This document shows, in pieces, positions 1-56,222 of a stretch of DNA of 56,222 bases. Location of the stretch: positions 1-56,222 of the forward strand of contig DATMVF010000105.1 in the NCBI GenBank assembly GCA_035563475.1, read 5' to 3'. How positions within the stretch are numbered: position 1 is the first letter of the stretch; each line of letters opens with the position of its first letter. The notes beneath the pieces were generated by a model that saw only the letters and a list, made by a program, of their open reading frames with translations, ran no database searches and had not been told where the DNA came from. Position numbers and translations under genes: made by a program. Source of the stretch: Rubrobacter sp. (lineage in GTDB: Bacteria; Actinomycetota; Rubrobacteria; Rubrobacterales; Rubrobacteraceae).

Positions 1-1
1 G

Positions 2-730
2 GACCATCACGGCCGACGCCTCGCCGATCAGGAACCCCGAGTGGTCGACATCGTAGGGCCTGCACGCCCCCTCGGGGTCGTCGTTGCGGCGGCTCATCGC
101 CCGCATGGCTATGAATCCGGCGACGATGACGGGTGCCAGGCCGGCCTCCGAGGCGCCGCAGAGCACTACGTCGGCGTCGCCGCGCCGGATCAGGTCGTAG
201 CCCAACCCCATCATGTCCGTGCCGCAGGTGCAGGCGAGCGCGCCGGTGATCGAGGGTCCCTGGACGCCGAGCTGTATGCCTACGTGGGCCGCGGCGGAGT
301 TGGGCATGATCTTGGTCACGGCGAAGGGGTTTACGCGGGAGGGTCCTTTGCTATCTATGGTCGCCTGGGTCGTCTCCATGCTGGTCACGCCCCCGATACC
401 GCTGCCGAGGATGAGGCCGACCCGTTCCGGGTTGTTATTGAGCACGTCCCAGGCGTCAGCATCTTCGAGGGCCAGCTTGGCCGAGGCGAGGCCCATCTGC
501 CCGAACCGGTCGGTCCTGGCCGCCACTTTGCGGTCCATAAAGCTCTCGGGGTCGAAGTCCGTACACTCGGCGGCGATGCGCACCTCGAAGCCCTCGGGAT
601 CGAAGAGCGTTATGGGGCCGGCCCCGCTCTCGTTGGCCAGGAGCGAGCTCCAGAGCTTCTTGCGCCCTACTCCTATGGGGGTGACCGCACCGATCCCCGT
701 TATGTAAGCCTCCGGGCGCCTGTCTGCCAT
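2..730 (-). CDS. fabF: beta-ketoacyl-ACP synthase II (partial, runs off the left edge)
   Basis: Not in the ORF track because it has no stop in the window. Manual minus-strand translation from ATG 730 gives MADRRPEAYITGIGAVTPIGVG...GPITLFDPEGFEVRIAAEC...VGLILGSGIGG...IMPNSAAAHVGIQLGVQGPSITGALACTCGTD...VVLCGASEA, which is the KAS II fold with the active-site Cys. Confidence 0.88.
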   Translation of the reverse strand, partial: MADRRPEAYITGIGAVTPIGVGRKKLWSSLLANESGAGPITLFDPEGFEVRIAAECTDFDPESFMDRKVAARTDRFGQMGLASAKLALEDADAWDVLNNNPERVGLILGSGIGGVTSMETTQATIDSKGPSRVNPFAVTKIMPNSAAAHVGIQLGVQGPSITGALACTCGTDMMGLGYDLIRRGDADVVLCGASEAGLAPVIVAGFIAMRAMSRRNDDPEGACRPYDVDHSGFLIGEASAVMV

Positions 731-842
731 CTCGCCCCCTAGCTGAATCCAAGATCCATCGAACTACGAATCTTAGCATTACACGCCTCCGGCGTAACTC
801 GCCCTGTGCTATAACCCTCACGATGAGTAGGCGGAGGGAGAA

Positions 843-1151
843 TTGATCTTCTACATCGCGATGGTCCTCTTTGTTGCGAACTTCGCGCTCGGCATACTCG
901 TGCAGTTTCGCATCGTGGATACGAAACCTTTCCGCTGGCTCCACCACGCCCTGTTTTTCGCGGTTTTCGCCTCCGCCGCCGTCGCGGTCGGCTTCGGTTT
1001 TTGGCAGGGCGCGCCCTACCGTTGGATCTTGTTGCCCGTCCTCGTTCTCTTCGCTTTCCTGCCGCGGGTACGGGCCGGAACGCCGGGGCACGCCGCGCTG
1101 GCCAGCGGGGCAATGATCCTCTACGTTACGGGATTCGTATGGATGCTTTAG
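843..1151 (+). CDS. small 4-TM membrane protein, unknown function
   Basis: Four hydrophobic segments; GGAGGGAG SD before the TTG start; first gene of an apparent four-gene operon. Confidence 0.7.
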
Positions 1152-1161
1152 GAGGCTGAGA

Positions 1162-1965
1162 TTGGATTTCCTGGAGGTCCTCAAGGGACGCAAGACTACG
1201 AACGGCCCCTTCCTGCCGGATCCTGTTAAGCCCGAGCACCAGCGCCTGCTCGTCGAGGTCGCCGCCATGGCGCCTTCGCACTTCAACAGCCAGCCCTGGC
1301 GCTTCGTGCTGGTCGACGACCGCGAGACCATAGACGAGGTTGCGAGGATAAGCGGCGAGAGCATGACGCGCCTTCTGGAGGAGGGGACGTTCTGGAAGCG
1401 CTACAGGCCCTACTTCCGTTTTTCTGAGGCCGAGATGGAGGAGAAACGCGACGGCATCCACATTGACCAGATGCCGAGCGTCCTCAAGCCTTTCTCGCGC
1501 CAGATCTTCTCCAACACGGGCCAGGCCGTGATGAATCGCTTCGGCGTCCCAAGGACCCTGGGCGAGGACAACAGGAAGCTCGTCGCAGGCTCGCCACTCC
1601 TCCTGGCGGTCCTACTGGACAAGACGGAGTACCGTCCCGGCGAGCTCTCGGGTTTCTACTCCATCTTCGGGATGGGGGCCGCGGTCGAGAACATCTGGCT
1701 AACCACGACGGAGCTTGGCATGGGCATCCAGTTCGTCTCGACGCCCATGGAGATACCCGAGAACTGGGAGCGGCTGAAGCGGCTGCTGAAGGTTCCCGAC
1801 GACCTGGAACTGATGGCCGTCTACCGGCTCGGGTACGTCCCGGATGGGCAGCGAAGGCCGACGATCGACTGGTCGAGCCGCCAGCGCAAGCGTATCTCGC
1901 AGTATGTCTTCCGCGACACCTGCGAGAAGCCAGAGCCCGACTTCACACCGCAGGAAGAACGTTGA
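1162..1965 (+). CDS. nitroreductase-family FMN-dependent oxidoreductase
   Basis: RKTT...[33 protein letters not shown] and RLGY motifs; AGGAGG SD; carries an internal insertion of about 70 aa. Confidence 0.9.
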
Positions 1966-3008
1966 CGGTACCCAGGATCCTCTCCGTCGCCAGCGCCCTG
2001 CCGCCCCACCGGGTCGGGCAAGAGGAAGCGAAGACGTTCGCCAGGGGCATGTTCTCGCACGGGCGCGGTAACATCGAGCGGCTGCTCCCGATCTTCGACA
2101 ACGTCAACATAGAGAACCGCTACTTCTGCGTACCCGCAGAGTGGTTCGAGCGAGACCACTCCTTCCCCGAGAAGAACGCCCTCTACGTCGAGCACGCCCT
2201 GGATCTCTCCGAGAAGGCCGCGAGACGGGCCCTGGACAGGGTTGGGGCGCGGCCTGGTGAGGTCTGTGCGATCTACTTCGTCTCGACGACCGGGGTCTCG
2301 ACGCCTTCCATCGACTCGAAGCTGCTCTTCCGCCTCGGCCTCTCGGAGCACACGCGGCGCGTCCCGATCTGGGGTCTCGGCTGCTCGGCGGGGGCGGCCG
2401 GGCTCGCGCGCGCCGCCGAACACGCCCGCCTCTATCCCGACCAACTGGTCCTCCTCGTCGCCGTCGAGCTCTGTGGCCTGACCTTCCAGCGGGGCGACCG
2501 CTCAAAGAGCAACCTTATCTCCACGAGCCTCTTCGCCGACGGCGCCGCCGCCGTGCTGATCGGAGGCGCCACGGGCCCCGAGTTACTCGGTGGTTACAGC
2601 ACCACCTGGCCAGGTACCGAGGACGTTATGGGCTGGGATCTCGTCGAGACGGGCCTGAAAGTGCAGCTCTCCAAGAGCATCCCGAACATAGTGCGCGAGA
2701 AGTTCCGCGACAACCTGGAGGAGGCCTGTAATTCTCTGGGCCTCGACTTCGACGAGCTCGAACATTTCGTGCTCCATCCCGGCGGCTCCAAAGTCCTCGA
2801 CGCCTTCGAAGAGGCGCTCGGACTGCAAGCAGGCGAGCTCGCCACGAGCCGGGACGTGCTACGCGACTGCGGCAATTTGTCGAGCGTCACAGTACTCTTT
2901 ATCCTGGAACGTTTTCTCGAGAGCGGCGGGCTAGCGAAAGGTGACCTTGGTGTGCTCTCGGCCATGGGTCCCGGATTCTCCGCGGAACATGTCTTTTTCA
3001 GATGCTGA
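1962..3008 (+). CDS. type III polyketide synthase (SrsA/BpsA-like, alkylresorcinol/alkylpyrone type)
   Basis: Catalytic triad contexts GLGCSAG, LHPGG and GNLSS; also LFADGAAA and MGPGFSAE; 4-nt overlap with the nitroreductase. Confidence 0.95.
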
Positions 3009-3030
3009 CGGCCGAGGGCCGTCAGCATCT
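3000..3030. repeat. perfect 14-bp hairpin overlapping the PKS stop codon
   Basis: agatgctgacggcc-gag-ggccgtcagcatct; contains the GCTGAC/GTCAGC core of the dispersed repeat family. Confidence 0.75.
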
Positions 3031-3035
3031 GGGGC

Positions 3036-3062
3036 GTCAGGTTTCAGGCTACGGGCTTCAGG
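3036..3062. repeat. 7-nt tandem array, single arm
   Basis: gtcagg tttcagg ctacggg cttcagg. Confidence 0.55.
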
Positions 3063-3086
3063 TCTTTGTGGTGGGCGGAGGATTTG

Positions 3087-3602
3087 TTGAACGTCGTGTT
3101 GTTGGTCATGGGGGTGATGCTCGTTGGGGTTCAGCGCATCCTGGAGCTCGCTCTCTCGCGGCGGAACGAGCGGAGGCTTCGGGCTCGTGGCGCTGTCGAG
3201 CGGGGGAGCGGTCACTATCCCGTGATAGTCGCAATACATACTCTGTGGCTGGTCTCGACGCTCGTCGAGGGGCTTCTGCGCGGGCCGGAGCCACCTGCGT
3301 GGTGGCCAGTGCCGCTGGTGGCGTTCCTGCTCGTCCAGCCGTTGCGGTTCTGGGCGATCCTGTCTCTGGGGGAGAACTGGAACACGAGGGTACTCGTCGT
3401 GCCGGGTGGAAAACTCGTGAGGAGGGGGCCATACCGCTACTTCCCCCATCCCAACTACGTCGTCGTAGCCGTAGAGGTCCTGACCTTCCCGCTAATCTTC
3501 GGCGCCTGGATAACGGCGATCGTCTTCTCTCTACTGAACGCCGCCCTGCTCTACGTACGCATAAAGACGGAGAACCGGGCGCTGGGGGAGCTGGCAGGAT
3601 AA
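3087..3602 (+). CDS. isoprenylcysteine carboxyl methyltransferase-family O-methyltransferase (SrsB/BpsB-like)
   Basis: QRILELALSRRN, LGENWNTRV, GPYRYFPHPNY and RIKTEN motifs; GGAGG SD at 3077 favours a TTG start near 3087; the usual partner of a type III PKS. Confidence 0.9.
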   Translation: MNVVLLVMGVMLVGVQRILELALSRRNERRLRARGAVERGSGHYPVIVAIHTLWLVSTLVEGLLRGPEPPAWWPVPLVAFLLVQPLRFWAILSLGENWNTRVLVVPGGKLVRRGPYRYFPHPNYVVVAVEVLTFPLIFGAWITAIVFSLLNAALLYVRIKTENRALGELAG

Positions 3603-3606
3603 TATA

Positions 3607-3820
3607 AAGCTGGTCAGCAAGTCAGCACGCCGCCCGGCTTCGCCGGACGGCTTGTCAGCTAGTCAGCCTCGCTGTGGATAGCGACGGGAAAGTGCTCTGG
3701 AGAAGCGTTGTCTAGGGAGGGTTGGTCCGCAGCCGCGCACGGGTGACGAACCGAGATGCTGACAAGCTGAAATGCTGACGAGCGAAGGCCGCAAGGCCTG
3801 AGCGTGCTGAAATGCTAAGC
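3607..3820. repeat. octamer-array palindromic element, copy A
   Basis: Left arm of (N)NNTCAGC units with hairpin gccgcccggcttcgccggacggc; ~90-nt core; right arm of NGCTGANN units with hairpin aggccgcaaggcct. Confidence 0.8.
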
Positions 3821-3838
3821 CGACCGTAGGGAGGCACA

Positions 3839-5107
3839 ATGCTAGATCTCAAATTTATCCGCGAGAACGCGAAAGCAGTAGAGGAGAACACGAAAAACCG
3901 AGGAGTCGAGGCCGACGTGGGCCTGGTCGTGGAGCTGGCCGACCGGCGCTCGGAGCTCATTCAGGAGTCGAACGAGCTCAAGCACCGCCAGAACGAGATG
4001 GCCAGGAGCATCGGCAGGGAGCGCGACGAGGAGATCCGGACGAAACTCATCGAGGAGTCGCGGGCCATGAAAGATAGGTTGCCGTCCAAAGAAAGGGAGC
4101 TGCACGAGGTCGAGGAGCGGCTTAGGGACGAGCAGTCGAAGATCCCGAACATGACGCATCCCGACTCGCCCATCGGCAAGGACGACACAGAGAACGTCGA
4201 GATCCGGCGTTGGGGTGAGATCCCCGACTTCCCCTTCGAGCCGAAGGACCACGTCGAGCTAGGCGAAAGTCTCGGCATCATCGACTTCGACGCTGGGGCG
4301 AAGACCACGGGGACCAAGTTCTACTTTCTGCGCGGCGACGCCGTGCTATTGGAGCTGGGTCTGATCCGCTACTCGATGGACATCATTATGGAGCACGGGT
4401 ACCAGCCGACCATTACGCCTGACCTGGCAAGGGATCGGATGCTGGTGGGGACAGGATTTGTGCCGCGGGGACCTGAGACCCAGATCTACTCCGTTGAAGA
4501 CACGGACCTTTCCATGATCGCCACCGCGGAGATCCCGCTCGCAGGCCAGCATGCCGACGAGATAATCGATGAGGGAGACCTCCCCCTGCGCTACGCGGGC
4601 CTGTCCCACTGCTTCCGTACCGAGGCGGGTTCCCACGGCCGCGCCAGCCGAGGCCTCTACAGGGTCCACCAGTTCACCAAGGTCGAGATGTTCGCGTTCA
4701 CCACGCCGGAGCAGTCGGAGGACGTGCACGAGGAGATGGTCGGGATAGAGGAACGAATCTTCCAGGGTCTCGGCCTGCCCTACCGCGTGGTCGACATCTG
4801 CACCGGCGACCTCGGCGGCGCCGCCTACCGCAAATACGACCTGGAGGCCTGGATGCCCGGCCGCAACGATTTCGGCGAGGTGACGAGCACCTCGAACACA
4901 ACGGACTACCAGGCCCGCAGACTGGCCATCCGCTACCGCAAGGAAGGCGGAAGGCCCCAGCTTCTTCACACCCTCAACGGCACGGCCGTCGCCATGAGCC
5001 GGGCCCTGGTCTCCCTACTCGAGATCTACCAGCAACAGGACGGCTCCGTGATCCTACCCGAGGTCCTCGTTCACTACGTAGGCAAGGCACGCCTGACTCC
5101 CGCATGA
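3839..5107 (+). CDS. serS: serine--tRNA ligase
   Basis: MLDLKFIREN N-terminal coiled coil; TAEIP, CFRTEAG, GLYRVHQFTKVEMF, YDLEAWMP, SNTTDYQARR and HTLNGT motifs. Confidence 0.97.
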   Translation: MLDLKFIRENAKAVEENTKNRGVEADVGLVVELADRRSELIQESNELKHRQNEMARSIGRERDEEIRTKLIEESRAMKDRLPSKERELHEVEERLRDEQSKIPNMTHPDSPIGKDDTENVEIRRWGEIPDFPFEPKDHVELGESLGIIDFDAGAKTTGTKFYFLRGDAVLLELGLIRYSMDIIMEHGYQPTITPDLARDRMLVGTGFVPRGPETQIYSVEDTDLSMIATAEIPLAGQHADEIIDEGDLPLRYAGLSHCFRTEAGSHGRASRGLYRVHQFTKVEMFAFTTPEQSEDVHEEMVGIEERIFQGLGLPYRVVDICTGDLGGAAYRKYDLEAWMPGRNDFGEVTSTSNTTDYQARRLAIRYRKEGGRPQLLHTLNGTAVAMSRALVSLLEIYQQQDGSVILPEVLVHYVGKARLTPA

Positions 5108-5240
5108 CCCTCACAGCATCCTGTTGTCGGCGACGCTCTTGGGCTACGTGTTCTTCCAAAACTTCACCCACCGTCAGGCGGCGATCCGCACAGGTATCGT
5201 CCCACCCCGAATCGCCATTTCAGCTATAGGCGAAAACAAC

Positions 5241-5309
5241 AAGCTGTTAAGCTGACGTGCTGACGAGCGAAGCCCGAAGGGCTCAGCGTGCTGACTAGCT
5301 GAAATGCTT
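5241..5309. repeat. octamer-array element, right arm, copy B
   Basis: aagctgacgtgctgacga-gcgaagcccgaagggctcagc-gtgctgactagctgaaatgctt directly upstream of the proS SD. Confidence 0.75.
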
Positions 5310-5327
5310 ACAGAGAGGAGTGTCGGG

Positions 5328-6758
5328 ATGACAGAAGCGGTCGAGAAGCTGGTCAAGAAGAGCGAGGACCCGAGCAGGTGGTATCTGCAACTCGTGCGCA
5401 TGGCCAAGCTCGCCGACTACGGGCCCGTGCGGGGGACGTTCGCGATCAGACCCTACGGGTTCGAGATCTGGGAGCGCGTCCAGCGCGACCTCGACGACCG
5501 CTTCAAGGCCACGGGTCACAGGAACGCCTACTTCCCGCTGCTCATCCCCGAGAGCTACCTCAAGAAGGAGGCCGAGCACCTCGAGGGCTTCGACCCCGAG
5601 CTCGCGTGGGTAACCATAGGAGGCAGAGAAGAGCTGGAGGAGCGGCTTGCGATCCGGCCCACCTCAGAGAGCATCATCTGCGATTTCTACAGGAACTGGA
5701 TCCAGAGCTACCGCGACCTGCCCATCCTTATAAACCAGTGGTGCAACGTCCTGCGCTGGGAGAAGGTAACCCGACCGTTCCTCAGGTCCGCGGAGTTCCT
5801 GTGGCAGGAGGGCCATACCGTCCACGCGACGGCGGAGGGGGCGCGCGAGGAGAGCTTGCGGATGCTCGGCGTCTACCGCGATTGCTTCTACGAGGCCATG
5901 GCCATTCCCGTACTCACGGGCGCCAAGAGCCCATCCGAGCGCTTCGCCGGAGCCGTGGAGACCTACACCTGCGAGGGTTTGATGGGTGACGGACGCGCGC
6001 TGCAGGCAGCGACCAGCCACGACCTCGGGCAGAACTTCGCCCGCGCCTTCGACATCACCTTCCTCGACGAGAATCAGGACAGGGTCTATCCGTACCAGAC
6101 TTCGTGGGGATTTTCGACTCGGACGATAGGCGGTTTGATCCTGGTGCATGGTGACGACAGGGGCCTCAGGTTGCCGCCGAGGATCGCGCCGACACAGGCC
6201 GTCATCGTCCCGATCTGGCGCGGAAAGAACAAGGGAGAGGTGCGCCGCGAGGCCGAGGCTCTGCATACACAACTGAAAGACTTCGGCATCAGGATGGAAG
6301 TCGACCTCGACGAAGAGCACTCGCCGGGTTGGAAGTTCAACGAGCACGAGCTCAGGGGCGTGCCCGTGCGGGTGGAACTCGGACCCAGGGACATCGAGAA
6401 GGAGCAGGCCGTCCTCGTCCGGCGCGATACAGGGGAGAAGGAGTTCGTGGGCAGAAAGGTATTGCCCGAGCGGCTGAAGGCGCTATTGGGCGAGATCCAG
6501 GCGAATATGCTGCGGCAGGCGACGGAGTTTCGCGACGCGAACACCCGCAGGGCCGAAAGCTACGAGGAGTTCGAGGAGATCATCGCCAGAGATCGTGGTT
6601 TCGTCGTCGCCCCCTGGGACGGCATGAAGGAGACCGAGCAGAAGATCAAGGAAGATACGAGGGCCACGATCCGGCTCCTGCCCTTCGAGCGGGAGGAGGG
6701 GAAGGACCTCGTCTCTGGAAGGCCGGGCCGCACCGCCATCTTCGCCCGTGCGTACTGA
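5328..6758 (+). CDS. proS: proline--tRNA ligase, archaeal/eukaryotic type (no insertion editing domain)
   Basis: AIRPTSE, INQWCNVLRWE, FLWQEGHT, SWGFSTR and HGDDRGL motifs; C-terminal FARAY; GAGGAG SD before ATG 5328. Confidence 0.97.
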   Translation: MTEAVEKLVKKSEDPSRWYLQLVRMAKLADYGPVRGTFAIRPYGFEIWERVQRDLDDRFKATGHRNAYFPLLIPESYLKKEAEHLEGFDPELAWVTIGGREELEERLAIRPTSESIICDFYRNWIQSYRDLPILINQWCNVLRWEKVTRPFLRSAEFLWQEGHTVHATAEGAREESLRMLGVYRDCFYEAMAIPVLTGAKSPSERFAGAVETYTCEGLMGDGRALQAATSHDLGQNFARAFDITFLDENQDRVYPYQTSWGFSTRTIGGLILVHGDDRGLRLPPRIAPTQAVIVPIWRGKNKGEVRREAEALHTQLKDFGIRMEVDLDEEHSPGWKFNEHELRGVPVRVELGPRDIEKEQAVLVRRDTGEKEFVGRKVLPERLKALLGEIQANMLRQATEFRDANTRRAESYEEFEEIIARDRGFVVAPWDGMKETEQKIKEDTRATIRLLPFEREEGKDLVSGRPGRTAIFARAY

Positions 6759-6962
6759 CAGCATTTCAGCACGCCGCCCGGCTGCGCCAGGCGGCTTGTC
6801 AGCATTTCAGCCAGTCAGCTAGGTGGAGTGTACTGGGACGCTCGTGCGCCCGAGATAATGCCCGAGGAGCATTTACTCCAAGAGAGTCTGCTTTCGACTA
6901 CAAGACCTGAAGTGCTGACAAGCGGAGGCGAAGCCGGTGCGGGCTGAAATGCTGAATTGCTT
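6759..6962. repeat. octamer-array palindromic element, copy C
   Basis: Starts immediately after the proS TGA; cagcatttcagc and gctgaaatgctg are exact reverse complements; hairpin module nearly identical to copy A; ~88-nt core. Confidence 0.8.
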
Positions 6963-6996
6963 GCCGTGCGTAAGGCTCAAGAGCCTTACGCACGGC
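6963..6996. terminator. perfect hairpin, probable terminator after proS
   Basis: gccgtgcgtaaggctc-aa-gagccttacgcacggc; no U-tract. Confidence 0.6.
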
Positions 6997-7002
6997 GACA
7001 CG

Positions 7003-7031
7003 TTGACTCCAGGATCTAGAGCGGTTAGCAT
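7003..7031 (+). promoter_or_regulatory. sigma70-type promoter for the gene at 7095
   Basis: TTGACT-17 nt-TAGCAT. Confidence 0.55.
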
Positions 7032-7094
7032 TTGCGCATTAAGTGACATAACGTAGGTGCCAGACTCTAGGGCGCCTGCCTGGAGGGGGTCTCC

Positions 7095-8075
7095 GTGCGG
7101 TCTTCCGTGCTATGCGCAGCGAAGTGGTGTCTGTCGTCTGTCAGGGATAGGGATGGCTGGCGAGCGCCTCTTGGGCTTCTCGCGCTGTTGCCTGTTCTAA
7201 TCCTGCTGGCCGGAGATCACATCGCCGTCGAGGCCGAGGTGTACTCCGCGTACTCGGATCCCAAGAAGCCCGTCATCGCCGTCATCCTCTCCGAGCGGCA
7301 GAACGTCGATGAGTTCAAAGCCCATTTCGGTCTCACAGGCGGGCAGGTCGACGCCGTCCTCGCCGCGACCCGCCTCGAGAATCGGATCCTGGCACAGGAG
7401 TATGGGGAGAGCGAGCGGGTACTCGCCGCGAACAAAGGGCTTCCCAAAAGAGAGCTTGCGAAAAAGATCGTCGCCTCCGACTACGACGAGAAGGTAGCAG
7501 CGGCCGTGGCAGGGACGAAGAAGAAGATCGAGGCCATCGTGCCCGAGGATCAGAGCGCCGACCTCGAGGGTTGGGTGGACGAGCAGTGGAACCAGGAAGT
7601 TCAGGCCGCTTCCACGGAAGACTACGCTGCCACCTCCGAGTCCTACATGGTCTCCAGTCTCAGTAAAGGCGTACGGTGCAAAGTCTTCGCCACGCAGTAC
7701 ATCGGGTACACCGAGCGCGAGGTTGCCCTGCCGCATCGCAACCTCAAGCTCGGCCGCCAGCCGAGGGTTCGCATCTGGCGCGTCAGCGGCGGGCCCAGCG
7801 TGGGGCCGAGGGTCAAGGAGGTAGGACCCTGGAACACCTACGATAATTACTGGGTGCGGAACGAGGACCGAACGATGTACGAACGCGTACCGCGCTGCAA
7901 GCCACAGGCGCAGGTCGCCTACTACCAGAACTTCAACAAGGGTAAGGACGAGTTTGGCAGGAAAGTCCTCAACCCCGCCGGAGTAGACCTGACACCGGAT
8001 GTCGCACGTAGCATGGGCCTGAAGAAATACCAGAATGCCTGGGTGTGGGTACGCTTTCCCTGGGTCCACAGGTAG
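7095..8075 (+). CDS. exported protein with a C-terminal RlpA/double-psi-beta-barrel-like domain
   Basis: N-terminal hydrophobic segment LGLLALLPVLILLAG; C-terminal VALP...VKEVGPWN...NPAGVDLTPDVARSMG resembles DPBB-type cell-wall proteins; GGAGGGGG SD. Confidence 0.6.
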   Translation: MRSSVLCAAKWCLSSVRDRDGWRAPLGLLALLPVLILLAGDHIAVEAEVYSAYSDPKKPVIAVILSERQNVDEFKAHFGLTGGQVDAVLAATRLENRILAQEYGESERVLAANKGLPKRELAKKIVASDYDEKVAAAVAGTKKKIEAIVPEDQSADLEGWVDEQWNQEVQAASTEDYAATSESYMVSSLSKGVRCKVFATQYIGYTEREVALPHRNLKLGRQPRVRIWRVSGGPSVGPRVKEVGPWNTYDNYWVRNEDRTMYERVPRCKPQAQVAYYQNFNKGKDEFGRKVLNPAGVDLTPDVARSMGLKKYQNAWVWVRFPWVHR

Positions 8076-8112
8076 GAAAGACCCTTACCTTTCTCCTGAA
8101 GGCGCGACTTGC

Positions 8113-8142
8113 TTGACGAGGCGCACCCCTGTGTTTTAGCAT
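8113..8142 (+). promoter_or_regulatory. sigma70-type promoter of the met operon
   Basis: TTGACG-18 nt-TAGCAT just upstream of the riboswitch. Confidence 0.55.
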
Positions 8143-8157
8143 CAACACCTAGCGCGA

Positions 8158-8284
8158 ACCCGCATCGAGAGCGGCGGAGGGAACTGGCCCCGAGAAACCG
8201 CGGCAACCCACGGGGAGCTGTGAGCTACTCCCGCAAGGTGCCAAGTCCAGCAGGACGGTCATTACCATCCTGGAAGATGTGGGG
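8158..8284 (+). ncRNA. SAM-I (S-box) riboswitch
   Basis: P1 cccgcATC...GATgtggg; conserved ATCGAGAG, GGAGGGA-CTGGCCC, GGCAACC, GGTGCCAA-TCC and CAG...CTG elements; lies upstream of metX; downstream hairpin gcctct...agaggc at about 8297-8327. Confidence 0.93.
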
Positions 8285-8368
8285 AGAGGTGGGCAGCCTC
8301 TTCTACGAGCGGGTTGCGCGAGAGGCGTAGAACCCGATCTATAGAAGGAGGCCGCATTACTACCGAGT

Positions 8369-9493
8369 ATGACACTAGAGCCGAGGGCCGGAGCTAGCCA
8401 GGCCCCGGCCCTACGATCCCACCGGATAGGCTCCTTCCAGCCCGAACTCGGCGGAAGCCTGCGGGACGTCGCCCTTGCCTATGAGACCTGGGGCGAACTC
8501 AACGAAGCCGCCGACAACGCCGTACTGCTCGTCCACGCCCTGACAGGAGACTCGCACGCCGCGGGAGGGCCCTCCGAAGGGTACAGGCGTGGCGGTTGGT
8601 GGGACCCGATGGTCGGGCCAGGTCTGCCCCTAGACACCGAAAAATACTTCGTCGTCTGCTCGAACGTCATAGGAGGATGCTCGGGCAGCACCGGTCCGGC
8701 CTCCATAGAACCAGGGACGCGGCGACCCTACGGGATGCGCTTTCCCAGTGTCACGATCAGGGACATGGTCAGGGTACAGAGGCGCTTGCTCGACTCCCTC
8801 GGCGTACGGCGGCTGGCCCTCGTCGCCGGCGGTTCCATCGGAGGTCAGCAGGCGCTGGAGTGGGCCGTGGAGTACCCCGATTTCGTGGAGAAAGCCATAC
8901 CCGTGGCGGCCACGGGCGCTCTCGGGCCGCAGGGGATAGGGATGAGCGAGATCGGACGCCGCGCTATCATGGCCGACCCTGACTGGCAAGATGGCGACTA
9001 CTACGGCACGGGAAGGACGCCCGATAGGGGGCTCGCCATCGCCAGGATGGCTGGGATGATGACCTACCAGAGCGCCGCCGGGCAGTGGGAGAGGTTCGGC
9101 CGGAGGCCCGCCGGGCGTCCCGCGCTCTACCCCGAGTTCGGTGGGAGGTTCGAGATGGAGAGCTACCTACACTACCAGGGCAGGGAGCTCACCGGCCGCT
9201 TCGACGCCAACTCATACCTCTACCTCTCCAGGGCGATGGACCTCTACGACGTGGCAAGCGGCTACGAGTCCGAGGAAGAAGCCTACTCGCGCATCCGGGC
9301 CGAGGTGCTCTTCGTCGGGATCACGAGCGACTGGCTCTTCCCCGCCGCCGAAGTACGAGGCGCCAAAGAGAAAGCGAAAATGGCCGGCGCCGAGGCACAC
9401 TACGCCGAGATAGATACCCTGAGCGGACACGACGCCTTCCTGAAGGACTGGAAAGAACTCGAAGAAGCGATACAACCATTCCTAGCCAAATAA
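8369..9493 (+). CDS. metX: homoserine O-acyltransferase (MetX family)
   Basis: HALTGD, GWWDPMVGPG, NVIGGCSGSTGP, GGSIGG, RFDANSY and GHDAFL motifs. Confidence 0.95.
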   Translation: MTLEPRAGASQAPALRSHRIGSFQPELGGSLRDVALAYETWGELNEAADNAVLLVHALTGDSHAAGGPSEGYRRGGWWDPMVGPGLPLDTEKYFVVCSNVIGGCSGSTGPASIEPGTRRPYGMRFPSVTIRDMVRVQRRLLDSLGVRRLALVAGGSIGGQQALEWAVEYPDFVEKAIPVAATGALGPQGIGMSEIGRRAIMADPDWQDGDYYGTGRTPDRGLAIARMAGMMTYQSAAGQWERFGRRPAGRPALYPEFGGRFEMESYLHYQGRELTGRFDANSYLYLSRAMDLYDVASGYESEEEAYSRIRAEVLFVGITSDWLFPAAEVRGAKEKAKMAGAEAHYAEIDTLSGHDAFLKDWKELEEAIQPFLAK

Positions 9494-10844
<1,351 letters not shown>

Positions 10845-10848
10845 CCTT

Positions 10849-12075
10849 TTGGCGAGACCTCTGGTCATAAAGTTCGGGGGCACTTCGGTGGGAGGCGGAG
10901 CGCAGTTCGTCCGCGCCGCCAGTATAGCCACCGAGGCTGCCAGGAATAACTCCGTGGCCGTCGTCGTCTCCGCGATGGGCGGCACCACAGACACCCTGCT
11001 CGGCTACGCGAGGATGAGCTCGCCTTGGGTAAGGCAGACCAGAAAAGACGAGACACACGAGGCCCCCGTAGCGGAGCTTCGTCGGATGCTGGCAGAGCGG
11101 CACCTGCGCGCCGCCCGCGAGGCCGTGGCCGCCGAGCATCTTCCCGGGGTAGAAGGGCGAGTGGTCGACCTTCTCGGCGAGCTCGAAGTGGTCCTGGGGA
11201 CTCATTCCGGCAACGTGAAGGCGCGCCGGGATGAGATCGCCGTCTACGGAGAGCGCCTTTCAGCGGAGATCCTGGCGGGCGCGATCAGTAGCCAGGGTAT
11301 TCCTTCCGGGGTCGTCGGTGCCGACCCCATAGCGACAGACACACGCTTCGGGGAGGCCGAGGTGGACCCGGCTGCCACGCGCGAGCGTACGGTCCGCTAC
11401 GTCTCACCACTACTGGAGGGAGGCCTCGTCGCTGTCGTGCCAGGCTACGTGGGACGTTCGCCAGGCGGGTTGCCCACGACGCTTGGCAGGGGAGGTTCCG
11501 ACCTCTCGGCGACGGTCCTAGGGCGCGCGCTCGACTCCGGGGAGGTCTGGATCATGTCCGACGTGGACGGCGTGCTGGATGCGGACCCGCGTCTCGTCCC
11601 CGACGCCTCCCTGATGCCGCGCCTCTCTTACAGGGAGGCAGGCATCTTCGCCGGGCTCGGCGCGAAGGTGCTGCATCCCAGGACCATGGAGCCAGCCTCC
11701 GAGGCCGGCATCGAGGTCTTCGTCCGCAACACTTTCGCGCCGGAGGGCTCAGGCACGCACGTTACGGGCTTCGATCCCGGGGCCGGCGTCCGCTGCGTGG
11801 CGCTCAGGCAGAACGTGGCCATGGAGATCCCTTGTACGGACGGCCGCGAGGGAAGGGCCGCGATGGTCGTCTGCATCGGCTCGCCGGATGAAGAGGATCT
11901 TGCCCGCGGCCGGCGTTGCCTGCGCGAGGCGGGCATCCCCGTGCAGCACTTCGGCATCGCGGCCGCGGGGCTCGTGTTCCTCGTGTCCGCCGACGTGGGC
12001 CTCGAGGCGCTGCGCGCGCTGCACTCCTGCCTGATCCCACCCGCAGGAGACTTCGCCGGCGAAGAGGTAGCGTGA
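10849..12075 (+). CDS. ask: aspartate kinase
   Basis: KFGGTSVG, VVSAMGGTTD, GERLSA, TTLGRGGSDLSA, DVDGVLDADPR and GAKVLHP motifs; degenerate C-terminal regulatory region. Confidence 0.9.
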   Translation: MARPLVIKFGGTSVGGGAQFVRAASIATEAARNNSVAVVVSAMGGTTDTLLGYARMSSPWVRQTRKDETHEAPVAELRRMLAERHLRAAREAVAAEHLPGVEGRVVDLLGELEVVLGTHSGNVKARRDEIAVYGERLSAEILAGAISSQGIPSGVVGADPIATDTRFGEAEVDPAATRERTVRYVSPLLEGGLVAVVPGYVGRSPGGLPTTLGRGGSDLSATVLGRALDSGEVWIMSDVDGVLDADPRLVPDASLMPRLSYREAGIFAGLGAKVLHPRTMEPASEAGIEVFVRNTFAPEGSGTHVTGFDPGAGVRCVALRQNVAMEIPCTDGREGRAAMVVCIGSPDEEDLARGRRCLREAGIPVQHFGIAAAGLVFLVSADVGLEALRALHSCLIPPAGDFAGEEVA

Positions 12076-13136
12076 GACGGCTGGAGATAGTACAGCTCGG
12101 CCTGGGGCACGTCGGTCGGGCGGTCGCCCAGATCGTCCTGGAAGAGCGCAAACGCTGGCTGGAGCGCCACGGTATCGAGATGAGGTACCGCGCCGTCTCG
12201 GATACCTCGGGCGCGCTGGTCGGCGAGGAGTTGCTCCCGCAGGCGATACGCCTCAAGGAGGAAGGCGGCACCCTCGCCGAACTTGGCGTCGAGCCGCTGG
12301 AAGGCGTGCTCGGCTCCGAACCCGAACCAGGCTTCACCCGGGTGGTCGTAGACGTGGCCGTGCACGGGGGTACTTTCGACCTCGATGTGCTTGGCATAAG
12401 GGGCGGAGCCTTTCTCGTGCTCTCCAACAAAGGACCACTTTCGGGCAGCACGGCCCAGTACCGCCAGCTCATGCGCATGATCCCGGACCGTCTCTGGCAC
12501 GAGGCCACGGTCGGTGCCGGCATGCCCATCATCTCCACCATAGGCGGCCTGCAGGAGACGGGGGACGAGATACTGGAGATACAGGCGAGCCCGAGCGGCA
12601 CCCTCGGCTTCGTCATGAGCGCGGTCGAGGGTGGCCGATCCTTCTCCCAGGCGGTGAGGGAGGCAGTCGATCTCCACTACGCCGAACCGGACCCCCGCGA
12701 CGACCTCTCGGGGCTCGACGTGGCCCGCAAAGCCATCATCCTGGCACGCATGATGGGGAGGGAGATCGAACCACACGAGATCCCCTACGAGTCACTCGTC
12801 CCTCAAGGCCTGGAAGACGTCCCGCTGGCGGAATTCATGGAGCGTCTCCCTGAACACGACGAGTCTTTCGCCGCGCGCCTCCTCGCCGTCGAAGAACACC
12901 ACATGCTCCGCTACCTGGTCCGTATCACGAAGCATGGGCCCGTAACGGTCGGGCTGCAGGATACGCCCGTGGAGAGCCCCTTCGGACCCATAAGCGGCCC
13001 CGAGAACGTCTTCGATTTCCGCACGCGCCGCTACTCGGATGTTACCCTCACTGTGCGCGGACCGGGCGCGGGACCGCAACGCACGGCGAGCGGCGTGGTG
13101 TGGGATTTGCTGGACATCGCGCACAAGGCTTTGTAG
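12072..13136 (+). CDS. hom: homoserine dehydrogenase
   Basis: GTG start overlaps the ask TGA; GLGHVG, SNKGPL, EATVGAGMP, SGTL, AEPDPRDDLSGLDVARK and GPGAG motifs. Confidence 0.92.
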   Translation: MRRLEIVQLGLGHVGRAVAQIVLEERKRWLERHGIEMRYRAVSDTSGALVGEELLPQAIRLKEEGGTLAELGVEPLEGVLGSEPEPGFTRVVVDVAVHGGTFDLDVLGIRGGAFLVLSNKGPLSGSTAQYRQLMRMIPDRLWHEATVGAGMPIISTIGGLQETGDEILEIQASPSGTLGFVMSAVEGGRSFSQAVREAVDLHYAEPDPRDDLSGLDVARKAIILARMMGREIEPHEIPYESLVPQGLEDVPLAEFMERLPEHDESFAARLLAVEEHHMLRYLVRITKHGPVTVGLQDTPVESPFGPISGPENVFDFRTRRYSDVTLTVRGPGAGPQRTASGVVWDLLDIAHKAL

Positions 13137-13165
13137 GTGTCAGACTTCAGGTATAAGGTTTCAGG
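13137..13165. repeat. 7-nt tandem array, single arm, after the hom stop
   Basis: gtgtcag acttcag gtataag gtttcag g. Confidence 0.5.
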
Positions 13166-13186
13166 TAGTCTCTGGTGGAGGATCAT

Positions 13187-14149
13187 ATGGGTGATGGGTA
13201 TACGTTAGCGGTAGTCGGGGCCGGGCTCGTTGGGGACAGGCTGGTCGCCGAGCTCAGGCGCAGAGACTTCCCACTCAGAGAGGTGCGCATCCTGGCCAGG
13301 AGTGCCCGTACCGCGGTCCTCGCGGGGGAGACGTTCCAGGTCGGCGTGGCCGAGCCGGAGGCATTCGAAGGCGTGGACATTGCTTTCTTCGCCGGTACTG
13401 AAGGCGAGAAAGGGGCTGCTGTGCAGCTCGCCGATGAGGCCATCTCGCGCGGCGCCGTCGTCATCGACAATGGCAGCGACTTCAGGCTCGACCCGAGCGT
13501 GCCCCTCGTCGTCCCCGAGGTGAATGTGGGCGCGCTCGAAGGCCACCAAGGCCTCATCGCCAATGCCAACTGCTCCACCACCCAGATGGTCGTCACGCTC
13601 GCGCCGCTCGCGCGCGAGTTCGGCCTGGTGAAGGTCGTCGTCTCCACCTACCAGGCCGTCTCCGGCGCGGGACGCAACGGCGTCGAGGCGTTGGAGAACG
13701 GTAGGGAAGATGCGTTCCCAAGGCCCATAGTGGGGAACGCCATACCCCAGATCGGGGGCTTCGGCGACGATGGATACACGACCGAGGAGGCGAAGATGAG
13801 GGAGGAGACACGCAAGATCCTCTCTCTACCCGACCTTCCGGTCTTCGCTACCGCCGTCAGGATTCCGGTCCACACGGGCCACGCCGAGAGCGTCTACGTC
13901 GAGACCGAGCGGGAGGCGAATCTCCCCGCCGTGCTCGAAGCGCTGGGGACGGCGCCGGGCGTCGAGGTCACGGACGACTTCCCGACGCCCATCGAGGTCG
14001 CCGGAGAAGATGGGACTCACGTCGGGCGGGTGCGCGTGGAGGGGCGGGTGATTCAATACTGGTGCGTCGCAGACAACCTCCTCAAGGGTGCGGCGACGAA
14101 CGCGGTCCAGATCGCCGAGTCGCTCGTCGGCGTCCCCGCGCGGGCGTAG
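13187..14149 (+). CDS. asd: aspartate-semialdehyde dehydrogenase
   Basis: PLVVPEVN, NANCSTTQ, STYQAVSGAG, RIPVHTGH and DNLLKGAATNAVQIAE motifs; GGAGG SD. Confidence 0.95.
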   Translation: MGDGYTLAVVGAGLVGDRLVAELRRRDFPLREVRILARSARTAVLAGETFQVGVAEPEAFEGVDIAFFAGTEGEKGAAVQLADEAISRGAVVIDNGSDFRLDPSVPLVVPEVNVGALEGHQGLIANANCSTTQMVVTLAPLAREFGLVKVVVSTYQAVSGAGRNGVEALENGREDAFPRPIVGNAIPQIGGFGDDGYTTEEAKMREETRKILSLPDLPVFATAVRIPVHTGHAESVYVETEREANLPAVLEALGTAPGVEVTDDFPTPIEVAGEDGTHVGRVRVEGRVIQYWCVADNLLKGAATNAVQIAESLVGVPARA

Positions 14150-14244
14150 AGTCGAGGCGCGGGTCGGTCCTTGCCGCCCTGTACGGAGGACCTGCGACTC
14201 GGTAAACTGCGGTGTGGGAAGTTACCCGCGGTGAGGAGAGAGGC

Positions 14245-14520
14245 ATGGCACAAGGCGAGAAGAGATCCTTCTGGGACAGGCTGTTTGGCCGCAATCAGCC
14301 TTCCGCGCGTGAGGAGAGGGTGGTCGAGTACATCATCCACCGCCTGGGCGAAGGGGCGCACCTGGGCGACGTGGTAAAGGAGGAATACGTGCGGCGCAAC
14401 GCTTCACCCCTGGAGATAGAGGAGATCTGCGCCGATCCCAGGCTCGTCGAAGCCGCGCGCCAGCACCTGAGACAGGACTTCGACTCGGGGGAACTCGACC
14501 CCGGCAAGCGCCCCCGATAG
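14245..14520 (+). CDS. hypothetical protein
   Basis: GAGGAGAGAGG SD; amphipathic N-terminus SFWDRLFG. Confidence 0.7.
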   Translation: MAQGEKRSFWDRLFGRNQPSAREERVVEYIIHRLGEGAHLGDVVKEEYVRRNASPLEIEEICADPRLVEAARQHLRQDFDSGELDPGKRPR

Positions 14521-14555
14521 CCCCCTGGCGCACGAAACCTGAAATCTATCCAGCC

Positions 14556-14563
14556 TGTATAAT
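14556..14563 (+). promoter_or_regulatory. -10 promoter element (TGTATAAT)
   Basis: Consensus TATAAT about 33 nt upstream of the FmdB-family gene. Confidence 0.5.
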
Positions 14564-14595
14564 CTGGATCTGCGAGAACCTGAATTGGAGGCTGG

Positions 14596-14901
14596 ATGCC
14601 GATCTACGAATACAAGTGTGAGAACGGGCACGTCTTCGACGTGATGCAGAAGCTGTCCGAAGACCCCCTCTCGTCCTGCATCGAGTGCGGCGCCCCGGTC
14701 AGGAAAGTCCTCCATCCCGTCGGCATCTCGTTCAAGGGCTCGGGTTTCTACTCCACAGACTACAGCAAGAAGGGCCCTAAAGAGGCCGCGCAGAAAGACA
14801 CCTCCAAGTCCGCCAACGGGGACAGCGGGTCTAGCTCAGAAGAGAAGAAGGGCAAAGAGAAGCCGGCCGAGTCCTCCACCAGCTCAGGGAAAAAGGACTG
14901 A
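14596..14901 (+). CDS. FmdB-family zinc-ribbon protein
   Basis: MPIYEYKCENGH...CIECG...FKGSGFYSTDY with a low-complexity S/K tail. Confidence 0.9.
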   Translation: MPIYEYKCENGHVFDVMQKLSEDPLSSCIECGAPVRKVLHPVGISFKGSGFYSTDYSKKGPKEAAQKDTSKSANGDSGSSSEEKKGKEKPAESSTSSGKKD

Positions 14902-14905
14902 AACC

Positions 14906-15157
14906 ATGGCGCGCGGCGCCGACCTGCCCCAGAGCCGAGACCGCAGTGAAAGTATCCTCAGAAAGGCACTCCGCGCGGTGGTGCTCGGTGTCACCCTCCT
15001 CTTCGTCGTCTCAGCCCTCGCCGTCTCCTGCGCCCTCGTCGTCTACACAGCCTGGGACCACGATCTCAGCCACGGCATCTTCGCCCTCCTCTTCGCCGTC
15101 CTCAGCGCCCAGATAGCCATTAACTGGTTTCTGTGGAAGGACGACGAGGAGCAGTAG
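14906..15157 (+). CDS. small 2-TM membrane protein
   Basis: Two hydrophobic helices; 4 nt downstream of the previous stop. Confidence 0.65.
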   Translation: MARGADLPQSRDRSESILRKALRAVVLGVTLLFVVSALAVSCALVVYTAWDHDLSHGIFALLFAVLSAQIAINWFLWKDDEEQ

Positions 15158-15324
15158 GCTTCAGGCTACAGGCATCAGGCTACAGGCCTCGGTGGTATCA
15201 GCCGCTCTCTGAAGACCATCGAAGACCTCAGTAAATTCTGGCGTCGTCTCCGCCGATGCGCCTGCAAACGGCGGATACGTCACGATCCCCAGTCCTGAAA
15301 CCTGTAGCCTGATGCCTGAAACCT
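15156..15324. repeat. heptamer-array palindromic element
   Basis: Left aggcttc aggctac aggcatc aggctac agg; right cctgaaa cctgtag cctgatg cctgaaa cct (reverse-complement units); ~105-nt core; starts at a TAG stop. Confidence 0.8.
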
Positions 15325-15493
15325 TTCCCTGAAAAGTCCTGCAAAACATGCCTCAACTTGTGGTCGAGGTACCCTGGACAACTTGTAGGTCCTTGCCTTA
15401 TAGTAGCCGGCATCGGGTAACGACGGGGAGAACAGGCGACCGGCGGCGCTCTTTTTGGGGCGTCGCCGAAGCCCGGGAGGAGAGGGAGGAAGG

Positions 15494-18400
15494 TTGGCGG
15501 TTACGTCGGGCGACGCATTCGCGCATTTGCACTGTCACTCTGAGTATTCGATGCTGGATGGGGCGAGCCGTATCGGGGACCTCATCTCGTTTGCGAAGGA
15601 TCAGGGGATGCCGGGGCTCGCGCTCACCGACCACGGTGTGATGTACGGCGCGGTCAAGTTCTACAAGGAGGCCAGGGCGGCGGGGATAAAGCCCCTGGTG
15701 GGTTGCGAGGTCTACGTCACGGCCGACCGGAACGACCGGAGTCGCGCCCCTTACTACCACCTTACGCTGATCGCCAGGACCGCCGAGGGCTACAGGAACC
15801 TAATGAAGCTCTCGACGTGTGGGTTTCTGGAGGGCTTCTACTACAAGCCGCGGGTCGATATGGAGATGCTGAGGAAGTATGGGCGTGGGATCGTCTGCCT
15901 CTCGGGCTGTCTTTCGGCGGAGGTGCCTGCCAGAATACTCGAGGGGCGTCCCGACGAGGCGCGGAGTCTTCTGCTGGAGTATGCGGAGATCTTCGACGAT
16001 GTGTATCTGGAGCTGCAGGACCATGGCATCGAGCAGCAGCGGCGCGTAAATGAGGGTCTGTTCAAGCTCCACAAAGAGACCGGCATTCCGCTCGTTGCGG
16101 CCAACGATTCGCACTACACCACGCGCAACGACGCCAGGATGCACGACGTGCTGCTGTGCATCGGGACCGGCAAGTTCCACAACGACCCCAACAGGATGAA
16201 GTTCTCGGGCCAGGAGTTCTACGTCAAGACCGCAGAAGAGATGGCCAGGATCTTCCCCGACCATCCCGATGCGCTGGAGAACACGATCAGAGTCGTCGAG
16301 AGCGTCGAGGATGTGGGGATCGAGCTCGGCAAGACGCGCCTGCCGAACTTCCCCAAGCCCGAGGGCTATACCGCGGACCAGTACCTGAGGGAACAGTGTC
16401 AGAGGGGGCTGGTGAGGCGTTACGGTGGGCGTGCGAAGAGCCGTGAGGTGCTTGGCAGGCTCGAGTTCGAGCTGCAGACCATCGAGAAGATGGGCTTTGC
16501 GGACTACTTCCTGATCGTCTGGGACTTCGTCAAGTACGCGAAGGACAGGAAGATCGCGGTCGGGCCGGGGCGCGGGTCTGCGGCCGGCTCCATCGTCGCT
16601 TATGCGCTGGAGATTACGGACCTTGATCCCCTGGAGTACTCTCTGCTCTTCGAGCGCTTCTTGAACCCCGACCGCATCAACATGCCCGATGTGGACATAG
16701 ATTTTTCGGTCTCGGGGCGCTCGGAGGTGATGCGCTACGTCACGGACAAGTACGGCGGCCACGAGCACGTAGCCCAGATCATCACGTTCGGGACTATAGG
16801 CGCGAAGGCCGCCATCAGGGACTCCGGACGGATCTACCAGTATCCCTACTCGGACACGGACAAGCTCGCCAAGTTCATCCCCGACAAGCCGGTCGGGACC
16901 ACACTCCGCGACGTGTTGCGCCCCGAGAATGGCTCCTACGTCGCCGGGGACAAACACCCCGGTCCTGCGCGGGAGATCATGAAGTTCGTGGGGCAGGATG
17001 AGGCCGCCAAGCAGGTCCTCGACACCGCTTTCGAGATAGAGGGTTTCGCCCGCCACGCGGGGACCCACGCCGCAGGCGTCGTCATCTCGGAGGAGCCGCT
17101 CACCGACATAGTACCGCTGCAGCGCGTCGCCAGGGACGAGGGGGCCGTCATGGTCCAGCATCCCATGTCCGACGTGGAGGCGTTGGGATTGCTCAAGGTA
17201 GATTTCCTCGGCTTGAGGAACCTCGATGTGATCGAAGAGACCCTCGAGACGATTCGGCGGGGCGGCGGCGAGGAGCCCGACATACGTTCGATCCCCCTGG
17301 ACGACGAGAAGACTCTGAGGCTCTTCGCCAGGGGAGACACTTTCGGGGTCTTCCAGTTCGAGTCGAGCGGGATGCAGCGGATGCTCCAGGAAGTCAGGCC
17401 CGACCGCTTCGACGACCTCGTCGCGTTGAACGCGCTCTACCGGCCTGGCCCGATGGACTACATCCCCAACTTCAAGCGCGGCAAGCACGACCCTGAGAGC
17501 GTCGAATACCTCGACGAGCGACTAAAGCCGATCCTGGAGCCTACCTACGGCGTCGCCGCCTACCAGGAGCAGTTGATGGAGATCTCCAAGTCTCTGGGGG
17601 GATTTACTCCGGGCGAGGCGGACACGCTGCGAAAGGCCATAGGCAAGAAGAACGCCGCGATGCTCGCCACGCTCAGGGACAAGTTCATGGCCGGTTGCGC
17701 CGCGAGCGGCGTCTCTACGGACGGCGCCGGGGAGCTGTGGAACTGGATGGAGAAGGCCGGAGGATACTCTTTCAACAAGAGTCACAGCGCGTGCTACTCG
17801 TTCCTGGCCTTCCAGACTGCCTACCTCAAGGCCCACTATCCAGAGGCTTACATGGCGGCCCTCATGAGCAGCGTGATGAACACCAAAGACAGGGTGCCCC
17901 AGTACGTCGCCGAGGCCAGGGCGATGAAGATACAGGTCCTCCCGCCCGACGTAAATGAGAGCGGGCGTCGCTTTACGGTGGTCGGGGAGACCATCCGTTT
18001 CGGGCTCTCCGCCGTCAAGAACGTAGGTGACTCTTGCGTCGACTCGATCATCGCCGCCAGGGAGGATGGTCCTTTTCAGGACATCTTCGACTTCTGCGAG
18101 CGCGTCGACCCGAAGACCTACAACAAGCGGACTCTGGAATCCCTCATAAAGTGCGGCGCCTTCGACAACGTCGGGCCCTCGCGGGCAGCCATGGTCGCGG
18201 TCCACGCCAAGGCCGTCGAACGGTCCACCAGGGGCCTGAAAGGTGCGCACGAGGACCAGTTCTCGATGTTCGACGTGTCCGAGCTCGCGCCGCCGAGGCC
18301 AGAGTTTCCGGACGTCGAGGAAGACCAGCGCCAGAGCCTGGAGTGGGAGAAAGAGGCCCTCGGCCTCTACGTCTCGGATCACCCATTGCGTCCCGTTCTG

Positions 18401-18970
18401 CACAAGCTCAGAAAGCATACTGATACGACGGTGTCGGATCTCGAACTTTACAAGGATGGGGCCATCGTGTGGGTCGGAGGGCTGGCGACCTCGGTGCGGA
18501 CCAACACGACGCGCAAGGGTGACATGATGGCCATGCTGCAGCTCGACGACACGCGGGGCTTCGCCGAGGTCATGGTCTTCCCACGGGTCTACGCCAAATT
18601 CTCGGCGTGCGTGCGCGAGGACGCGGTCCTCAAGGTCAAGGGTAAGGTCGAGATGAAGGAAGGCATCCCTCGCATCGTGGCGCTGGAGATGGAGGAGCTT
18701 CACCTCGAGCCCGGTGCGGACCCCGTGTACCTCGACGCCGGCGCGTTCGTCGGCCACTCACAGAATGTGGCCAGAGTGGCGTTCGAACTCTTGCTGCGTC
18801 ATCCCGGGGAGAGTCCGATCTTTCTCGTCTCCGGCGAAGAGATGGTCGAAGAGAAGATCGGGAACATCACGGACTCCTCCGACCTGCACGCCGAACTCAA
18901 ACGACTCCTCGGACCCAGATGCCTCTCCTACACATCTCCCGCCGAGCTGCCGATGGAGCGGGTCTCTTGA
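15494..18970 (+). CDS. dnaE: DNA polymerase III alpha subunit
   Basis: PHP domain HLHCHSEYSMLDG; GRGSAAGS, PDVDIDF, GLLKVDFLGL and YSFNKSH motifs; OB fold; GGAGGAAGG SD before TTG 15494. Confidence 0.97.
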   Translation: MAVTSGDAFAHLHCHSEYSMLDGASRIGDLISFAKDQGMPGLALTDHGVMYGAVKFYKEARAAGIKPLVGCEVYVTADRNDRSRAPYYHLTLIARTAEGYRNLMKLSTCGFLEGFYYKPRVDMEMLRKYGRGIVCLSGCLSAEVPARILEGRPDEARSLLLEYAEIFDDVYLELQDHGIEQQRRVNEGLFKLHKETGIPLVAANDSHYTTRNDARMHDVLLCIGTGKFHNDPNRMKFSGQEFYVKTAEEMARIFPDHPDALENTIRVVESVEDVGIELGKTRLPNFPKPEGYTADQYLREQCQRGLVRRYGGRAKSREVLGRLEFELQTIEKMGFADYFLIVWDFVKYAKDRKIAVGPGRGSAAGSIVAYALEITDLDPLEYSLLFERFLNPDRINMPDVDIDFSVSGRSEVMRYVTDKYGGHEHVAQIITFGTIGAKAAIRDSGRIYQYPYSDTDKLAKFIPDKPVGTTLRDVLRPENGSYVAGDKHPGPAREIMKFVGQDEAAKQVLDTAFEIEGFARHAGTHAAGVVISEEPLTDIVPLQRVARDEGAVMVQHPMSDVEALGLLKVDFLGLRNLDVIEETLETIRRGGGEEPDIRSIPLDDEKTLRLFARGDTFGVFQFESSGMQRMLQEVRPDRFDDLVALNALYRPGPMDYIPNFKRGKHDPESVEYLDERLKPILEPTYGVAAYQEQLMEISKSLGGFTPGEADTLRKAIGKKNAAMLATLRDKFMAGCAASGVSTDGAGELWNWMEKAGGYSFNKSHSACYSFLAFQTAYLKAHYPEAYMAALMSSVMNTKDRVPQYVAEARAMKIQVLPPDVNESGRRFTVVGETIRFGLSAVKNVGDSCVDSIIAAREDGPFQDIFDFCERVDPKTYNKRTLESLIKCGAFDNVGPSRAAMVAVHAKAVERSTRGLKGAHEDQFSMFDVSELAPPRPEFPDVEEDQRQSLEWEKEALGLYVSDHPLRPVLHKLRKHTDTTVSDLELYKDGAIVWVGGLATSVRTNTTRKGDMMAMLQLDDTRGFAEVMVFPRVYAKFSACVREDAVLKVKGKVEMKEGIPRIVALEMEELHLEPGADPVYLDAGAFVGHSQNVARVAFELLLRHPGESPIFLVSGEEMVEEKIGNITDSSDLHAELKRLLGPRCLSYTSPAELPMERVS

Positions 18971-19008
18971 CCACGACCGTGGAAGCTCATACTGGTTAGA
19001 GAACGGAG

Positions 19009-19206
19009 GCCTCGTAGACTTCCGGGGTGGCAGAAGCGACCGATCCAAGGCCGACCGTCGAGGACGCGAGAGGTCGGGACGTAAACCTTACAGAATCCTG
19101 AACCTGCTCGTTCGTCCTATTGGTAGGCGTGTCCGGGAGAACAGGGGGTTGCGCTGAGACGCGGGGCGGGCGATGATGCAGGCTTCCCGGATCTAGAAGC
19201 GGAGGC
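19009..19206 (+). ncRNA. candidate structured RNA (6S-like ncRNA or cis-regulatory leader)
   Basis: 5' gcctc-g-taga-ct-tccggg pairs with 3' cccgga-tcta-gaagcg-gaggc; internal hairpins ccgacc/ggtcgg and ccta/tagg; TTGACC and CATACT upstream, but only 15 nt apart. Confidence 0.35.
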
Positions 19207-19208
19207 TC

Positions 19209-20303
19209 GTGAACGTGGCAGATAAGATAGTCTTTACGCGTGGCGTCCCACCGCCGGAGGCGTTCCCCACCGAAGAACTGGGGGCGTGCTTGGACGCGGC
19301 GGTAAGGGAGAATCCCGACGTCGTGTTGCAGTACGGCCAACAGCCCGGCTACGCGCCGCTGCGCGAGGAGCTTGCTGGCGAATATGGGGTCTCTCCACAG
19401 GAGATCCTGATCGGCAACGGTTCGTTGCAGTTGCAGGATCTCGTCTCCTCCTATCTCGTCGAGCCCGGTGCGGCAGTCTATACGGAGCAGCCCAGCTACG
19501 ACCGGGCGCTCAAGACCTTCAGACGTCGCGGGGCGCGCATCGTGGGGATCCCGCTGGAAGAGGACGGCATAAGCGTCGAACGGCTCGAGGCGGCCCTAGG
19601 ACGCGAGGTTCCTGCCTTCCTGTACCTCGTGCCCGACTTCCAGAACCCCGCGGGGGCGACACTCTCCCTGGAGAAGCGGCAGAGAGTCGTGGAGCTAGCA
19701 GACCGCTATGGTTTCTGGGTGATCGAAGACATCCCTTATCGCAAGCTGCGCTACGAGGGCGAGGACGTTCCGCTTCTGCGCGAGATCGACCCTTCGCACG
19801 TCATCACGATGAGCTCGTTCAGCAAGCTCCTCAGCCCCGGCATGAGGGTCGGGTTCATGATCTCGCCGGAGGACCTCATAAGGGAGGTGACGGCGCTCGG
19901 GGAGGATACATATCTCTCGCCGGTCCTTCCCACGCAGGCCGCCGTCGCCGAGTACCTGCGCCGTGGGCTCCTCGGTCCAAACGTAGAGCGGTTGAAAGAT
20001 CTGTACACACCCCGGTGGAAGGCGATGGCAGGGGCGGTACGCCGCGAGCTGCCCGGCGCCCAGGCGTTCATCCCCTCTGGTGGGTTCTTCGTGAGCGTGA
20101 TGCTACCTGAGGACGCGAACACCGAGAACCTTGTAGGGCGGGCAGGGGACATCGGGCTCGTGCTCACGCCGGGGGCGGCATTCTTCGCAGATGCGGAGGA
20201 AGGAGACGTGGCCGACGGCGGCAGGTTCGTGCGCCTGCCCTTCTGTGCCGTTACGCCAGATCAGATAGAAGAGGGAGTAAGGCGTCTAACGAGTTTACTC
20301 TGA
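19209..20303 (+). CDS. PLP-dependent class I aminotransferase (LysN/MocR-like catalytic domain)
   Basis: PDFQNPAG, EDIPY, SFSKLLSPGMRVG and RLPF motifs. Confidence 0.9.
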   Translation: MNVADKIVFTRGVPPPEAFPTEELGACLDAAVRENPDVVLQYGQQPGYAPLREELAGEYGVSPQEILIGNGSLQLQDLVSSYLVEPGAAVYTEQPSYDRALKTFRRRGARIVGIPLEEDGISVERLEAALGREVPAFLYLVPDFQNPAGATLSLEKRQRVVELADRYGFWVIEDIPYRKLRYEGEDVPLLREIDPSHVITMSSFSKLLSPGMRVGFMISPEDLIREVTALGEDTYLSPVLPTQAAVAEYLRRGLLGPNVERLKDLYTPRWKAMAGAVRRELPGAQAFIPSGGFFVSVMLPEDANTENLVGRAGDIGLVLTPGAAFFADAEEGDVADGGRFVRLPFCAVTPDQIEEGVRRLTSLL

Positions 20304-20309
20304 CGATGA

Positions 20310-20696
20310 CTAAAGCGGCGCGAAAAGGTCGACCTGGTTGCCGTCCGGGTCCTTGACGGAAGCGTACCGCTGTCCCCAGAACGCGTCCCAGGGGACTTTG
20401 TGCCCGAAGCCGAGGGCGGCGAGTTCCTCGTACTTCGCGTCGACGCTCGCGGGGTTGGGGCAGAGGAAGGCGAGCGCTACGCGGTGGCCTCCGGAGGGCT
20501 CTGTCCACTCGGGATCGATCTTTTGTATGAGCTCGGCGGTATCCCACGCGACGCGTAGGCCGGACGGTGTCGTCACCTCGGCGTGCGGTTCGTCCTCAGC
20601 GCCCTCCGGGATGTCCAGGCCGAGCCGACGGTAGAACTCCATCGAAGCTCTCATATCGCGCGCGACGATGCCAATCAGGTCCAGGTGTAGATCCAC
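20310..20696 (-). CDS. VOC/glyoxalase-family protein
   Basis: DMRASMEFYRRLG...PWDAFWGQRYASVKDPDGNQVDLF; AGGAGG SD before GTG 20696. Confidence 0.9.
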   Translation of the reverse strand: MDLHLDLIGIVARDMRASMEFYRRLGLDIPEGAEDEPHAEVTTPSGLRVAWDTAELIQKIDPEWTEPSGGHRVALAFLCPNPASVDAKYEELAALGFGHKVPWDAFWGQRYASVKDPDGNQVDLFAPL

Positions 20697-20890
20697 TACT
20701 TCCTCCTTGTCGGTCTTTCTGAGCGTACAGGACTGCGGGCGTCTTACCAACCGGTGATCGGGCGTCCTACGCTGTGCGCAGAGGTCTACAACGTCCCCAT
20801 GAAGAGCACACGTCGTTCATGTAACATGGAAGCTGTAGTGGTAAAGGGAGGCCTCAAGGTTTCGGCCGGCGGGCAGGGGAGGTATTGCTG

Positions 20891-22255
20891 ATGGACGAGC
20901 AGGTAACGCACGCTAGAGAGCATGCGGATCTGAAACGCGGCATCGGCCCCTGGTTGCTGTTCTTCTTCGTCTTGGGCGACATCGTGGGGGCCGGGATCTA
21001 TGCGCTGGTGGGCGAGGTCGGGGCCGTTATCGGCGGCGCGATCTGGGTTGCGTTTCTGTGTGCCTTCATACTCGCGATCTTCACCGCCGCCTCCTACGCC
21101 GAGCTGGTCACCAAATATCCTAGGGCTGGTGGGTCTGCGACCTACGTCAACAACGCCTTTCGGAACTCTTTCGTTAGCTTTATGGTGGCCTTCGCCGTGG
21201 CGGCGGCCAGCCTCACTTCGGCGAGTGTTCTGAGCCTGGCCTTCTCGGGCGACTACCTCCTGCAGTTCATAAACGTCCCTAGCGTACTCGCCGCGCTCGT
21301 TTTCGTGGTGGTGATCGGGTTCATCAACTTCTACGGCATCTCCGAGTCGGTCAGGCTCAACCTGGTCTTCACGTGCGTCGAGATCACCGGCCTGGTGCTT
21401 ATAGTCGTGATAGGGTTCGTGGCACTCGGCGCCGGCACGGGCGAGCCGGCCAGGGCCTTGGAGTTCAAGGAGGGCACGAGCATACTTCCTGCCATCCTGG
21501 CGGGCACGGTCCTTTCGTTCTACGCCCTGATCGGCTTCGACGACTCGGTCAACGTGGCCGAGGAGGTGCGCCATCCCAGCAGGATCTACCCCCGCGCGAT
21601 CTTCGGCGGCCTGCTCGCCGCCGGTGTCATCTACCTGCTCGTCACTTTCACCGCCTCGATGGTGGTGCCGACGGCCGAGCTCGCCGCATCGAGCGGACCC
21701 CTGCTGGAGGTAGTGGAGAGATCGCCTCTTGCGATCCCGACCAAACTGTTCGCGCTCATCGCGCTCATCGCGGTCTCCAACGGGGCGCTCATCAACCTGA
21801 TAATGGCCTCCAGGGTCATCTATGGCATGGGGGACCAGGATGTCTTGCCCGAGGTTTTCTCCAGGGTCCACCCTAGTCGCCGTACGCCGTGGGTCGCAAT
21901 CCTCTTCGCCACGCTCGTGGTCTTCACGCTACTCGCCACGGTCGGCCGCAACCCCACCGCGCTCGACACCCTCTCGACCACCACCGTGGTGCTCCTCCTC
22001 CTGGCGTTCATTATGGTGAACGTCTCCGTCCTCGCCTTGCGGAGCGACGAGGTCGATCACGAGCACTTCCGCACCCCAACCGTATTCCCCATCCTCGGCA
22101 TCGTGGTCGCGGCGACTCTCCTCATATATACCGCCATAGACGACTGGACCGTATTCGGGCTTGCCGGCCTGTTGCTTGGGATTGGCCTCATCCTCTATGG
22201 CGTGAACGTCCTTGTGAAGAGAAGCCTGGGGGAATCTCTGCAGAGCGGGGAGTAG
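20891..22255 (+). CDS. APC-family amino acid permease
   Basis: GDIVGAGIY, YAELVTKYPRAGG and GFDDSVNVAEE motifs; about 12 TM segments. Confidence 0.92.
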   Translation: MDEQVTHAREHADLKRGIGPWLLFFFVLGDIVGAGIYALVGEVGAVIGGAIWVAFLCAFILAIFTAASYAELVTKYPRAGGSATYVNNAFRNSFVSFMVAFAVAAASLTSASVLSLAFSGDYLLQFINVPSVLAALVFVVVIGFINFYGISESVRLNLVFTCVEITGLVLIVVIGFVALGAGTGEPARALEFKEGTSILPAILAGTVLSFYALIGFDDSVNVAEEVRHPSRIYPRAIFGGLLAAGVIYLLVTFTASMVVPTAELAASSGPLLEVVERSPLAIPTKLFALIALIAVSNGALINLIMASRVIYGMGDQDVLPEVFSRVHPSRRTPWVAILFATLVVFTLLATVGRNPTALDTLSTTTVVLLLLAFIMVNVSVLALRSDEVDHEHFRTPTVFPILGIVVAATLLIYTAIDDWTVFGLAGLLLGIGLILYGVNVLVKRSLGESLQSGE

Positions 22256-22470
22256 CCCGACCCCATCTGCTTCCCTGATGGCCAAAGAGGGCTGACGCCG
22301 GGGAGAAGATCTCGCGCCGCCGGGCCGATTACGCCCCGTGCGGCGTACTCTATTGTGGGAGCGCGAAGGAACGTGGCATCACCAGTCGAAACCGTCGCGG
22401 CATATGGCAATGGAGCTTTGGGTACATCAGAATGGATGGACAGAGTACCTTGGATAATGGGGAGGGCGCG

Positions 22471-23841
22471 ATGAACGGTTTGCTCAAGGGGGCGCTTGCT
22501 GCGGGTGGCGGGGCGGTCGGTGTCGAATTGTTACGGCGGGCTTTGTTCTCGGGGGCGCGGCGGAGGTACGAACCCTGGGAGAGGGCGCCCTACAAAGACT
22601 TTCCGAACAGGGTGCTCATCGTCGGTGGCGGGTTCGCCGGCTACAAGGCGGCCCAGTCCCTCTGCGAGCTCGCCAGGGATCGCGACGACGTCGGGGTCAT
22701 GCTCATCTCGCGGGAGAACTACTTCACATTCTGGCCGATGCTGGCCAGCGTTATCGGTGGCGACGTGGCGACCCAGAACGTCGCCCAGCCCTTGCGCCGG
22801 ACCCTGATCCGGCTCGGCGCCAGCTTCAGGCGGGCTCCCCTGGACAGCGTCGATCTGAAGAGGCGATGCGTAGTAGCAGGCGGCAAGGAGTTCCCCTACG
22901 AGCATCTCGTGCTCTCGCTGGGGGCCGAGCCCGCCTACTTCGGCATACCCGGCGTGGAGGAGCACTGCATAAGCATAAGGGGGATCGGCGCCGGCGAGAC
23001 GATCGTGGACAGGGTCATCGAGCGCTACGAGGAGGTGACGCTGGCGGGGGGCGAGATCCCCGACTCCAAGCTGACCTTCATGGTTATCGGGGGCGGGGCG
23101 ACCGGGGTCGAGGTGGCCTCGGAACTGCACAGCCTCGTCCGGGATTTGCTCGTGCCCGACTACCCCAACATCAATCCGCACCGCGTCAAGATAATCCTCG
23201 TCGACGCCAACAAGGAGATCCTCAAAGAGCTCGACCCCGCCCTGAGGAGGGTCGCGCGCAAAAAGCTGGCCGACCTCCAGATAGAGGTGATCAACAACGT
23301 CAAGGCGAAGAAGGTCACGGCAGACCGGGTGATCCTCGGCGACGGGCGCGAGATCATGGTCGAGAACGTCATCTGGACGGCGGGCTCCAGGGCGAGCGTA
23401 AAGCTCGACGAGATCGACCTTCCCCACGACGAGCGGAGGGGCCTTACGGTGGACCGCTATATGCGGGTCGTTGGCCACGACAACGTGTGGGGGATCGGCG
23501 ACTGCGCCGCGACCGTTGACGAGGACGGCTCGCCCGTGCCCCCGAACGCCCAGGCCGCAGTGCAGGAGGGCGATGCCGTAGCAAGGAACATCCTCGCCGT
23601 TATAGACGGAGGGGAGCCGAGACCCTTCCGCTACAAGTCGCTCGGGCAACTAGTCGAGCTAGGGAGCGAGTTCGCCGTCAACGACGTCCTCGGCGTAAAG
23701 TTCAGCGGCCAGTTGGCGGCCCTCTTCTGGCGCCTGATATACCTATTCAAGCTGGAGAGCCCGGAGAGCAGGGCCAGGATCGCCGCGGACTGGCTCCTGG
23801 ATATCTTCTACGACCCGCCCGTCACCCAGATTCGGCGCTAA
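22471..23841 (+). CDS. type II NADH dehydrogenase-like FAD oxidoreductase with an N-terminal membrane anchor
   Basis: GGGFAG, GGGATGVE, WTAG, IGDCA, AQAAVQEG and PFRYKSLG motifs. Confidence 0.88.
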   Translation: MNGLLKGALAAGGGAVGVELLRRALFSGARRRYEPWERAPYKDFPNRVLIVGGGFAGYKAAQSLCELARDRDDVGVMLISRENYFTFWPMLASVIGGDVATQNVAQPLRRTLIRLGASFRRAPLDSVDLKRRCVVAGGKEFPYEHLVLSLGAEPAYFGIPGVEEHCISIRGIGAGETIVDRVIERYEEVTLAGGEIPDSKLTFMVIGGGATGVEVASELHSLVRDLLVPDYPNINPHRVKIILVDANKEILKELDPALRRVARKKLADLQIEVINNVKAKKVTADRVILGDGREIMVENVIWTAGSRASVKLDEIDLPHDERRGLTVDRYMRVVGHDNVWGIGDCAATVDEDGSPVPPNAQAAVQEGDAVARNILAVIDGGEPRPFRYKSLGQLVELGSEFAVNDVLGVKFSGQLAALFWRLIYLFKLESPESRARIAADWLLDIFYDPPVTQIRR

Positions 23842-23977
23842 CCGCGTGCGCCGATAGAAAAACCATACCTTCCCGATATCCTGGCCCCAGGTGGCCACTC
23901 GATTGTATCATTGTATACATAACCTTCCACGGCTCTCTGGTAAAAAGGCTTCTCTGGTTGGGAAAGGAGGAGCTGGG

Positions 23978-24196
23978 ATGCGGGCCGTGTCATGCGCCCT
24001 TCTGTGCAACTGCCGTTACGCCTTGAGGGCCGACGACGACGAACGCCTGGTAGCTGTGGCCCTCGAGCATCTGAGACGATACCATCCCGTCGCGCCTGTC
24101 GGGGAGGAATGGGTCAGGGAGATCGTCACTGCCCGCGCTTACGAGATCGAGTACGCCGCGGTGTACCCGGGCAATCTCGGGACCGAGGAGGTCTAG
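23978..24196 (+). CDS. small metal-binding protein (DUF1059-like)
   Basis: AAGGAGG SD; C...CxC...ADDDERLV...EHLRRYHP pattern. Confidence 0.6.
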   Translation: MRAVSCALLCNCRYALRADDDERLVAVALEHLRRYHPVAPVGEEWVREIVTARAYEIEYAAVYPGNLGTEEV

Positions 24197-24418
24197 TCCG
24201 GGCGCTATCGGCCCGGTAGGATGGCCGCGTCTTCGAGCGCAAGCCCTGGGATCTCGGCCTGGCGCGGCGCCTAACGCACCGAGAACGGCCCAGCCATTGC
24301 GTTCTTGGGGATATTCTTTCACCCGCGAAGATGCTATGCTGTTATTCTGGGAGCGTATCCGGGGCGGGGGTAAGATCACCTTTTCTCACTTCCGTCTCGC
24401 CAGGAGGGGGTGTTCGGC

Positions 24419-25828
24419 ATGAGAAGAACTGTCGTTCTGTCGGCTGCGGTGGCCTTTGCTGTGCTGCTCGTGTCGGGCGTCTGGGGCAGTGCCGCCAGGG
24501 AGGCCGTGGGGGCTACCGCCAAACCCAATATCGTCTTCATCCTGGCCGATGACATGCGCAAAGACGACCTCAAGTACATGCCGAAGACCCTCTCTGTATT
24601 GAGGGACAAGGGCATGAGCTTCTCGAACGCCTTCGTCTCCAACGCGCTTTGTTGTCCCAGCCGGGCCACGATCATGAGGGGCCAGTACGCCCACAATACC
24701 GGGGTCTGGTCCAACAAGGGTTCGAGGGGGGGCTGGAAGGCCTACAGTAGCAACGGCAACGAGAAGGACAACATGGCGACGCGTCTGGATGCGGCGGGCT
24801 ACAGGACGGGTCTCTTCGGCAAGTACTTGAATGAATACCCCGGCGCCAAGGACAAACCGCCAGGCTGGGATAGGTGGTTTGTGCACACGGACGGCTCCAG
24901 TTACTACGACTACAAGATCAACGACGATGGCAAGATCGTCCGCTACGGCTCGGCCCCTGCGGACTACGAAACGGACGTGATAGCGCGTCACGCAGCGGCC
25001 TTCATCGGTGCCTCCGCGATGGCGAGGAAGCCCTTCTTCGCCTTCGTGGCGCCAAGGGCCCCTCACAGTCCGGCTACGCCGGCAACGCGCGACGAGCACG
25101 TCCACGACGGCCTCAAGGCCCCGCGCCTGCCGTCTTTTGACGAGAAGAACGTCTCGGACAAACCCCCCTGGATAAGGAAGCTGCCGGGGCTCAGCGATGC
25201 CAGGAAGGCGCAGATAGACAACCGCGCCGAAAAGCGGGCCGAAACGCTGCAGGCGCTCGACGACCTCGTGGCCGGGATCGTGGGCAGGCTGAATGACAGA
25301 CATGTGCTCTCCAATACTTACATCTTCTTCACCTCAGACAACGGATGGCATGGAGGCGAGCACCGCATACCGAAGGAAAAATGGCGCCCTTACGAGGAGG
25401 ACGTCCACATGCCGCTCCTGGTACGCGGCCCCGGCGTGGAGGCGGGCCGCCAGGCCCACAAGCTGGTACTCGACACCGACTACTTGCCAACCTTCACCGA
25501 TCTGGCGGACACGAAGATGCCCGACTACGTCGATGGGCGCTCCCTCGAGCCTGTGCTCGAGGGGAACGCCACCGCCTGGAGGAGCGCCATCCTGCTCGAA
25601 GCTTCAGGCCGCTACTCGCCGGCCTACAGAGGAATCCGCACGAGCGACGGGCGCAAGTACGTGGAGTACGCGGGCGGTGGGAAGGAGTTGTACCATCTCG
25701 GCCGCGACGCCTACGAGCTGCGCGACACATACGATCCCAAGAACCCACCCGTATCCCTGGCAAAGCGCCTGAAGACGTTGGTGGGTTGCGATGCTGCTGG
25801 TTGCCGGGAAGCCGAGGACGGGCAGTAG
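24419..25828 (+). CDS. exported Cys-type sulfatase (N-acetylglucosamine-6-sulfatase-like)
   Basis: Signal peptide; PNIVFILADD, CCPSRATIMRG, GKYLN, TSDNG and ELY motifs. Confidence 0.92.
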   Translation: MRRTVVLSAAVAFAVLLVSGVWGSAAREAVGATAKPNIVFILADDMRKDDLKYMPKTLSVLRDKGMSFSNAFVSNALCCPSRATIMRGQYAHNTGVWSNKGSRGGWKAYSSNGNEKDNMATRLDAAGYRTGLFGKYLNEYPGAKDKPPGWDRWFVHTDGSSYYDYKINDDGKIVRYGSAPADYETDVIARHAAAFIGASAMARKPFFAFVAPRAPHSPATPATRDEHVHDGLKAPRLPSFDEKNVSDKPPWIRKLPGLSDARKAQIDNRAEKRAETLQALDDLVAGIVGRLNDRHVLSNTYIFFTSDNGWHGGEHRIPKEKWRPYEEDVHMPLLVRGPGVEAGRQAHKLVLDTDYLPTFTDLADTKMPDYVDGRSLEPVLEGNATAWRSAILLEASGRYSPAYRGIRTSDGRKYVEYAGGGKELYHLGRDAYELRDTYDPKNPPVSLAKRLKTLVGCDAAGCREAEDGQ

Positions 25829-25887
25829 TAGCGATCTGGTCGCAGGGACCGCCAAGGTAGTGTCCATCGGTTAAGATAGCGTCTCTT

Positions 25888-27135
25888 ATGGATCGCAAGA
25901 CGCCCAGGAAGTTCGCCACCACGCCCGGCACGCGCGATGTGCTGCCCCCCGAATCCACGCGACTGCTCGATGTGCAGGGAAGGATCAGGGACCGGTTCGC
26001 CCTGTTCGGGTTCAGGGAGGTCCTCACTCCTGCGCTGGAGTACGCCGAGGTGATCGAGGAACACGGCCTCAGGGACGTCTCCTACAAGCTCTTCGACCAG
26101 GACAACCAGATGCTCCTCCTCAGGCCGGAGATGACCACACCCATAGCCCGCGTCATCTCCCAGCGCCTGGCGGGCAGCCCGCCGCCGCACAAGCTCTCCT
26201 ACGTTCTCCCCGCCTACCGCCGCGCTAGCGTGGGCCGCGGGCAGAGCGCGGAGCTCTACCAGGCCGGCGTCGAGGTCGTCGGCTCGGCGAGTCCAACAGA
26301 GGACGCCGCCACCATCGCGCTCCTCGTCGACGTGCTGCAGAGCCTCGGTCTCAAAGCCCCCTCGGACTTCGCCGTCGTGCTCGGCCAGTCGACCTTCTAC
26401 GCGGGCTACCTGCGGCACGTCGTCCCCGACGCCGCAACGGCCGTAACCGGCGCCCTGGCCGCGAAGGACCTCGTGGCCGTCGACGACCTTGCGGAGGAAC
26501 TGCCGGCGGAGGCCGCCGCGGGGGTCCGTGGCATCCCGCGTATCGTTGGTCCGGCCGCAGATAAATCCCTCATCGAGGAGGCCGGACGTTTCGCGCTGGG
26601 AAGCGAGGCGAGGGAGGCCCTCGAGAACCTGCGGGAGATCCTGCGTCACCTCGAGGCGCACGGGGCGCTCGGGGCGGTTATCCTGGATCTCGGTCTCTCA
26701 GGGCGCCACGAGTACTACACGGGCGCGGTCTACGAGGCCTACGCCGCCGGTCTCGGGTTCACCGTAGCCAACGGCGGGCGCTACGACAACCTACTCAGGT
26801 GCTTCGGGAAGGAGCTGCCGGCGACAGGCTTCGCCATCTACCTGGAGAGGCTGCTCTCTGTTTTGCCCGAGGAGGGTCCGCAGCCCCTGCTCGTCCTCGT
26901 CGGCGGGGACGTCGGCGGCATCGAGGCAGCGGCCCGCCTGCGGAGGCTAGGCGTGCCCGTGTTGCATCTTTCAGAAGACCTTCCGCCCGAGGCCGCGGTG
27001 GAGTACGCCAGGAGCGTGGAGGCGGCGTGGATCTCCTACCCGACAACGGGCGGCGTCAAGCTCGCCGCCGCCGACCCCGCCGGAGAGTTCGCTTCCACGA
27101 GCTTCGAATCCGTGGCGAGGACGGTGCTCCCATGA
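25888..27135 (+). CDS. hisZ: ATP phosphoribosyltransferase regulatory subunit
   Basis: HisRS-like fold (LRPEMTTPIAR, QAGVE, YYTG, GGRYDNL, ATGF); lies upstream of a short hisG. Confidence 0.93.
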   Translation: MDRKTPRKFATTPGTRDVLPPESTRLLDVQGRIRDRFALFGFREVLTPALEYAEVIEEHGLRDVSYKLFDQDNQMLLLRPEMTTPIARVISQRLAGSPPPHKLSYVLPAYRRASVGRGQSAELYQAGVEVVGSASPTEDAATIALLVDVLQSLGLKAPSDFAVVLGQSTFYAGYLRHVVPDAATAVTGALAAKDLVAVDDLAEELPAEAAAGVRGIPRIVGPAADKSLIEEAGRFALGSEAREALENLREILRHLEAHGALGAVILDLGLSGRHEYYTGAVYEAYAAGLGFTVANGGRYDNLLRCFGKELPATGFAIYLERLLSVLPEEGPQPLLVLVGGDVGGIEAAARLRRLGVPVLHLSEDLPPEAAVEYARSVEAAWISYPTTGGVKLAAADPAGEFASTSFESVARTVLP

Positions 27136-27779
27136 GTGTGTTGCGCGTCGCCGTGCCCAAGGGCGCCATCTTCGTTGATGCGCTAGCGGCGCTGGAGAGT
27201 GCCGGTCTCCCGGCTGGCGTTCTCCGCGAGAACGGGCGGAGGCTCGTCTACAGGGCCGAAGGTACCGAGTTTATCGTCAGCCGGCCCTCCGACGTGCCCG
27301 TCTTCGTCGAGTACGGTGCCGCGGACATCGGGATCGTCGGTAAGGATGTGCTCGATGAGCAGAGGCCCAACGTGGTCGAGCTGAGGGATCTTGGGACGGG
27401 GAGGTGCCGTATGATCCTGGCCGCACCAGAGGGCGGGGCAGAAGACGTGCGACGGGCGATCCGCCACGCCGAGGTCGTCAGGGTCGCGACGAAGTTTCCC
27501 GACACCGCGAGGCGCTACTTCGAGCGCATGGGCCGCCAGGCCGAGATCATAGAGCTGCACGGCTCCATAGAGCTCGCGCCCCTGGTCGGCCTCGCGGAGT
27601 GCATCATCGACCTCACGGCCACGGGCACGACCCTGCGCGAGAACGACCTCGTGGTTCTCGATGAGATCTCCACCTCGACGGCGCGCCTGATCTCCAACCG
27701 CGGTTCCTACCGCTTGCGCCACAGCGAGGTCATAGCCCTGGCCGACGCGATGCAACGACGCGGCGAACGCTTTGGTTAG
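27132..27779 (+). CDS. hisG: ATP phosphoribosyltransferase, short form
   Basis: ATG 27132 overlaps the hisZ stop; AVPKG, DVPVFVEYGAADIGIVGKD, ATKFP, GSIELAP and TGTTLREN motifs. Confidence 0.95.
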   Translation: MSVLRVAVPKGAIFVDALAALESAGLPAGVLRENGRRLVYRAEGTEFIVSRPSDVPVFVEYGAADIGIVGKDVLDEQRPNVVELRDLGTGRCRMILAAPEGGAEDVRRAIRHAEVVRVATKFPDTARRYFERMGRQAEIIELHGSIELAPLVGLAECIIDLTATGTTLRENDLVVLDEISTSTARLISNRGSYRLRHSEVIALADAMQRRGERFG

Positions 27780-29016
27780 AAAGTTAGACGCCCGTGGGAG
27801 AGGACCGGCCGGGATCGTCGGGGAGTTGCGCCGGCCCGGTGGCTTTCTCTCCCAGGCGGTCCGCGACTCAGCACGGCGGATCGTCGAGGACGTGCGCGAT
27901 AGGGGAGACGCGGCTCTCTTCGAATACACCGAACGCTTCGACGGCGTCCGGCCGGGGGAGATCCGGGTTTCAAAGAGCGAGATAGACAATGCCCGTGAAT
28001 CTTTATCACCGGAGGTCGAAGAGAGCTTCGGAGTTGCGATAGAGAACGTGCGCGCCTTCCACGAGAACGAGATGGACCGCCCTTGGGAACGGAGCCACGC
28101 CGGGGCAACGACGGGACAGCGCGTGAGGCCCATCCGTCGGGCAGGGCTCTACATCCCGGGAGGACATGCCCCGTATCCGAGCACGCTCGTTATGTCGGCG
28201 GTGCCGGCCCAGGTAGCGGGAGTGGGGGAGATCAGGGTATGCACGCCGCCGGGGCCCGACGGATCGCCCGACTCCGACGTTCTCGCCGTCGGTGGCCTGC
28301 TCGGTCTCGAAGAAGTCTACGCCGTCGGGGGTGCCCAGGCCATAGCCGCGCTCGCTTACGGTACGGAGAGTGTGGCTGCCGTGGACAAGATCGTGGGTCC
28401 GGGCAACGACTACGTCACGGCCGCGAAGCTCGAGGTCTTCGGGATCGTCGGTATCGACGCGCCGCAGGGACCGAGCGAGGTGCTGGTCATCGCCGACGCC
28501 GGTGCCGTACCCGAGCGCGTCGCCACCGACCTGATAGCCCAGGCCGAGCACCTCTCCGGGGCGTCGGCCGTGCTGCTCACGCCGAGCGAGCATTTGATCT
28601 CCCGCGTCGAGCCACTCCTTTGGGGGGAGCCGGCAGAACACGTCTGCCTGGTGCTAGTCGAGGATCTGGCGCGGGCCGTAGAGATCTCCAACCGCTACGC
28701 CCCCGAGCACGCGCACGTGATCTCGGCCGACCACGAGGCCGTCATGCGAGACCTCGACGCCGCAGGAATGGTCGCCTTGGGGGACTTCAGCCCCGTCGCG
28801 CTCGGCGACTACGCGGCCGGTCCTTCCCACGTCCTGCCCTCCGGCGGGACCGCCACCTGGGCCTCCGCCCTCGGCACCCACGACTTCCTCGCCAGGACGA
28901 ACTACATCCACTTCAGCCGGGACGCCCTGCGAGACCTCGGGCCCCACGTGGAACGCCTCGCCCGACTGGAAGGCTTCGACAACCACGCCGCGAGCGTCGA
29001 GACCAGGATGGGGTAG
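27772..29016 (+). CDS. hisD: histidinol dehydrogenase
   Basis: GGAQAIAALAYG, KIVGPGN, GPSE, QAEH, PEH and GDYAAGPSHVLP motifs. Confidence 0.95.
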   Translation: MVRKLDARGRGPAGIVGELRRPGGFLSQAVRDSARRIVEDVRDRGDAALFEYTERFDGVRPGEIRVSKSEIDNARESLSPEVEESFGVAIENVRAFHENEMDRPWERSHAGATTGQRVRPIRRAGLYIPGGHAPYPSTLVMSAVPAQVAGVGEIRVCTPPGPDGSPDSDVLAVGGLLGLEEVYAVGGAQAIAALAYGTESVAAVDKIVGPGNDYVTAAKLEVFGIVGIDAPQGPSEVLVIADAGAVPERVATDLIAQAEHLSGASAVLLTPSEHLISRVEPLLWGEPAEHVCLVLVEDLARAVEISNRYAPEHAHVISADHEAVMRDLDAAGMVALGDFSPVALGDYAAGPSHVLPSGGTATWASALGTHDFLARTNYIHFSRDALRDLGPHVERLARLEGFDNHAASVETRMG

Positions 29017-29061
29017 ACGTTGTCCGTTAGAATGCTTGGGCTCTAGCGATCCGGGAGGAAG

Positions 29062-29646
29062 ATGACGCGTAAAGGCGAGGCTGAACGAGAGACGGCGGAG
29101 ACGTTCGTCAGGGTGAGCTTGGAGCTCGACGGCGGGGGGGAGGCCGAGGTCGCGACGGGGGTGGGATTTCTGGACCATCTCTTGCACCTGCTCGCCCACC
29201 ACTCCGGCATGGACCTCACGGTGGAGGCCAAGGGCGATACCTGGGTGGATGACCACCACACGGTCGAGGACACGGGACTCGTGCTCGGACGCGCCTTCGA
29301 CGAGGCGCTCGGCGAGAGAAGCTCCATCACGCGCTTCGCCGACGCGAGCGCGCCCCTTATCGAGGCGCTCTCGACGGCCGTCGTCGACCTCGGAGCCAGG
29401 AGCCACCTCACGTGCAATCTCGGCCCGATGCCGGAAAAGATAGGGACCTTCGACGTAGAGCTCTTCCCCGAATTCCTGCGCGCCTTCACCCAGTACGGGC
29501 GCTTTACGCTCCACCTCAACTGCCACTACGGTGAGAACGCCCACCACAAGATAGAGTCGGGTGTCAAGGCGCTGGCCGTCGCCCTGAAGGAAGGCATCGC
29601 CCCGCGCACGGCGGGCAGCGCATCAACGAAAGGAGTTGTCGATTAA
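29062..29646 (+). CDS. hisB: imidazoleglycerol-phosphate dehydratase
   Basis: FLDHLL, DDHHTVED, NAHHKIE and STKGV motifs. Confidence 0.96.
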   Translation: MTRKGEAERETAETFVRVSLELDGGGEAEVATGVGFLDHLLHLLAHHSGMDLTVEAKGDTWVDDHHTVEDTGLVLGRAFDEALGERSSITRFADASAPLIEALSTAVVDLGARSHLTCNLGPMPEKIGTFDVELFPEFLRAFTQYGRFTLHLNCHYGENAHHKIESGVKALAVALKEGIAPRTAGSASTKGVVD

Positions 29647-29867
29647 GCATGTCAGCACGGCGCCTTTGGCGCCTCGTCAGCACGCTTCGTGCCTTTCGGG
29701 CCCTCGCTTGTCAGCTAGTCAGCTTCTTCCGTTCGGGTCTCGCCCGGCAGCGCACGACGAACCGCCACCAGCGGCAGTCGGTTACGACGCTCGTGGAGAG
29801 CCCGCGAAACGACTGGCTGAATTGCTGAGAGCCGCCGACCGGAGGGAGGCGGCGCGCTGACTAGCTT
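29645..29867. mobile_element. octamer-array palindromic element, copy D (MITE/REPIN-like insertion between hisB and hisH)
   Basis: Inverted termini aagcatgtcagc / gctgactagctt; hairpin modules; ~90-nt core; removing it restores AGGAG-ttgtcga-TTGAAC. Confidence 0.7.
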
Positions 29868-30477
29868 GAACGTCGCGATCGTCGACTACGACGCGGGGAA
29901 TACGCTATCCGTCACGCGGGCGCTGGAGAAGGTCGGTGCGAAGGTGGATCTCACGCCCGACCCAGAGCGGGTTCTCGCGGCTGATGCCGTGGTTCTGCCT
30001 GGTGTAGGGGCCTTCGGAGACTGCATGAGGAAACTGCGGGAGCGCGGGATGGACGAAGCGTGCCGCGAAGCGTTCCGGCGAGGGAAACCTTTCCTCGGGG
30101 TTTGCGTCGCGCTGCAGGTGGTCTTCGAGTCCTCCGGGGAGTCACCGGGGGTAGAGGGACTTGGTCTTATGCCGGGGAAGGTGGTGCGCTTCGAGGGCCA
30201 TGGGCTCAAGGTTCCGCACATCGGTTGGAACGAACTGTCCCTGGTGCGGGACCACCCCGTCATCAGCGGTCTCGATGGCGAGGCGTTCTACTTTGTCCAT
30301 TCTTACTACCCCGAACCGGAGGAGAGGCGAGACCTCATCGGCGAGACGGACTACGGCACGCGTTTTTGTTCGGTGGCGGGCAGGGAGAACCTCGTGGCCG
30401 TACAGTTCCATCCCGAGAAAAGCAGCAGGGCGGGACTGAAGCTGTACGGGAACTTCCTGGCCTGGGCAGGGACATAA
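29866..30477 (+). CDS. hisH: imidazole glycerol phosphate synthase glutaminase subunit
   Basis: DYDAGN, LPGVGAF, GVC, VPHIGWN, YFVHSY and QFHPEKS motifs. Confidence 0.95.
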   Translation: MNVAIVDYDAGNTLSVTRALEKVGAKVDLTPDPERVLAADAVVLPGVGAFGDCMRKLRERGMDEACREAFRRGKPFLGVCVALQVVFESSGESPGVEGLGLMPGKVVRFEGHGLKVPHIGWNELSLVRDHPVISGLDGEAFYFVHSYYPEPEERRDLIGETDYGTRFCSVAGRENLVAVQFHPEKSSRAGLKLYGNFLAWAGT

Positions 30478-30481
30478 GGCG

Positions 30482-31087
30482 ATGACGGAAGGAGAACGGG
30501 CATCGGGTGAGGCTTTCCTCCGCGGTCGCCGCGTCTGGCTGCGTCCATTGGAGAGGGTGGATCTCCCACGATACCAGGAGCTTTTCTCCGACCCTGAGAT
30601 CAATCTGTTGTACGGTGGACTGGGTGTGCCGGAAAACCTGGCCAAGCTGCAACGCCACTACGATGCAGGCGAATACGACACGACGGACCGGTTCCTCTTG
30701 CTTGTGATCGAGGCCGAAGGCACCATCATCGGGGCGATAGTGCTGAGGAACACGGAAAACCTCCCGAGCCGCTCGGCGACGTTCGGAATCTTGATCGGGG
30801 ACCCAGCGTACCTGGACCGGGGTTACGGCAGCGAGGCTAGCGCCCTCCTGTTGGACTACGCGTTCGCCGTATTGGGGCATCACAAGATCAACCTCGACCT
30901 TTTCGAGTACAACGCCCGCGCGCAGGCCATGTATGAGAAGCTGGGCTTCGTCGTGGAAGGACGTCGCCGCGAAAACCACTGGTCGCGCGGACGATTCTGG
31001 GACGAAATCCTGATGGGCGTCACCGCCGAAGAGTGGTGGTCGAAACATGGGTCTCCGCGGCTACCCGGTACGGCACCCGCACGCTGA
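30482..31087 (+). CDS. GNAT acetyltransferase (RimJ/RimL/SpeG-like)
   Basis: LRPLE, DRGYGSEA and NARAQAMYEKLGFVVEG motifs. Confidence 0.88.
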   Translation: MTEGERASGEAFLRGRRVWLRPLERVDLPRYQELFSDPEINLLYGGLGVPENLAKLQRHYDAGEYDTTDRFLLLVIEAEGTIIGAIVLRNTENLPSRSATFGILIGDPAYLDRGYGSEASALLLDYAFAVLGHHKINLDLFEYNARAQAMYEKLGFVVEGRRRENHWSRGRFWDEILMGVTAEEWWSKHGSPRLPGTAPAR

Positions 31088-31827
31088 TGGTATCGCAGAA
31101 GCGTTCTTTTACGGTCTTTCCTGCCATCGACCTGCGCGGCGGGCGATGCGTGCGTCTCAAACAGGGGGATTTCGGACGGGCCAAGGAGTATGATGCCGAT
31201 CCCGTCGAGCGGGCGAGAGACTGGGAGAGGCAGGGGGCTAAGGCGATCCACGTCGTCGACCTCGACGGCGCCGAGGAGGGCAGGCCCGTCCAGCTCGGGC
31301 TCATCCGCAGCATCGCGAGGGCGGTTGGCGTCCCACTCCAGGTGGGAGGGGGCGTACGCTCCATCGAAGACCTGCGCGCCGTGCGGAGTGCCGGCGCCCG
31401 GCGCGTCGTGATGGGGACGGCGGCGGTCGAGGACAGGGATCTGCGGCTGAGGGCGGTCCAGGAGGCCGGCGATTCTCTACTCGTGGCCGTCGACGCCCGC
31501 GAGGGAGTCATAGCGACGCACGGTTGGCTGAGGTCGAGCGGGGTCTCGGTCCTGGAGCTCTCGAAAGAGCTGGTCACCGAAGGCGTCGCCTCGGTCCTCT
31601 ACACCGATGTCTCGCGCGACGGCATGGACGCGGGAGCAGCCCTCGACGGAACCGCCGCCGTTGCAGAGATAATCCCCACCGTCGCCAGCGGGGGCGTGCG
31701 CGGTCCCGAGGATGTGGCCACGCTCTCCAGTACGCCCGGTGTAACCGGCGTGGTAGTCGGCACCGCGCTCTACGAGGGCAAGACAACGCTTCCAGACCTG
31801 CTAGAGAGCGTCCAGGGCTCCTCATGA
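31087..31827 (+). CDS. hisA: ProFAR isomerase
   Basis: PAIDLRGGRCVRLKQG, HVVDLDGA, QVGGGVRS, YTDVSRDG and ASGGV motifs. Confidence 0.95.
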   Translation: MVSQKRSFTVFPAIDLRGGRCVRLKQGDFGRAKEYDADPVERARDWERQGAKAIHVVDLDGAEEGRPVQLGLIRSIARAVGVPLQVGGGVRSIEDLRAVRSAGARRVVMGTAAVEDRDLRLRAVQEAGDSLLVAVDAREGVIATHGWLRSSGVSVLELSKELVTEGVASVLYTDVSRDGMDAGAALDGTAAVAEIIPTVASGGVRGPEDVATLSSTPGVTGVVVGTALYEGKTTLPDLLESVQGSS

Positions 31828-31852
31828 CAATCATCGTGAAACCCGATGCCCT

Positions 31853-31880
31853 TAGGGGCGGGTTTCAAACCCGCCCCTAC
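31853..31880 (-). repeat. GTAG-type REP palindrome / bidirectional terminator
   Basis: Minus strand GTAGGGGCGGGTTTGAAACCCGCCCCTA, between convergent genes. Confidence 0.75.
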
Positions 31881-31882
31881 AT

Positions 31883-32191
31883 TCAATAATCTAGGCTGGA
31901 CGAGCGGGGTTCGCCCCGTTCGTACTTGGCGGATTGGATCGTACGCCAGGAGAATTTGGAGAGGGCTTCGTCCGTGGGCCCCCTCTGGTCGGGGTCTGCC
32001 TCGGCGATGGCTTCCCTGGCCACCTTCACCGCGGCGTCGAGGGCGGCGTTTATCTCGTAGGCCCTGGCGGCCTGGTACTTGATGAGCAACACGCGCGGGG
32101 TCGCCCGCCCCAGCGCGTAGGCGACTTCGTACTCCTCCGTGCGGCTCTCGTGGTCGCCGACGCGCCTGACCGTGCAACGCAACTGTGGCAT
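31883..32191 (-). CDS. hypothetical protein
   Basis: 102-aa ORF with natural composition; fills the gap convergent with hisA. Confidence 0.6.
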   Translation of the reverse strand: MPQLRCTVRRVGDHESRTEEYEVAYALGRATPRVLLIKYQAARAYEINAALDAAVKVAREAIAEADPDQRGPTDEALSKFSWRTIQSAKYERGEPRSSSLDY

Positions 32192-32277
32192 GTAGGCATC
32201 CTACCATCTCCAAAGCCGCACCTGGCCCCGCGTCGATCTCCCCAGACACGTTTGGGGTAGACTACGGCCGGAGGGTC

Positions 32278-34245
32278 GTGAACGAGTTCTTCGAGACAAG
32301 CAAAAAGAAGTCGAAGAGGCGCCCGCCCGGACGCTTCGTCAGGGGATTACGCGCACTCTTCAACCTCGTTCTGGTTCTCGGCGTCTCCGCTGCGGTAGGT
32401 ATTGCGTGCCTCTACCTGTTCGTACTGAGGGAGTACGAGAGTGACCTCGACCGGACCTACCCCGAGCTCGCCGAGAACTCCTACGTCTACGACGTGGACG
32501 GGGACAAGATAGGCGAGATCCCCGTCACCGAGAGGCGCGAGACCGTCGGTTTCGAAGGTCTCGGCGCGCACCTGCCAGGGGCCGTCATCGCCGTCGAGGA
32601 CCGGCGCTTCTACGATCATTTCGGTGTCGACTTCGAAGGGCTGGCCAGGGCGGCCTGGACGGATCTGAGATCCTGGGAGGTGCAGGAGGGCGGCTCCACG
32701 ATCACCGAGCAGCTCATGAAGAACCTTTATGTTCCAGAGGGCCAACGCTTCGAAACCTCTTTTCGCAGGCGCTTTGTGCAGTCTGCGCTCGCCTTCGCCT
32801 ACGAGCGCAAACACACCAAGAACGAGGTCCTGACCGCCTACCTGAATACCGTGTACTTCGGGGACGGCGCATATGGCGCCGAGGAGGCGGCGCAACGCTT
32901 CTTCGGTAAGAGCGCGCGGGACCTCGACCTCTCGGAGTCGGCGATGCTCGCCGGTCTGCTACACGCCCCTTCGACCTACGTTACCTGGGAGGGTGAGGTT
33001 ATCGAGGGGCAGGTCCGAGAGCGCCGCGACAGCGTTCTGGGGCTTATGCAGGAACAAGGTATGATCTCCTCCCGGCAGCGCGACGAGGCCGAGGACCAAC
33101 CGCTGGAGTTCGCCCCTGACCCGCCGCCGGAAGATCCGGCGTACACGCCTTTCCTGGAGAAGGTCGCACGCGAGGTGGAGGAGGAGCTTGGTCCGCGGGC
33201 CCTGCAGCTCGGGGGACTGAGGATTTACACTACTATGGACCCCGACCTCCAACAGGCGGCAGTGGAGACCTCGGATGATGTGCTCTCGGAACCAGATGAC
33301 CCTTCGGCGGCCGTCGTGGCAATAGAGCCTCAGAGCGGCGCCATACGGTCTCTGGCCGGACAGGATGGGGACTTCAACCTCCCGCTCGACGCCAGGCGCC
33401 AACCCGGCAGCTCGTTCAAGCCCGTAGTACTCGCAGCTGCCATCAAGGAAGACATCTCCCCGGAGAGCACCTACATATCCCAGGATCTCGCCTTCGACTT
33501 CCGGGACGAGTACTACGAGGTACACAACTACGACTACGTCGAGCGCGGAGAGATCTCCATCTCCGACGCTATGGAGGAATCGGATAATACGGTGTTCGTG
33601 CAGCTTGCTGCCGACGTGGGATTGGAAGACGTCGTGAAGACCGCCGAAGACCTGGGCATTACCACCCCGGTCGAGCCCTACCCCTCGACGGCCATAGGCG
33701 GCCTGGGGTCGGGAGTCAGCCCGCTCGACATGGCCTCTGCCTACTCGACCTTCGCCGGTGGCGGCATCCACCGCGAGCCTTACTCCATCGAGAGGATCGA
33801 CAGAAATAGCTACGGTCAGAGCGAGACGGTCTACGACCACCAGATCAGCGGCCGGCGCGTGCTAACGGGCAACGAAGCGGCGGTCGCAACCCAGGTCCTC
33901 AGGGGCGTTGTGGAGGACGGGACGGCGACGATGTTCCACGACCTGGACGAGGAGATAGGACGTCCATCGGCGGGCAAGACGGGGACCACGGACGACTTCG
34001 TCGACGCCTGGTACGTCGGCTATACTCCACTTCTTTGCACCTCAGTGTGGGTCGGTTATGCGGAAGGCGGGCGCTCCCTCGTCGGCGTCCACGACTTAAA
34101 GGAGCCGAACGGAGAGACCCTGCCCATGGACATCTGGTCCGATTACATGGCCAGTGCTACGGCCGGGGACCTGGCGCTCGAGTTCCCCGAAGCCGACACG
34201 GCCGAGCTCTACGCCGTCGAGGGCGGCTATGCGGGCGGCTTCTGA
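32278..34245 (+). CDS. class A penicillin-binding protein (transglycosylase/transpeptidase)
   Basis: TM anchor; EDRRFYDH, GGSTITEQL and YLN in GT51; SSFK, SDN and KTG in the transpeptidase domain. Confidence 0.93.
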   Translation: MNEFFETSKKKSKRRPPGRFVRGLRALFNLVLVLGVSAAVGIACLYLFVLREYESDLDRTYPELAENSYVYDVDGDKIGEIPVTERRETVGFEGLGAHLPGAVIAVEDRRFYDHFGVDFEGLARAAWTDLRSWEVQEGGSTITEQLMKNLYVPEGQRFETSFRRRFVQSALAFAYERKHTKNEVLTAYLNTVYFGDGAYGAEEAAQRFFGKSARDLDLSESAMLAGLLHAPSTYVTWEGEVIEGQVRERRDSVLGLMQEQGMISSRQRDEAEDQPLEFAPDPPPEDPAYTPFLEKVAREVEEELGPRALQLGGLRIYTTMDPDLQQAAVETSDDVLSEPDDPSAAVVAIEPQSGAIRSLAGQDGDFNLPLDARRQPGSSFKPVVLAAAIKEDISPESTYISQDLAFDFRDEYYEVHNYDYVERGEISISDAMEESDNTVFVQLAADVGLEDVVKTAEDLGITTPVEPYPSTAIGGLGSGVSPLDMASAYSTFAGGGIHREPYSIERIDRNSYGQSETVYDHQISGRRVLTGNEAAVATQVLRGVVEDGTATMFHDLDEEIGRPSAGKTGTTDDFVDAWYVGYTPLLCTSVWVGYAEGGRSLVGVHDLKEPNGETLPMDIWSDYMASATAGDLALEFPEADTAELYAVEGGYAGGF

Positions 34246-34249
34246 GTCT

Positions 34250-34702
34250 ATGGACTTGCAGAGGCTGTATGCCGGATCTTTCATAGATTGGGAGGCGGTC
34301 GCCGCCTCCTGGAACAAACGAACCGTCCCCTCGCGGCTACTGCTCTTCGCCGCCCGTCGCTACCTCGACGAAGGGGGCGGTAAAGTGGAATCCGGGCGTT
34401 ATGAAGCTCTGTCATCGGCTCCGCTCCCCGAGGAGATCAAACGTGCCTTCGCCTCGCCGCCGGAACTCGACGCGCCAGCCCCGCGCCGCTGGGGCGAGTT
34501 CGTCGACGCCGCCGTCGCCGCCGAGCTGGAGATGGTCTCCTACGGTGAGAGACCGCCGCTCTTGCACGAGCTGCGGGCCGGGCTCGAACAGGCCGCAGCG
34601 GAGGCAGACCCACTCACCGAGAAGGGCAGATGGTTCCTCGCCAGGCGCGACGCCCTCCCCGGGACCGACCTGCCCGACGATCCCGGATATTTGCCCATAT
34701 AA
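34250..34702 (+). CDS. hypothetical protein
   Basis: ATG 4 nt after the PBP stop; 150 aa; probably co-transcribed. Confidence 0.65.
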   Translation: MDLQRLYAGSFIDWEAVAASWNKRTVPSRLLLFAARRYLDEGGGKVESGRYEALSSAPLPEEIKRAFASPPELDAPAPRRWGEFVDAAVAAELEMVSYGERPPLLHELRAGLEQAAAEADPLTEKGRWFLARRDALPGTDLPDDPGYLPI

Positions 34703-34880
34703 GCTAGTCAGCACGCTCAGGGTTCGCCTTCGCTTGTCAGCTAGTCAGCTCGCCGCTTCGCGGCTCTCAGCTATGCGGCCAGGACTTGCGCAAGAGAAAG
34801 CTGACGTGCTGAAGTGCTGACAAGCGCCCGACAGGGCGCGTGCTGAAATGCTGACAAGGCGCGAAGCGCCGGGCTGACAT
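34701..34880. repeat. octamer-array palindromic element, copy E
   Basis: Starts inside the TAA stop (aagctagtcagc); four hairpin modules; right arm agctgacg tgctgaag tgctgaca...tgctgaaa tgctgaca. Confidence 0.8.
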
Positions 34881-34941
34881 ACAATCATTCTCGTGCCACG
34901 CATTGGGCGGGGCGGGTCAACTAGGGAGAGGTGTTACACAG

Positions 34942-36387
34942 ATGGAAGCTATACCCAGTGCGAGCTATAGCCTCACCTTACGGGTCGAATTCCCGCACGA
35001 GGCGGGGGCCCTCGGGAAGATCCTGACGACTATTGGGGATGCCGACGGAATGATCGGCGCCGTCGACATAGTGCGGATGAGCCAGGACAGGACCACCCGC
35101 GACATTACAGTAAACGCCCGTGACTCCGAGCATGGCCAGCAGGTGGTTCAGGTCGTGGAGGACCTGCCCCAGGTCAGGGTCATCAACGTCTCGGACAGGA
35201 CGTTCTTGATGCACCTTGGGGGTAAGATCGAGGTCCGCTCCAAGCTCCAGATCCGCACCCGTGATGACCTCTCTATGGTCTACACGCCGGGTGTGGCGCG
35301 CGTCTGCAGGGCGATAGCCGACGACCCGGAGAGGGCTTTCAACCTCACCGTCAAACGCAATACGGTAGCCGTCGTCTCTGACGGTACTGCCGTACTCGGG
35401 CTCGGGGACATAGGACCGTGGGCCGCCATGCCTGTGATGGAGGGCAAGGCGGCGCTCTTCAAGCAGTTCGCGAACGTGGACGCGTTCCCGATCTGCCTCG
35501 ACACGAAGGATACGGACGCGATAGTCGAGACCGTGAAAAACCTGTCGCCCGCGTTCGGCGGCATAAACCTGGAGGATATCTCGGCCCCGCGCTGCTTCGA
35601 GGTCGAAGAGCGGCTGAAGAAGGACCTGGACATCCCGGTCTTCCACGACGACCAGCACGGCACGGCCGTCGTGGTTTTGGCAGCCCTGATCAACTCCCTC
35701 AAGATCGTCGGCAAGAAGGTGGAGGACCTTAGCATAGTGGTGAACGGCGTGGGCGCCTCTGGGGTGGCCTGCGCCAAGATCATCATGGCGGCTGGCGCGA
35801 AGAACATCGTGGGCTGCGACTCGAAGGGCATCGTCCACGAAGGGCGCGAGGACCTCAACGAGTCCAAGCGCTGGTTCGCCGAGAACACGAATCCAGAGGG
35901 TAGGACCGGCGACCTCTCCGACGCCATAGCAGGCACCGACCTCTTCCTCGGCCTCTCCGCTCCGGACGTTCTCGACCTCCAGCAAGTCGGGAGCATGAAC
36001 ACCGACCCGATCCTGTTCGCCATGGCCAACCCCGACCCCGAGATAAGGCCGGAGGTCGCGATGGGGAAGGCGAGGATCATCGCGACGGGCCGCAGCGACT
36101 ACCCGAACCAGATCAACAACGTGCTCTGCTTCCCGGGTATCTTCAGGGGCGCCCTCGATGTCAGGGCCCGTGAGATAGACGAGCCGATGAAGCTCGCAGC
36201 CGCCGAGGCGATCGCGAACGTCATCCCACAAGAGGACCTCTCCGAGGACTACATCATCCCTTCGGTCTTCGACGAGCGGGTCGCCCCCGCCGTCGCGGAG
36301 GCGGTCGCGGAAAGGGCCAAGGAGACGGGCATGGCCAGGCGCGTCCAGGAGCGGGCCGAGACCGGCCTGACGGTGACCAGCTTCTAA
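34942..36387 (+). CDS. NAD(P)-dependent malic enzyme with an N-terminal ACT domain
   Basis: YTPGV, DGTAVLGLGDIG, MEGKA, INLEDI, HDDQHGTA and TGRSDYPNQINN motifs. Confidence 0.93.
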   Translation: MEAIPSASYSLTLRVEFPHEAGALGKILTTIGDADGMIGAVDIVRMSQDRTTRDITVNARDSEHGQQVVQVVEDLPQVRVINVSDRTFLMHLGGKIEVRSKLQIRTRDDLSMVYTPGVARVCRAIADDPERAFNLTVKRNTVAVVSDGTAVLGLGDIGPWAAMPVMEGKAALFKQFANVDAFPICLDTKDTDAIVETVKNLSPAFGGINLEDISAPRCFEVEERLKKDLDIPVFHDDQHGTAVVVLAALINSLKIVGKKVEDLSIVVNGVGASGVACAKIIMAAGAKNIVGCDSKGIVHEGREDLNESKRWFAENTNPEGRTGDLSDAIAGTDLFLGLSAPDVLDLQQVGSMNTDPILFAMANPDPEIRPEVAMGKARIIATGRSDYPNQINNVLCFPGIFRGALDVRAREIDEPMKLAAAEAIANVIPQEDLSEDYIIPSVFDERVAPAVAEAVAERAKETGMARRVQERAETGLTVTSF

Positions 36388-36388
36388 A

Positions 36389-36425
36389 GCGAATCAGGGT
36401 GGGTCATCGACCCACCCTGATTCGC
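36389..36425. terminator. long perfect hairpin after the malic enzyme gene
   Basis: gcgaatcagggtgggtc-atc-gacccaccctgattcgc. Confidence 0.65.
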
Positions 36426-36427
36426 GC

Positions 36428-36491
36428 GGTCAGCGATCAGCCATCAGCGGTCAGCTTCCGGCAAAAGCAGTAGGCTGAAAGCTGACGGCTT
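36428..36491. repeat. short heptamer-array palindromic element
   Basis: ggtcagc gatcagc catcagc ggtcagc ... gctgaaa gctgacg gct. Confidence 0.7.
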
Positions 36492-36533
36492 ACAACGTCT
36501 GGACTTCTCCTTACTGCGGCATAGAATCTGGGC

Positions 36534-36809
36534 ATGAGCAAGCTGTGCCAGATCTTCGTTTGCGCCACGCCGGGCGAGGGACGCTGCGGCGCGAAAGGCG
36601 GCGGCGAGCTGTTCGAGATGTTTAGAGAAGAGGTGGAGCTGCGCGGCATACCGCCATCAGCCGTGCTCCGTAACGCCTGCACCCGCCGCCACGAGGAAGG
36701 TCCCGTCGTCTTCGTCTACCCCGACGACGTCTGGTATACCCGCGTAACACCCGAGGACGTGCCCGAAATAGTGGAACGTCACCTGGCGCCTTTACGAGTC
36801 GAGAGCTAG
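36534..36809 (+). CDS. thioredoxin-like [2Fe-2S] ferredoxin
   Basis: IFVC...RCGAKGG...ACTRRHEEGPVVFVYPDDVWY...EIVERHL; TGGACT/TAGAAT promoter just upstream, so the mRNA is probably near-leaderless. Confidence 0.85.
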   Translation: MSKLCQIFVCATPGEGRCGAKGGGELFEMFREEVELRGIPPSAVLRNACTRRHEEGPVVFVYPDDVWYTRVTPEDVPEIVERHLAPLRVES

Positions 36810-38083
36810 TCAGCGCGCTCCGGACTTTGGGTGCCGAAGCCGACCCTTCCCAGGGTTCGCTCCATCGCCCAGTCTGCGCCGGTGAGTATCCTGTCGCGCC
36901 GGCTCTTCATGTAGTAGAGAAGAACGCTCCTGTAGAGTGCCTGTGCCGCGGGGCCTCGCAGCCTGAGACCGACGGCGTCTGCCACGGCGCTCTCCGGGCC
37001 TAGGCTCACCACGTAGCCCCGGTCGAAGAAGCGGAAAGGCGGCCTGCCCCGCTTGCTCCCTGCGCCGCGGAGGCGGCGCTTGAGGTCCCGCGCCACCCAC
37101 GGTCCCTGTTGCACGGCGACGGAGGCGGTGGGGGGCAGGGGACCGAGGCGCGGATCGGTGTAGACCCCGGCGTCACCGAGCACGTAGACCTCGGGGTGAC
37201 CAGGCAAAGTGAGGTGCTCGCCCACGTGTGAGCGGCCCGCCGCATCGTGCTCCCCCGGCAATCCTCTCACCAGTGGCGATGCCTCCACGCCGGCCGTCCA
37301 AACCCTGGTGCCCGCCTTCAGCCAGTCTTCGCCGGCGAAGACACCCTCGGCGCTCGCCGTCTCTACGGGGGTGTTCAGGCGCACTTCGACCCCGAGTCCC
37401 GTGAGCGTCTTCCTCGCGACGCTGTCGAAGTAGGGGTCTAGCCAATCCATCAGCCGGTGCTTAGCCTCCAGAAGCACGACCCGCGGTTCTTCGGACGGCC
37501 TGCGATGGGAGCGTTTCCCGAGATAGTCGAAGAGGGCGGCCACCTCGGCGGCGACCTCGACGCCCGTCGCCCCACCACCGACGATGGCAACGGTCAGGGT
37601 GCCCTGTGGCGGCCGGGGCCCAGGGCTCGTGGCCAGGCGCCAGGCACCGCCCAGGGCGGTGCGCAGGCGCAGGGCATCGTCCAGGCTCCAGAAGGAGTGG
37701 AAGTAGCCCGCCAGCCGCGGTCCGGGCTCGGCGGCGACGCTGCCAGGGTTGAGGACCAGATACTCGTAGCCGACGGGGCCTTCAGAAGTCTCGAGGGTCT
37801 TCCTGGCGAGGTCTATACCCGAGACTTCCGCGTGCAGGAACACGCAGTCCCCGGCGCACAAGGGCGCGATAGGTGAGGTTACGGTCCTCGGATGCACCCG
37901 GCCGACCGCGACCTCGTGGATCAGGGGCACGAAAGCGTACTCTTCCCTGCGGTCGATCAGCAGGGTCTCGCCTGGTTTTCGCAGGGCCGGAGGGAGGTGC
38001 CTGAGCAGGGAGGCTCCCGCGAATCCGGCGCCGAGGACGACCACGCGCGCGCTGCGCCGGATGCTCACGCTTCGTTCCGGCAC
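36806..38083 (-). CDS. NDH-2-like FAD-dependent oxidoreductase
   Basis: GAGFAG, GGGATGVE, WTAGV, LGD and ASVAVQQG motifs. Confidence 0.85.
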   Translation of the reverse strand: MPERSVSIRRSARVVVLGAGFAGASLLRHLPPALRKPGETLLIDRREEYAFVPLIHEVAVGRVHPRTVTSPIAPLCAGDCVFLHAEVSGIDLARKTLETSEGPVGYEYLVLNPGSVAAEPGPRLAGYFHSFWSLDDALRLRTALGGAWRLATSPGPRPPQGTLTVAIVGGGATGVEVAAEVAALFDYLGKRSHRRPSEEPRVVLLEAKHRLMDWLDPYFDSVARKTLTGLGVEVRLNTPVETASAEGVFAGEDWLKAGTRVWTAGVEASPLVRGLPGEHDAAGRSHVGEHLTLPGHPEVYVLGDAGVYTDPRLGPLPPTASVAVQQGPWVARDLKRRLRGAGSKRGRPPFRFFDRGYVVSLGPESAVADAVGLRLRGPAAQALYRSVLLYYMKSRRDRILTGADWAMERTLGRVGFGTQSPERAD

Positions 38084-38157
38084 GTCCCTGATTCCTTCGC
38101 CGCATCCGTCATCCTTCGGGAGTATATCGTTCGGGGCGCCCCCTCTCGGCGAGACGC

Positions 38158-38186
38158 TTTACAAAACGCGTCACCGAACGTAGACT
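38158..38186 (+). promoter_or_regulatory. sigma70-type promoter
   Basis: TTTACA-17 nt-TAGACT, about 95 nt upstream of the ORF at 38283. Confidence 0.5.
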
Positions 38187-38282
38187 GCACGGATCGCCTG
38201 CTGATGGGGTGCCGGCGGTTTAAGGGGTGTCAGGAAAACGGGGAACGACCCCTCCGGGGGCTAGAAAGGGTCCGTCTTGGTG

Positions 38283-38603
38283 ATGAAGGAGGGAATGGGA
38301 CTGGGGAACATCGCCCCCGGGCTCATCGTAAGGCACACCAACCGTCGTCTGGGCAAGCTGGATTCCTACGAAGCGTGTGAGCGTTTGATCTCTGGCCGCA
38401 TCTCGTTCTCGGAGTTCGTGGATCAGGTCGGCGAAGAGTACAGGGAGCTTCTCGATTTCATGATGGACAACGATCTGCATCCTGGTCGTCCCGAGGAGGT
38501 ACTCTTCTGCATCGACTGTCACGCGGGTCTCTACGACCGTACTCTCCTTCGCTCGCAACTGGAAGGCCTCTACAGTCACGACAGGAGCGAAAGCATCGGC
38601 TGA
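38283..38603 (+). CDS. hypothetical protein with a CxxCH motif
   Basis: 106-aa ORF with its own promoter; FCIDCHAG motif; no signal peptide. Confidence 0.65.
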   Translation: MKEGMGLGNIAPGLIVRHTNRRLGKLDSYEACERLISGRISFSEFVDQVGEEYRELLDFMMDNDLHPGRPEEVLFCIDCHAGLYDRTLLRSQLEGLYSHDRSESIG

Positions 38604-38767
38604 CCTGGGATAGGCAGCGTGCCAGGCCACCTGAGGCCTGGCTCTGCGGCACCCATTCGTGGTTCGTGAGGTCGATGTAGGAAGAGCGCCGACCACGCCG
38701 GGGCAGGACGAGTCTGGCGCGTCCCGCTGCTATCCTGTTGGCGTGTTTTTGCGTTATCATGGCCTCC

Positions 38768-40120
38768 ATGGGAACCACCTTGATAATCTTGTTCGTCGTG
38801 GTTGCTTCGATCCTCGCCGCCTCAATCGTGCTCGGGCGTGACACCAGGGAGGTAGAGAGCGCCCGTGACACGGAGTACCTGGAGCTCGAGGGGGTCTGGA
38901 TTCGCTACAACGTCATCGGCGGGGGCCCCCCGGTCGTACTCGTACACGGCTGGTTATCCTCGACCCGCATCTGGGAGCAACTCGCAGGGCGGCTGGCGCA
39001 GCGCTTCACCGTGTATACCCTCGACCTCCCCGGTTTCGGGGAGTCGGACAAACCACTCTCCGGATACGGGATACGAAACGGGAGCAGGCTTCTTTACGCT
39101 TTCTGCGCCCACTTCGGCCTGACCCACGCCAACGTCATCGGCCACGACCTCGGCGGGGCCATGGCCGTAAAGCTCGCGGCAGATCATCCCGACGTCGTCG
39201 GACGCCTCGTCGTCATCTGTGCTCCTGCCGACGAGGACCAGCTCGACCTTCCCACCCTGCTGTGGCTCGCCACCGTGCCCGTCGTCGGTCCCATCGTCTA
39301 TTCTCTGGGGCGCGCGGCGCGCCCCTTCCGCCGCCTCTGGATGCGACCCTTCGTAGCCGACTCCGACGACCTCACGGAAGAGATAGTGGACGACGCCGGC
39401 CGGTCCACGCCCGCCGCCGTCTCCAAGACCTTGAGCATCTCGAGGCGTGAGATCTCCCGCGGTAGGCTCGCCAGGCAGGCCAGGATCATAAAGATTCCCT
39501 TTCTCGTCGTCGCCGGGGAAGAGGATCAGATAGTAGACCCTCAATCGGTCGGGGTATGGGCCGAGGGCGTGGAGAGGGCCGAGATCTGCCTTATAGACGA
39601 GTGCGGCCACATGCCTATGGTGGAGCGTGTGGCCGAGTTCAACGCCCAGATCCTCGCCTTCCTGACGGGCGACGCCCGCTACCTGGATTTCGTTCACCCG
39701 GTCGCGGAGACGAAAGAAGGGGTCGAACCCGCCCGCGTCGAAGGCGGCGAGGTGGACTACGCTGCACCAGGCCCATCGGACGATACGGTGGATCTCAGCC
39801 CGCGCCCCACGGAACTCGAGTCCGAACGCGACAACGTGCCGAGGGTGGTGCGTAAACACGGAGGAAGGTATCCGGCCAGGAACCGGCCTCATCAGCCACC
39901 GGAGACATACCCTGACGCAGTCGAAGAGCAACCGGCCCCTGGCGGTCGGTCCAGACGTGAGCCTCTTGACGAGGATTTTCTACCCGACCTCCCGGATGAC
40001 CTATTCGACTGGCCCGAGACGCGGCGCGACTTCGGGTCCCGCGAGCGGCGCCAGGATGGCCCTTCGGACGGACAGGACGACGACTACCCCCCTGGTCAGG
40101 AAAACCCTCCCCGCTCCTAA
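38768..40120 (+). CDS. membrane-anchored alpha/beta hydrolase with a long acidic disordered tail
   Basis: N-terminal TM; HGW, DLPGFGES, GHDLGG, GEEDQIV and CGHMPM motifs. Confidence 0.85.
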   Translation: MGTTLIILFVVVASILAASIVLGRDTREVESARDTEYLELEGVWIRYNVIGGGPPVVLVHGWLSSTRIWEQLAGRLAQRFTVYTLDLPGFGESDKPLSGYGIRNGSRLLYAFCAHFGLTHANVIGHDLGGAMAVKLAADHPDVVGRLVVICAPADEDQLDLPTLLWLATVPVVGPIVYSLGRAARPFRRLWMRPFVADSDDLTEEIVDDAGRSTPAAVSKTLSISRREISRGRLARQARIIKIPFLVVAGEEDQIVDPQSVGVWAEGVERAEICLIDECGHMPMVERVAEFNAQILAFLTGDARYLDFVHPVAETKEGVEPARVEGGEVDYAAPGPSDDTVDLSPRPTELESERDNVPRVVRKHGGRYPARNRPHQPPETYPDAVEEQPAPGGRSRREPLDEDFLPDLPDDLFDWPETRRDFGSRERRQDGPSDGQDDDYPPGQENPPRS

Positions 40121-40740
40121 AGCTGCTTCTTCAGATACAGCCACTCCCGGATGCCCATAAACCAGGCGGCGATCAGGGATCTCTGCCGCGAGACCTCCGC
40201 GTAACCCTCGGCCTCGTAGAGTCGCAGGGCGCCGAGGTTGTTGCCCGTGACGTGCAGGCCCACGGACTTCTTGCCCGCGTCCCTGGCGAGGTCTTCCGCG
40301 GCCGAGAGCAGGCGCCGCGCCATGCCCTGGCGCCGGAAGGAGGGGGAGATCACGAGCCGTTCGATGTAAGCTTCGGAAGTGACGGAGGAGTACGTCGGGT
40401 AGGAGAGCAATGTCGTCGCCCAGACCGCCCGCGGAAAGCCGAGGTTGCGGGTGAGGGCCCTCCACAGACCGCGGGCGAGGATGTCTTCCCTGGAGACTTC
40501 CGTCCTGACGCCGATGCTGCCGGCGATCTCTCCATCTGCGTACCCTTCGACCACCAGGGAAGTCACCCCGCCAGAGGTGTGCTCCAGGCGGATCCAGCGC
40601 TCCATGACCTTGAGCGAGCGGTCCATCCTACCGCCGAAGACGTGCCTGAACTGGTCCAGGAATCCTTCCACGACGAGGGCGGCGATAGCCGGATCATCAT
40701 CAGGCCGGGCGAGGCGTATGGTGAACTGCTCGGCCTCCAT
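40117..40740 (-). CDS. GNAT acetyltransferase
   Basis: RRQGMARRLL and NLGALRLYEAEGY motifs. Confidence 0.85.
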   Translation of the reverse strand: MEAEQFTIRLARPDDDPAIAALVVEGFLDQFRHVFGGRMDRSLKVMERWIRLEHTSGGVTSLVVEGYADGEIAGSIGVRTEVSREDILARGLWRALTRNLGFPRAVWATTLLSYPTYSSVTSEAYIERLVISPSFRRQGMARRLLSAAEDLARDAGKKSVGLHVTGNNLGALRLYEAEGYAEVSRQRSLIAAWFMGIREWLYLKKQL

Positions 40741-40767
40741 CAGGATATCCTACCAGAGTCTCGACCC

Positions 40768-41565
40768 TCAGCCGATAAGCCGCCTGCGCATGATCTGGAC
40801 CGGGATCAAGGCGAGCGCTCCGGTAAACACGAGCATCCAGGCCACGTCGACGAGGACCCCTAAGGAAGGTCCCGTGGCGAGCTCCCTGCACACGTTGACA
40901 GCGTGGTAGAGCGGGGTAAACCAGGCGATCTGCGGCACCGGCGCGGGGAAGTCGTCTACGGGGAAGAAGACGCCGGAGAGCAAAAATAGCGGGGTCACGA
41001 CCAGGGTAAAGTAGTAGGCATAGAGGTCTATGCGTTCTATGAGGCTGGTGAACAGCGTGCCCATCACGCTGAACATGATGCCGATTACGAGCAGCATCAG
41101 GGGCAACAGCAGGGCCCACCACGACGTGACGAGAGGCTGCCCGAAGACGATGCCAAGCACCACTATCATCGCGAGAAACGCGGTCCCGTAGAGCGCCGCG
41201 CGCGTCCCCGCCCACAGATACTCACCACCGACCACGTCCTCCGCGTTGACGGGCGTGGTTATTATGGCGTCGTAGATCTTGTCTATCTTGAGCTTGACGA
41301 AGGTGTTGAAAGTGCTCTCGAAGGAGGCGGCGAACATGGCGTTGCTCGCCAGGAGCCCAGGGGCTACGAACTGGACGTAGGGCTGGCCGTTGATGCCTCC
41401 CTGCTGGATGAACGCCCCGAGCCCTAGCCCGAGCGCCGCCAGATAGAGGAGCGGCTCGACGAAGTTGGGGAACAAAATAGTCTTCCAATACTTCCGGAAG
41501 ATGGTGATGTTGCGCTGCCACACCCTGAACGACCCGCGGGCCGAGGGTATCCTTATCGTACCCAC
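40768..41565 (-). CDS. ABC-2 type exporter permease (NodJ-like)
   Basis: EPLLYLAALGLGLG, FVAPGL, SGVFFP and TPLYH motifs. Confidence 0.9.
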   Translation of the reverse strand: MGTIRIPSARGSFRVWQRNITIFRKYWKTILFPNFVEPLLYLAALGLGLGAFIQQGGINGQPYVQFVAPGLLASNAMFAASFESTFNTFVKLKIDKIYDAIITTPVNAEDVVGGEYLWAGTRAALYGTAFLAMIVVLGIVFGQPLVTSWWALLLPLMLLVIGIMFSVMGTLFTSLIERIDLYAYYFTLVVTPLFLLSGVFFPVDDFPAPVPQIAWFTPLYHAVNVCRELATGPSLGVLVDVAWMLVFTGALALIPVQIMRRRLIG

Positions 41566-42530
41566 TATTCCACCAGCCTCCTCCCCGTGAGCCGCAGGAA
41601 GACGTCCTCCAGTCCGGCCTGGCGGTACACGGTGTTCTCGATCTCCGTCCCCGAGTCCCGCACCCGCTCGAGGAGGGCGTCGGCGTCGTCGGTGTAGGCG
41701 AGGATCGACTCATCGCCGGTCCGCTCGACGGCGTCCGAGACGGCCTCGAGAACGGGAACGAGATCCTCTAGCGACCTGTGGTCCGTCCTGAACTCGAGGA
41801 CCTGCGGGCTGACGTGCTCTTCGACCAGCGCCCCCGGCTTTCCTTCCGCGATGATCAAACCCCCCTCCATGATGACCAGCCTGTCACACAGCCGCGCGGC
41901 CTCTTCCATGTAATGGGTGGTCAGGATGAGGGTCTTGCCCTCCTCGGTGAGCTCGCGCAACCGGTCCCAGACGAGCAGGCGGGCCTGCGGGTCGAGCCCC
42001 GTAGTCGGCTCGTCGAGGACGACGATCTCGGGATCGTTCAGCAGGGCGCGGGCGATGAGCAAGCGCCGCTTCATCCCGCCAGAGAGCTGCTCGACCGTCG
42101 CTTCGGCCTTGTCGGAGAGCTGCATGAAGTCGAGAAGCTCCTCAGCCCTCCTGCGTACCAGCTTGCTGGGAAGGTCGTAGTACCTGCCGTAGATGAGCAG
42201 GTTCTCCTCTACTTTGAGCTCGTCGTCGAGGTTGTTCTCCTGGGGGACGACCCCGATGCGGCGTTTGATCTCCCGCTCGTGGTGGTAGACGTCGAGACCG
42301 GCGACGGCGAGCTCTCCGCCAGTCGGTATCACGGCACCGTAGATCATCTTCATCGTCGTGGTCTTCCCAGCCCCGTTCGGGCCCAAAAAACCGAAACACT
42401 CTCCACCGAAGACCTCGAAGTCGACGCCCTTGACCGCCTCGAAGCCCGAGAAGCTCTTCTTCAGACCCCGCGCTTCGAGTGTCGGCTCCCCAGTCAGGGC
42501 ACCCTTGGTTCTCTCCGTCTCCGCGTTCAA
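41565..42530 (-). CDS. ABC exporter ATP-binding protein (NodI-like)
   Basis: GPNGAGKTT, LSGGMKRR, LDEPTTGLDP, TTHYMEEA and LEDVFLRLTG motifs. Confidence 0.93.
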   Translation of the reverse strand: MNAETERTKGALTGEPTLEARGLKKSFSGFEAVKGVDFEVFGGECFGFLGPNGAGKTTTMKMIYGAVIPTGGELAVAGLDVYHHEREIKRRIGVVPQENNLDDELKVEENLLIYGRYYDLPSKLVRRRAEELLDFMQLSDKAEATVEQLSGGMKRRLLIARALLNDPEIVVLDEPTTGLDPQARLLVWDRLRELTEEGKTLILTTHYMEEAARLCDRLVIMEGGLIIAEGKPGALVEEHVSPQVLEFRTDHRSLEDLVPVLEAVSDAVERTGDESILAYTDDADALLERVRDSGTEIENTVYRQAGLEDVFLRLTGRRLVE

Positions 42531-42865
42531 CCGCCAACCTCTCTATGTACTTGGGAACGTTCACCAGTCCCGACCGGCGTTTCGGACCACGCAAGTGTCG
42601 GGGAAGATCTCGGGAACGGCACATATACTACCGTATCTCGGCTCTCGGACCAGGGCCAGAGCAGCAGCGTCCTACGGAATTTAAGGCCCGCCAGGCTCAC
42701 CGCCATCGGCGGAGATACTTTGCCTACCATTAAGGAAAGTTTACTAACTACTCTACCGCTTTGTGAAAAGTGCTGTTAAAATCTCGCGCATGTTTCGTTC
42801 GGCGAAGCGGCAGCGACGCGGACCGTGTACAGCTTTTGCGCAGGTGGGAAGAACGGAGAGGGCAC

Positions 42866-43654
42866 ATGGGCAAAAGATCTGATCGACGTAAGTTCAGGAG
42901 GCGACGCAGGTGGGCCGCGTTCTTAGTGCTTTTGTCGCTTGCCCTCATGGTGTTTGGTGTAACGTTACTGACGGGCTCCCCTGATAAGCAACCGGTTGCC
43001 ACTGATGGGATAGAGAGAGCCGCCGTGGAGAGGGCGGCATCTGTGCAGGTGGCCGGGGCCCCCGAGGCTGCAAGCGAACAGAAGCGGGAAGACGCACAGG
43101 TCCTGGCCTCAGAAGAGGAGGACAAGAAGACCACGGCCGAGAAGAACGAGCCCGCTCAGAAGCCAGAGCCGAAGAAGCGGTCTACGATACCGACGCCGCC
43201 CACGAATGACCTGTGGATGTCCATCCCGGCGCTCGGGCTCTACGACAACTACGTGACCAACTCCGCGGCCGAGTCCGCGATGGATTATGGGGCCATAAAG
43301 TTGCCCCATTCGGGCTTCCCCTGGCAGGACAACGCGAACACCTACATTGCGGCTCACAGGCTAGGGTGGCCCGGTACGGCTAGCCACCATCAGTTCTACA
43401 ATCTGCCGCTTCTGGCCAAGGGGGATGTGATCTACCTCGGCGACGTCAACGGGACTACCTACACTTACGAGGTTACGGAGTTCAAAGAGATAACGCCGGA
43501 TGAAACATGGGTAACGACTCCCAAGCCGGGAAGGGATATGGTCTCGTTGCAGACGTGCATAGAGACCTTCGGTGACTACTGGACGATGGGCCCGAACTGG
43601 TACGTGCGCTACATCGTGCAGGCCGACAGGGTCTCCGTGGACGTCGCGGAGTAA
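42866..43654 (+). CDS. sortase (class D/E-like)
   Basis: N-terminal TM; YIAAHR (His), SLQTC (Cys) and VRYIVQA (Arg). Confidence 0.85.
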   Translation: MGKRSDRRKFRRRRRWAAFLVLLSLALMVFGVTLLTGSPDKQPVATDGIERAAVERAASVQVAGAPEAASEQKREDAQVLASEEEDKKTTAEKNEPAQKPEPKKRSTIPTPPTNDLWMSIPALGLYDNYVTNSAAESAMDYGAIKLPHSGFPWQDNANTYIAAHRLGWPGTASHHQFYNLPLLAKGDVIYLGDVNGTTYTYEVTEFKEITPDETWVTTPKPGRDMVSLQTCIETFGDYWTMGPNWYVRYIVQADRVSVDVAE

Positions 43655-43720
43655 GCGTTTCAGCCCGGCGCCTCTGGTGCCTTGTCAGCACGCTTCGCCT
43701 CGCTTTCAGCATTTCAGCTT
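43653..43720. repeat. octamer-array element, left arm, copy F
   Basis: Starts inside the sortase TAA: aagcgtttcagc-ccggcgcctctggtgcc-ttgtcagcac-gcttcgcctcgc-tttcagcatttcagctt. Confidence 0.75.
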
Positions 43721-43932
43721 TTCGCTCATAGCCTCTCACGCGTAGCCAAAGGCGCAGTTCGGAGTAGGTCGATGCCTCTGTTTATCGTTGCGGGAGCGTC
43801 GCCAGGCGCGTTTCTGTAGAGCGTCTTTGAGCGATGGTGCACTTTCTTTGGTACGACATGCAAAAGCGTCTATACTTGCCGCTCCCGTCACGGAGACGGG
43901 TCCTGGCATTTCGAGATAGGAGGATAACTCAC

Positions 43933-44961
43933 ATGGCACTGGTTACGATGCGCCAGCTTCTGGACGAGGCGGCGAACGGGGGTTACGGTGTAGGGGCGTT
44001 CAACGTCAACAACCTGGAACAGGTACAGGCCATCATGGAGGCCGCGCGGGAGACAGGGTCTCCCGTCATCATCCAGGCTTCGCGAGGCGCACGCAAGTAC
44101 ACGGGCGACCGCTTCCTGTACCATCTCATGGAGGCCGCGACGGAGATATACCCCGAGATCTCCGTCGCCCTGCACCAGGACCACGGCAACTCCCCCGAGA
44201 CCTGCAAGAGCGCCATAGATCTAGGCTTTACCAGCGTCATGATGGACGGCTCGCTCATGGAAGACGGTAAGACCCCTGCGGACTTCGAGTACAACGTGAA
44301 CGTCACGCGCGAAGTGGTCGAGATGGCGCACGCCTCAGGCGTCACCGTAGAGGGCGAGCTGGGGACTCTCGGCGGCATAGAGGACGACGTTGGCTCCGGT
44401 GAGGTGAACTTGACGGACCCAGATCAGGCCGTGGAATTCGTCGAGCGGACGGGGGTAGACGCTCTGGCGGTCGCCATCGGGACGAGTCACGGGGCTTACA
44501 AGTTCACGAAAGAGCCGGACCGCGAGGTCCTCGCCATGCACATCATCGAAGAGATCAACGAGCGGCTCCCGACCACGCACCTCGTCATGCACGGCTCCTC
44601 CAGCGTACCCAAGGAACTCGTCGACATTATCAACGCGTATGGCGGCGAAATAAAGCCCACTTGGGGCGTGCCCGTGCGGGAGATCCAAGAGGGCATCAAG
44701 CACGGCGTGAGGAAGATCAACGTGGACACCGACCTGCGTCTGGCCGCGACGGGCGCCATCCGCAAGGCCTTCGCCGAGGACCCATCGGAGTTCGATCCCC
44801 GCTACTACCTGAAGCCGGCCAGGGCAGCGATGCAGGAGGTCGTAAAGGCGCGCATGCAGGCCTTCGGACAGGCGGGCCACGCGACGGACTACGATCCCAT
44901 CTCCCTCCCGGACATGGCAGTCCGCTACAAGGAACAAGGTCACCACCTGACGGTTACCTAG
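43933..44961 (+). CDS. fba: fructose-bisphosphate aldolase class II
   Basis: [41 protein letters not shown] and KINVDTD motifs. Confidence 0.95.
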
Positions 44962-45014
44962 AGCAAAGGTTCTTGCCAGCCCAAGAGCAGAGGACGGACC
45001 CTCGTCGAGGTCCC

Positions 45015-45692
45015 TTAGGCCCGGTGTCTGACCAGGATGGAACGCGCTAGTGGCGCGCCGAGGGCGTGGGTGACCCCGTCCTCGTCCTCTGCGGTGACGA
45101 CGCCGTCCAGCGCTCGGACTTCCCTCACCCGGAGCGCGCGCCCCGGCACGAGCCCAAGACCCCGCAGGTAGATGAGCACGGCAGGGTCCCTGTTCTCTAC
45201 CCGCGAGACGACGAAACGCCCGCCGACCTCCGTCCCGCTGAGGGGCCGCGAATCCTCGGGCGGCAGCGCCCCGTCGGACGCGGGGATGGGCGCGCCATGG
45301 GGATCCCGCTCCGGATGGCCCAGAAGCTCGGCCAGACGCTCCGTGAACTCGTCGGAGACGGCGTGCTCCAGCCGCTCGGCCTCCTCGTGTACGTCCTCCC
45401 ACGAGTACCCCAAATGCTCGAGCAGGAACGTCTCGATCAGACGGTGCCGCCGCACCAGCCGCAAAGCCTCCGCGCGCCCCCGCCTCGTGAGGGAAGCCCC
45501 GCGGTAAGGCTCGTAAAGGGCTAGTCCCATCCCCTGTAACCTCGCGAACATGTTGGTTACCGAAGCGGATGAGACGGAGAGCCTGTCAGCAACGCCCTTG
45601 GTCGACGCCGCTCCCGAACCCGCAATCTCCCATACGGCCTTGAGGTAGTCCCCGACCGAGGCGGATGGCTGAGTGACCACTGTGTTTCCCAT
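45015..45692 (-). CDS. DtxR/IdeR/MntR-family metal-dependent repressor with a FeoA-like C-terminal domain
   Basis: DYLKAV, HRLIETFL, HEEAERLEH and DPHGAPIP motifs. Confidence 0.93.
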   Translation of the reverse strand: MGNTVVTQPSASVGDYLKAVWEIAGSGAASTKGVADRLSVSSASVTNMFARLQGMGLALYEPYRGASLTRRGRAEALRLVRRHRLIETFLLEHLGYSWEDVHEEAERLEHAVSDEFTERLAELLGHPERDPHGAPIPASDGALPPEDSRPLSGTEVGGRFVVSRVENRDPAVLIYLRGLGLVPGRALRVREVRALDGVVTAEDEDGVTHALGAPLARSILVRHRA

Positions 45693-45742
45693 CTCCGATC
45701 ACAATATAGGTGATTCGAACAATTTTTTCAAGCAAAAGTACT

Positions 45743-45785
45743 TTGACATGTAACCTCGATTTGTCGTAATATTAGGCAGGGCTAA
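45743..45785 (+). promoter_or_regulatory. MCO-ZIP promoter with an overlapping DtxR-family operator
   Basis: TTGACA (45743)-18 nt-TAATAT (45767), followed directly by TTAGGCAGGGCTAA (45772-45785), which resembles TTAGG-N4-CCTAA. Confidence 0.7.
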
Positions 45786-45834
45786 AACTAACTCGGGGTA
45801 CGCAGTCCCGTAAGGGCGCAGCACACGGAACAGG

Positions 45835-46887
45835 ATGGCGCGCATGGATAGATCGGAATTGGGGGTTTCACGCAGGGATTTCCTGAGGGCCGCGGGCGTA
45901 GCCGGGGCTCTGGGGGTTTCGGGTAGCCTGTTGGGGGCCCGCGCGGCCCTCGGGCACGACGGAGAAAAGCATGGGGCGGACCATAAGGCTGGCCACGGGG
46001 CTGCTGACTCCGGCGGCATGGCTGCGCACGGGGGGAATGGGACGGTTGGGGATGTGGACCTCTCCAGGTTCGACCCTTCGAAGTTCTTGAGGGAGTTCTA
46101 CTGGGGTGAGGAGCGGACCGAGGGCGGCAGGACGGTTCGGGAGTACGAGCTGAGTGCGGAGGCGGTGGAAGTAGAGGTGGCGCCGGGGGTGATGTACCCG
46201 GCGTGGGCCTACAACGGGCAGGTACCCGGGCCAACGTTGCGCGCCAGGGAGGGTGACTTGTTGCGGGTGGTGTTCAGAAACAGGGACGCGCACCCGCACA
46301 CGATACACTTCCACGGCTTCCACCCGGCGGGCATGGACGGGGTGTTCGAGCTTGTCGCGCCGGGCCAGGAGTTCGTCTACGAGTTCGAAGCCGAGCCGTT
46401 CGGGTGTCACCTCTACCATTGCCACGTGATGCCCCTCAAGAAGCACATCGAGAAGGGGCTCTACGGAGCTTTCGTCATAGACCCGAGGGAGGGGCGTGAG
46501 GAGGCCGACGAGTTGGTGATGGTCATGAACGGCTTCGACACCAACTTCGACGGCGCGAACGAGGTCTACGCCGTGAACACCGTTGCCTTCCACCACCAGC
46601 GCCATCCCGTGGAGCTGAAACTAGGCCAGCTGGTGAGGATCTACGTGGTCAACGTGCTGGAGTTCGACTTCGTCAACAGCTTCCACACGCACGCCAACTT
46701 CTTTGACTACTATCCGACGGGGACCAGGCTCGAGCCCTCCGAGTTCACGGACACCAAGATGTTCGCCCAGGGGGAGCGCGGGATCATGGAGTTCAGCTAC
46801 GACTTCCCCGGGCTCTTCATGTTCCACGCCCACGTCAGCGAGTTCGCCGAGCTCGGTTGGATGGGCCTGTTCGACGTGAAGGAGTAG
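45835..46887 (+). CDS. Tat-exported two-domain multicopper oxidase (type C)
   Basis: SRRDFLR Tat signal; His-rich linker; domain 1 has HTIHFHG and HCHVMPLKKHIEKGL (T1 Cu, Leu axial position); domain 2 has FHTH and FHAH with no T1 Cys. Confidence 0.9.
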   Translation: MARMDRSELGVSRRDFLRAAGVAGALGVSGSLLGARAALGHDGEKHGADHKAGHGAADSGGMAAHGGNGTVGDVDLSRFDPSKFLREFYWGEERTEGGRTVREYELSAEAVEVEVAPGVMYPAWAYNGQVPGPTLRAREGDLLRVVFRNRDAHPHTIHFHGFHPAGMDGVFELVAPGQEFVYEFEAEPFGCHLYHCHVMPLKKHIEKGLYGAFVIDPREGREEADELVMVMNGFDTNFDGANEVYAVNTVAFHHQRHPVELKLGQLVRIYVVNVLEFDFVNSFHTHANFFDYYPTGTRLEPSEFTDTKMFAQGERGIMEFSYDFPGLFMFHAHVSEFAELGWMGLFDVKE

Positions 46888-46890
46888 GGG

Positions 46891-48066
46891 ATGGGACGAG
46901 AGCGTGGACCGGTCTGGGTGCTCCTGGGGCTCGTGCCGCTGCTGGGGTTGGGCGTGCTGCTGGCCGCCATCGTGTTGAACGGGGCGGGGATAGACCGCGA
47001 AGACCGTCCTCCCGTGGAGGACCTCACCATCGATCGGGTGTCTTTGCCCACACCGGACGAGATCGTGGTGAGCGTGACCAATGGCGGTCCCGAGCCCGTT
47101 ACCGTGAGCCAGGTGACGGTCAATGAGGCGCTCTGGGATTTCACGGTTGAGCCGGACGCCAGGATCTCACCGCTTGGTTCGGCGGAGATCACCCTGCCTT
47201 ACTCCTGGATCGAGGGCGAGGCATACGGGATAACCCTCATCACGGACACAGGGACCACCTTCTCCGCCGAGGTGCCTGCGGCGGTGATCACACCGACGTT
47301 CACGGCGGAGACGTTCTGGCGCTACGCGCTGATCGGGACCTACGTCGGCGTGATACCGGTGGCGCTCGGGCTGCTCTGGTACCCCTTCCTGAGGCGCCTC
47401 GGCTCCGCGGGGATAGGGGCTATACTTGCCCTCACGCTGGGGCTGCTGGTCTGGCTGGTCGTGGACACCTTGCTGGAAGCGGTGGAGGTAGCCGGGCGGT
47501 TGCCCGGGGTCTTCTCCGGCGTCCCGCTGGTGCTGGTGGTGGCACTGCTCGCCCTGCTCGGGCTGTTGGGTGCCGAGCGTTTGTTCAGGAGGCGTGGGCA
47601 GACGAGCCGGCTCTCGACCTCTTACCGGATCGCTTTGGGGATAGGACTGCACAACCTGGGGGAGGGGTTGGCCATCGGCGCGGCGTTCGCCCTCGGGGAG
47701 GCGGCACTCGGGACGTTCCTCGTGGTCGGGTTCACGTTGCACAACATCACAGAAGGCGTAGGCATCGCGGCGCCCATCCTCGAAGAGAGGCCAAGCCTCG
47801 CGCACTTCGCGGGCCTGGCGCTTCTCGGCGGTGGGCCTGCCGTCCTGGGGACCTGGATCGGTGGCTTCGCCTACTCCAACCTCGCCTCGGCCGTGTTGCT
47901 CGCCGTCGGGGCCGGCGCCATACTACAGGTGATCTACGAGGTTGGCCGGCTTCTCCTGAAGGATTCGGCCCGGTCGAAAACCCCTGCCCTCTCCGTCCCC
48001 AACCTGGGCGGGTTCACCGCCGGTGTGGCCATAATGTACGTCACGGCATTGCTGGTGAGCGTTTAG
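46891..48066 (+). CDS. ZIP-family metal transporter with an N-terminal extracytoplasmic beta domain
   Basis: GLHNLGEGLAIG and TLHNITEGVG metal sites; ~100-aa soluble beta-rich domain after the first TM. Confidence 0.88.
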   Translation: MGRERGPVWVLLGLVPLLGLGVLLAAIVLNGAGIDREDRPPVEDLTIDRVSLPTPDEIVVSVTNGGPEPVTVSQVTVNEALWDFTVEPDARISPLGSAEITLPYSWIEGEAYGITLITDTGTTFSAEVPAAVITPTFTAETFWRYALIGTYVGVIPVALGLLWYPFLRRLGSAGIGAILALTLGLLVWLVVDTLLEAVEVAGRLPGVFSGVPLVLVVALLALLGLLGAERLFRRRGQTSRLSTSYRIALGIGLHNLGEGLAIGAAFALGEAALGTFLVVGFTLHNITEGVGIAAPILEERPSLAHFAGLALLGGGPAVLGTWIGGFAYSNLASAVLLAVGAGAILQVIYEVGRLLLKDSARSKTPALSVPNLGGFTAGVAIMYVTALLVSV

Positions 48067-48122
48067 GCTGACTGCCGGGGCACTACAAGGGTCGATGTAT
48101 AGGCCGCCAGAAGGGGCCATGG

Positions 48123-48797
48123 TCAGAACAGGCTGTACCGTGCGGCGGGCTCAGGCAAAGGGAAGAGCGTGAGGAAGCGTTCCACAGCTGCCTCGTCGCC
48201 TTCGACCCTCACGTCCCCGGATCGCAACGCTTCTTCCAGGTCCCGATCCTGGTAGACGAGCCCGGCCAGCGTAGCCGAATCGGCCTCGATGATCGCGTCG
48301 GGACGCTCGACGCCGCCGCGTTCGACCTCGAAGCCGTTCCTGGACACCTCGGCCCTGAAGCGGTCCTCCCCCATCCTGAGTTCGTAGCTCGCCTCCAAGC
48401 CCTCCGCAGCCCCAGGGTCGAACATCGTCCTGAAGGAGAGGATCAGGGAGTCAACACCCAGTGGAGCGTCGCCGGGTATCGACGGGGAGCGGGCACCCCA
48501 CCTGCCGAGACGAATAATGACCGGCTCCAATTCCTCGCCCCATTCGGTCAACTCGTAGATCTTCGACGCCGCCGGCGGAGGTAGCCTCCTGCGACGCACG
48601 ATCCCGGCCTCCTCCAACTCGCGCAGGCGCTGGGCGAGTACGTTGGGACTGGCGTGCGGCAATCCAGCCCGCAAGTCCGTGAACCGCTTCGGCCCCAGCA
48701 ACAACTCGCGTACTACAAGGAGCGCCCAGCGCTCGCCCACAAGGTCGAGCGCATGCGCCGCAGCACACCCGTCATCGTATGTGCGTCTTGTCACCAT
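48123..48797 (-). CDS. HxlR-family regulator with a C-terminal SCP2-like domain
   Basis: CAAAHALDLVGERWALLVVRELL...RLRELE...YELTEWG; C-terminal PDAIIEAD...GDVRVEGD. Confidence 0.9.
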   Translation of the reverse strand: MVTRRTYDDGCAAAHALDLVGERWALLVVRELLLGPKRFTDLRAGLPHASPNVLAQRLRELEEAGIVRRRRLPPPAASKIYELTEWGEELEPVIIRLGRWGARSPSIPGDAPLGVDSLILSFRTMFDPGAAEGLEASYELRMGEDRFRAEVSRNGFEVERGGVERPDAIIEADSATLAGLVYQDRDLEEALRSGDVRVEGDEAAVERFLTLFPLPEPAARYSLF

Positions 48798-48933
48798 ATG
48801 GTGAGTTTATCACCGTAGGTCTTGAAGTCTACATATCTGGTAGGGTTTCGATGATCAATGGTTGTTTTTTAGGACTACTGCCGTATTCTCAGAGCAGACA
48901 ATGTTGCGATCTCGGGAAACGGAGACGGTCCAG

Positions 48934-50433
48934 ATGACGCAGTATGAGTTCGGAAAACACGAAGATTCGCATACGGAGACGATGGGTGGTAGGCGGCGTT
49001 GGGTCGCTCTGTACGTCCTTTGTGTGGGGATGTTGATGATCGTGCTCGACGCCACGGTGGTCAACGTGGCGTTGCCGGCTATTCAGAACGACCTCGGCTT
49101 CTCGCAATCGAGCCTTGCCTGGGTCGTCAACGCCTACTTGATCTCCTTTGGCGGCCTGCTGCTGCTCGCCGGGCGGCTTGGGGATTTGATCTCCCGCAGG
49201 GGGATGTTCTTGGCCGGCATCGGTGTTTTCACGGCGGCCTCCCTGTTGTGTGGTCTCGCGCAGAGCCAGGAGTTATTGGTCGCGGCCCGCTTTGTTCAGG
49301 GAGCCGGCGGCGCCATGACATCGGCGGTGATTCTGGGCATGATCGTCACCATGTTCCCCGAGCCGCGGGAGCAGGCGAAGGCCATCGGCGTCTTCGCTTT
49401 CGTCGCCTCCGCCGGTGGTGCGGTGGGCCTGCTCGTCGGCGGCATCCTGACCCAGTCCATCAGTTGGCATTGGATCTTCTTCGTGAACGTACCGATCGGT
49501 ATAGTGACGGCGGCGCTCGCCGGGCGGCTGATCGAGGGCGACAAGGGCATCGGGTTCGGTGACGGCGCAGACGTCGCCGGTGCTGTCCTGGTAACCGGCT
49601 CGCTGATGCTCGGCGTCTACACTATCATAGGTCCGGCCGCGGAGTACGGTTGGGGCTCCGGACGCACCCTGACGATAGGAGCCATCTCGCTGGCGTTGTT
49701 GGCGGCCTTCGTCGCCCGCGAAGCGACAGCGCGCAACCCGCTGGTGCCGCTCCGGATCTTCCGCTCGCCTAACATTACGGGGGCGAACCTGATCCAGGTT
49801 CTGAGCGTCGCCGGGATGTTCGGCATGTTCTTCCTCGGCGCGCTCTACCTGCAGCGAATCCTCGCCTACGACGCCCTGCAGACCGGTCTTGCCTTCCTGC
49901 CCGTAACGATTCTCATGGGAACACTGTCGGTCCGCTACACCGACCGCCTGGTAATGCGCTTTGGGGCCAGGAAGCTCGTTCTCGGCGGTCTCGCGCTGTT
50001 CATGACGGGGCTCGCACTGTTCGCGCGGGCGCCGGTGGACGGAGATTACGTAGTTGATATATTGCCCGTGATGGTCCTTCTTGGCATCGGAGCCGGTCTC
50101 TGCTTCCCGGCGCTCATGACACTGGCGATGTCTGGCGCGACGCCCAGCGACGCAGGGCTGGCCTCGGGCCTGATCAACACCACAGCCCAGGTCGGCGGTT
50201 CCCTCGGCCTGGCCGTGCTCGCAACCCTGTCGGCGTCGCGGAGTGACCAGCTGATAGGGAGCGGCGAGTCTACCGCTGCGGCGCTGACGAGTGGCTACCA
50301 TCTGGCTTTCGGGATCGGCGCCGGACTGGTCGTCGTGGCGATAGCTGTCGCCCTTACTGTGTTGCAGCCCGAACGCCAGACAGAGGAAGGGATCCAGACC
50401 GAGGCGGAACCTTTCGACTGTGAGGCGGCGTAA
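48934..50433 (+). CDS. DHA2 (EmrB/QacA-like) MFS efflux pump
   Basis: LDATVVNVALP, WVVNAY, GRLGD, ARFVQG and WHWIFFVNVP motifs; about 14 TM segments. Confidence 0.92.
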   Translation: MTQYEFGKHEDSHTETMGGRRRWVALYVLCVGMLMIVLDATVVNVALPAIQNDLGFSQSSLAWVVNAYLISFGGLLLLAGRLGDLISRRGMFLAGIGVFTAASLLCGLAQSQELLVAARFVQGAGGAMTSAVILGMIVTMFPEPREQAKAIGVFAFVASAGGAVGLLVGGILTQSISWHWIFFVNVPIGIVTAALAGRLIEGDKGIGFGDGADVAGAVLVTGSLMLGVYTIIGPAAEYGWGSGRTLTIGAISLALLAAFVAREATARNPLVPLRIFRSPNITGANLIQVLSVAGMFGMFFLGALYLQRILAYDALQTGLAFLPVTILMGTLSVRYTDRLVMRFGARKLVLGGLALFMTGLALFARAPVDGDYVVDILPVMVLLGIGAGLCFPALMTLAMSGATPSDAGLASGLINTTAQVGGSLGLAVLATLSASRSDQLIGSGESTAAALTSGYHLAFGIGAGLVVVAIAVALTVLQPERQTEEGIQTEAEPFDCEAA

Positions 50434-50476
50434 GGTCTCGACTTGCAGCTGACCTGCAACGAGAAGAGGGAGGATC

Positions 50477-51589
50477 ATGGACGATATCCGGACCCAGATA
50501 CAGGAGGCTATCGACGAACTGGTCGAGTCGGGTGCGGAGCGTGGCCTGCAGGTCACCGTGTACCGAAATGGCGAGCAGGTGGTCGACGCGGTCGCTGGCG
50601 TCGCTGACCACGAGACCGGACGCCTGGTTGAATCCGGCACGCCTATCTATTGCTACTCGGTCGGCAAGGGTGCGACCTCGACCGTGGCGCACGTGCTCGT
50701 CGAGCGTGGGTTATTCGGCTACGACACCCCGGTCGTGGACCTTTGGCCGGAGTTCGGCGCCCACGGTAAAGAGACTGCGACCGTGCGGCACGTGCTGACG
50801 AATACGGTCGGCGTGCCAGGGTTACCGGACGACACCACGCCGGAAGACCTGTGTGACTGGGACAAGATGTGCGCCGCCATCGCCGATGCCGAGCCCTGGT
50901 GGGAGCCTGGCACGAAGATCGCCTATCATGCATACCCGTTCGGCTATATCGTTGGGGAGATCGTGCGCCGGGCTACGGGCAAGCCGATATCGCAGGTGCT
51001 TCGCGAGGAGGTGGCCGAACCGCTAGGCATCGCCGACGAGATCTACTTCGGCGTCCCGGAGTCTGAGCTCGGCAGGCTGGCCAGGCTGGAGGACATGGAA
51101 GGCAGCGCCCAGATGCTTGCCTCGATCCCCGACGATTCTCCTTTCTTCAAGCTCGGCCCACGGCAGGTGACCCCGACCGCAGAGTTCGGCAACCGTCCCG
51201 ACATCCTGATGGCCGACATTCCGGCCGGGGGTAAGATGTCGGCGCGGGCCGTGGCGAGAATGTACGCCGCGTTGGTGGACGAGGTGGATGGCGTTCGGTT
51301 CGTCTCGCCCGAGCGGCTGCGCGAGATATCCGCCGGGACGTTCAGTGGTGTAGATGAGATCATGGGCTTCCCGACTGCCTGGGCTCTCGGTTACTCCGTC
51401 GGTGGCCCCGGAGCAGACCCGCAAGAGACGGGGAGCGTGCTCGGGGTCGGCGGCGTTGGTGGGAGCTTCGCGTGCGTCGACACCGCAACGGGCGTCAGCT
51501 GGGCCCTGACGAAGAACAGGCTCACCGCCAGTTTCGAGTCCGCCCAGCAGATCTCCGAGATCGTCACGAAGGCAGTCGAAGAGGACTAG
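50477..51589 (+). CDS. beta-lactamase-fold serine hydrolase/esterase
   Basis: SVGK (SxxK), WPEFG, WEPG..AYHA and LAEP-like region. Confidence 0.88.
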   Translation: MDDIRTQIQEAIDELVESGAERGLQVTVYRNGEQVVDAVAGVADHETGRLVESGTPIYCYSVGKGATSTVAHVLVERGLFGYDTPVVDLWPEFGAHGKETATVRHVLTNTVGVPGLPDDTTPEDLCDWDKMCAAIADAEPWWEPGTKIAYHAYPFGYIVGEIVRRATGKPISQVLREEVAEPLGIADEIYFGVPESELGRLARLEDMEGSAQMLASIPDDSPFFKLGPRQVTPTAEFGNRPDILMADIPAGGKMSARAVARMYAALVDEVDGVRFVSPERLREISAGTFSGVDEIMGFPTAWALGYSVGGPGADPQETGSVLGVGGVGGSFACVDTATGVSWALTKNRLTASFESAQQISEIVTKAVEED

Positions 51590-51675
51590 GGCTAACTCGA
51601 GCCGTTTGCCGGTTAGAACGAGAGGACGTCGACGCAGGGTTCAGCGCCAGCTCTGGCGAAAGGAAGGAGAGCGAC

Positions 51676-52089
51676 ATGGATTGGAAGCTCGAGGTCGTGA
51701 CTATCCCGGTCTCGGACATCGATCGGGCCAGGGACTTCTACTCGGAGAAGGTCGGGTTCGTGGTTGACATCGACTTCAAGGTCAGCGACGACGTCCACCT
51801 CGTCCAGTTGACTCCGCCTGGATCGGCGTGTTCGATCCATCTGGGAACGAGCACCACAGCTATGGAGCCGGGCTCCGTAGACGGCGTGTTCCTGGTCGTC
51901 AGTGACGTGCTCGCCGCACGCGCCGAGTTGGTGGAGCGGGGCGTGGACGTCGGTGAAGTTCAGGTCTTCGAGGAGGGTGCTTACCGCCCGGCAAGGGAAG
52001 GCGAGAATCTCGACCTCGTGGGGTGCGTCTTCTTCAGCGATCCCGACGGTAACCGCTGGTGCGTGCAACAGATACCCGCCCGTAACTAG
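51676..52089 (+). CDS. VOC/glyoxalase-family protein
   Basis: LEVVTIPVSDIDRARDFY, VQLTPPGSACSI and FSDPDGNRW motifs; AAGGAG SD. Confidence 0.9.
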   Translation: MDWKLEVVTIPVSDIDRARDFYSEKVGFVVDIDFKVSDDVHLVQLTPPGSACSIHLGTSTTAMEPGSVDGVFLVVSDVLAARAELVERGVDVGEVQVFEEGAYRPAREGENLDLVGCVFFSDPDGNRWCVQQIPARN

Positions 52090-52108
52090 CGGTGGAAGGA
52101 GTGTAGAC

Positions 52109-52729
52109 ATGGGCAAAGTAACTTCGGGGCTCACGATGTCGCTCGACGGGTTCATCGCCGGGCCGAACGATGGGCCTGAGCATCCTCTGGGCGAGGGTGG
52201 AATGCGGCTCTTCGACTGGTACTCCAGCGGCGACACCGATTACGTCGTGCCGACCGGCGAGATGACCTTCCAGGTCTCGTCCCAGGCCGCAGAGATGCTG
52301 AACGAGGTGTTCTCCTCGATAGGGGCCATCGTGACGGGACGGAGGACGTTCGACATCACGAACGGGTGGGGCGGCAGACACCCGATAGGCGAAGGTATCC
52401 CGATCTTCGTCTTGACCCACTCCGTCCCCGACGGATGGGACTACGAGGGCTCGCCGTTCACCTTCGTCACCGACGGCGTACGGAGCGCGGTCGAACAGGC
52501 CAGGGCGGCGGCCGGCGAGAAGAACGTCGCGGTCGGCGCTGCGAGCCTCGTCCAGCAGTGCCTCGAGGCGGGGTTACTGGACGAAGTACACGTAGACGTG
52601 GTCCCCGTGCTGTTGGGGGACGGTGTGAGGTTGTTCGATAACCTGGGGACCGAACCCATCGAGCTGGAGAGGACCGCGCTGATAGCAGACCCGGACGTGA
52701 CCCACATGACCTTCCGGGTCCTAAAGTAG
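52109..52729 (+). CDS. dihydrofolate reductase-like (RibD C-terminal domain) protein
   Basis: MSLDGFIAG, GRRTF, GLLDE and PVLLGDGVRLF motifs. Confidence 0.9.
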   Translation: MGKVTSGLTMSLDGFIAGPNDGPEHPLGEGGMRLFDWYSSGDTDYVVPTGEMTFQVSSQAAEMLNEVFSSIGAIVTGRRTFDITNGWGGRHPIGEGIPIFVLTHSVPDGWDYEGSPFTFVTDGVRSAVEQARAAAGEKNVAVGAASLVQQCLEAGLLDEVHVDVVPVLLGDGVRLFDNLGTEPIELERTALIADPDVTHMTFRVLK

Positions 52730-52738
52730 AGGATCGCC

Positions 52739-52975
52739 ATGAGCCCTCAGCAAGAGAGCAACCTTCCACCCGGGTTGTCCAGGCCTGCGCGGCGGGCGCT
52801 CACCAACGCCGGCTACCGGACGCTCGAGCAGCTCGCCAGGGTCAGCGAGAAGGAGATCGAGGATCTACATGGCGTGGGGCCAAAGGCGCTCCAGCAACTC
52901 CGGCATACGCTCGTTGCGAACGGTCTGTCGTTCGCCGATGGGAACAGAACCAATCAGCAAGGAACTCATGAATGA
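52739..52975 (+). CDS. small helix-hairpin-helix protein (RNAP alpha-CTD-like)
   Basis: LSRPARRALTNAGYRTLEQL...LHGVGPKAL. Confidence 0.8.
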   Translation: MSPQQESNLPPGLSRPARRALTNAGYRTLEQLARVSEKEIEDLHGVGPKALQQLRHTLVANGLSFADGNRTNQQGTHE

Positions 52976-53532
52976 AGAGACAAGTGCTGTTTGTTCACGG
53001 AGGCGGCGAAGGAGCATACGAGGAAGACAGGAAGATGGCGGCGAGCCTGCGAGAGGCGCTGGGTGGCGGCTACGAGGTGCATTGCCCGAAGATGCCGCAT
53101 GAGGATAGCCCGCAGTACTCGGCGTGGAGAGACCGGGTCGCAAGTGAACTCACCGGGTTCGACGGCGAGGTCTTCCTCGTCGGCCATTCTCTGGGGGCCT
53201 CAGTCCTGCTGAAGTACATCTCCGAGGAGAGGACCGCGACTCCCATATCCGGAGCGTTCCTGGTTGCGCCACCATACTGGGGCGTCGAGGGCTGGGAGGT
53301 CGACGAGTATGCGCTACAGGAGGACTTCGCGTCGAAGCTCCCTAGTGGACTACCGATGTTCTTCTATCACAGTCGCGACGACGAGTGGGTGCCGTTCGCG
53401 CACCTCGCGCTCTATGCGGAGAAGGTTCCCCATGCAAGCTTCCGCGAGTTCGACGGACGCGGACATCAGTTGGACGACGATCTGTCAGAGGTCGCCCATG
53501 ATATCGCGAGTCTGGAGAGGACCGGATCATGA
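52972..53532 (+). CDS. RBBP9/YdeN-like alpha/beta hydrolase
   Basis: VHGG, VGHSLG, HSRDDEWVP and RGH motifs. Confidence 0.88.
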   Translation: MKRQVLFVHGGGEGAYEEDRKMAASLREALGGGYEVHCPKMPHEDSPQYSAWRDRVASELTGFDGEVFLVGHSLGASVLLKYISEERTATPISGAFLVAPPYWGVEGWEVDEYALQEDFASKLPSGLPMFFYHSRDDEWVPFAHLALYAEKVPHASFREFDGRGHQLDDDLSEVAHDIASLERTGS

Positions 53533-53557
53533 CTGACGTACCGAAAGTGGGATACGC

Positions 53558-54289
53558 ATGAATGAAAGCTACGCAAATCTACCGCGGGTAGTGTCGCGGG
53601 ACGAGTGGAAGGCCGCCCGCAAGGATCTGCTCGCCAGAGAGAAGCGATTTACTAGGGAACGCGACGCCCTGAACGCGGATCGCCGCAGGCTGCCGATGGT
53701 CAGGATCGAAAAGGAGTACGAGTTCGAAGGACCTGACGGCAAAGCGAGCCTGCTCGACCTGTTCGAGGGGCGCCGCCAGCTGATTGTCGGCCACTTTATG
53801 TTCGACCCGGGCTGGGAGGAAGGATGCCCGAGTTGTTCGGCGGGGGCCGATGAGATCTCGGACGGGCTTCTGAGACACCTGCACACCCGCGACACCACGT
53901 TCGTCTACGTCTCTCGCGTGCCGCTGGAGAAGATCGAGGCCTACAAGGCGTCCAAGGGCTGGACCTTCCCCTGGTACTCCTCCCACGGCAGCGAATTCAA
54001 CTATGACTTCCACGCAACACTGGACGAGTCCGTTGCACCCGTCGAGTACAACTTCCAGACTATAGAAGACCACGACGAGCAGTCAGCCGAGGTGCCGGGC
54101 CGAAGTTCTTTCCTGCGTCAGGGAGAGAATATCTTCCACACCTACTCCGTCTACGCGCGCGGCCTGGAGACGGTTGGTGGTTCTTACTACTTCCTCGACG
54201 AGACGGCCCTCGGGCGGCAGGAGGACTGGGAGGAGCCCAAAGGTCGTGCGGCGGACGCGCGTGGCGCCGTCCCCGACTTCTCATCGTAG
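53558..54289 (+). CDS. DUF899 thioredoxin-like protein
   Basis: RRRLPMV, LFEGRRQLIV, GCPSCS, WYSS and LGRQEDWE motifs. Confidence 0.88.
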   Translation: MNESYANLPRVVSRDEWKAARKDLLAREKRFTRERDALNADRRRLPMVRIEKEYEFEGPDGKASLLDLFEGRRQLIVGHFMFDPGWEEGCPSCSAGADEISDGLLRHLHTRDTTFVYVSRVPLEKIEAYKASKGWTFPWYSSHGSEFNYDFHATLDESVAPVEYNFQTIEDHDEQSAEVPGRSSFLRQGENIFHTYSVYARGLETVGGSYYFLDETALGRQEDWEEPKGRAADARGAVPDFSS

Positions 54290-54513
54290 AGTTTCGAACT
54301 CTTGCCTGACCTGAGCTCGGGTCACCCTGCCGAGAGGTGCAGGACGTGACTTACAGTAGTCTACGACTTCGTGGGAGAAGCTACCGGTGTGTTGCCTCCG
54401 CGCTCAGCACAAGCATCGAAAGACCTGAGCCCCGGGGCCTCGGCTCCGGGCGTGAGATCCAGTCCAAGGTCGATCTCGCCGTAGATTGAGATTCGGCGCG
54501 AACTCGCCCGGTC

Positions 54514-54530
54514 TTTCCACTGTGCGAAAT
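54514..54530. promoter_or_regulatory. possible IclR/AllR-type operator upstream of gcl
   Basis: Imperfect palindrome TTTCCACTGTGCGAAAT about 140 nt upstream of the gcl start. Confidence 0.35.
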
Positions 54531-54669
54531 AGTGTCTTCTTTGTGTCATGCGCATGCACTATGATGTGTGCGGTGGGGTAACACTGGTGGAGACTCGAGT
54601 TAGGGACGCGACTCCAACGACCGCTCGCCGAAGAGCCACGCGCGGCGAGGATAGAAAGGGAGATCAGGG

Positions 54670-55452
54670 ATGCCCAGGATGGACGTTATGGACGCGGTGG
54701 TGAAGTTGATGGAGGACGAGGGCGTCGAGGTCGCCTTCGGGGTGCCTGGCGCTGCGATCCTGCCACTCTACCAGGCCCTGGGTAAGTCCGGGAAGATACG
54801 TCACTATTCGGTGCGCCACGAAGAGGGCGGGACGCAAGCCGCCGACGGCTACACCCGCGTCACGGGCAAGGTAGGGATCAACATAGGGACCAGTGGTCCC
54901 GCCGGGACCAACATGATCACCGGCCTCTACACCTGCATGGCCGACTCGATACCACAGATCTGCATCACCGGCCAGGCCCCCACGAGCGTGCTACACAAGG
55001 AAGCGTTCCAGGCCGTGGACATCGTAGAGATCGCCAAGCCTGTGACCAAGTGGGCGGTGCAGGTCAAAGAGCCCGGGCAGCTCGTCTGGACCTTCCGGGA
55101 GGCTTTCCGCATCGCCCAGGAGGGCCGCCGCGGCCCGGTCCTGATAGACCTCCCGCTCGACGTACAGAAATCGGGCCTCGAGGTGGACTTCGACCCGGAG
55201 CGCGGCGGTCCCCTGAGGCACATCGCCAAGCCAGAGCCCAGACCAGGGGCGATCCGGCGTGCCATCGAGATGAAGCCTCAGCGGGCCTTCTTGGAGATGA
55301 ACGAGTTCTTCGACGGTGACGAGATCATCGTCACGGCGATAGGTCTGTACCAGATCTTCTCGGGCCAGTTTCAGAAAACCTACAAGCCGCGCCATTACCT
55401 CTGCTGCGGCCAGGCCGGCCGGATCGTCGGTGGTGTGCCCGAGAGAGACTAG
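54670..55452 (+). pseudogene. gcl: glyoxylate carboligase, internally deleted and truncated
   Basis: The N-terminal domain is intact (FGVPGAAI, TSGPAGT, HKEAFQAVDI, GPVLIDLP). It then jumps from ...AIEM straight to KPQR...TAIGLYQI...CGQAG and ends in unrelated sequence. The central FAD domain and the GDG ThDP motif are missing. Confidence 0.85.
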
Positions 55453-55577
55453 GGTGCGTCGAAGCATGAAAGCAGACCACACAGAGATCCTACACGCCGG
55501 CCTCGAAGCCGGGGATCCGGCACCCATCTCGAGACCACCCCATTATCGGAGCCCGAGACGATGAGGAAAGAAGGGTC

Positions 55578-56222
55578 ATGAAGGACGCGGTGACGACCGT
55601 CATGGAGCAGTGTGACCGCCTCGCCGACATCAGCGAGGAGCCCGGCCTTATCCACCGGCCGTACGGTTCGAAGGCCATGCACGAGGTAAACGACATCGTT
55701 GCCGGCTGGATGCGCACGGCCGGGATGACCACGAGACGTGACCAGATCGGCAACCTCATAGGCCGCTACGAAGGACGCGGCGAAAAAACCTTCATCCTCG
55801 GTTCCCACCTCGACACCGTGCGGGATGCAGGCAGGTACGACGGCATTCTCGGTGTGATGGTGGCGATCGCGTGCGTCCAGCGGCTACACGACCGGGGCGA
55901 GAGGCTCCCGTATTCTATAGAAGTAGTTGGTTTCGCTGACGAGGAGGGCCTGCGGTTTGGCACGAGCTACCTGGGAAGCTCCGCCTACGCCGGCTCTTTC
56001 GATCGCGAACGCCTGCTTCTCGAAGACCGCAATGGTGTAACCCTGCGGGAGGCGGTGCGTTCCTTCGGCGGAAACCCGGACGCCGTCGAACGTGATGGCC
56101 GTAGCGACGAGGGCCTGCTCGGCTATTGCGAGGTGCACATAGAGCAGGGTCCGGTGCTGGAGAAAGAGGATCTGCCCGTTGGCGTGGTCACGACCATCAA
56201 CGGCCAGAGTCGTATCCAGGTA
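55578..56222 (+). CDS. allantoate amidohydrolase / M20 Zn amidohydrolase (partial, runs off the right edge)
   Basis: Manual translation: DQIGNLIGR...GSHLDTV..AGRYDGILGV...FADEEGLRF..YLGS...EVHIEQGPVLE; adjacent to gcl (purine/allantoin catabolism). Confidence 0.85.
   Translation, partial: MKDAVTTVMEQCDRLADISEEPGLIHRPYGSKAMHEVNDIVAGWMRTAGMTTRRDQIGNLIGRYEGRGEKTFILGSHLDTVRDAGRYDGILGVMVAIACVQRLHDRGERLPYSIEVVGFADEEGLRFGTSYLGSSAYAGSFDRERLLLEDRNGVTLREAVRSFGGNPDAVERDGRSDEGLLGYCEVHIEQGPVLEKEDLPVGVVTTINGQSRIQV

Follow-up and report, generated by a model that had tools for sequence, protein, structure and literature searches.

The window analyzed here is a stretch of 56,222 nucleotides from a Rubrobacter genome (G000; the assembly is 92% complete). 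Palindromic elements lie between its genes, and the question that they raise is what these elements are and how their parts come to be exchanged. An earlier note, made from the letters of the window alone, had proposed a dispersed, non-coding family of at least six copies with swappable hairpin cassettes, either MITE- or REPIN-like or a structured RNA. The window was compared with the rest of the genome and with 24 congeners.

Arms, cassettes and interiors

The modular family was borne out and is patchy between relatives. All six intergenic copies were recovered, their boundaries shifting by a few bases at most (Table 1). The TCAGC-octamer dimer TCAGCNNNTCAGC matches 16 times in the window (shuffle mean 0.20, maximum 1), and the recurring cassette frame GCTGACRAG-N8-30-SKGCTGA, which had been read from the sequence, 11 times (shuffle mean 0.03). 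All of these matches are confined to the six loci A to F. Two of the copies are partial, as B consists of a right arm with a one-unit left remnant and F of a left arm only.

Table 1. Elements of the family and related elements in the window
Feature	Position	Strand	Remarks
Element A, whole	3608-3818
Element A, left arm	3608..3667	+	TCAGC octamers, one hairpin cassette; begins just 3' of ICMT-family gene stop
Element A, interior	3668..3757	.	90 nt, filler family F2; 68/89 identical to orthologous G008 filler
Element A, right arm	3758..3818	+	GCTGA octamers, bulged GA/GA hairpin cassette; ends 20 nt before serS
Element B	5220..5310	+	left remnant 5220-5224, short filler, right arm and cassette 5251-5310; upstream of proS
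Element C, whole	6758-6961
Element C, left arm	6758..6819	+	adjoins proS stop codon
Element C, interior	6820..6913	.	94 nt, filler family F1; relic CAGG-type unit kept at one edge
Element C, right arm	6914..6961	+	with cassette
Element D, whole	29644-29866
Element D, left arm	29644..29723	+	overlaps hisB stop codon; two cassettes
Element D, interior	29724..29815	.	92 nt, filler family F0
Element D, right arm	29816..29866	+	ends at TTG start of hisH
Element E, whole	34700-34877
Element E, left arm	34700..34779	+	overlaps upstream stop codon; two cassettes
Element E, interior	34780..34799	.	20-nt filler class
Element E, right arm	34800..34877	+	two cassettes
Element F	43652..43718	+	left arm only; overlaps sortase stop codon
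Related paired element, 7-nt CAGG-type arms	15158..15330	.	upstream of dnaE; octamer element at same site in G006
Related paired element, 7-nt TCAGC-type arms	36430..36492	.	18-nt filler; after malic enzyme gene

The arms are inverted, as had been claimed, but they would not form one long stem. A cassette is common to both arms in 3 of 82 two-armed elements (15.1 expected); the arms are therefore imperfect mirrors, which gives a folded copy a branched stem. The predicted fold z values of these complementary arms and branched stems lie between -2.7 and -7.2 for A to E and at -1.5 for F. Repetition of a cassette within one arm is also rare (1 of 88 arms versus 8.7 expected). Orientation-aware shuffles weaken the mirror avoidance, giving 0/19 versus 2.4 (P 0.05) and 0/19 versus 1.7 (P 0.11).

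The hairpin modules occur almost only within arms, in a fixed frame and orientation. Their loops are of the G..A type on the GCTGA strand in 209 of 296 cases and on the other strand in none, and tandem GA/GA bulges predominate. Mini-hairpin loops of the G..A type have a much higher stability in DNA than in RNA (PMC13037366); the loops of the family look like mini-hairpins of single-stranded DNA. The arms end in variable AGC half-units, with neither a GTAG/CGTC tag nor a fixed length.

Two features had been missed by the earlier note, namely fixed length classes of the interiors (about 20, 28 and 92-96 nt) and related 7-mer elements within the same window. The unit of the family is 8 nt, while 7-nt sister families share the same sites and the same genome. 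Across the 24 genomes, octamer and 7-mer counts show no significant anticorrelation (rho -0.28, p 0.19); the -0.73 obtained for 8-mer versus 7-mer arms from a subset of 17 genomes reflects a bias in how these were chosen.

The origin of the interiors was sought in several directions. Similarity to the four-helix-bundle gene described below was not detectable in 182 interiors (best E 0.78 by nhmmer and 0.88 by six-frame hmmsearch), so that derivation from this gene is not supported. Small ORFs were rejected since the fillers lack 3-nt periodicity and contain stops in every frame, and structured RNA was rejected since F0 and F1 have no consensus fold above column shuffles; one strand of F2 gave a fold score of -5.7 versus -0.8 from only 6 rows. 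Captured phage or plasmid DNA found no match for the three window stretches searched. F0 has 34 copies in this genome, and for 41 singleton interiors the only matches in the sequences searched were to further elements or to repeats. Filler substitutions are mostly C>T and G>A, with no adenine-biased mutation. Between G000 and G006 or G008 (three pairs), identity is 69-76% in fillers, 81-82% at four-fold sites and 84-98% in arms. The interiors decay neutrally, and the arms are conserved.

Genome-wide, 301 arms were counted at about 150 gene ends, and 118 left-right pairs less than 300 nt apart form extragenic inverted doublets. Copies in the window and in the genome are intergenic at the ends of protein genes, and none was found in an rRNA gene in this assembly, which contains no 23S rRNA; 6 of the 301 arms lie mostly inside called genes. 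Arm ends fall at most 8 nt from a stop codon in 110 of 301 cases, versus 189 of 3000 control positions (6%). TAG stops are enriched (75/116), and a T often stands immediately outside the arms. Elements lie between convergent genes more often than intergenic regions do in general (38 of 110 versus 250 of 1690). At hisH and serS the arms supply start codons or ribosome-binding sites. The octamer family is restricted to Rubrobacteraceae in the sequences searched; viral contigs gave 4 pattern matches, none with arrays, and a literature search found no earlier description of the octamer-arm family.

Orthologous sites and a gene-bearing form

In relatives, 22 of 28 orthologous sites are also armed. 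The earlier note would have abandoned a mobile element if all relatives carried copies at the same loci with no empty sites; sites are largely common, but they vary in what they hold, and some are empty or collapsed. Paired elements were compared with G006 or G008 in 17 cases, the interiors being assigned to classes from alignment scores and visual inspection. The filler lineage was the same in 7 cases and the interior a different one in another 7; the remaining 3 sites were empty or collapsed. At C167, C171 and C42, one or both arms and the cassette order are kept and the interior differs. The site of element C holds the same filler in G006 (70/93 identical) and a 20-nt filler between similar outer cassettes in G019. 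Element B is common to G006 and absent in G008, G018, G005 and G003, and several close relatives likewise lack an element at a given site. Arms of three types occupy the hisB-hisH site of element D in 17 of 22 readable congeners. The site of E is filled in all five congeners examined, with different contents in each, and that of F has left arms with other cassettes in G008 and G019. In these alignments, all of them between different species and none capturing an exchange or a transposition as such, arms are retained at their sites while the interior differs between relatives. Repeated loss and new insertion at a hot spot could likewise have produced the different interiors.

The earlier note had recommended a search for a four-helix-bundle gene between such arrays, and one was found in relatives. 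Genes of PF05635 (IVS-protein, Avd-like) occur in 10 of 24 congeners, at the ends of protein genes and next to a tRNA. At L007 and L016 they are flanked by octamer and hairpin arms identical to those of the family. The protein matches PF05635 (E 3e-33 to 5e-38) and the structure 2GSC of XCC0516 (E 1.4e-17). The gene is under purifying selection; some copies have a decayed ORF and the distribution is sporadic. Near-full-length metagenomic homologues at 71-82% identity are all octamer-armed (16/16), many with the same cassettes, whereas homologues at 53-62% identity have 7-mer or other arms. In a quick tree of 76 rows (91 loci examined, 11 with alignments below 85 aa dropped, 4 duplicates merged), a branch (SH-aLRT 94, unstarred) separates the 17 octamer- or cassette-armed proteins from the others, with a dN/dS of about 0.13 over 78 pairs; L015, a 7-mer with cassettes, was counted as octamer, and L002 and L013 are of the CAGG type though labelled 7-mer TCAGC. 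Protein clade and arm type share the host lineage, so their matching does not establish co-evolution.

On contigs C72, C283, C108 and C159, G000 has a gene-less element at sites that contain the gene in relatives; at C108 and C159 the gene is found in either orientation. At the gene-bearing sites C186, C10 and C257, G000 has no element. The gene was found neither in G000 (92% complete) nor in the most octamer-rich congeners, G006, G015 and G019, and copy number therefore does not track the gene.

On balance, the six copies probably represent gene-less forms of an IVS-like cassette, the arms of which would serve as long-lived exchange sites. As arms stay and interiors differ, a cassette-exchange system that needs no transposase is likely. 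The interior (gene, 92-96-nt or 20-nt filler) and the hairpin modules would be overwritten by recombination between dispersed copies. In the exchange, strands may be transferred within the GCTGA arrays, the substrate probably being single-stranded DNA in which the GNA mini-hairpins fold, and repeated or mirror-image cassettes would be purged by slippage or palindrome cutting. The four-helix-bundle protein, a pentamer by homology to 2GSC, might bind the arms and promote exchange or spread in trans, while recombination enzymes of the host would carry out the chemistry. This role of the protein is the weakest step, and we put it forward tentatively, at a little under even chances; the protein is absent from this assembly. 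More general still, and somewhat unlikely, would be a widespread transposase-free system in which a clade-matched four-helix-bundle pentamer reads the arms, as landing pads, in the form of single-stranded DNA hairpins and brings about homing-like replacement.

To our knowledge, no catalytic activity has been described for PF05635, a family with a structure but without a function. If true, the more general proposal would explain what the orphan 23S-rRNA-IVS protein family does and where the 7-8-nt repeat arrays of many bacteria come from, thereby joining two loose ends, as such arrays are over-represented without a known source. Arms that act as exchange sites would be a recombination landing pad outside the named element classes. 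The matched protein clade, the strand-polar arm grammar and the natural allelic series (gene, long filler, short filler, empty) make binding and exchange directly testable.

Other explanations

The family could also consist of RNA elements kept by the host. In this case, the long stem formed by the transcript behind the stop codon would terminate transcription, protect the 3' end or be cut by RNase III, as happens in 23S rRNA IVSs, RecA gene conversion would turn the contents over and the gene would be a passenger. The arms adjoin stops with convergent pairs enriched, supply translation signals at hisH and serS, persist at their sites across the genus and give low fold z values in A to E. In addition, RNase III excises IVSs bearing the PF05635 family (PMC4990558). 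However, GNA loops and GA/GA bulges are found on the GCTGA strand only, so that a transcript running out of a gene carries the first arm in its unfavourable strand. The stem would also be interrupted by unpaired octamer linkers and by the avoidance of mirror cassettes, several close relatives do without the element, and the gene is under purifying selection. This explanation is unlikely overall; it is compatible with the exchange of cassettes except for the role of the protein. The structured-RNA family suggested before found no support, as the interiors have no conserved fold, the loops resemble mini-hairpins of single-stranded DNA, and an Rfam scan at gathering threshold returned only a SAM riboswitch at 8159-8283 and no match to the elements.

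A REPIN-like non-autonomous element would move by cut and paste in single-stranded form, with a RAYT or other HUH tyrosine transposase acting in trans. Strand-polar hairpins would suit such an enzyme, and the inverted ends, variable spacer, extragenic position and lack of target duplication resemble those of REPINs (PMC3116915). The statement that no transposase is present in the window held (none among 45 ORFs against NCBIfam and 19 against Pfam). Searches of G000 (92% complete) with TIGR02436, PF01797, PF13366, PF00078, PF05635 and PF01610 gave no match, and thus no RAYT, reverse transcriptase (RT) or ISL3 transposase; GxxExxY was found in 0 of 24 congeners. PF01797 occurs in 3 of 24 congeners at 5 loci, none of which has octamer arms, contrary to the expectation of a RAYT/HUH gene flanked by the same arrays. 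Four of the 5 are of the IS200/IS605 type by their adjacent gene, which presumably has a TnpB-like N-terminus, and the REP on the flanks of the one RAYT-like gene is of a different kind, with a GTAG tag. As the arms also lack a fixed terminal tag and length, mobilization of this kind is quite improbable.

A DDE-type MITE (ISL3- or IS630-like) carrying the repeat arms as cargo would agree with the common T outside the arms and the enriched TAG stops, but it is a very remote prospect and largely refuted, since none of the 117 paired elements is flanked by direct repeats of at least 4 nt, repeats of 2 nt are no more frequent than chance predicts (8 versus 7.9 expected), no terminal sequence is conserved beyond 2-3 nt, no terminal inverted repeats were found, and G000 yielded no ISL3 transposase. 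The proposal of a MITE or REPIN is thus not upheld.

Comparison with known systems

Homology of Avd (PF22296) to PF05635-type proteins is noted in PMC10053308. The relatives' protein matches Avd weakly, below the cut-off (E 7e-4 and 9e-7), and in diversity-generating systems (DGRs), too, a homologous copy replaces the target sequence. Unlike in DGRs, C>T and G>A predominate without adenine mutagenesis, G000 has no RT, and no RT linked to a TR/VR pair was found; 3 of 24 congeners have RTs, of 571-588 aa, and the one inspected is group II intron-like.

In Nostoc, very small mobile elements named SDR were reportedly described by Elhai et al. in 2008. They share hairpin modules of 13-27 nt within tandem repeats, whereas the modules of the present family lie almost only in arms, in fixed frame and orientation.

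REPIN, REP and BIME mosaics (PMC3116915, PMC3733652) also have non-coding inverted ends, a less conserved spacer, extragenic positions, hundreds of copies and a mosaic build. In contrast to REPINs, the family has no GTAG/CGTC tag, no RAYT with its arms and a variable arm length, and its sites are common to species rather than randomly spread.

Dispersed heptamer arrays, of which the cyanobacterial STRR are a further case, resemble the family as intergenic tandem units near ORF ends, often in convergent inverted pairs and variable between relatives. The Xanthomonas GGGAATC and Nostoc heptamer arrays (PMC4692102) and the Beggiatoaceae TAACTGA arrays (PMC4679880) are intergenic, near ORF ends and unexplained in origin, with 70-75 convergent inverted pairs per Xanthomonas genome (PMC4692102). 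What sets the family apart is its 8-nt unit, the strand-polar cassettes between the octamers, fillers of fixed length and the demonstrated link to a four-helix-bundle gene, a link of which the available parts of PMC4692102 and PMC4679880 make no mention.

ORF-bearing 23S rRNA IVSs with an S23p/PF05635 gene are known from Coxiella and Leptospira (PMC4990558). As in these, the full form in relatives encodes a PF05635 protein boxed by complementary, potentially stem-forming arms, with sporadic occurrence and ORF decay. In contrast to them, the family lies at protein-gene ends and next to a tRNA, its arms consist of 7-8-mers in tandem, interspersed with hairpin modules, each genome has about 150 sites without the gene, and the interiors appear to be exchanged.

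The armed elements of the window and its genome

All six loci claimed for the window were confirmed as described, and every match to TCAGCNNNTCAGC (16 vs. 0.20 expected) and to the cassette frame (11 vs. 0.03 expected) falls inside them. Elements A, C, D and E have both arms; in B the right arm is accompanied by a remnant of the left one, and F is a left arm alone. The loci adjoin housekeeping genes (serS, proS, hisB/hisH, malic enzyme, sortase, fba). No transposase-family match was obtained in the window, either among 45 ORFs compared with NCBIfam or among 19 with Pfam. In an Rfam scan of the window, a SAM riboswitch was the sole match, and none was obtained at the arm elements.

Other features of the window and their counterparts elsewhere
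Window position	Feature	Context	Relatives or whole genome
3010-3062, 9494-9545, 13137-13165	Lone 7-mer arms (CAGG and TCAGC types)	Immediately 3' of stop codons	Other arm types at equivalent sites in relatives
3819-3835, 9520-9545	Cassette-like hairpin ending GGGAG(G)	Immediately 5' of serS and metY starts	Conserved in several relatives
6963-6996, 36387-36427	Long terminal hairpins	Outer arm ends	About 45 loci in the genome
8159-8283	SAM riboswitch	Upstream of metX-metY-aspartokinase operon	
31852-31880	GTAG-tagged REP palindrome, separate family		55 strand hits, about 30 loci in the genome
36795-36830	Arm-derived stretch	Within 3' ends of two overlapping convergent genes	Full element at the equivalent site in relatives

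The GGGAG(G) hairpin may act as ribosome-binding site of serS and metY. The terminal hairpins, with the typical form GCGCGG..GAAGG-loop-CCTTC..CCGC, are found next to 8-mer and 7-mer arms alike, their stem sequence varying while pairing is kept.

The Rubrobacter armed elements are a real family. Arm words account for almost all of the 60 most frequent 13-mers of the genome (3.13 Mb, 314 contigs, 92% complete). It contains 301 arms (148 left, 153 right), and pairs less than 300 nt apart run left-to-right in 118 cases and right-to-left in one. On the GCTGA strand, each unit is either GCTGA plus a 3-nt linker (AAT 139, AGT 94, CTA 56, CAT 48) or GCTGA-CAA-hairpin-GT. An exact core is seen in 515 of 528 internal units, which is in part due to ascertainment. 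The eight typed cassette words (13-21 nt) occur 138 times, 135 of them within arms, and the mean cassette stem is 4.7 bp vs. 2.7 in shuffled sequence. G..A loops are found on the GCTGA strand in 209 of 296 cases (159 GNA triloops) and never on the other; the commonest internal loop is GA/GA. According to PMC13037366, the G..A mini-hairpin motif is far less stable in RNA than in DNA, and by their sequence the cassette loops appear to be this motif. The same cassette occurs twice in only 1 of 88 arms (8.7 expected) and is common to both arms in 3 of 82 elements (15.1 expected); the avoidance across arms is weaker with oriented shuffles.

Using ORFs of 100 codons or more from a custom gene caller, 110 of 301 arms were found to end within 8 nt of a stop codon, compared to 189 of 3000 intergenic control positions. 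The stop is often part of the outer arm unit (TAG in 75/116). With the same gene calls, 38 of 110 elements have a convergent context, vs. 250 of 1690 intergenic regions.

Searched in 24 congeners, a 19-nt arm word gave 0 to 180 hits per genome and was present in 16; in 16 genomes from other families it gave none. A genome-contig scan gave at least 80 named loci; among the matches listed, 65 belong to Rubrobacter, Rubrobacteraceae or Rubrobacterales and 11 to unnamed Actinomycetota, while 4 are chance matches without arrays. Sister families with 7-mer arms are present in the genus and in the same genome. A palindrome family with ATTCCC/GGGAAT ends (32 strand hits in the genome) is sometimes nested in or beside arms.

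Shared sites with changing interiors

Between hisB and hisH, 17 of 22 readable congeners carry an armed element (6 octamer, 9 CAGG 7-mer, 2 TCAGC 7-mer); the exceptions are a 14-nt spacing in G001, another gene in three and one truncation. The site of element E is filled in 5/5 congeners with differing contents and a common left boundary at the stop. After proS, the genome shares filler F1 (a family of gene-less interiors) with congener G006, G019 has a 20-nt filler with similar outer cassettes, and arms are absent in G008, G018, G005, G003 and G015. The window's intergenic regions are for the most part empty in every genome compared.

Pattern matching in G008 (460 kb) and G006 (427 kb) showed that 22 of 28 orthologous sites are armed there as well. 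In 17 comparisons of paired elements, the filler was of the same lineage in 7 and the interior was different in another 7, while the remaining 3 sites were empty or collapsed. On contigs C167, C171 and C42 the cassette order of the arms is kept around a different interior. The arms are conserved: in three same-lineage pairs, identity is 84-98% in arms, 69-76% in fillers and 81-82% at four-fold sites. From these orthologous-site comparisons it follows that the armed sites are old and shared, and that their contents turn over.

Interiors fall into length classes of about 20, 28 and 92-96 nt. Among interiors of 80-130 nt, 88 in all from this genome and relatives, 58 fall into six families; the other 30 are singletons. 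The 34 members of F0 have a mean identity of 68% with indels nearly absent, and all 108 profile matches of F0-F2 adjoin arms. The fillers lack both a coding and a folding signal, and the changes by which they decay are C>T and G>A. Across the genome, their lengths peak sharply according to the arms: 20 and 92-93 nt with octamers, 11-12 nt with TCAGC 7-mers and about 95-120 nt with CAGG, a helical-phasing or ruler constraint being a possible cause. Fillers were also considered as remnants of the four-helix-bundle gene, to which they have no detectable similarity.

The four-helix-bundle gene and the proposed exchange

The search for a four-helix-bundle gene flanked by the same arrays, suggested in the earlier note, was successful: in congeners, loci L007 (intact) and L016 (frameshifted) lie within the same octamer arms and cassettes. 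The encoded protein belongs to PF05635, with a weak Avd match, and is a relative of 2GSC. PF05635 genes were found in 10 of the 24 congeners; those other than L007 and L016 lie mostly within 7-mer arms. Among 80 metagenomic loci, near-full-length homologues (71-82% identity) have octamer arms in 16/16 cases and 7 partial homologues have at least one, while more distant homologues carry 7-mer or other units. In a quick tree, the octamer- or cassette-armed proteins (17 rows) lie on one side of a branch with support 94; their dN/dS is about 0.13. A conserved CCGATAA/CCGATTA, possibly a promoter or binding site, precedes the gene start by 6-30 nt in most Rubrobacter cassettes (L002-L016, L190-L204).

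When 37 gene-bearing loci were compared with the genome, gene-less elements were found, among the mapped matches listed, at gene-bearing sites on C72, C283, C108 and C159, and no element on C186, C10 and C257. On C72, the gene-bearing and gene-less forms share base-precise boundaries.

We propose that interiors would be exchanged via recombination inside the arrays, likely on ssDNA, that repeated or mirrored cassettes would be purged and that the four-helix-bundle protein may be an arm-binding helper. Counting against this helper role, neither the genome nor any of the three congeners richest in octamers has the gene, and arm type and protein clade have a common host ancestry. Alternatively, the host would keep the arms as RNA stems and passive gene conversion would change their contents, which is rather unlikely. 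Mobilization by a RAYT/HUH enzyme is still less probable, as the sole RAYT-like gene found (L022 of G008) has a different, GTAG-type REP, also seen at window 31852-31880. In the 92% complete genome, searches for four-helix-bundle, RAYT, GxxExxY, RT and ISL3 genes yielded none. A DDE MITE is very improbable, and no target duplication was found across 117 paired elements. Reverse transcriptases of 571-588 aa occur once each in G020, G008 and G006 (L297-L299); L298 resembles those of group II introns and has an HNH-type C-terminus.

Comparison with known systems

A literature search within journals open without subscription found no paper tying the PF05635 family to tandem-repeat arms and no description of these Rubrobacter repeats. 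The elements resemble the IVS cassette in architecture (PMC4990558) and REPINs in distribution (PMC3116915), but lack a defining feature of each. New here are the swapping of interiors while the arms stay, the polarity of the cassettes with respect to strand and their non-redundancy, and the negative outcome for the origin of the fillers.

Follow-up and report, generated by a model that had tools for sequence, protein, structure and literature searches.

A repeat-armed hairpin within the hisB/hisH overlap of Rubrobacter and its possible bearing on the start of hisH

The hisB and hisH genes of a Rubrobacter sp. are separated by a 223-bp insert that landed in an ancestral 4-nt stop/start overlap and belongs to a genome-wide family of repeat-armed hairpins; we hold this history and this family identity with high confidence. 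The first-pass annotation of the window (the whole stretch of 56,222 nucleotides that was analysed) had proposed that precise removal of 29645-29867 restores an overlapping junction. This is borne out: hisB then ends in GAT TGA and shares 4 nt with the TTG of hisH, and AAAGGAG (29629-29635) lies 7 nt upstream. The similar 4-nt coupling claimed for hisZ and hisG is also present, as an ATGA overlap. Taken alone, the arithmetic of the rebuilt junction is not evidence, because the same operation works at 366 of this genome's 779 co-directional gaps 60-300 nt long (47%). Real support for the ancestral overlap comes from relatives with empty sites: among 49 genomes of other genera, 17 have the 4-nt hisB/hisH overlap predicted for them, 16 with a TTG and one with a CTG start (one stretch of this set lacks hisH). 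The proposed boundaries of the insert hold as well, with its ends fixed only to within a TT/TTxA micro-repeat, since the cut position slides over six registers. No Rfam model matches at the insert, and promoter and terminator scans of 29500-30000 found neither sigma-70 hexamers nor an intrinsic terminator (hairpin with a U run). The layout of the junction is given in Table 1.

Table 1. Features of the hisB/hisH junction (positions in the window)
Feature	Position	Strand	Remarks
hisB, imidazoleglycerol-phosphate dehydratase	29062..29646	+	PF00475; last codons GAT TAA; its stop forms the left micro-repeat of the insert
Ancestral Shine-Dalgarno (SD) AAAGGAG within hisB Lys-Gly-Val codons	29629..29635	+	7 nt before the old TTG position; duplex -9.0 kcal/mol
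Left target copy	29643..29646	+	TTAA in this window; empty sites and 11/28 hairpin alleles have TTGA
Left arm	29647..29723	.	TCAGC words, 8-nt units, branched side hairpins
Loop region	29724..29810	.	common to ~23 other genome places (24 blastn matches including self); no convincing PF05635 remnant
Right arm	29811..29865	.	GCTGA words and a GCCGCC/GGCGGC side hairpin
Internal GGAGGGAGG	29841..29849	+	at other copies, the same module acts as SD for downstream genes
In-frame GCG (-12) and CTG (-9), candidate alternative hisH start	29854..29859	+	-12 codon is ATG/GTG in 26/28 hairpin alleles
59-codon mini-ORF through the insert	29649..29828	+	begins 2 nt past the hisB stop; not conserved; no Pfam match; may serve as a relay
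hisH, class I glutamine amidotransferase	29866..30477	+	PF00117; TTG start is the right target copy (TTGA)

Within the genus, none of the 28 readable junctions is empty (29 alleles were examined, one of which has no hisB end within 900 nt). The full set of 76 alleles comprises 28 hairpins, spread over six genera, 18 junctions with an inserted gene, 17 empty sites, 8 relics, and 5 of other kinds. In two genomes outside the genus, only a 9-nt relic is present, with TTGA repeated on both sides. The inserted gene of ~620-670 nt often overlaps both neighbours, is scattered over the tree (e.g., L012, L013, L161), and from its motif is presumably a HAD hydrolase. The site turns over often, because a hisB tree of the 76 rows needs 38 state changes at the junction, the direction of each change not being given by the tree. 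As for hisH itself (29866-30477), its identity to the comparison genome G008 is 83.5%, at the 5th percentile genome-wide, against 92-96% for its neighbours, which suggests that recombination, with a breakpoint at the insert or close to it, may have brought hisH in. The elements were rejected as general recombination breakpoints: identity to G008 is below 87% in 8 of 167 flanking genes vs 116 of 1114 genes. Between hisH and the next gene, likely hisA, lies a GNAT acetyltransferase gene (30557-31087, ORF from 30482) that is unmatched in the read part of G008.

The insert gives 225 blastn pieces in the genome, and a motif scan finds 194 repeat-armed hairpins with TCAGC/GCTGA or TCAGG/CCTGA arms, against one in a shuffle. 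Their repeat units have either a period of 8 with side hairpins or a period of 7, and the words of the left and right arms agree in 182 of the 194 elements and in 27 of the 28 hisB/hisH hairpin alleles. None of the 194 hairpins lies inside a called ORF, with gene starts taken from our own caller, which prefers starts with an SD and would break up an interrupted gene. The elements keep close to gene ends, as 122 of 229 edges facing a gene end fall within -15 to +10 of the stop vs 15 of 148 for starts (p = 6e-19), and they occupy 57 convergent vs 21 divergent gene pairs, compared with 230 vs 385 among gaps. Their right halves contain 6.8 vs 1.9 stops per 100 nt and are rich in starts too. REP/BIME elements and MITEs (ERIC, Correia) are short, palindromic, modular sequences present in many intergenic copies. 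The present family resembles them in its enrichment after stops and between convergent genes; unlike them, it appears to have no fixed terminal sequence or constant duplication, its module order varies, and Y1 (PF01797)/RAYT transposases have no match in this genome, which, being 92% complete, does not prove their absence.

Other copies of the family in the window lie at 3614-3818, 5216-5309, 6761-6955, 15161-15319, 34703-34854, and 36430-36485, and a left arm stands alone at about 43650-43720. The copy at 3614-3818 ends in an SD-bearing module ahead of a gene read as serS from its N-terminus. More broadly, a terminal module, GACCGAAGGGAG, closes many elements of this genome (e.g., on contigs C8, C33, C202, C216, C231, and C238) and gives the next gene a normally spaced SD; it is a second way in which the hairpin family keeps downstream genes translated. 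A second family of short hairpins, with GGAAGG...CCTTCC and TGCA...TGCA stems that end in CCGCGC, frequently lies directly beside the repeat arms (e.g., C36, C43, C49, C87) and seems to be gained and lost along with them. On contig C63 (11760-12300), an apparent tRNA gene is located between two elements. The window also contains a SAM riboswitch at 8159-8283 (RF00162, 74.2 bits).

The hisB/hisH junction is not the only overlap of this kind. The TTGA overlap of purC/purS is empty in 11 of 12 relatives examined and filled in this genome, while at PHP/AlaX 4 of 5 relatives have an empty overlap and both this genome and G019 a filled one; comparisons of the purC/purS, AlaX, and DUF1537 junctions cover 20 chosen stretches and G008. 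A precise insertion into a 2-nt gap was also found before a gene read as proS from its N-terminus. The SDR/DUF1537-type junction carries four different inserts and is empty in none of the 5 relatives examined, and the YqeY/PhoH junction has no empty site among the relatives compared. At the latter, two genomes (this one in L272 at about 1330-1432, contig C229, and G008 in L057, contig C2) carry different inserts, yet the conserved coding part of the PhoH-like gene that follows yqeY opens in each with an ACG preceded by a well-spaced SD, possibly a non-canonical ACG start. Ninety element sites could be mapped to G008, in a comparison that covered 2.4 of its about 4.3 Mb and left 104 of the 194 sites unmapped: the element there has the other word at 36 sites and the same one at 31, 16 sites lack an element (imprecisely in several cases), and 7 are taken up by other sequence. 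Terminal micro-repeats are of the TT/TGA type at three overlaps and of 0-3 nt, or imprecise, at other empty sites. The hairpins sit precisely in coupled overlaps (hisB/hisH, purC/purS, PHP/AlaX), and their words are often swapped at fixed sites.

The arms of the insert also bear on its likely origin. The same arms flank genes for PF05635 four-helix-bundle proteins in 10 of 12 loci read, three of them with the same branched modules, and the left arm of the insert is 79% identical over 92 nt (E = 1e-16) to the arm flanking the PF05635 gene in L221. The insert is therefore likely a gene-less form of a PF05635-associated hairpin cassette. This assignment is consistent with inverted arms built of 7- or 8-nt tandem words, with arms common to ORF-bearing cassettes, and with a position that starts at a stop codon and is present or absent at orthologous sites. 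Among 101 genomes of the family, 37 have PF05635 genes; none was found in this 92%-complete genome, and neither was a reverse transcriptase gene. The loop was considered as a PF05635 remnant and rejected, as the best tblastn match of PF05635 proteins to any element has an E of 0.015. PF05635-type ORFs are known from 23S rRNA intervening sequences (PMC4990558, in part), and proteins of such four-helix-bundle ORFs resemble Avd of diversity-generating retroelements (PMC10053308, in part). As for the mode of movement, our guess is a homology-guided exchange between copies. At what is apparently the same gnd/zwf junction, L219 and L224 carry PF05635 cassettes with different arm words, this genome having a short gap there; the right arm of the L224 cassette again places an ATG 12 nt ahead of a TTA.

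The right arm also bears on where hisH begins. An in-frame ATG or GTG is located within this arm, 12 nt upstream of the old start, in 26 of the 28 hairpin alleles, and at -15 in one more, i.e., the arm gives an in-frame start in 27 of the 28; some in-frame start is present in all of them. Arms of period 7 and of period 8 both place the ATG at -12 by their structure. In 13 of the 28 alleles, TTG has been lost from the old position, and the arm ATG is there very likely the hisH start; in most relatives, hisH probably starts inside the right arm. The window is the exception, with GCG at -12 (29854), which is possibly an assembly error. In purS, similarly, ATG stands at -12 and TTA at 0. The -12 start need not always come from the hairpin, because it is also found in many alleles carrying the inserted gene.

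In 26 of the 28 hairpin alleles, there is no local SD (-6 kcal/mol or better) at any ATG, GTG, or TTG start. Such a lack is not rare, because by the same cut-off 466 of 779 genes called after gaps have an SD, in start calls that themselves favour SDs. In hisB, GAT is kept in 28 of 28 hairpin alleles and the Gly codon of the SD is GGC in none of them, compared with GGC in 4-7 of 23 genus genomes at other GGG- or GGA-majority Gly columns of hisB, although these alleles are kin and not independent. The hisB SD is not always strong, as 3 of the 17 empty alleles have GGC at this codon. G008 has a canonical anti-SD.

In the predicted fold, the hisB stop pairs with the hisH TTG at the base of the stem. 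End-to-end closure amounts to 13.0 expected pairs vs a mean of 2.4 in 60 shuffles, none of which reaches 13.0, and closure of at least 6 pairs is predicted for 21 of the 28 alleles with short flanks and for 26 of the 28 when the element is folded alone. With 200-nt flanks of naked RNA, closure drops to 0.3 pairs, and the fold of the whole element is not better than that of shuffles (z = -0.79). When a ribosome at the hisB stop was modelled by masking the RNA to 10 nt past this codon, the unpaired probability of the TTG rose from 0.10 to 0.96, and that of the CTG at -9 stayed at 0.0.

It is proposed, at slightly less than an even chance, that the insert stays in the mRNA and that its stem joins the hisB stop to the hisH start, hisH being translationally coupled across the stem. 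The insert, lying inside the ancestral overlap, would be retained in the message, and its folding would bring the hisB stop and the hisH start together at the stem base. A ribosome finishing hisB is predicted to melt the outer stem and free the TTG; next, the same ribosome may restart, or a new 30S subunit may load, via the SD left in hisB. The ribosome step, considered separately, is somewhat more tentative. Loop-out within the mRNA, which the first-pass annotation had suggested, is plausible. The proposal is supported by the closure of the element ends, by the TTG freed by the modelled ribosome, and by the retained SD-like Lys-Gly-Val codons. Against it stand the loss of closure with long naked flanks, the z value, the internal SD and CTG of this window, and the start of most relatives, which lies 12 nt up inside the stem and not at its base.

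The second mechanism to be considered is local initiation of hisH, in which the hisB SD is not needed. The first-pass annotation stated that hisH has no properly spaced SD when the element is present. GGAGGGAGG does lie 16 nt before the TTG, inside a predicted hairpin, but that statement overlooks the CTG at 29857, which is in frame and follows the internal GGAGG at a distance of 7 nt. The SD duplex at this CTG has -12.6 kcal/mol vs -1.7 for the TTG. In this mechanism, hisH of the window would initiate at the CTG, with the stem opened by breathing or by a ribosome on the mini-ORF; relatives would either start at the -12 ATG without an SD or stop and restart among the TGA/ATG words of the right arm. 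We consider this mechanism unlikely. One empty allele does start hisH with CTG, the same module serves as a normal SD for downstream genes at other copies, and the stops and starts abundant in right halves would suit restarting; moreover, in 9 of the 11 alleles with a left TTG, the read-through ORF ends within 17 nt of the -12 start. However, the CTG is predicted to remain paired despite a ribosome at the hisB stop, and the 26 of 28 alleles without a local SD do not fit initiation of the kind available in this window. The relay by a mini-ORF was rejected as a general mechanism, as 11 of the 28 alleles lack a start codon close to the left end.

It is improbable that RNase III cuts the stem without rejoining, which would split the operon message and place the hisH start at or near a new 5' end. 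The arms are the same as those of PF05635 cassettes, an RNase III gene is present in the genome, and the Coxiella intervening sequence is cut within its stem (PMC4990558, in part). Nevertheless, 3x3 loops and side hairpins interrupt the arms of this insert, such cutting leaves the retention of the hisB SD codons unexplained, and a literature search on processed leaderless messages found none.

Still less can be said for a fold without any role, i.e., a tolerated nuisance with leaky hisH initiation, in which the conserved codons reflect recent arrival in ancestors with the overlap. The fast insert turnover given by the 38 state changes and the closure not predicted in long naked RNA would agree with it, but the arm words stay matched, in the hisB/hisH alleles as well as genome-wide, and every hairpin allele has an in-frame start, which makes this explanation very improbable. 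The weakest explanation, hardly credible, is splicing of the insert out of the RNA, with rejoining that restores the overlap, as the first-pass annotation had considered when it spoke of excision. The ancestral junction is regained on clean removal in this window and in 19 of the 28 hairpin alleles. As a general rule, however, splicing is unlikely because the other 9 cannot rebuild it and the elements, unlike what introns could do, never interrupt a called ORF, besides which 47% of ordinary gaps can be rebuilt, the codon at position 0 is not TTG in 13 of 28 alleles with the new start at -12 or -15, and Rfam has no match at the insert.

Several described systems share parts of this arrangement. 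The 23S intervening sequence of Coxiella contains heptamer repeats and a PF05635-type ORF, and RNase III cuts it without rejoining (PMC4990558, in part). The inverted arms of short tandem words closing a stem, as described there, are similar to those of the insert, which differs in lying in an mRNA at a stop/start overlap, in having no PF05635 ORF in its loop, and in its branched 8-nt units. Heptamers of the GGGAATC/GGGGA(C/T)T type in Xanthomonas and Nostoc are intergenic, located near stops and starts, and in Xanthomonas often in inverted pairs (PMC4692102, in part), and the TAACTGA heptamers of Beggiatoaceae are intergenic and often precede starts without an SD (PMC4679880, in part). The hisB/hisH family is likewise intergenic and close to stop and start codons, but it has other words, modular 8-nt units, side hairpins, and shared loops; in the parts of these two descriptions that were compared (PMC4692102; PMC4679880), there is no mention of empty sites in overlaps, start donation, or exchange of words at fixed sites. 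The split ribosome-binding sites of T4 genes 25 and 38, in which loop-out shortens 22-27 nt to 5-11 nt, offer a parallel for a stem between SD and start that would reduce their spacing (PMC3014915, in part), although the gap here is about 230 nt, the start codon itself is in the stem, and the stem is a folding prediction only. Finally, translational coupling can occur by termination-reinitiation or by upstream unfolding (PMC6728339, in part). Like coupled genes described there, the empty junction has a 4-nt overlap and an intragenic SD, and upstream translation is predicted to free the start; unlike them, the filled junction keeps 219 nt of sequence between stop and start, which would come together only through formation of the stem.

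Heptamer repeats between genes, close to stops and to SD-less starts, have thus been described before (PMC4692102; PMC4679880). The openly accessible literature yielded no account of this family in this lineage, of insertion into an overlap, of start donation, or of word exchange at a fixed site. On the sequence comparisons presented here, what is new is the precise placement in overlaps, the swapping of words at fixed sites, and the in-frame start in the right arm, mostly without a local SD.

If we consider the hairpins as selfish inserts that land in stop/start overlaps without breaking the operon, then ribosomes restarting across a closed stem of 100-240 nt would amount to a bacterial ribosome shunt. 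This broader idea is rather doubtful. The left arm would be poor in stops, and the right arm, made of stop-and-start words, would donate a new start; if this is correct, then after decay of the old start, as in 13 of 28 hisH alleles, the host could swap the insert but often not cleanly lose it. For annotation, the finding means that the hisH start of most relatives falls within a repeat. Heptamer-type intergenic repeats have so far not been known to have a function or a mode of spread. In the present family, coupled core junctions (hisB/hisH, purC/purS) occur naturally both empty and filled, in genomes that are 91-96% alike at neighbouring genes, and ribosome restart across a long stem, as well as the exact placement of a repeat hairpin in a stop/start overlap, are thereby testable.

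Follow-up and report, generated by a model that had tools for sequence, protein, structure and literature searches.

The window analysed here, i.e. the whole stretch of 56,222 nt of Rubrobacter sp. DNA (GCA_035563475.1, contig DATMVF010000105.1), contains a cassette in which a DtxR-family repressor gene is divergent from a gene pair for a multicopper oxidase (MCO) and a ZIP-family transporter (Table 1). All four parts that an earlier sequence-only reading had recognised (repressor, operator, Tat-exported MCO, and ZIP with an extra domain) were found in place.

Table 1. Positions, strands and basis of the features of the cassette
Feature	Position	Strand	Basis
DtxR-family repressor with FeoA/SH3 domain	45015..45692	-	Pfam domains, MntR-type ligands
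Sigma-70-type promoter-like site of the repressor gene, TTGAAA-17-TATATT (read from 45731 to 45703)	45703..45731	-	Motif scan
Sigma-70-type promoter-like site of MCO-ZIP, TTGACA (45743-45748), 18-nt spacer, TAATAT (45767-45772)	45743..45772	+	Motif scan
Operator palindrome, core TTAG-N6-CTAA at 45772-45785, overlapping the -10	45769..45788	.	18.7 bits, matrix from other families
Type C two-domain multicopper oxidase with Tat signal	45835..46887	+	Profile matches, copper ligands
ZIP-family transporter with Ig-like domain	46891..48066	+	Profile match, predicted structure

The proteins of the cassette

The repressor (225 aa, with an alternative GTG start four codons later) carries Fe_dep_repress, Fe_dep_repr_C and FeoA domains, all above their Pfam cut-offs. 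MntR-type repressors have Asp and Glu at the positions of DtxR Met10 and Cys102, and the metal ligands found by alignment (D15, H83, E87, H102, E106, E109 and H110) are of this type, D15 and E106 matching SloR, ScaR, 5ZR4 and 8PVT. The same four proteins are the best PDB matches (1e-31 to 1e-47), with IdeR and DtxR ranking behind. Among 46 repressors neighbouring the gene pair, position 15 is D or N in 45 and position 106 is E or D in 44, and Met/Cys at these positions occurs in none. The score remains below the cut-off of the NCBIfam MntR equivalogs (best NF047407, 191 vs 350) as well as that of the DtxR model (106 vs 290); in archaeal copies, the pair is followed by a regulator above the MntR cut-off NF003025. 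MntR-type repressors can respond to Fe too, and MntH can also carry Fe. The signal sensed by the repressor is very probably Mn(II).

The MCO (350 aa) has the Tat motif SRRDFL, with TIGR01409 above and Pfam TAT_signal slightly below cut-off. Its T1 copper site is present in domain 1 only (H155, C196 and H204 in 83/83 relatives, L209 in 78), domain 2 carrying N281/A332 instead, and all eight T2/T3 histidines (H158, H160, H195, H197, H284, H286, H331 and H333) occur in 83/83 relatives. Judging from the T1 placement and these eight histidines, the protein is a type C two-domain MCO, which by analogy with 7RAB and 3GDC would be a trimer reducing O2 to water. A copper nitrite reductase (NirK) was considered and rejected (TIGR02376, 109 vs a cut-off of 296; T3 histidines retained). 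Four acidic residues (D235, D239, E336 and E339) are retained in ZIP-linked relatives, and D239, E336 and E339 are found in 21/21 archaeal ZIP-linked MCOs, versus 6, 15 and 0, respectively, of 22 ZIP-less ones. Since relatives without a ZIP occur (8 genomes and about 22 archaeal or viral loci), the two-domain fold has other uses as well.

The ZIP (391 aa) starts 3 nt past the MCO stop codon, with an AAGGAG within the end of the MCO gene. In its predicted model (pLDDT 92.5), residues 7-29 form an N-terminal helix, residues 45-128 a beta-sandwich and residues 139-390 eight helices; the beta-sandwich, an Ig-like domain, is predicted to lie outside the cell. The eight-helix fold with its TM4/TM5 metal ligands (H254/N255/E258 and H284/N285/E288, with little or no variation among 83 relatives) makes the protein a member of the ZIP family, with PF02535 just above cut-off (36.1 vs 35.1) and BbZIP filling the top ten Foldseek matches. 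It is no ZupT equivalog (38.5 vs a cut-off of 252), and the usual proline is absent from both transport helices (TM4 and TM5), with G257 and T287 in its place in 83/83. Outer carboxylates are conserved (E43 in 80/83, E199 in 77/83). When longer proteins were searched for the Ig-like domain, none of the 248 candidates gave a score, which is weak evidence. The single TAG in the ZIP matches of two genomes (G268 and G275) was rejected as a break and is a normal stop, because the frames are open over residues 1-389 and 3-389.

Operator sites and gene pairing

Two promoter-like sites were found between the repressor and MCO genes, versus 0.4 in shuffles, and the operator-like sequence proposed to lie by the -10 of the MCO-ZIP promoter is indeed present (TTAGGCAGGGCTAA, 45772-45785), with a single base in common with the -10. 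With a matrix built from 66 sites of other families, two sites above 10 bits were obtained in the 3.13-Mb genome, namely this operator, which exceeds chance expectation, and one adjoining a second DtxR-family/ZIP pair. A scan for exact matches gave three sites (0.98 expected), the third of which (C270:3726) was dismissed as chance, being below 10 bits on the matrix and having no metal gene downstream.

The same box recurs at other copies of the pair, an exact TTAG-N6-CTAA being present in 59/79 non-Bacillota upstream regions (0.3 expected). In one archaeal subclade, counted as lacking the perfect box, it was found in 6/12 scored loci, the archaeal counts leaving out loci without a called start (7/19 and 8/21). 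The exact box is present in 0/14 Bacillota copies; in its place, the B. subtilis MntR consensus (supplement of PMC11882963), at up to 4 mismatches, occurs in 10/14 (0.73 expected) and in 0/79 non-Bacillota regions. An E. coli-type MntR box is found in 1/4 alphaproteobacterial loci. In Rubrobacteraceae, the matrix also gives at least 12 bits upstream of mntH in 18/19 loci (1/1900 in shuffles), and the box precedes ABC genes, whose binding proteins score highest with the zinc model AztC and then with MntC, none above cut-off. At C274 and in 4 Rubrobacteraceae loci, the box precedes a plain ZIP without MCO.

Among 251 genomes, the MCO gene lies directly upstream of the ZIP gene in all 33 that bear the ZIP; the same holds for 77/80 loci from many phyla (the remaining 3 being at contig ends) and for the 12/12 plasmid regions examined (of 146 records). 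The suggestion that MCO and ZIP are co-conserved under a metal-sensing repressor is thereby borne out. No ZIP with the Ig-like domain was found without an MCO in loci with enough upstream DNA, and the sole genome with a frameshifted MCO (G187) has no such ZIP. Mutual information between MCO and ZIP (84 paired rows, Neff 60) was underpowered, its top z of 5.6 remaining below the permuted maxima of 6.3-6.9. The Rubrobacter copy is one of very many, and culturable Rhodococcus, Cytobacillus, Shinella and Haloferax also contain the pair. In Rubrobacteraceae the pair is accessory; only 11/38 near-complete genomes hold it and it is common in unrelated phyla, which leaves the proposed tie to tolerance of radiation and desiccation weak. 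Since mntH is present in 8/20 Rubrobacteraceae genomes with the pair versus 17/41 without it, the pair is no substitute for mntH, and mutual exclusion of the two was not found among these genomes.

Comparison with known systems

In Fet3/Ftr1 and EfeUOB, iron is taken up by an oxidase together with an FTR1-type permease, whereas ZIPs normally carry divalent ions without an oxidase. The Rubrobacter cassette resembles the former in that an exported oxidase is encoded with a permease and a metal-sensing repressor; it differs in having a ZIP as permease, a two-domain oxidase and control of MntR rather than iron type. With the GufA-type ZIPs BbZIP and ZupT the Rubrobacter ZIP has the eight-helix core and the binuclear-site ligands in common, whereas the Ig-like domain before the core and HNLGEG/HNITEG instead of proline-containing motifs set it apart. 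Repressor ligands, cassette layout and the box before mntH and ABC genes are as in the MntR/SloR/ScaR/SirR regulons (mntH, TroA-type ABC), the cargo being an oxidase-ZIP pair instead; this pair is not listed as a regulon member in the available portions of the MntR literature searched. The MCO is 56-57% identical to 7RAB/7RAC (Marinithermus hydrothermalis) and 3GDC, with TM 0.88-0.94 on the target and the same copper ligands; these are known from their crystal structures, MhMCO also for its laccase-like activity. Searches of the literature other than the primary structure report gave neither a physiological role nor a ZIP partner for them.

The closest parallel lies in ammonia-oxidising archaea (AOA), in which similar MCO-ZIP pairs had been suspected and were found in Nitrososphaeraceae loci. 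There, an MCO 52-55% identical to that of Rubrobacter, with Leu as T1 axial ligand, is followed by a ZIP that likewise has the extra domain and then by an MntR-type gene, often with the same operator. The archaeal MCO differs in having a hydrophobic anchor instead of a Tat signal at its N-terminus, and the archaeal regulator in being a short, B. subtilis-like MntR downstream of the pair. In a quick tree of 117 rows (for loose use only, as the pattern filter removed many loci), the Nitrososphaeraceae ZIP-linked MCOs fall among bacterial ones. The Nitrososphaeraceae MCO would presumably be the AOA 'MCO1' with its adjacent ZIP permease (NVIE_000600/NVIE_000590; Reyes et al. 2020, PMC7785015, which in the text available cites earlier comparative work and draws the Fet3 analogy). 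The Rubrobacter genes likewise encode a two-domain MCO with Leu axial ligand and then a ZIP, i.e. the features that mark the AOA pair. In the accessible parts of the AOA papers MCO1 is AOA-specific and copper-related, whereas here it appears widespread and under Mn-type regulation; its role is called elusive and assumed to be copper supply (PMC11849493 and PMC12448741, as far as their accessible text goes).

A likely manganese uptake unit and rival readings

Because the pair stands behind DNA sites of manganese-sensing repressors, the cassette is on balance a likely Mn(II) uptake unit, made up of an MntR-type repressor, a ZIP importer and an exported oxidase partner. The Rubrobacter copy is then likely a further example of a pair that has been described but not characterised and has so far been assumed to serve copper or iron uptake, for which the evidence favours manganese. 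What has been observed is how the cassette is built, how tightly the MCO and ZIP genes are paired, which metal ligands the repressor has, and that MCO-ZIP and mntH have an operator in common. No transport, enzyme or expression data on Mn were found for the pair in the literature retrieved, and earlier comparative or regulon work may mention it. When Mn is sufficient, the repressor would shut off the operon; upon Mn shortage, the ZIP would import Mn(II), which is probably its main cargo, with the oxidase as dedicated surface partner. There is about an even chance that the oxidase acts at the ZIP, held by the Ig-like domain. Its role may, on chemical grounds and more tentatively, be capture and filtering: the conserved carboxylates could bind divalent ions and the copper centre could oxidise competing ions that are readily oxidised, namely Fe(II) and Cu(I), or organic Mn-holding ligands, so that a promiscuous ZIP would be fed Mn(II). 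That an MCO docked via the Ig-like domain drives or filters Mn import as a widespread transport principle is rather doubtful. If true, it would give AOA MCO1 and the type C two-domain MCOs a physiological role, and no earlier example of an oxidase-dependent ZIP or of redox-coupled Mn uptake was found in the literature. Should uptake depend on the oxidase, ZIPs would gain a redox-coupled mode of transport and Mn a route beyond MntH, ABC transporters and plain ZIPs.

An unlikely variant is Mn import coupled to redox as in Fet3/Ftr1, in which the MCO makes bound Mn(III), to be either passed on to the ZIP or accumulated at the surface and reduced again. Against it, the ZIP retains the His/Asn/Glu site of divalent-ion carriers, the window contains no redox partner gene, and we know of no case of trivalent ion transport by a ZIP. 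In its favour are the near-obligate pairing and translational coupling, the acidic MCO residues specific to ZIP linkage, the conserved outer carboxylates and missing prolines of the ZIP, the DoxD/DoxX, Rieske and plastocyanin genes beside some copies, and Mn oxidation raising cellular Mn in P. putida (according to the portion of PMC3798386 available).

Slightly less probable still is iron uptake, with the MCO as ferroxidase, the ZIP as iron permease and an iron-sensing DtxR. ZIPs can carry Fe(II), FTR1 (PF03239) was not found in the 92%-complete Rubrobacter genome, and the Fet3/Ftr1 analogy points the same way; the repressor, however, lacks the Met/Cys ligands of DtxR/IdeR, the box is common to MCO-ZIP and mntH, Bacillota have the B. 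subtilis MntR box instead, and two Fur-family genes are present elsewhere in the genome. The 'Fe or Mn' acquisition offered by the sequence-only reading narrows to Mn on the MntR-type ligands and these two sets of boxes.

Copper acquisition, i.e. oxidation of Cu(I) to Cu(II) for the ZIP, is improbable. It was proposed for AOA in PMC7785015 and again in PMC11849493 and PMC12448741, and a heavy-metal P-type ATPase lies near the pair in 7/12 plasmid regions, but its authors call it unvalidated (all in the text accessible), the neighbouring regulators are MntR-type, and a copper enzyme would be a costly remedy for copper shortage. The mild rise under Cu limitation (log2FC 0.81 for MCO1 and 1.33 for its ZIP) is small versus MCO4 (4.3-7.0) in the available part of PMC7785015.

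Marginally less probable again are co-regulated but independent proteins, the ZIP importing Mn(II) alone and the MCO being a laccase-like enzyme for the same conditions, in line with the laccase activity of its close homologue MhMCO (cited in the accessible part of PMC10673308), the ZIP-less MCO clades and the plain ZIPs under the same box. This sits poorly with an Ig-like-domain ZIP that was not found without an MCO in any locus with sufficient upstream DNA and that is also missing from the genome with the frameshifted MCO. By its size, the MCO is presumably not of the MnxG/McoA kind. A role in biomineralisation, with manganese oxidised for deposition or detoxification, was raised earlier as a Mn-oxidation module and is very improbable, since a site overlapping the -10, as for importers, would turn the operon off at plentiful Mn and the partner is an importer, and speaking for it are the automatic JGI name 'manganese oxidase' of some MCO relatives and the dominance of Rubrobacteraceae, with putative Mn oxidases, in Mn-rich rock varnish (PMC13439051, in the part available).

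The cassette and its oxidase

The sequence-only reading had described a DtxR-controlled multicopper oxidase (MCO) and ZIP-family transporter (ZIP) as a candidate oxidase-coupled metal uptake system, and upon re-reading of the window all of its elements, from the repressor to the ZIP, match that description. The cassette is real and adds a member to a kind of gene pair that had been noted before in archaea, its architecture, the gene pairing and the shared operator being direct observations; what is new is the breadth of the pair, its MntR-type control via changing boxes, and a set of ZIP-linked acidic residues. Its nearest named relatives are Rubrobacteraceae, and it is flanked by genes for a class II aldolase and an HxlR-type regulator, each pointing toward it. 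A sortase-domain gene upstream of the aldolase (42770-43654) has, as far as seen, no relation to the cassette, and a 260-aa ORF (54670-55452), by eye an acetolactate synthase/glyoxylate carboligase-type thiamine-diphosphate enzyme, seems internally deleted or truncated.

Features of the cassette in the window
Feature	Position	Strand
DtxR-family repressor	45015-45692	-
Two back-to-back promoter-like sites, between repressor gene and MCO		
Operator	45772-45785	
MCO	45835-46887	+
ZIP	46891-48066	+

The MCO is a type C two-domain MCO: domain 1 holds every T1 ligand (with Leu as the axial one), domain 2 is without T1, and none of the eight T2/T3 histidines is missing, all being kept in 83/83 aligned relatives. 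The closest structures are 3GDC and 7RAB (56-57% identity), and a nitrite reductase identity was rejected on profile scoring. It is the sole PF07732 match in the window's genome, and its twin-arginine motif recurs in 105 of the 112 loci having enough upstream sequence (duplicates counted). Some Rubrobacteraceae (L224:3044-4507, L246:267-1757, L037:3478-4956 and L226:3232-4723) carry a ~140-aa hydrophobic, His-containing in-frame extension ahead of an internal twin-arginine motif, and this segment would serve as a membrane anchor for the MCO; in L226 it appears frameshifted, and a Pfam scan of the extension gave no matches.

Pairing of oxidase and transporter

In the phylum, the ZIP occurs in 33 of 251 genomes, with the MCO directly upstream in all 33; an MCO match occurs in 42. 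The nine MCO genomes without ZIP hold a more distant MCO (8, 40-46% identity), in most cases behind a cupredoxin/beta-helix protein of ~650 aa, or a frameshifted one (1). In other phyla (Chloroflexota, Bacillota, Gemmatimonadota, Acidobacteriota, Deinococcota and others) the MCO lies upstream of the ZIP in 77 of the best 80 of at least 596 loci, the remaining 3 ending too soon, and on plasmids the pair is present in all 12 regions that were opened out of 146 records, with cyanobacteria, alphaproteobacteria and haloarchaea among the hosts and a DtxR-family gene adjoining in 8 of the 12. The genomes behind these tallies are related, and the counts do not stand for independent events. Within the Rubrobacteraceae the pair is accessory, being found in 20/61 genomes (11/38 near-complete ones), adjacent in 18 of the 20; in the other 2 it is truncated or spread over contigs. 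Some genomes are unpublished, namely G001, G048 and G120 (3 of the 33, also in the operator and repressor tallies) and G260, G279, G282 and G289 (in the Rubrobacteraceae counts), and no conclusion hinges on them.

The surroundings of the pair vary. In locus L246 (G259:C194:681-4371) MCO, ZIP and mntH are consecutive on one strand. DoxX/DoxD, Rieske and plastocyanin-like redox genes adjoin the pair in several lineages (L031, L032, L034, L135, L139), hinting at an electron-transfer link; the window has none. Plasmid copies (L031-L034, L135, L136, L138) are often embedded in heavy-metal islands that also encode P-type ATPases and ArsR/SmtB regulators (7/12 opened), a setting that would suit a resupply of Mn during Cd/Zn stress. 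Most members of a ZIP-less Tat MCO sister group (L117-L120, L122-L125) are directly preceded by a ~570-700-aa protein, with cupredoxin and right-handed beta-helix (NosD-like) domains in the three scanned; the arrangement has the look of a conserved module in its own right.

Two low-GC groups came out of a metagenome scan (best 80 of at least 587), one of them ZIP-less and the other with the same ZIP, a short MntR and an MCO 52-55% identical to the window's; two ZIP-linked loci were assigned to Nitrososphaeraceae. The carboxylates D235, D239, E336 and E339 are kept in 21/21 ZIP-linked archaeal MCOs, versus 12, 6, 15 and 0, respectively, of 22 ZIP-less archaeal-type MCOs and 6, 4, 0 and 3 of 8 ZIP-less actinobacterial ones, a pattern of retention and loss which links the set to the partnership with the ZIP. 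All four are missing from a distant archaeal-type MCO on a viral contig (L134:3767-4993), which has no ZIP and whose relatives bear archaeal names, and the virus-borne 'MCO1' genes of the literature may belong to the ZIP-less rather than the ZIP-linked group.

In PMC7785015, MCO1 and ZIP of ammonia-oxidising archaea (AOA) are likened to Fet3 under a copper hypothesis that is, by its authors' word, unvalidated, and PMC11849493 and PMC12448741 treat MCO1 as exclusive to AOA or likely for copper. The literature consulted also includes PMC10783522, PMC10448178, PMC13439051, PMC10673308 and PMC3798386. Among the papers listed by a search of openly available full texts (subscription journals lying outside its scope), none tied the pair to manganese or reported it in bacteria.

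Repressor, operator and manganese

At the sites equivalent to positions 15 and 106, DtxR/IdeR carry Met and Cys. Neither was seen there among 46 neighbouring repressors, which have D (43) or N (2) at position 15 and E (27) or D (17) at position 106, and the repressor alignments agree with this ligand rule. The one archaeal regulator scanned passed the MntR cut-off.

A de novo motif search returned the palindrome TTAG-N6-CTAA, found exactly in 59/79 non-Bacillota upstream regions versus 0.3 in shuffles; because this count is partly circular, the operator matrix was retrained without Rubrobacteraceae, upon which the window's genome gave 2 sites above 10 bits, each with a DtxR-family gene on one side and a ZIP on the other. 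Among archaeal loci the exact box lies upstream of 6/12 scored ZIP-linked ones (0.2 expected) and of 0/13 scored ZIP-less ones. In the Rubrobacteraceae, 19 of 28 mntH matches were examined, and in 18 of these the same repressor type is divergent, with a box of at least 12 bits likewise in 18/19 (1/1900 shuffles). Since repressor type and box are common to mntH and the pair, MCO-ZIP occupies a regulatory slot like that of MntH. At 16 further repressor loci of the family, 6 repressors face a TroA/ZnuA-family ABC gene with a box and 4 a plain ZIP with a box, while no box was found at 6.

In Bacillota copies the exact box is absent (0/14) and another palindrome takes its place, with at most 4 mismatches to the B. 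subtilis MntR consensus (from PMC11882963 and its supplement) in 10/14 (0.73 expected; 0/79 others), one copy being a single mismatch away. In two alphaproteobacterial copies an annotated mntR is divergent from the pair, and 1/4 alphaproteobacterial loci has the E. coli-type box, as given in PMC1698941. Therefore, control of the pair remains of the MntR type even as repressor lineage and box change.

Two observations count against the manganese reading: profile scores do not settle the metal of the ABC proteins under the box, and the pair does not exclude mntH, which is present in 8/20 Rubrobacteraceae genomes with the pair and 17/41 without. In the window's genome (92% complete) no canonical mntH, TroA/ZnuA, FTR1 or Mn catalase was found, whereas two Nramp-like genes without a box and two Fur genes were. 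It also holds another cassette of this regulon (L130, G000:C274:9228-10917), in which a second DtxR-family gene (80% identity across its N-terminal part) and a plain ZupT-like ZIP are divergent, the operator between them being the strongest in the genome (23.3 bits).

The transporter and a proposed role for the oxidase

The predicted ZIP model (pLDDT 92.5, pTM 0.86) starts with an N-terminal helix, followed by a beta-sandwich (45-128) and a core of eight helices that matches BbZIP. The beta-sandwich has a weak similarity to archaeal FlaF/FlaG and pilin heads and is, as modelled, a generic Ig-like fold, which would be located outside the cell because ZIP topology puts this stretch there. The transport ligands H254/N255/E258 and N285/E288 do not vary among 83 relatives; H284 is kept in 81/83, and G257 and T287 stand where prolines are usual (83/83).

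We infer that Mn(II) represses the operon and that the ZIP imports Mn(II). Oxidised metal is of no obvious use to a ZIP whose divalent site is intact, and the operon should be on under Mn scarcity; for both reasons a role of the oxidase as a capture-and-filter partner of the ZIP is preferred to the making of Mn(III) for transport or of Mn oxide for deposit. The two proteins may dock; inter-protein mutual information over 84 paired rows (Neff 60), a comparison of low power, gave a top z of 5.6, under the permuted maxima of 6.3-6.9. A divergent ZIP group (P0235, P0237, P0244, P0274, P0275) keeps the Ig-like domain and has Gln at both transport-site histidines.
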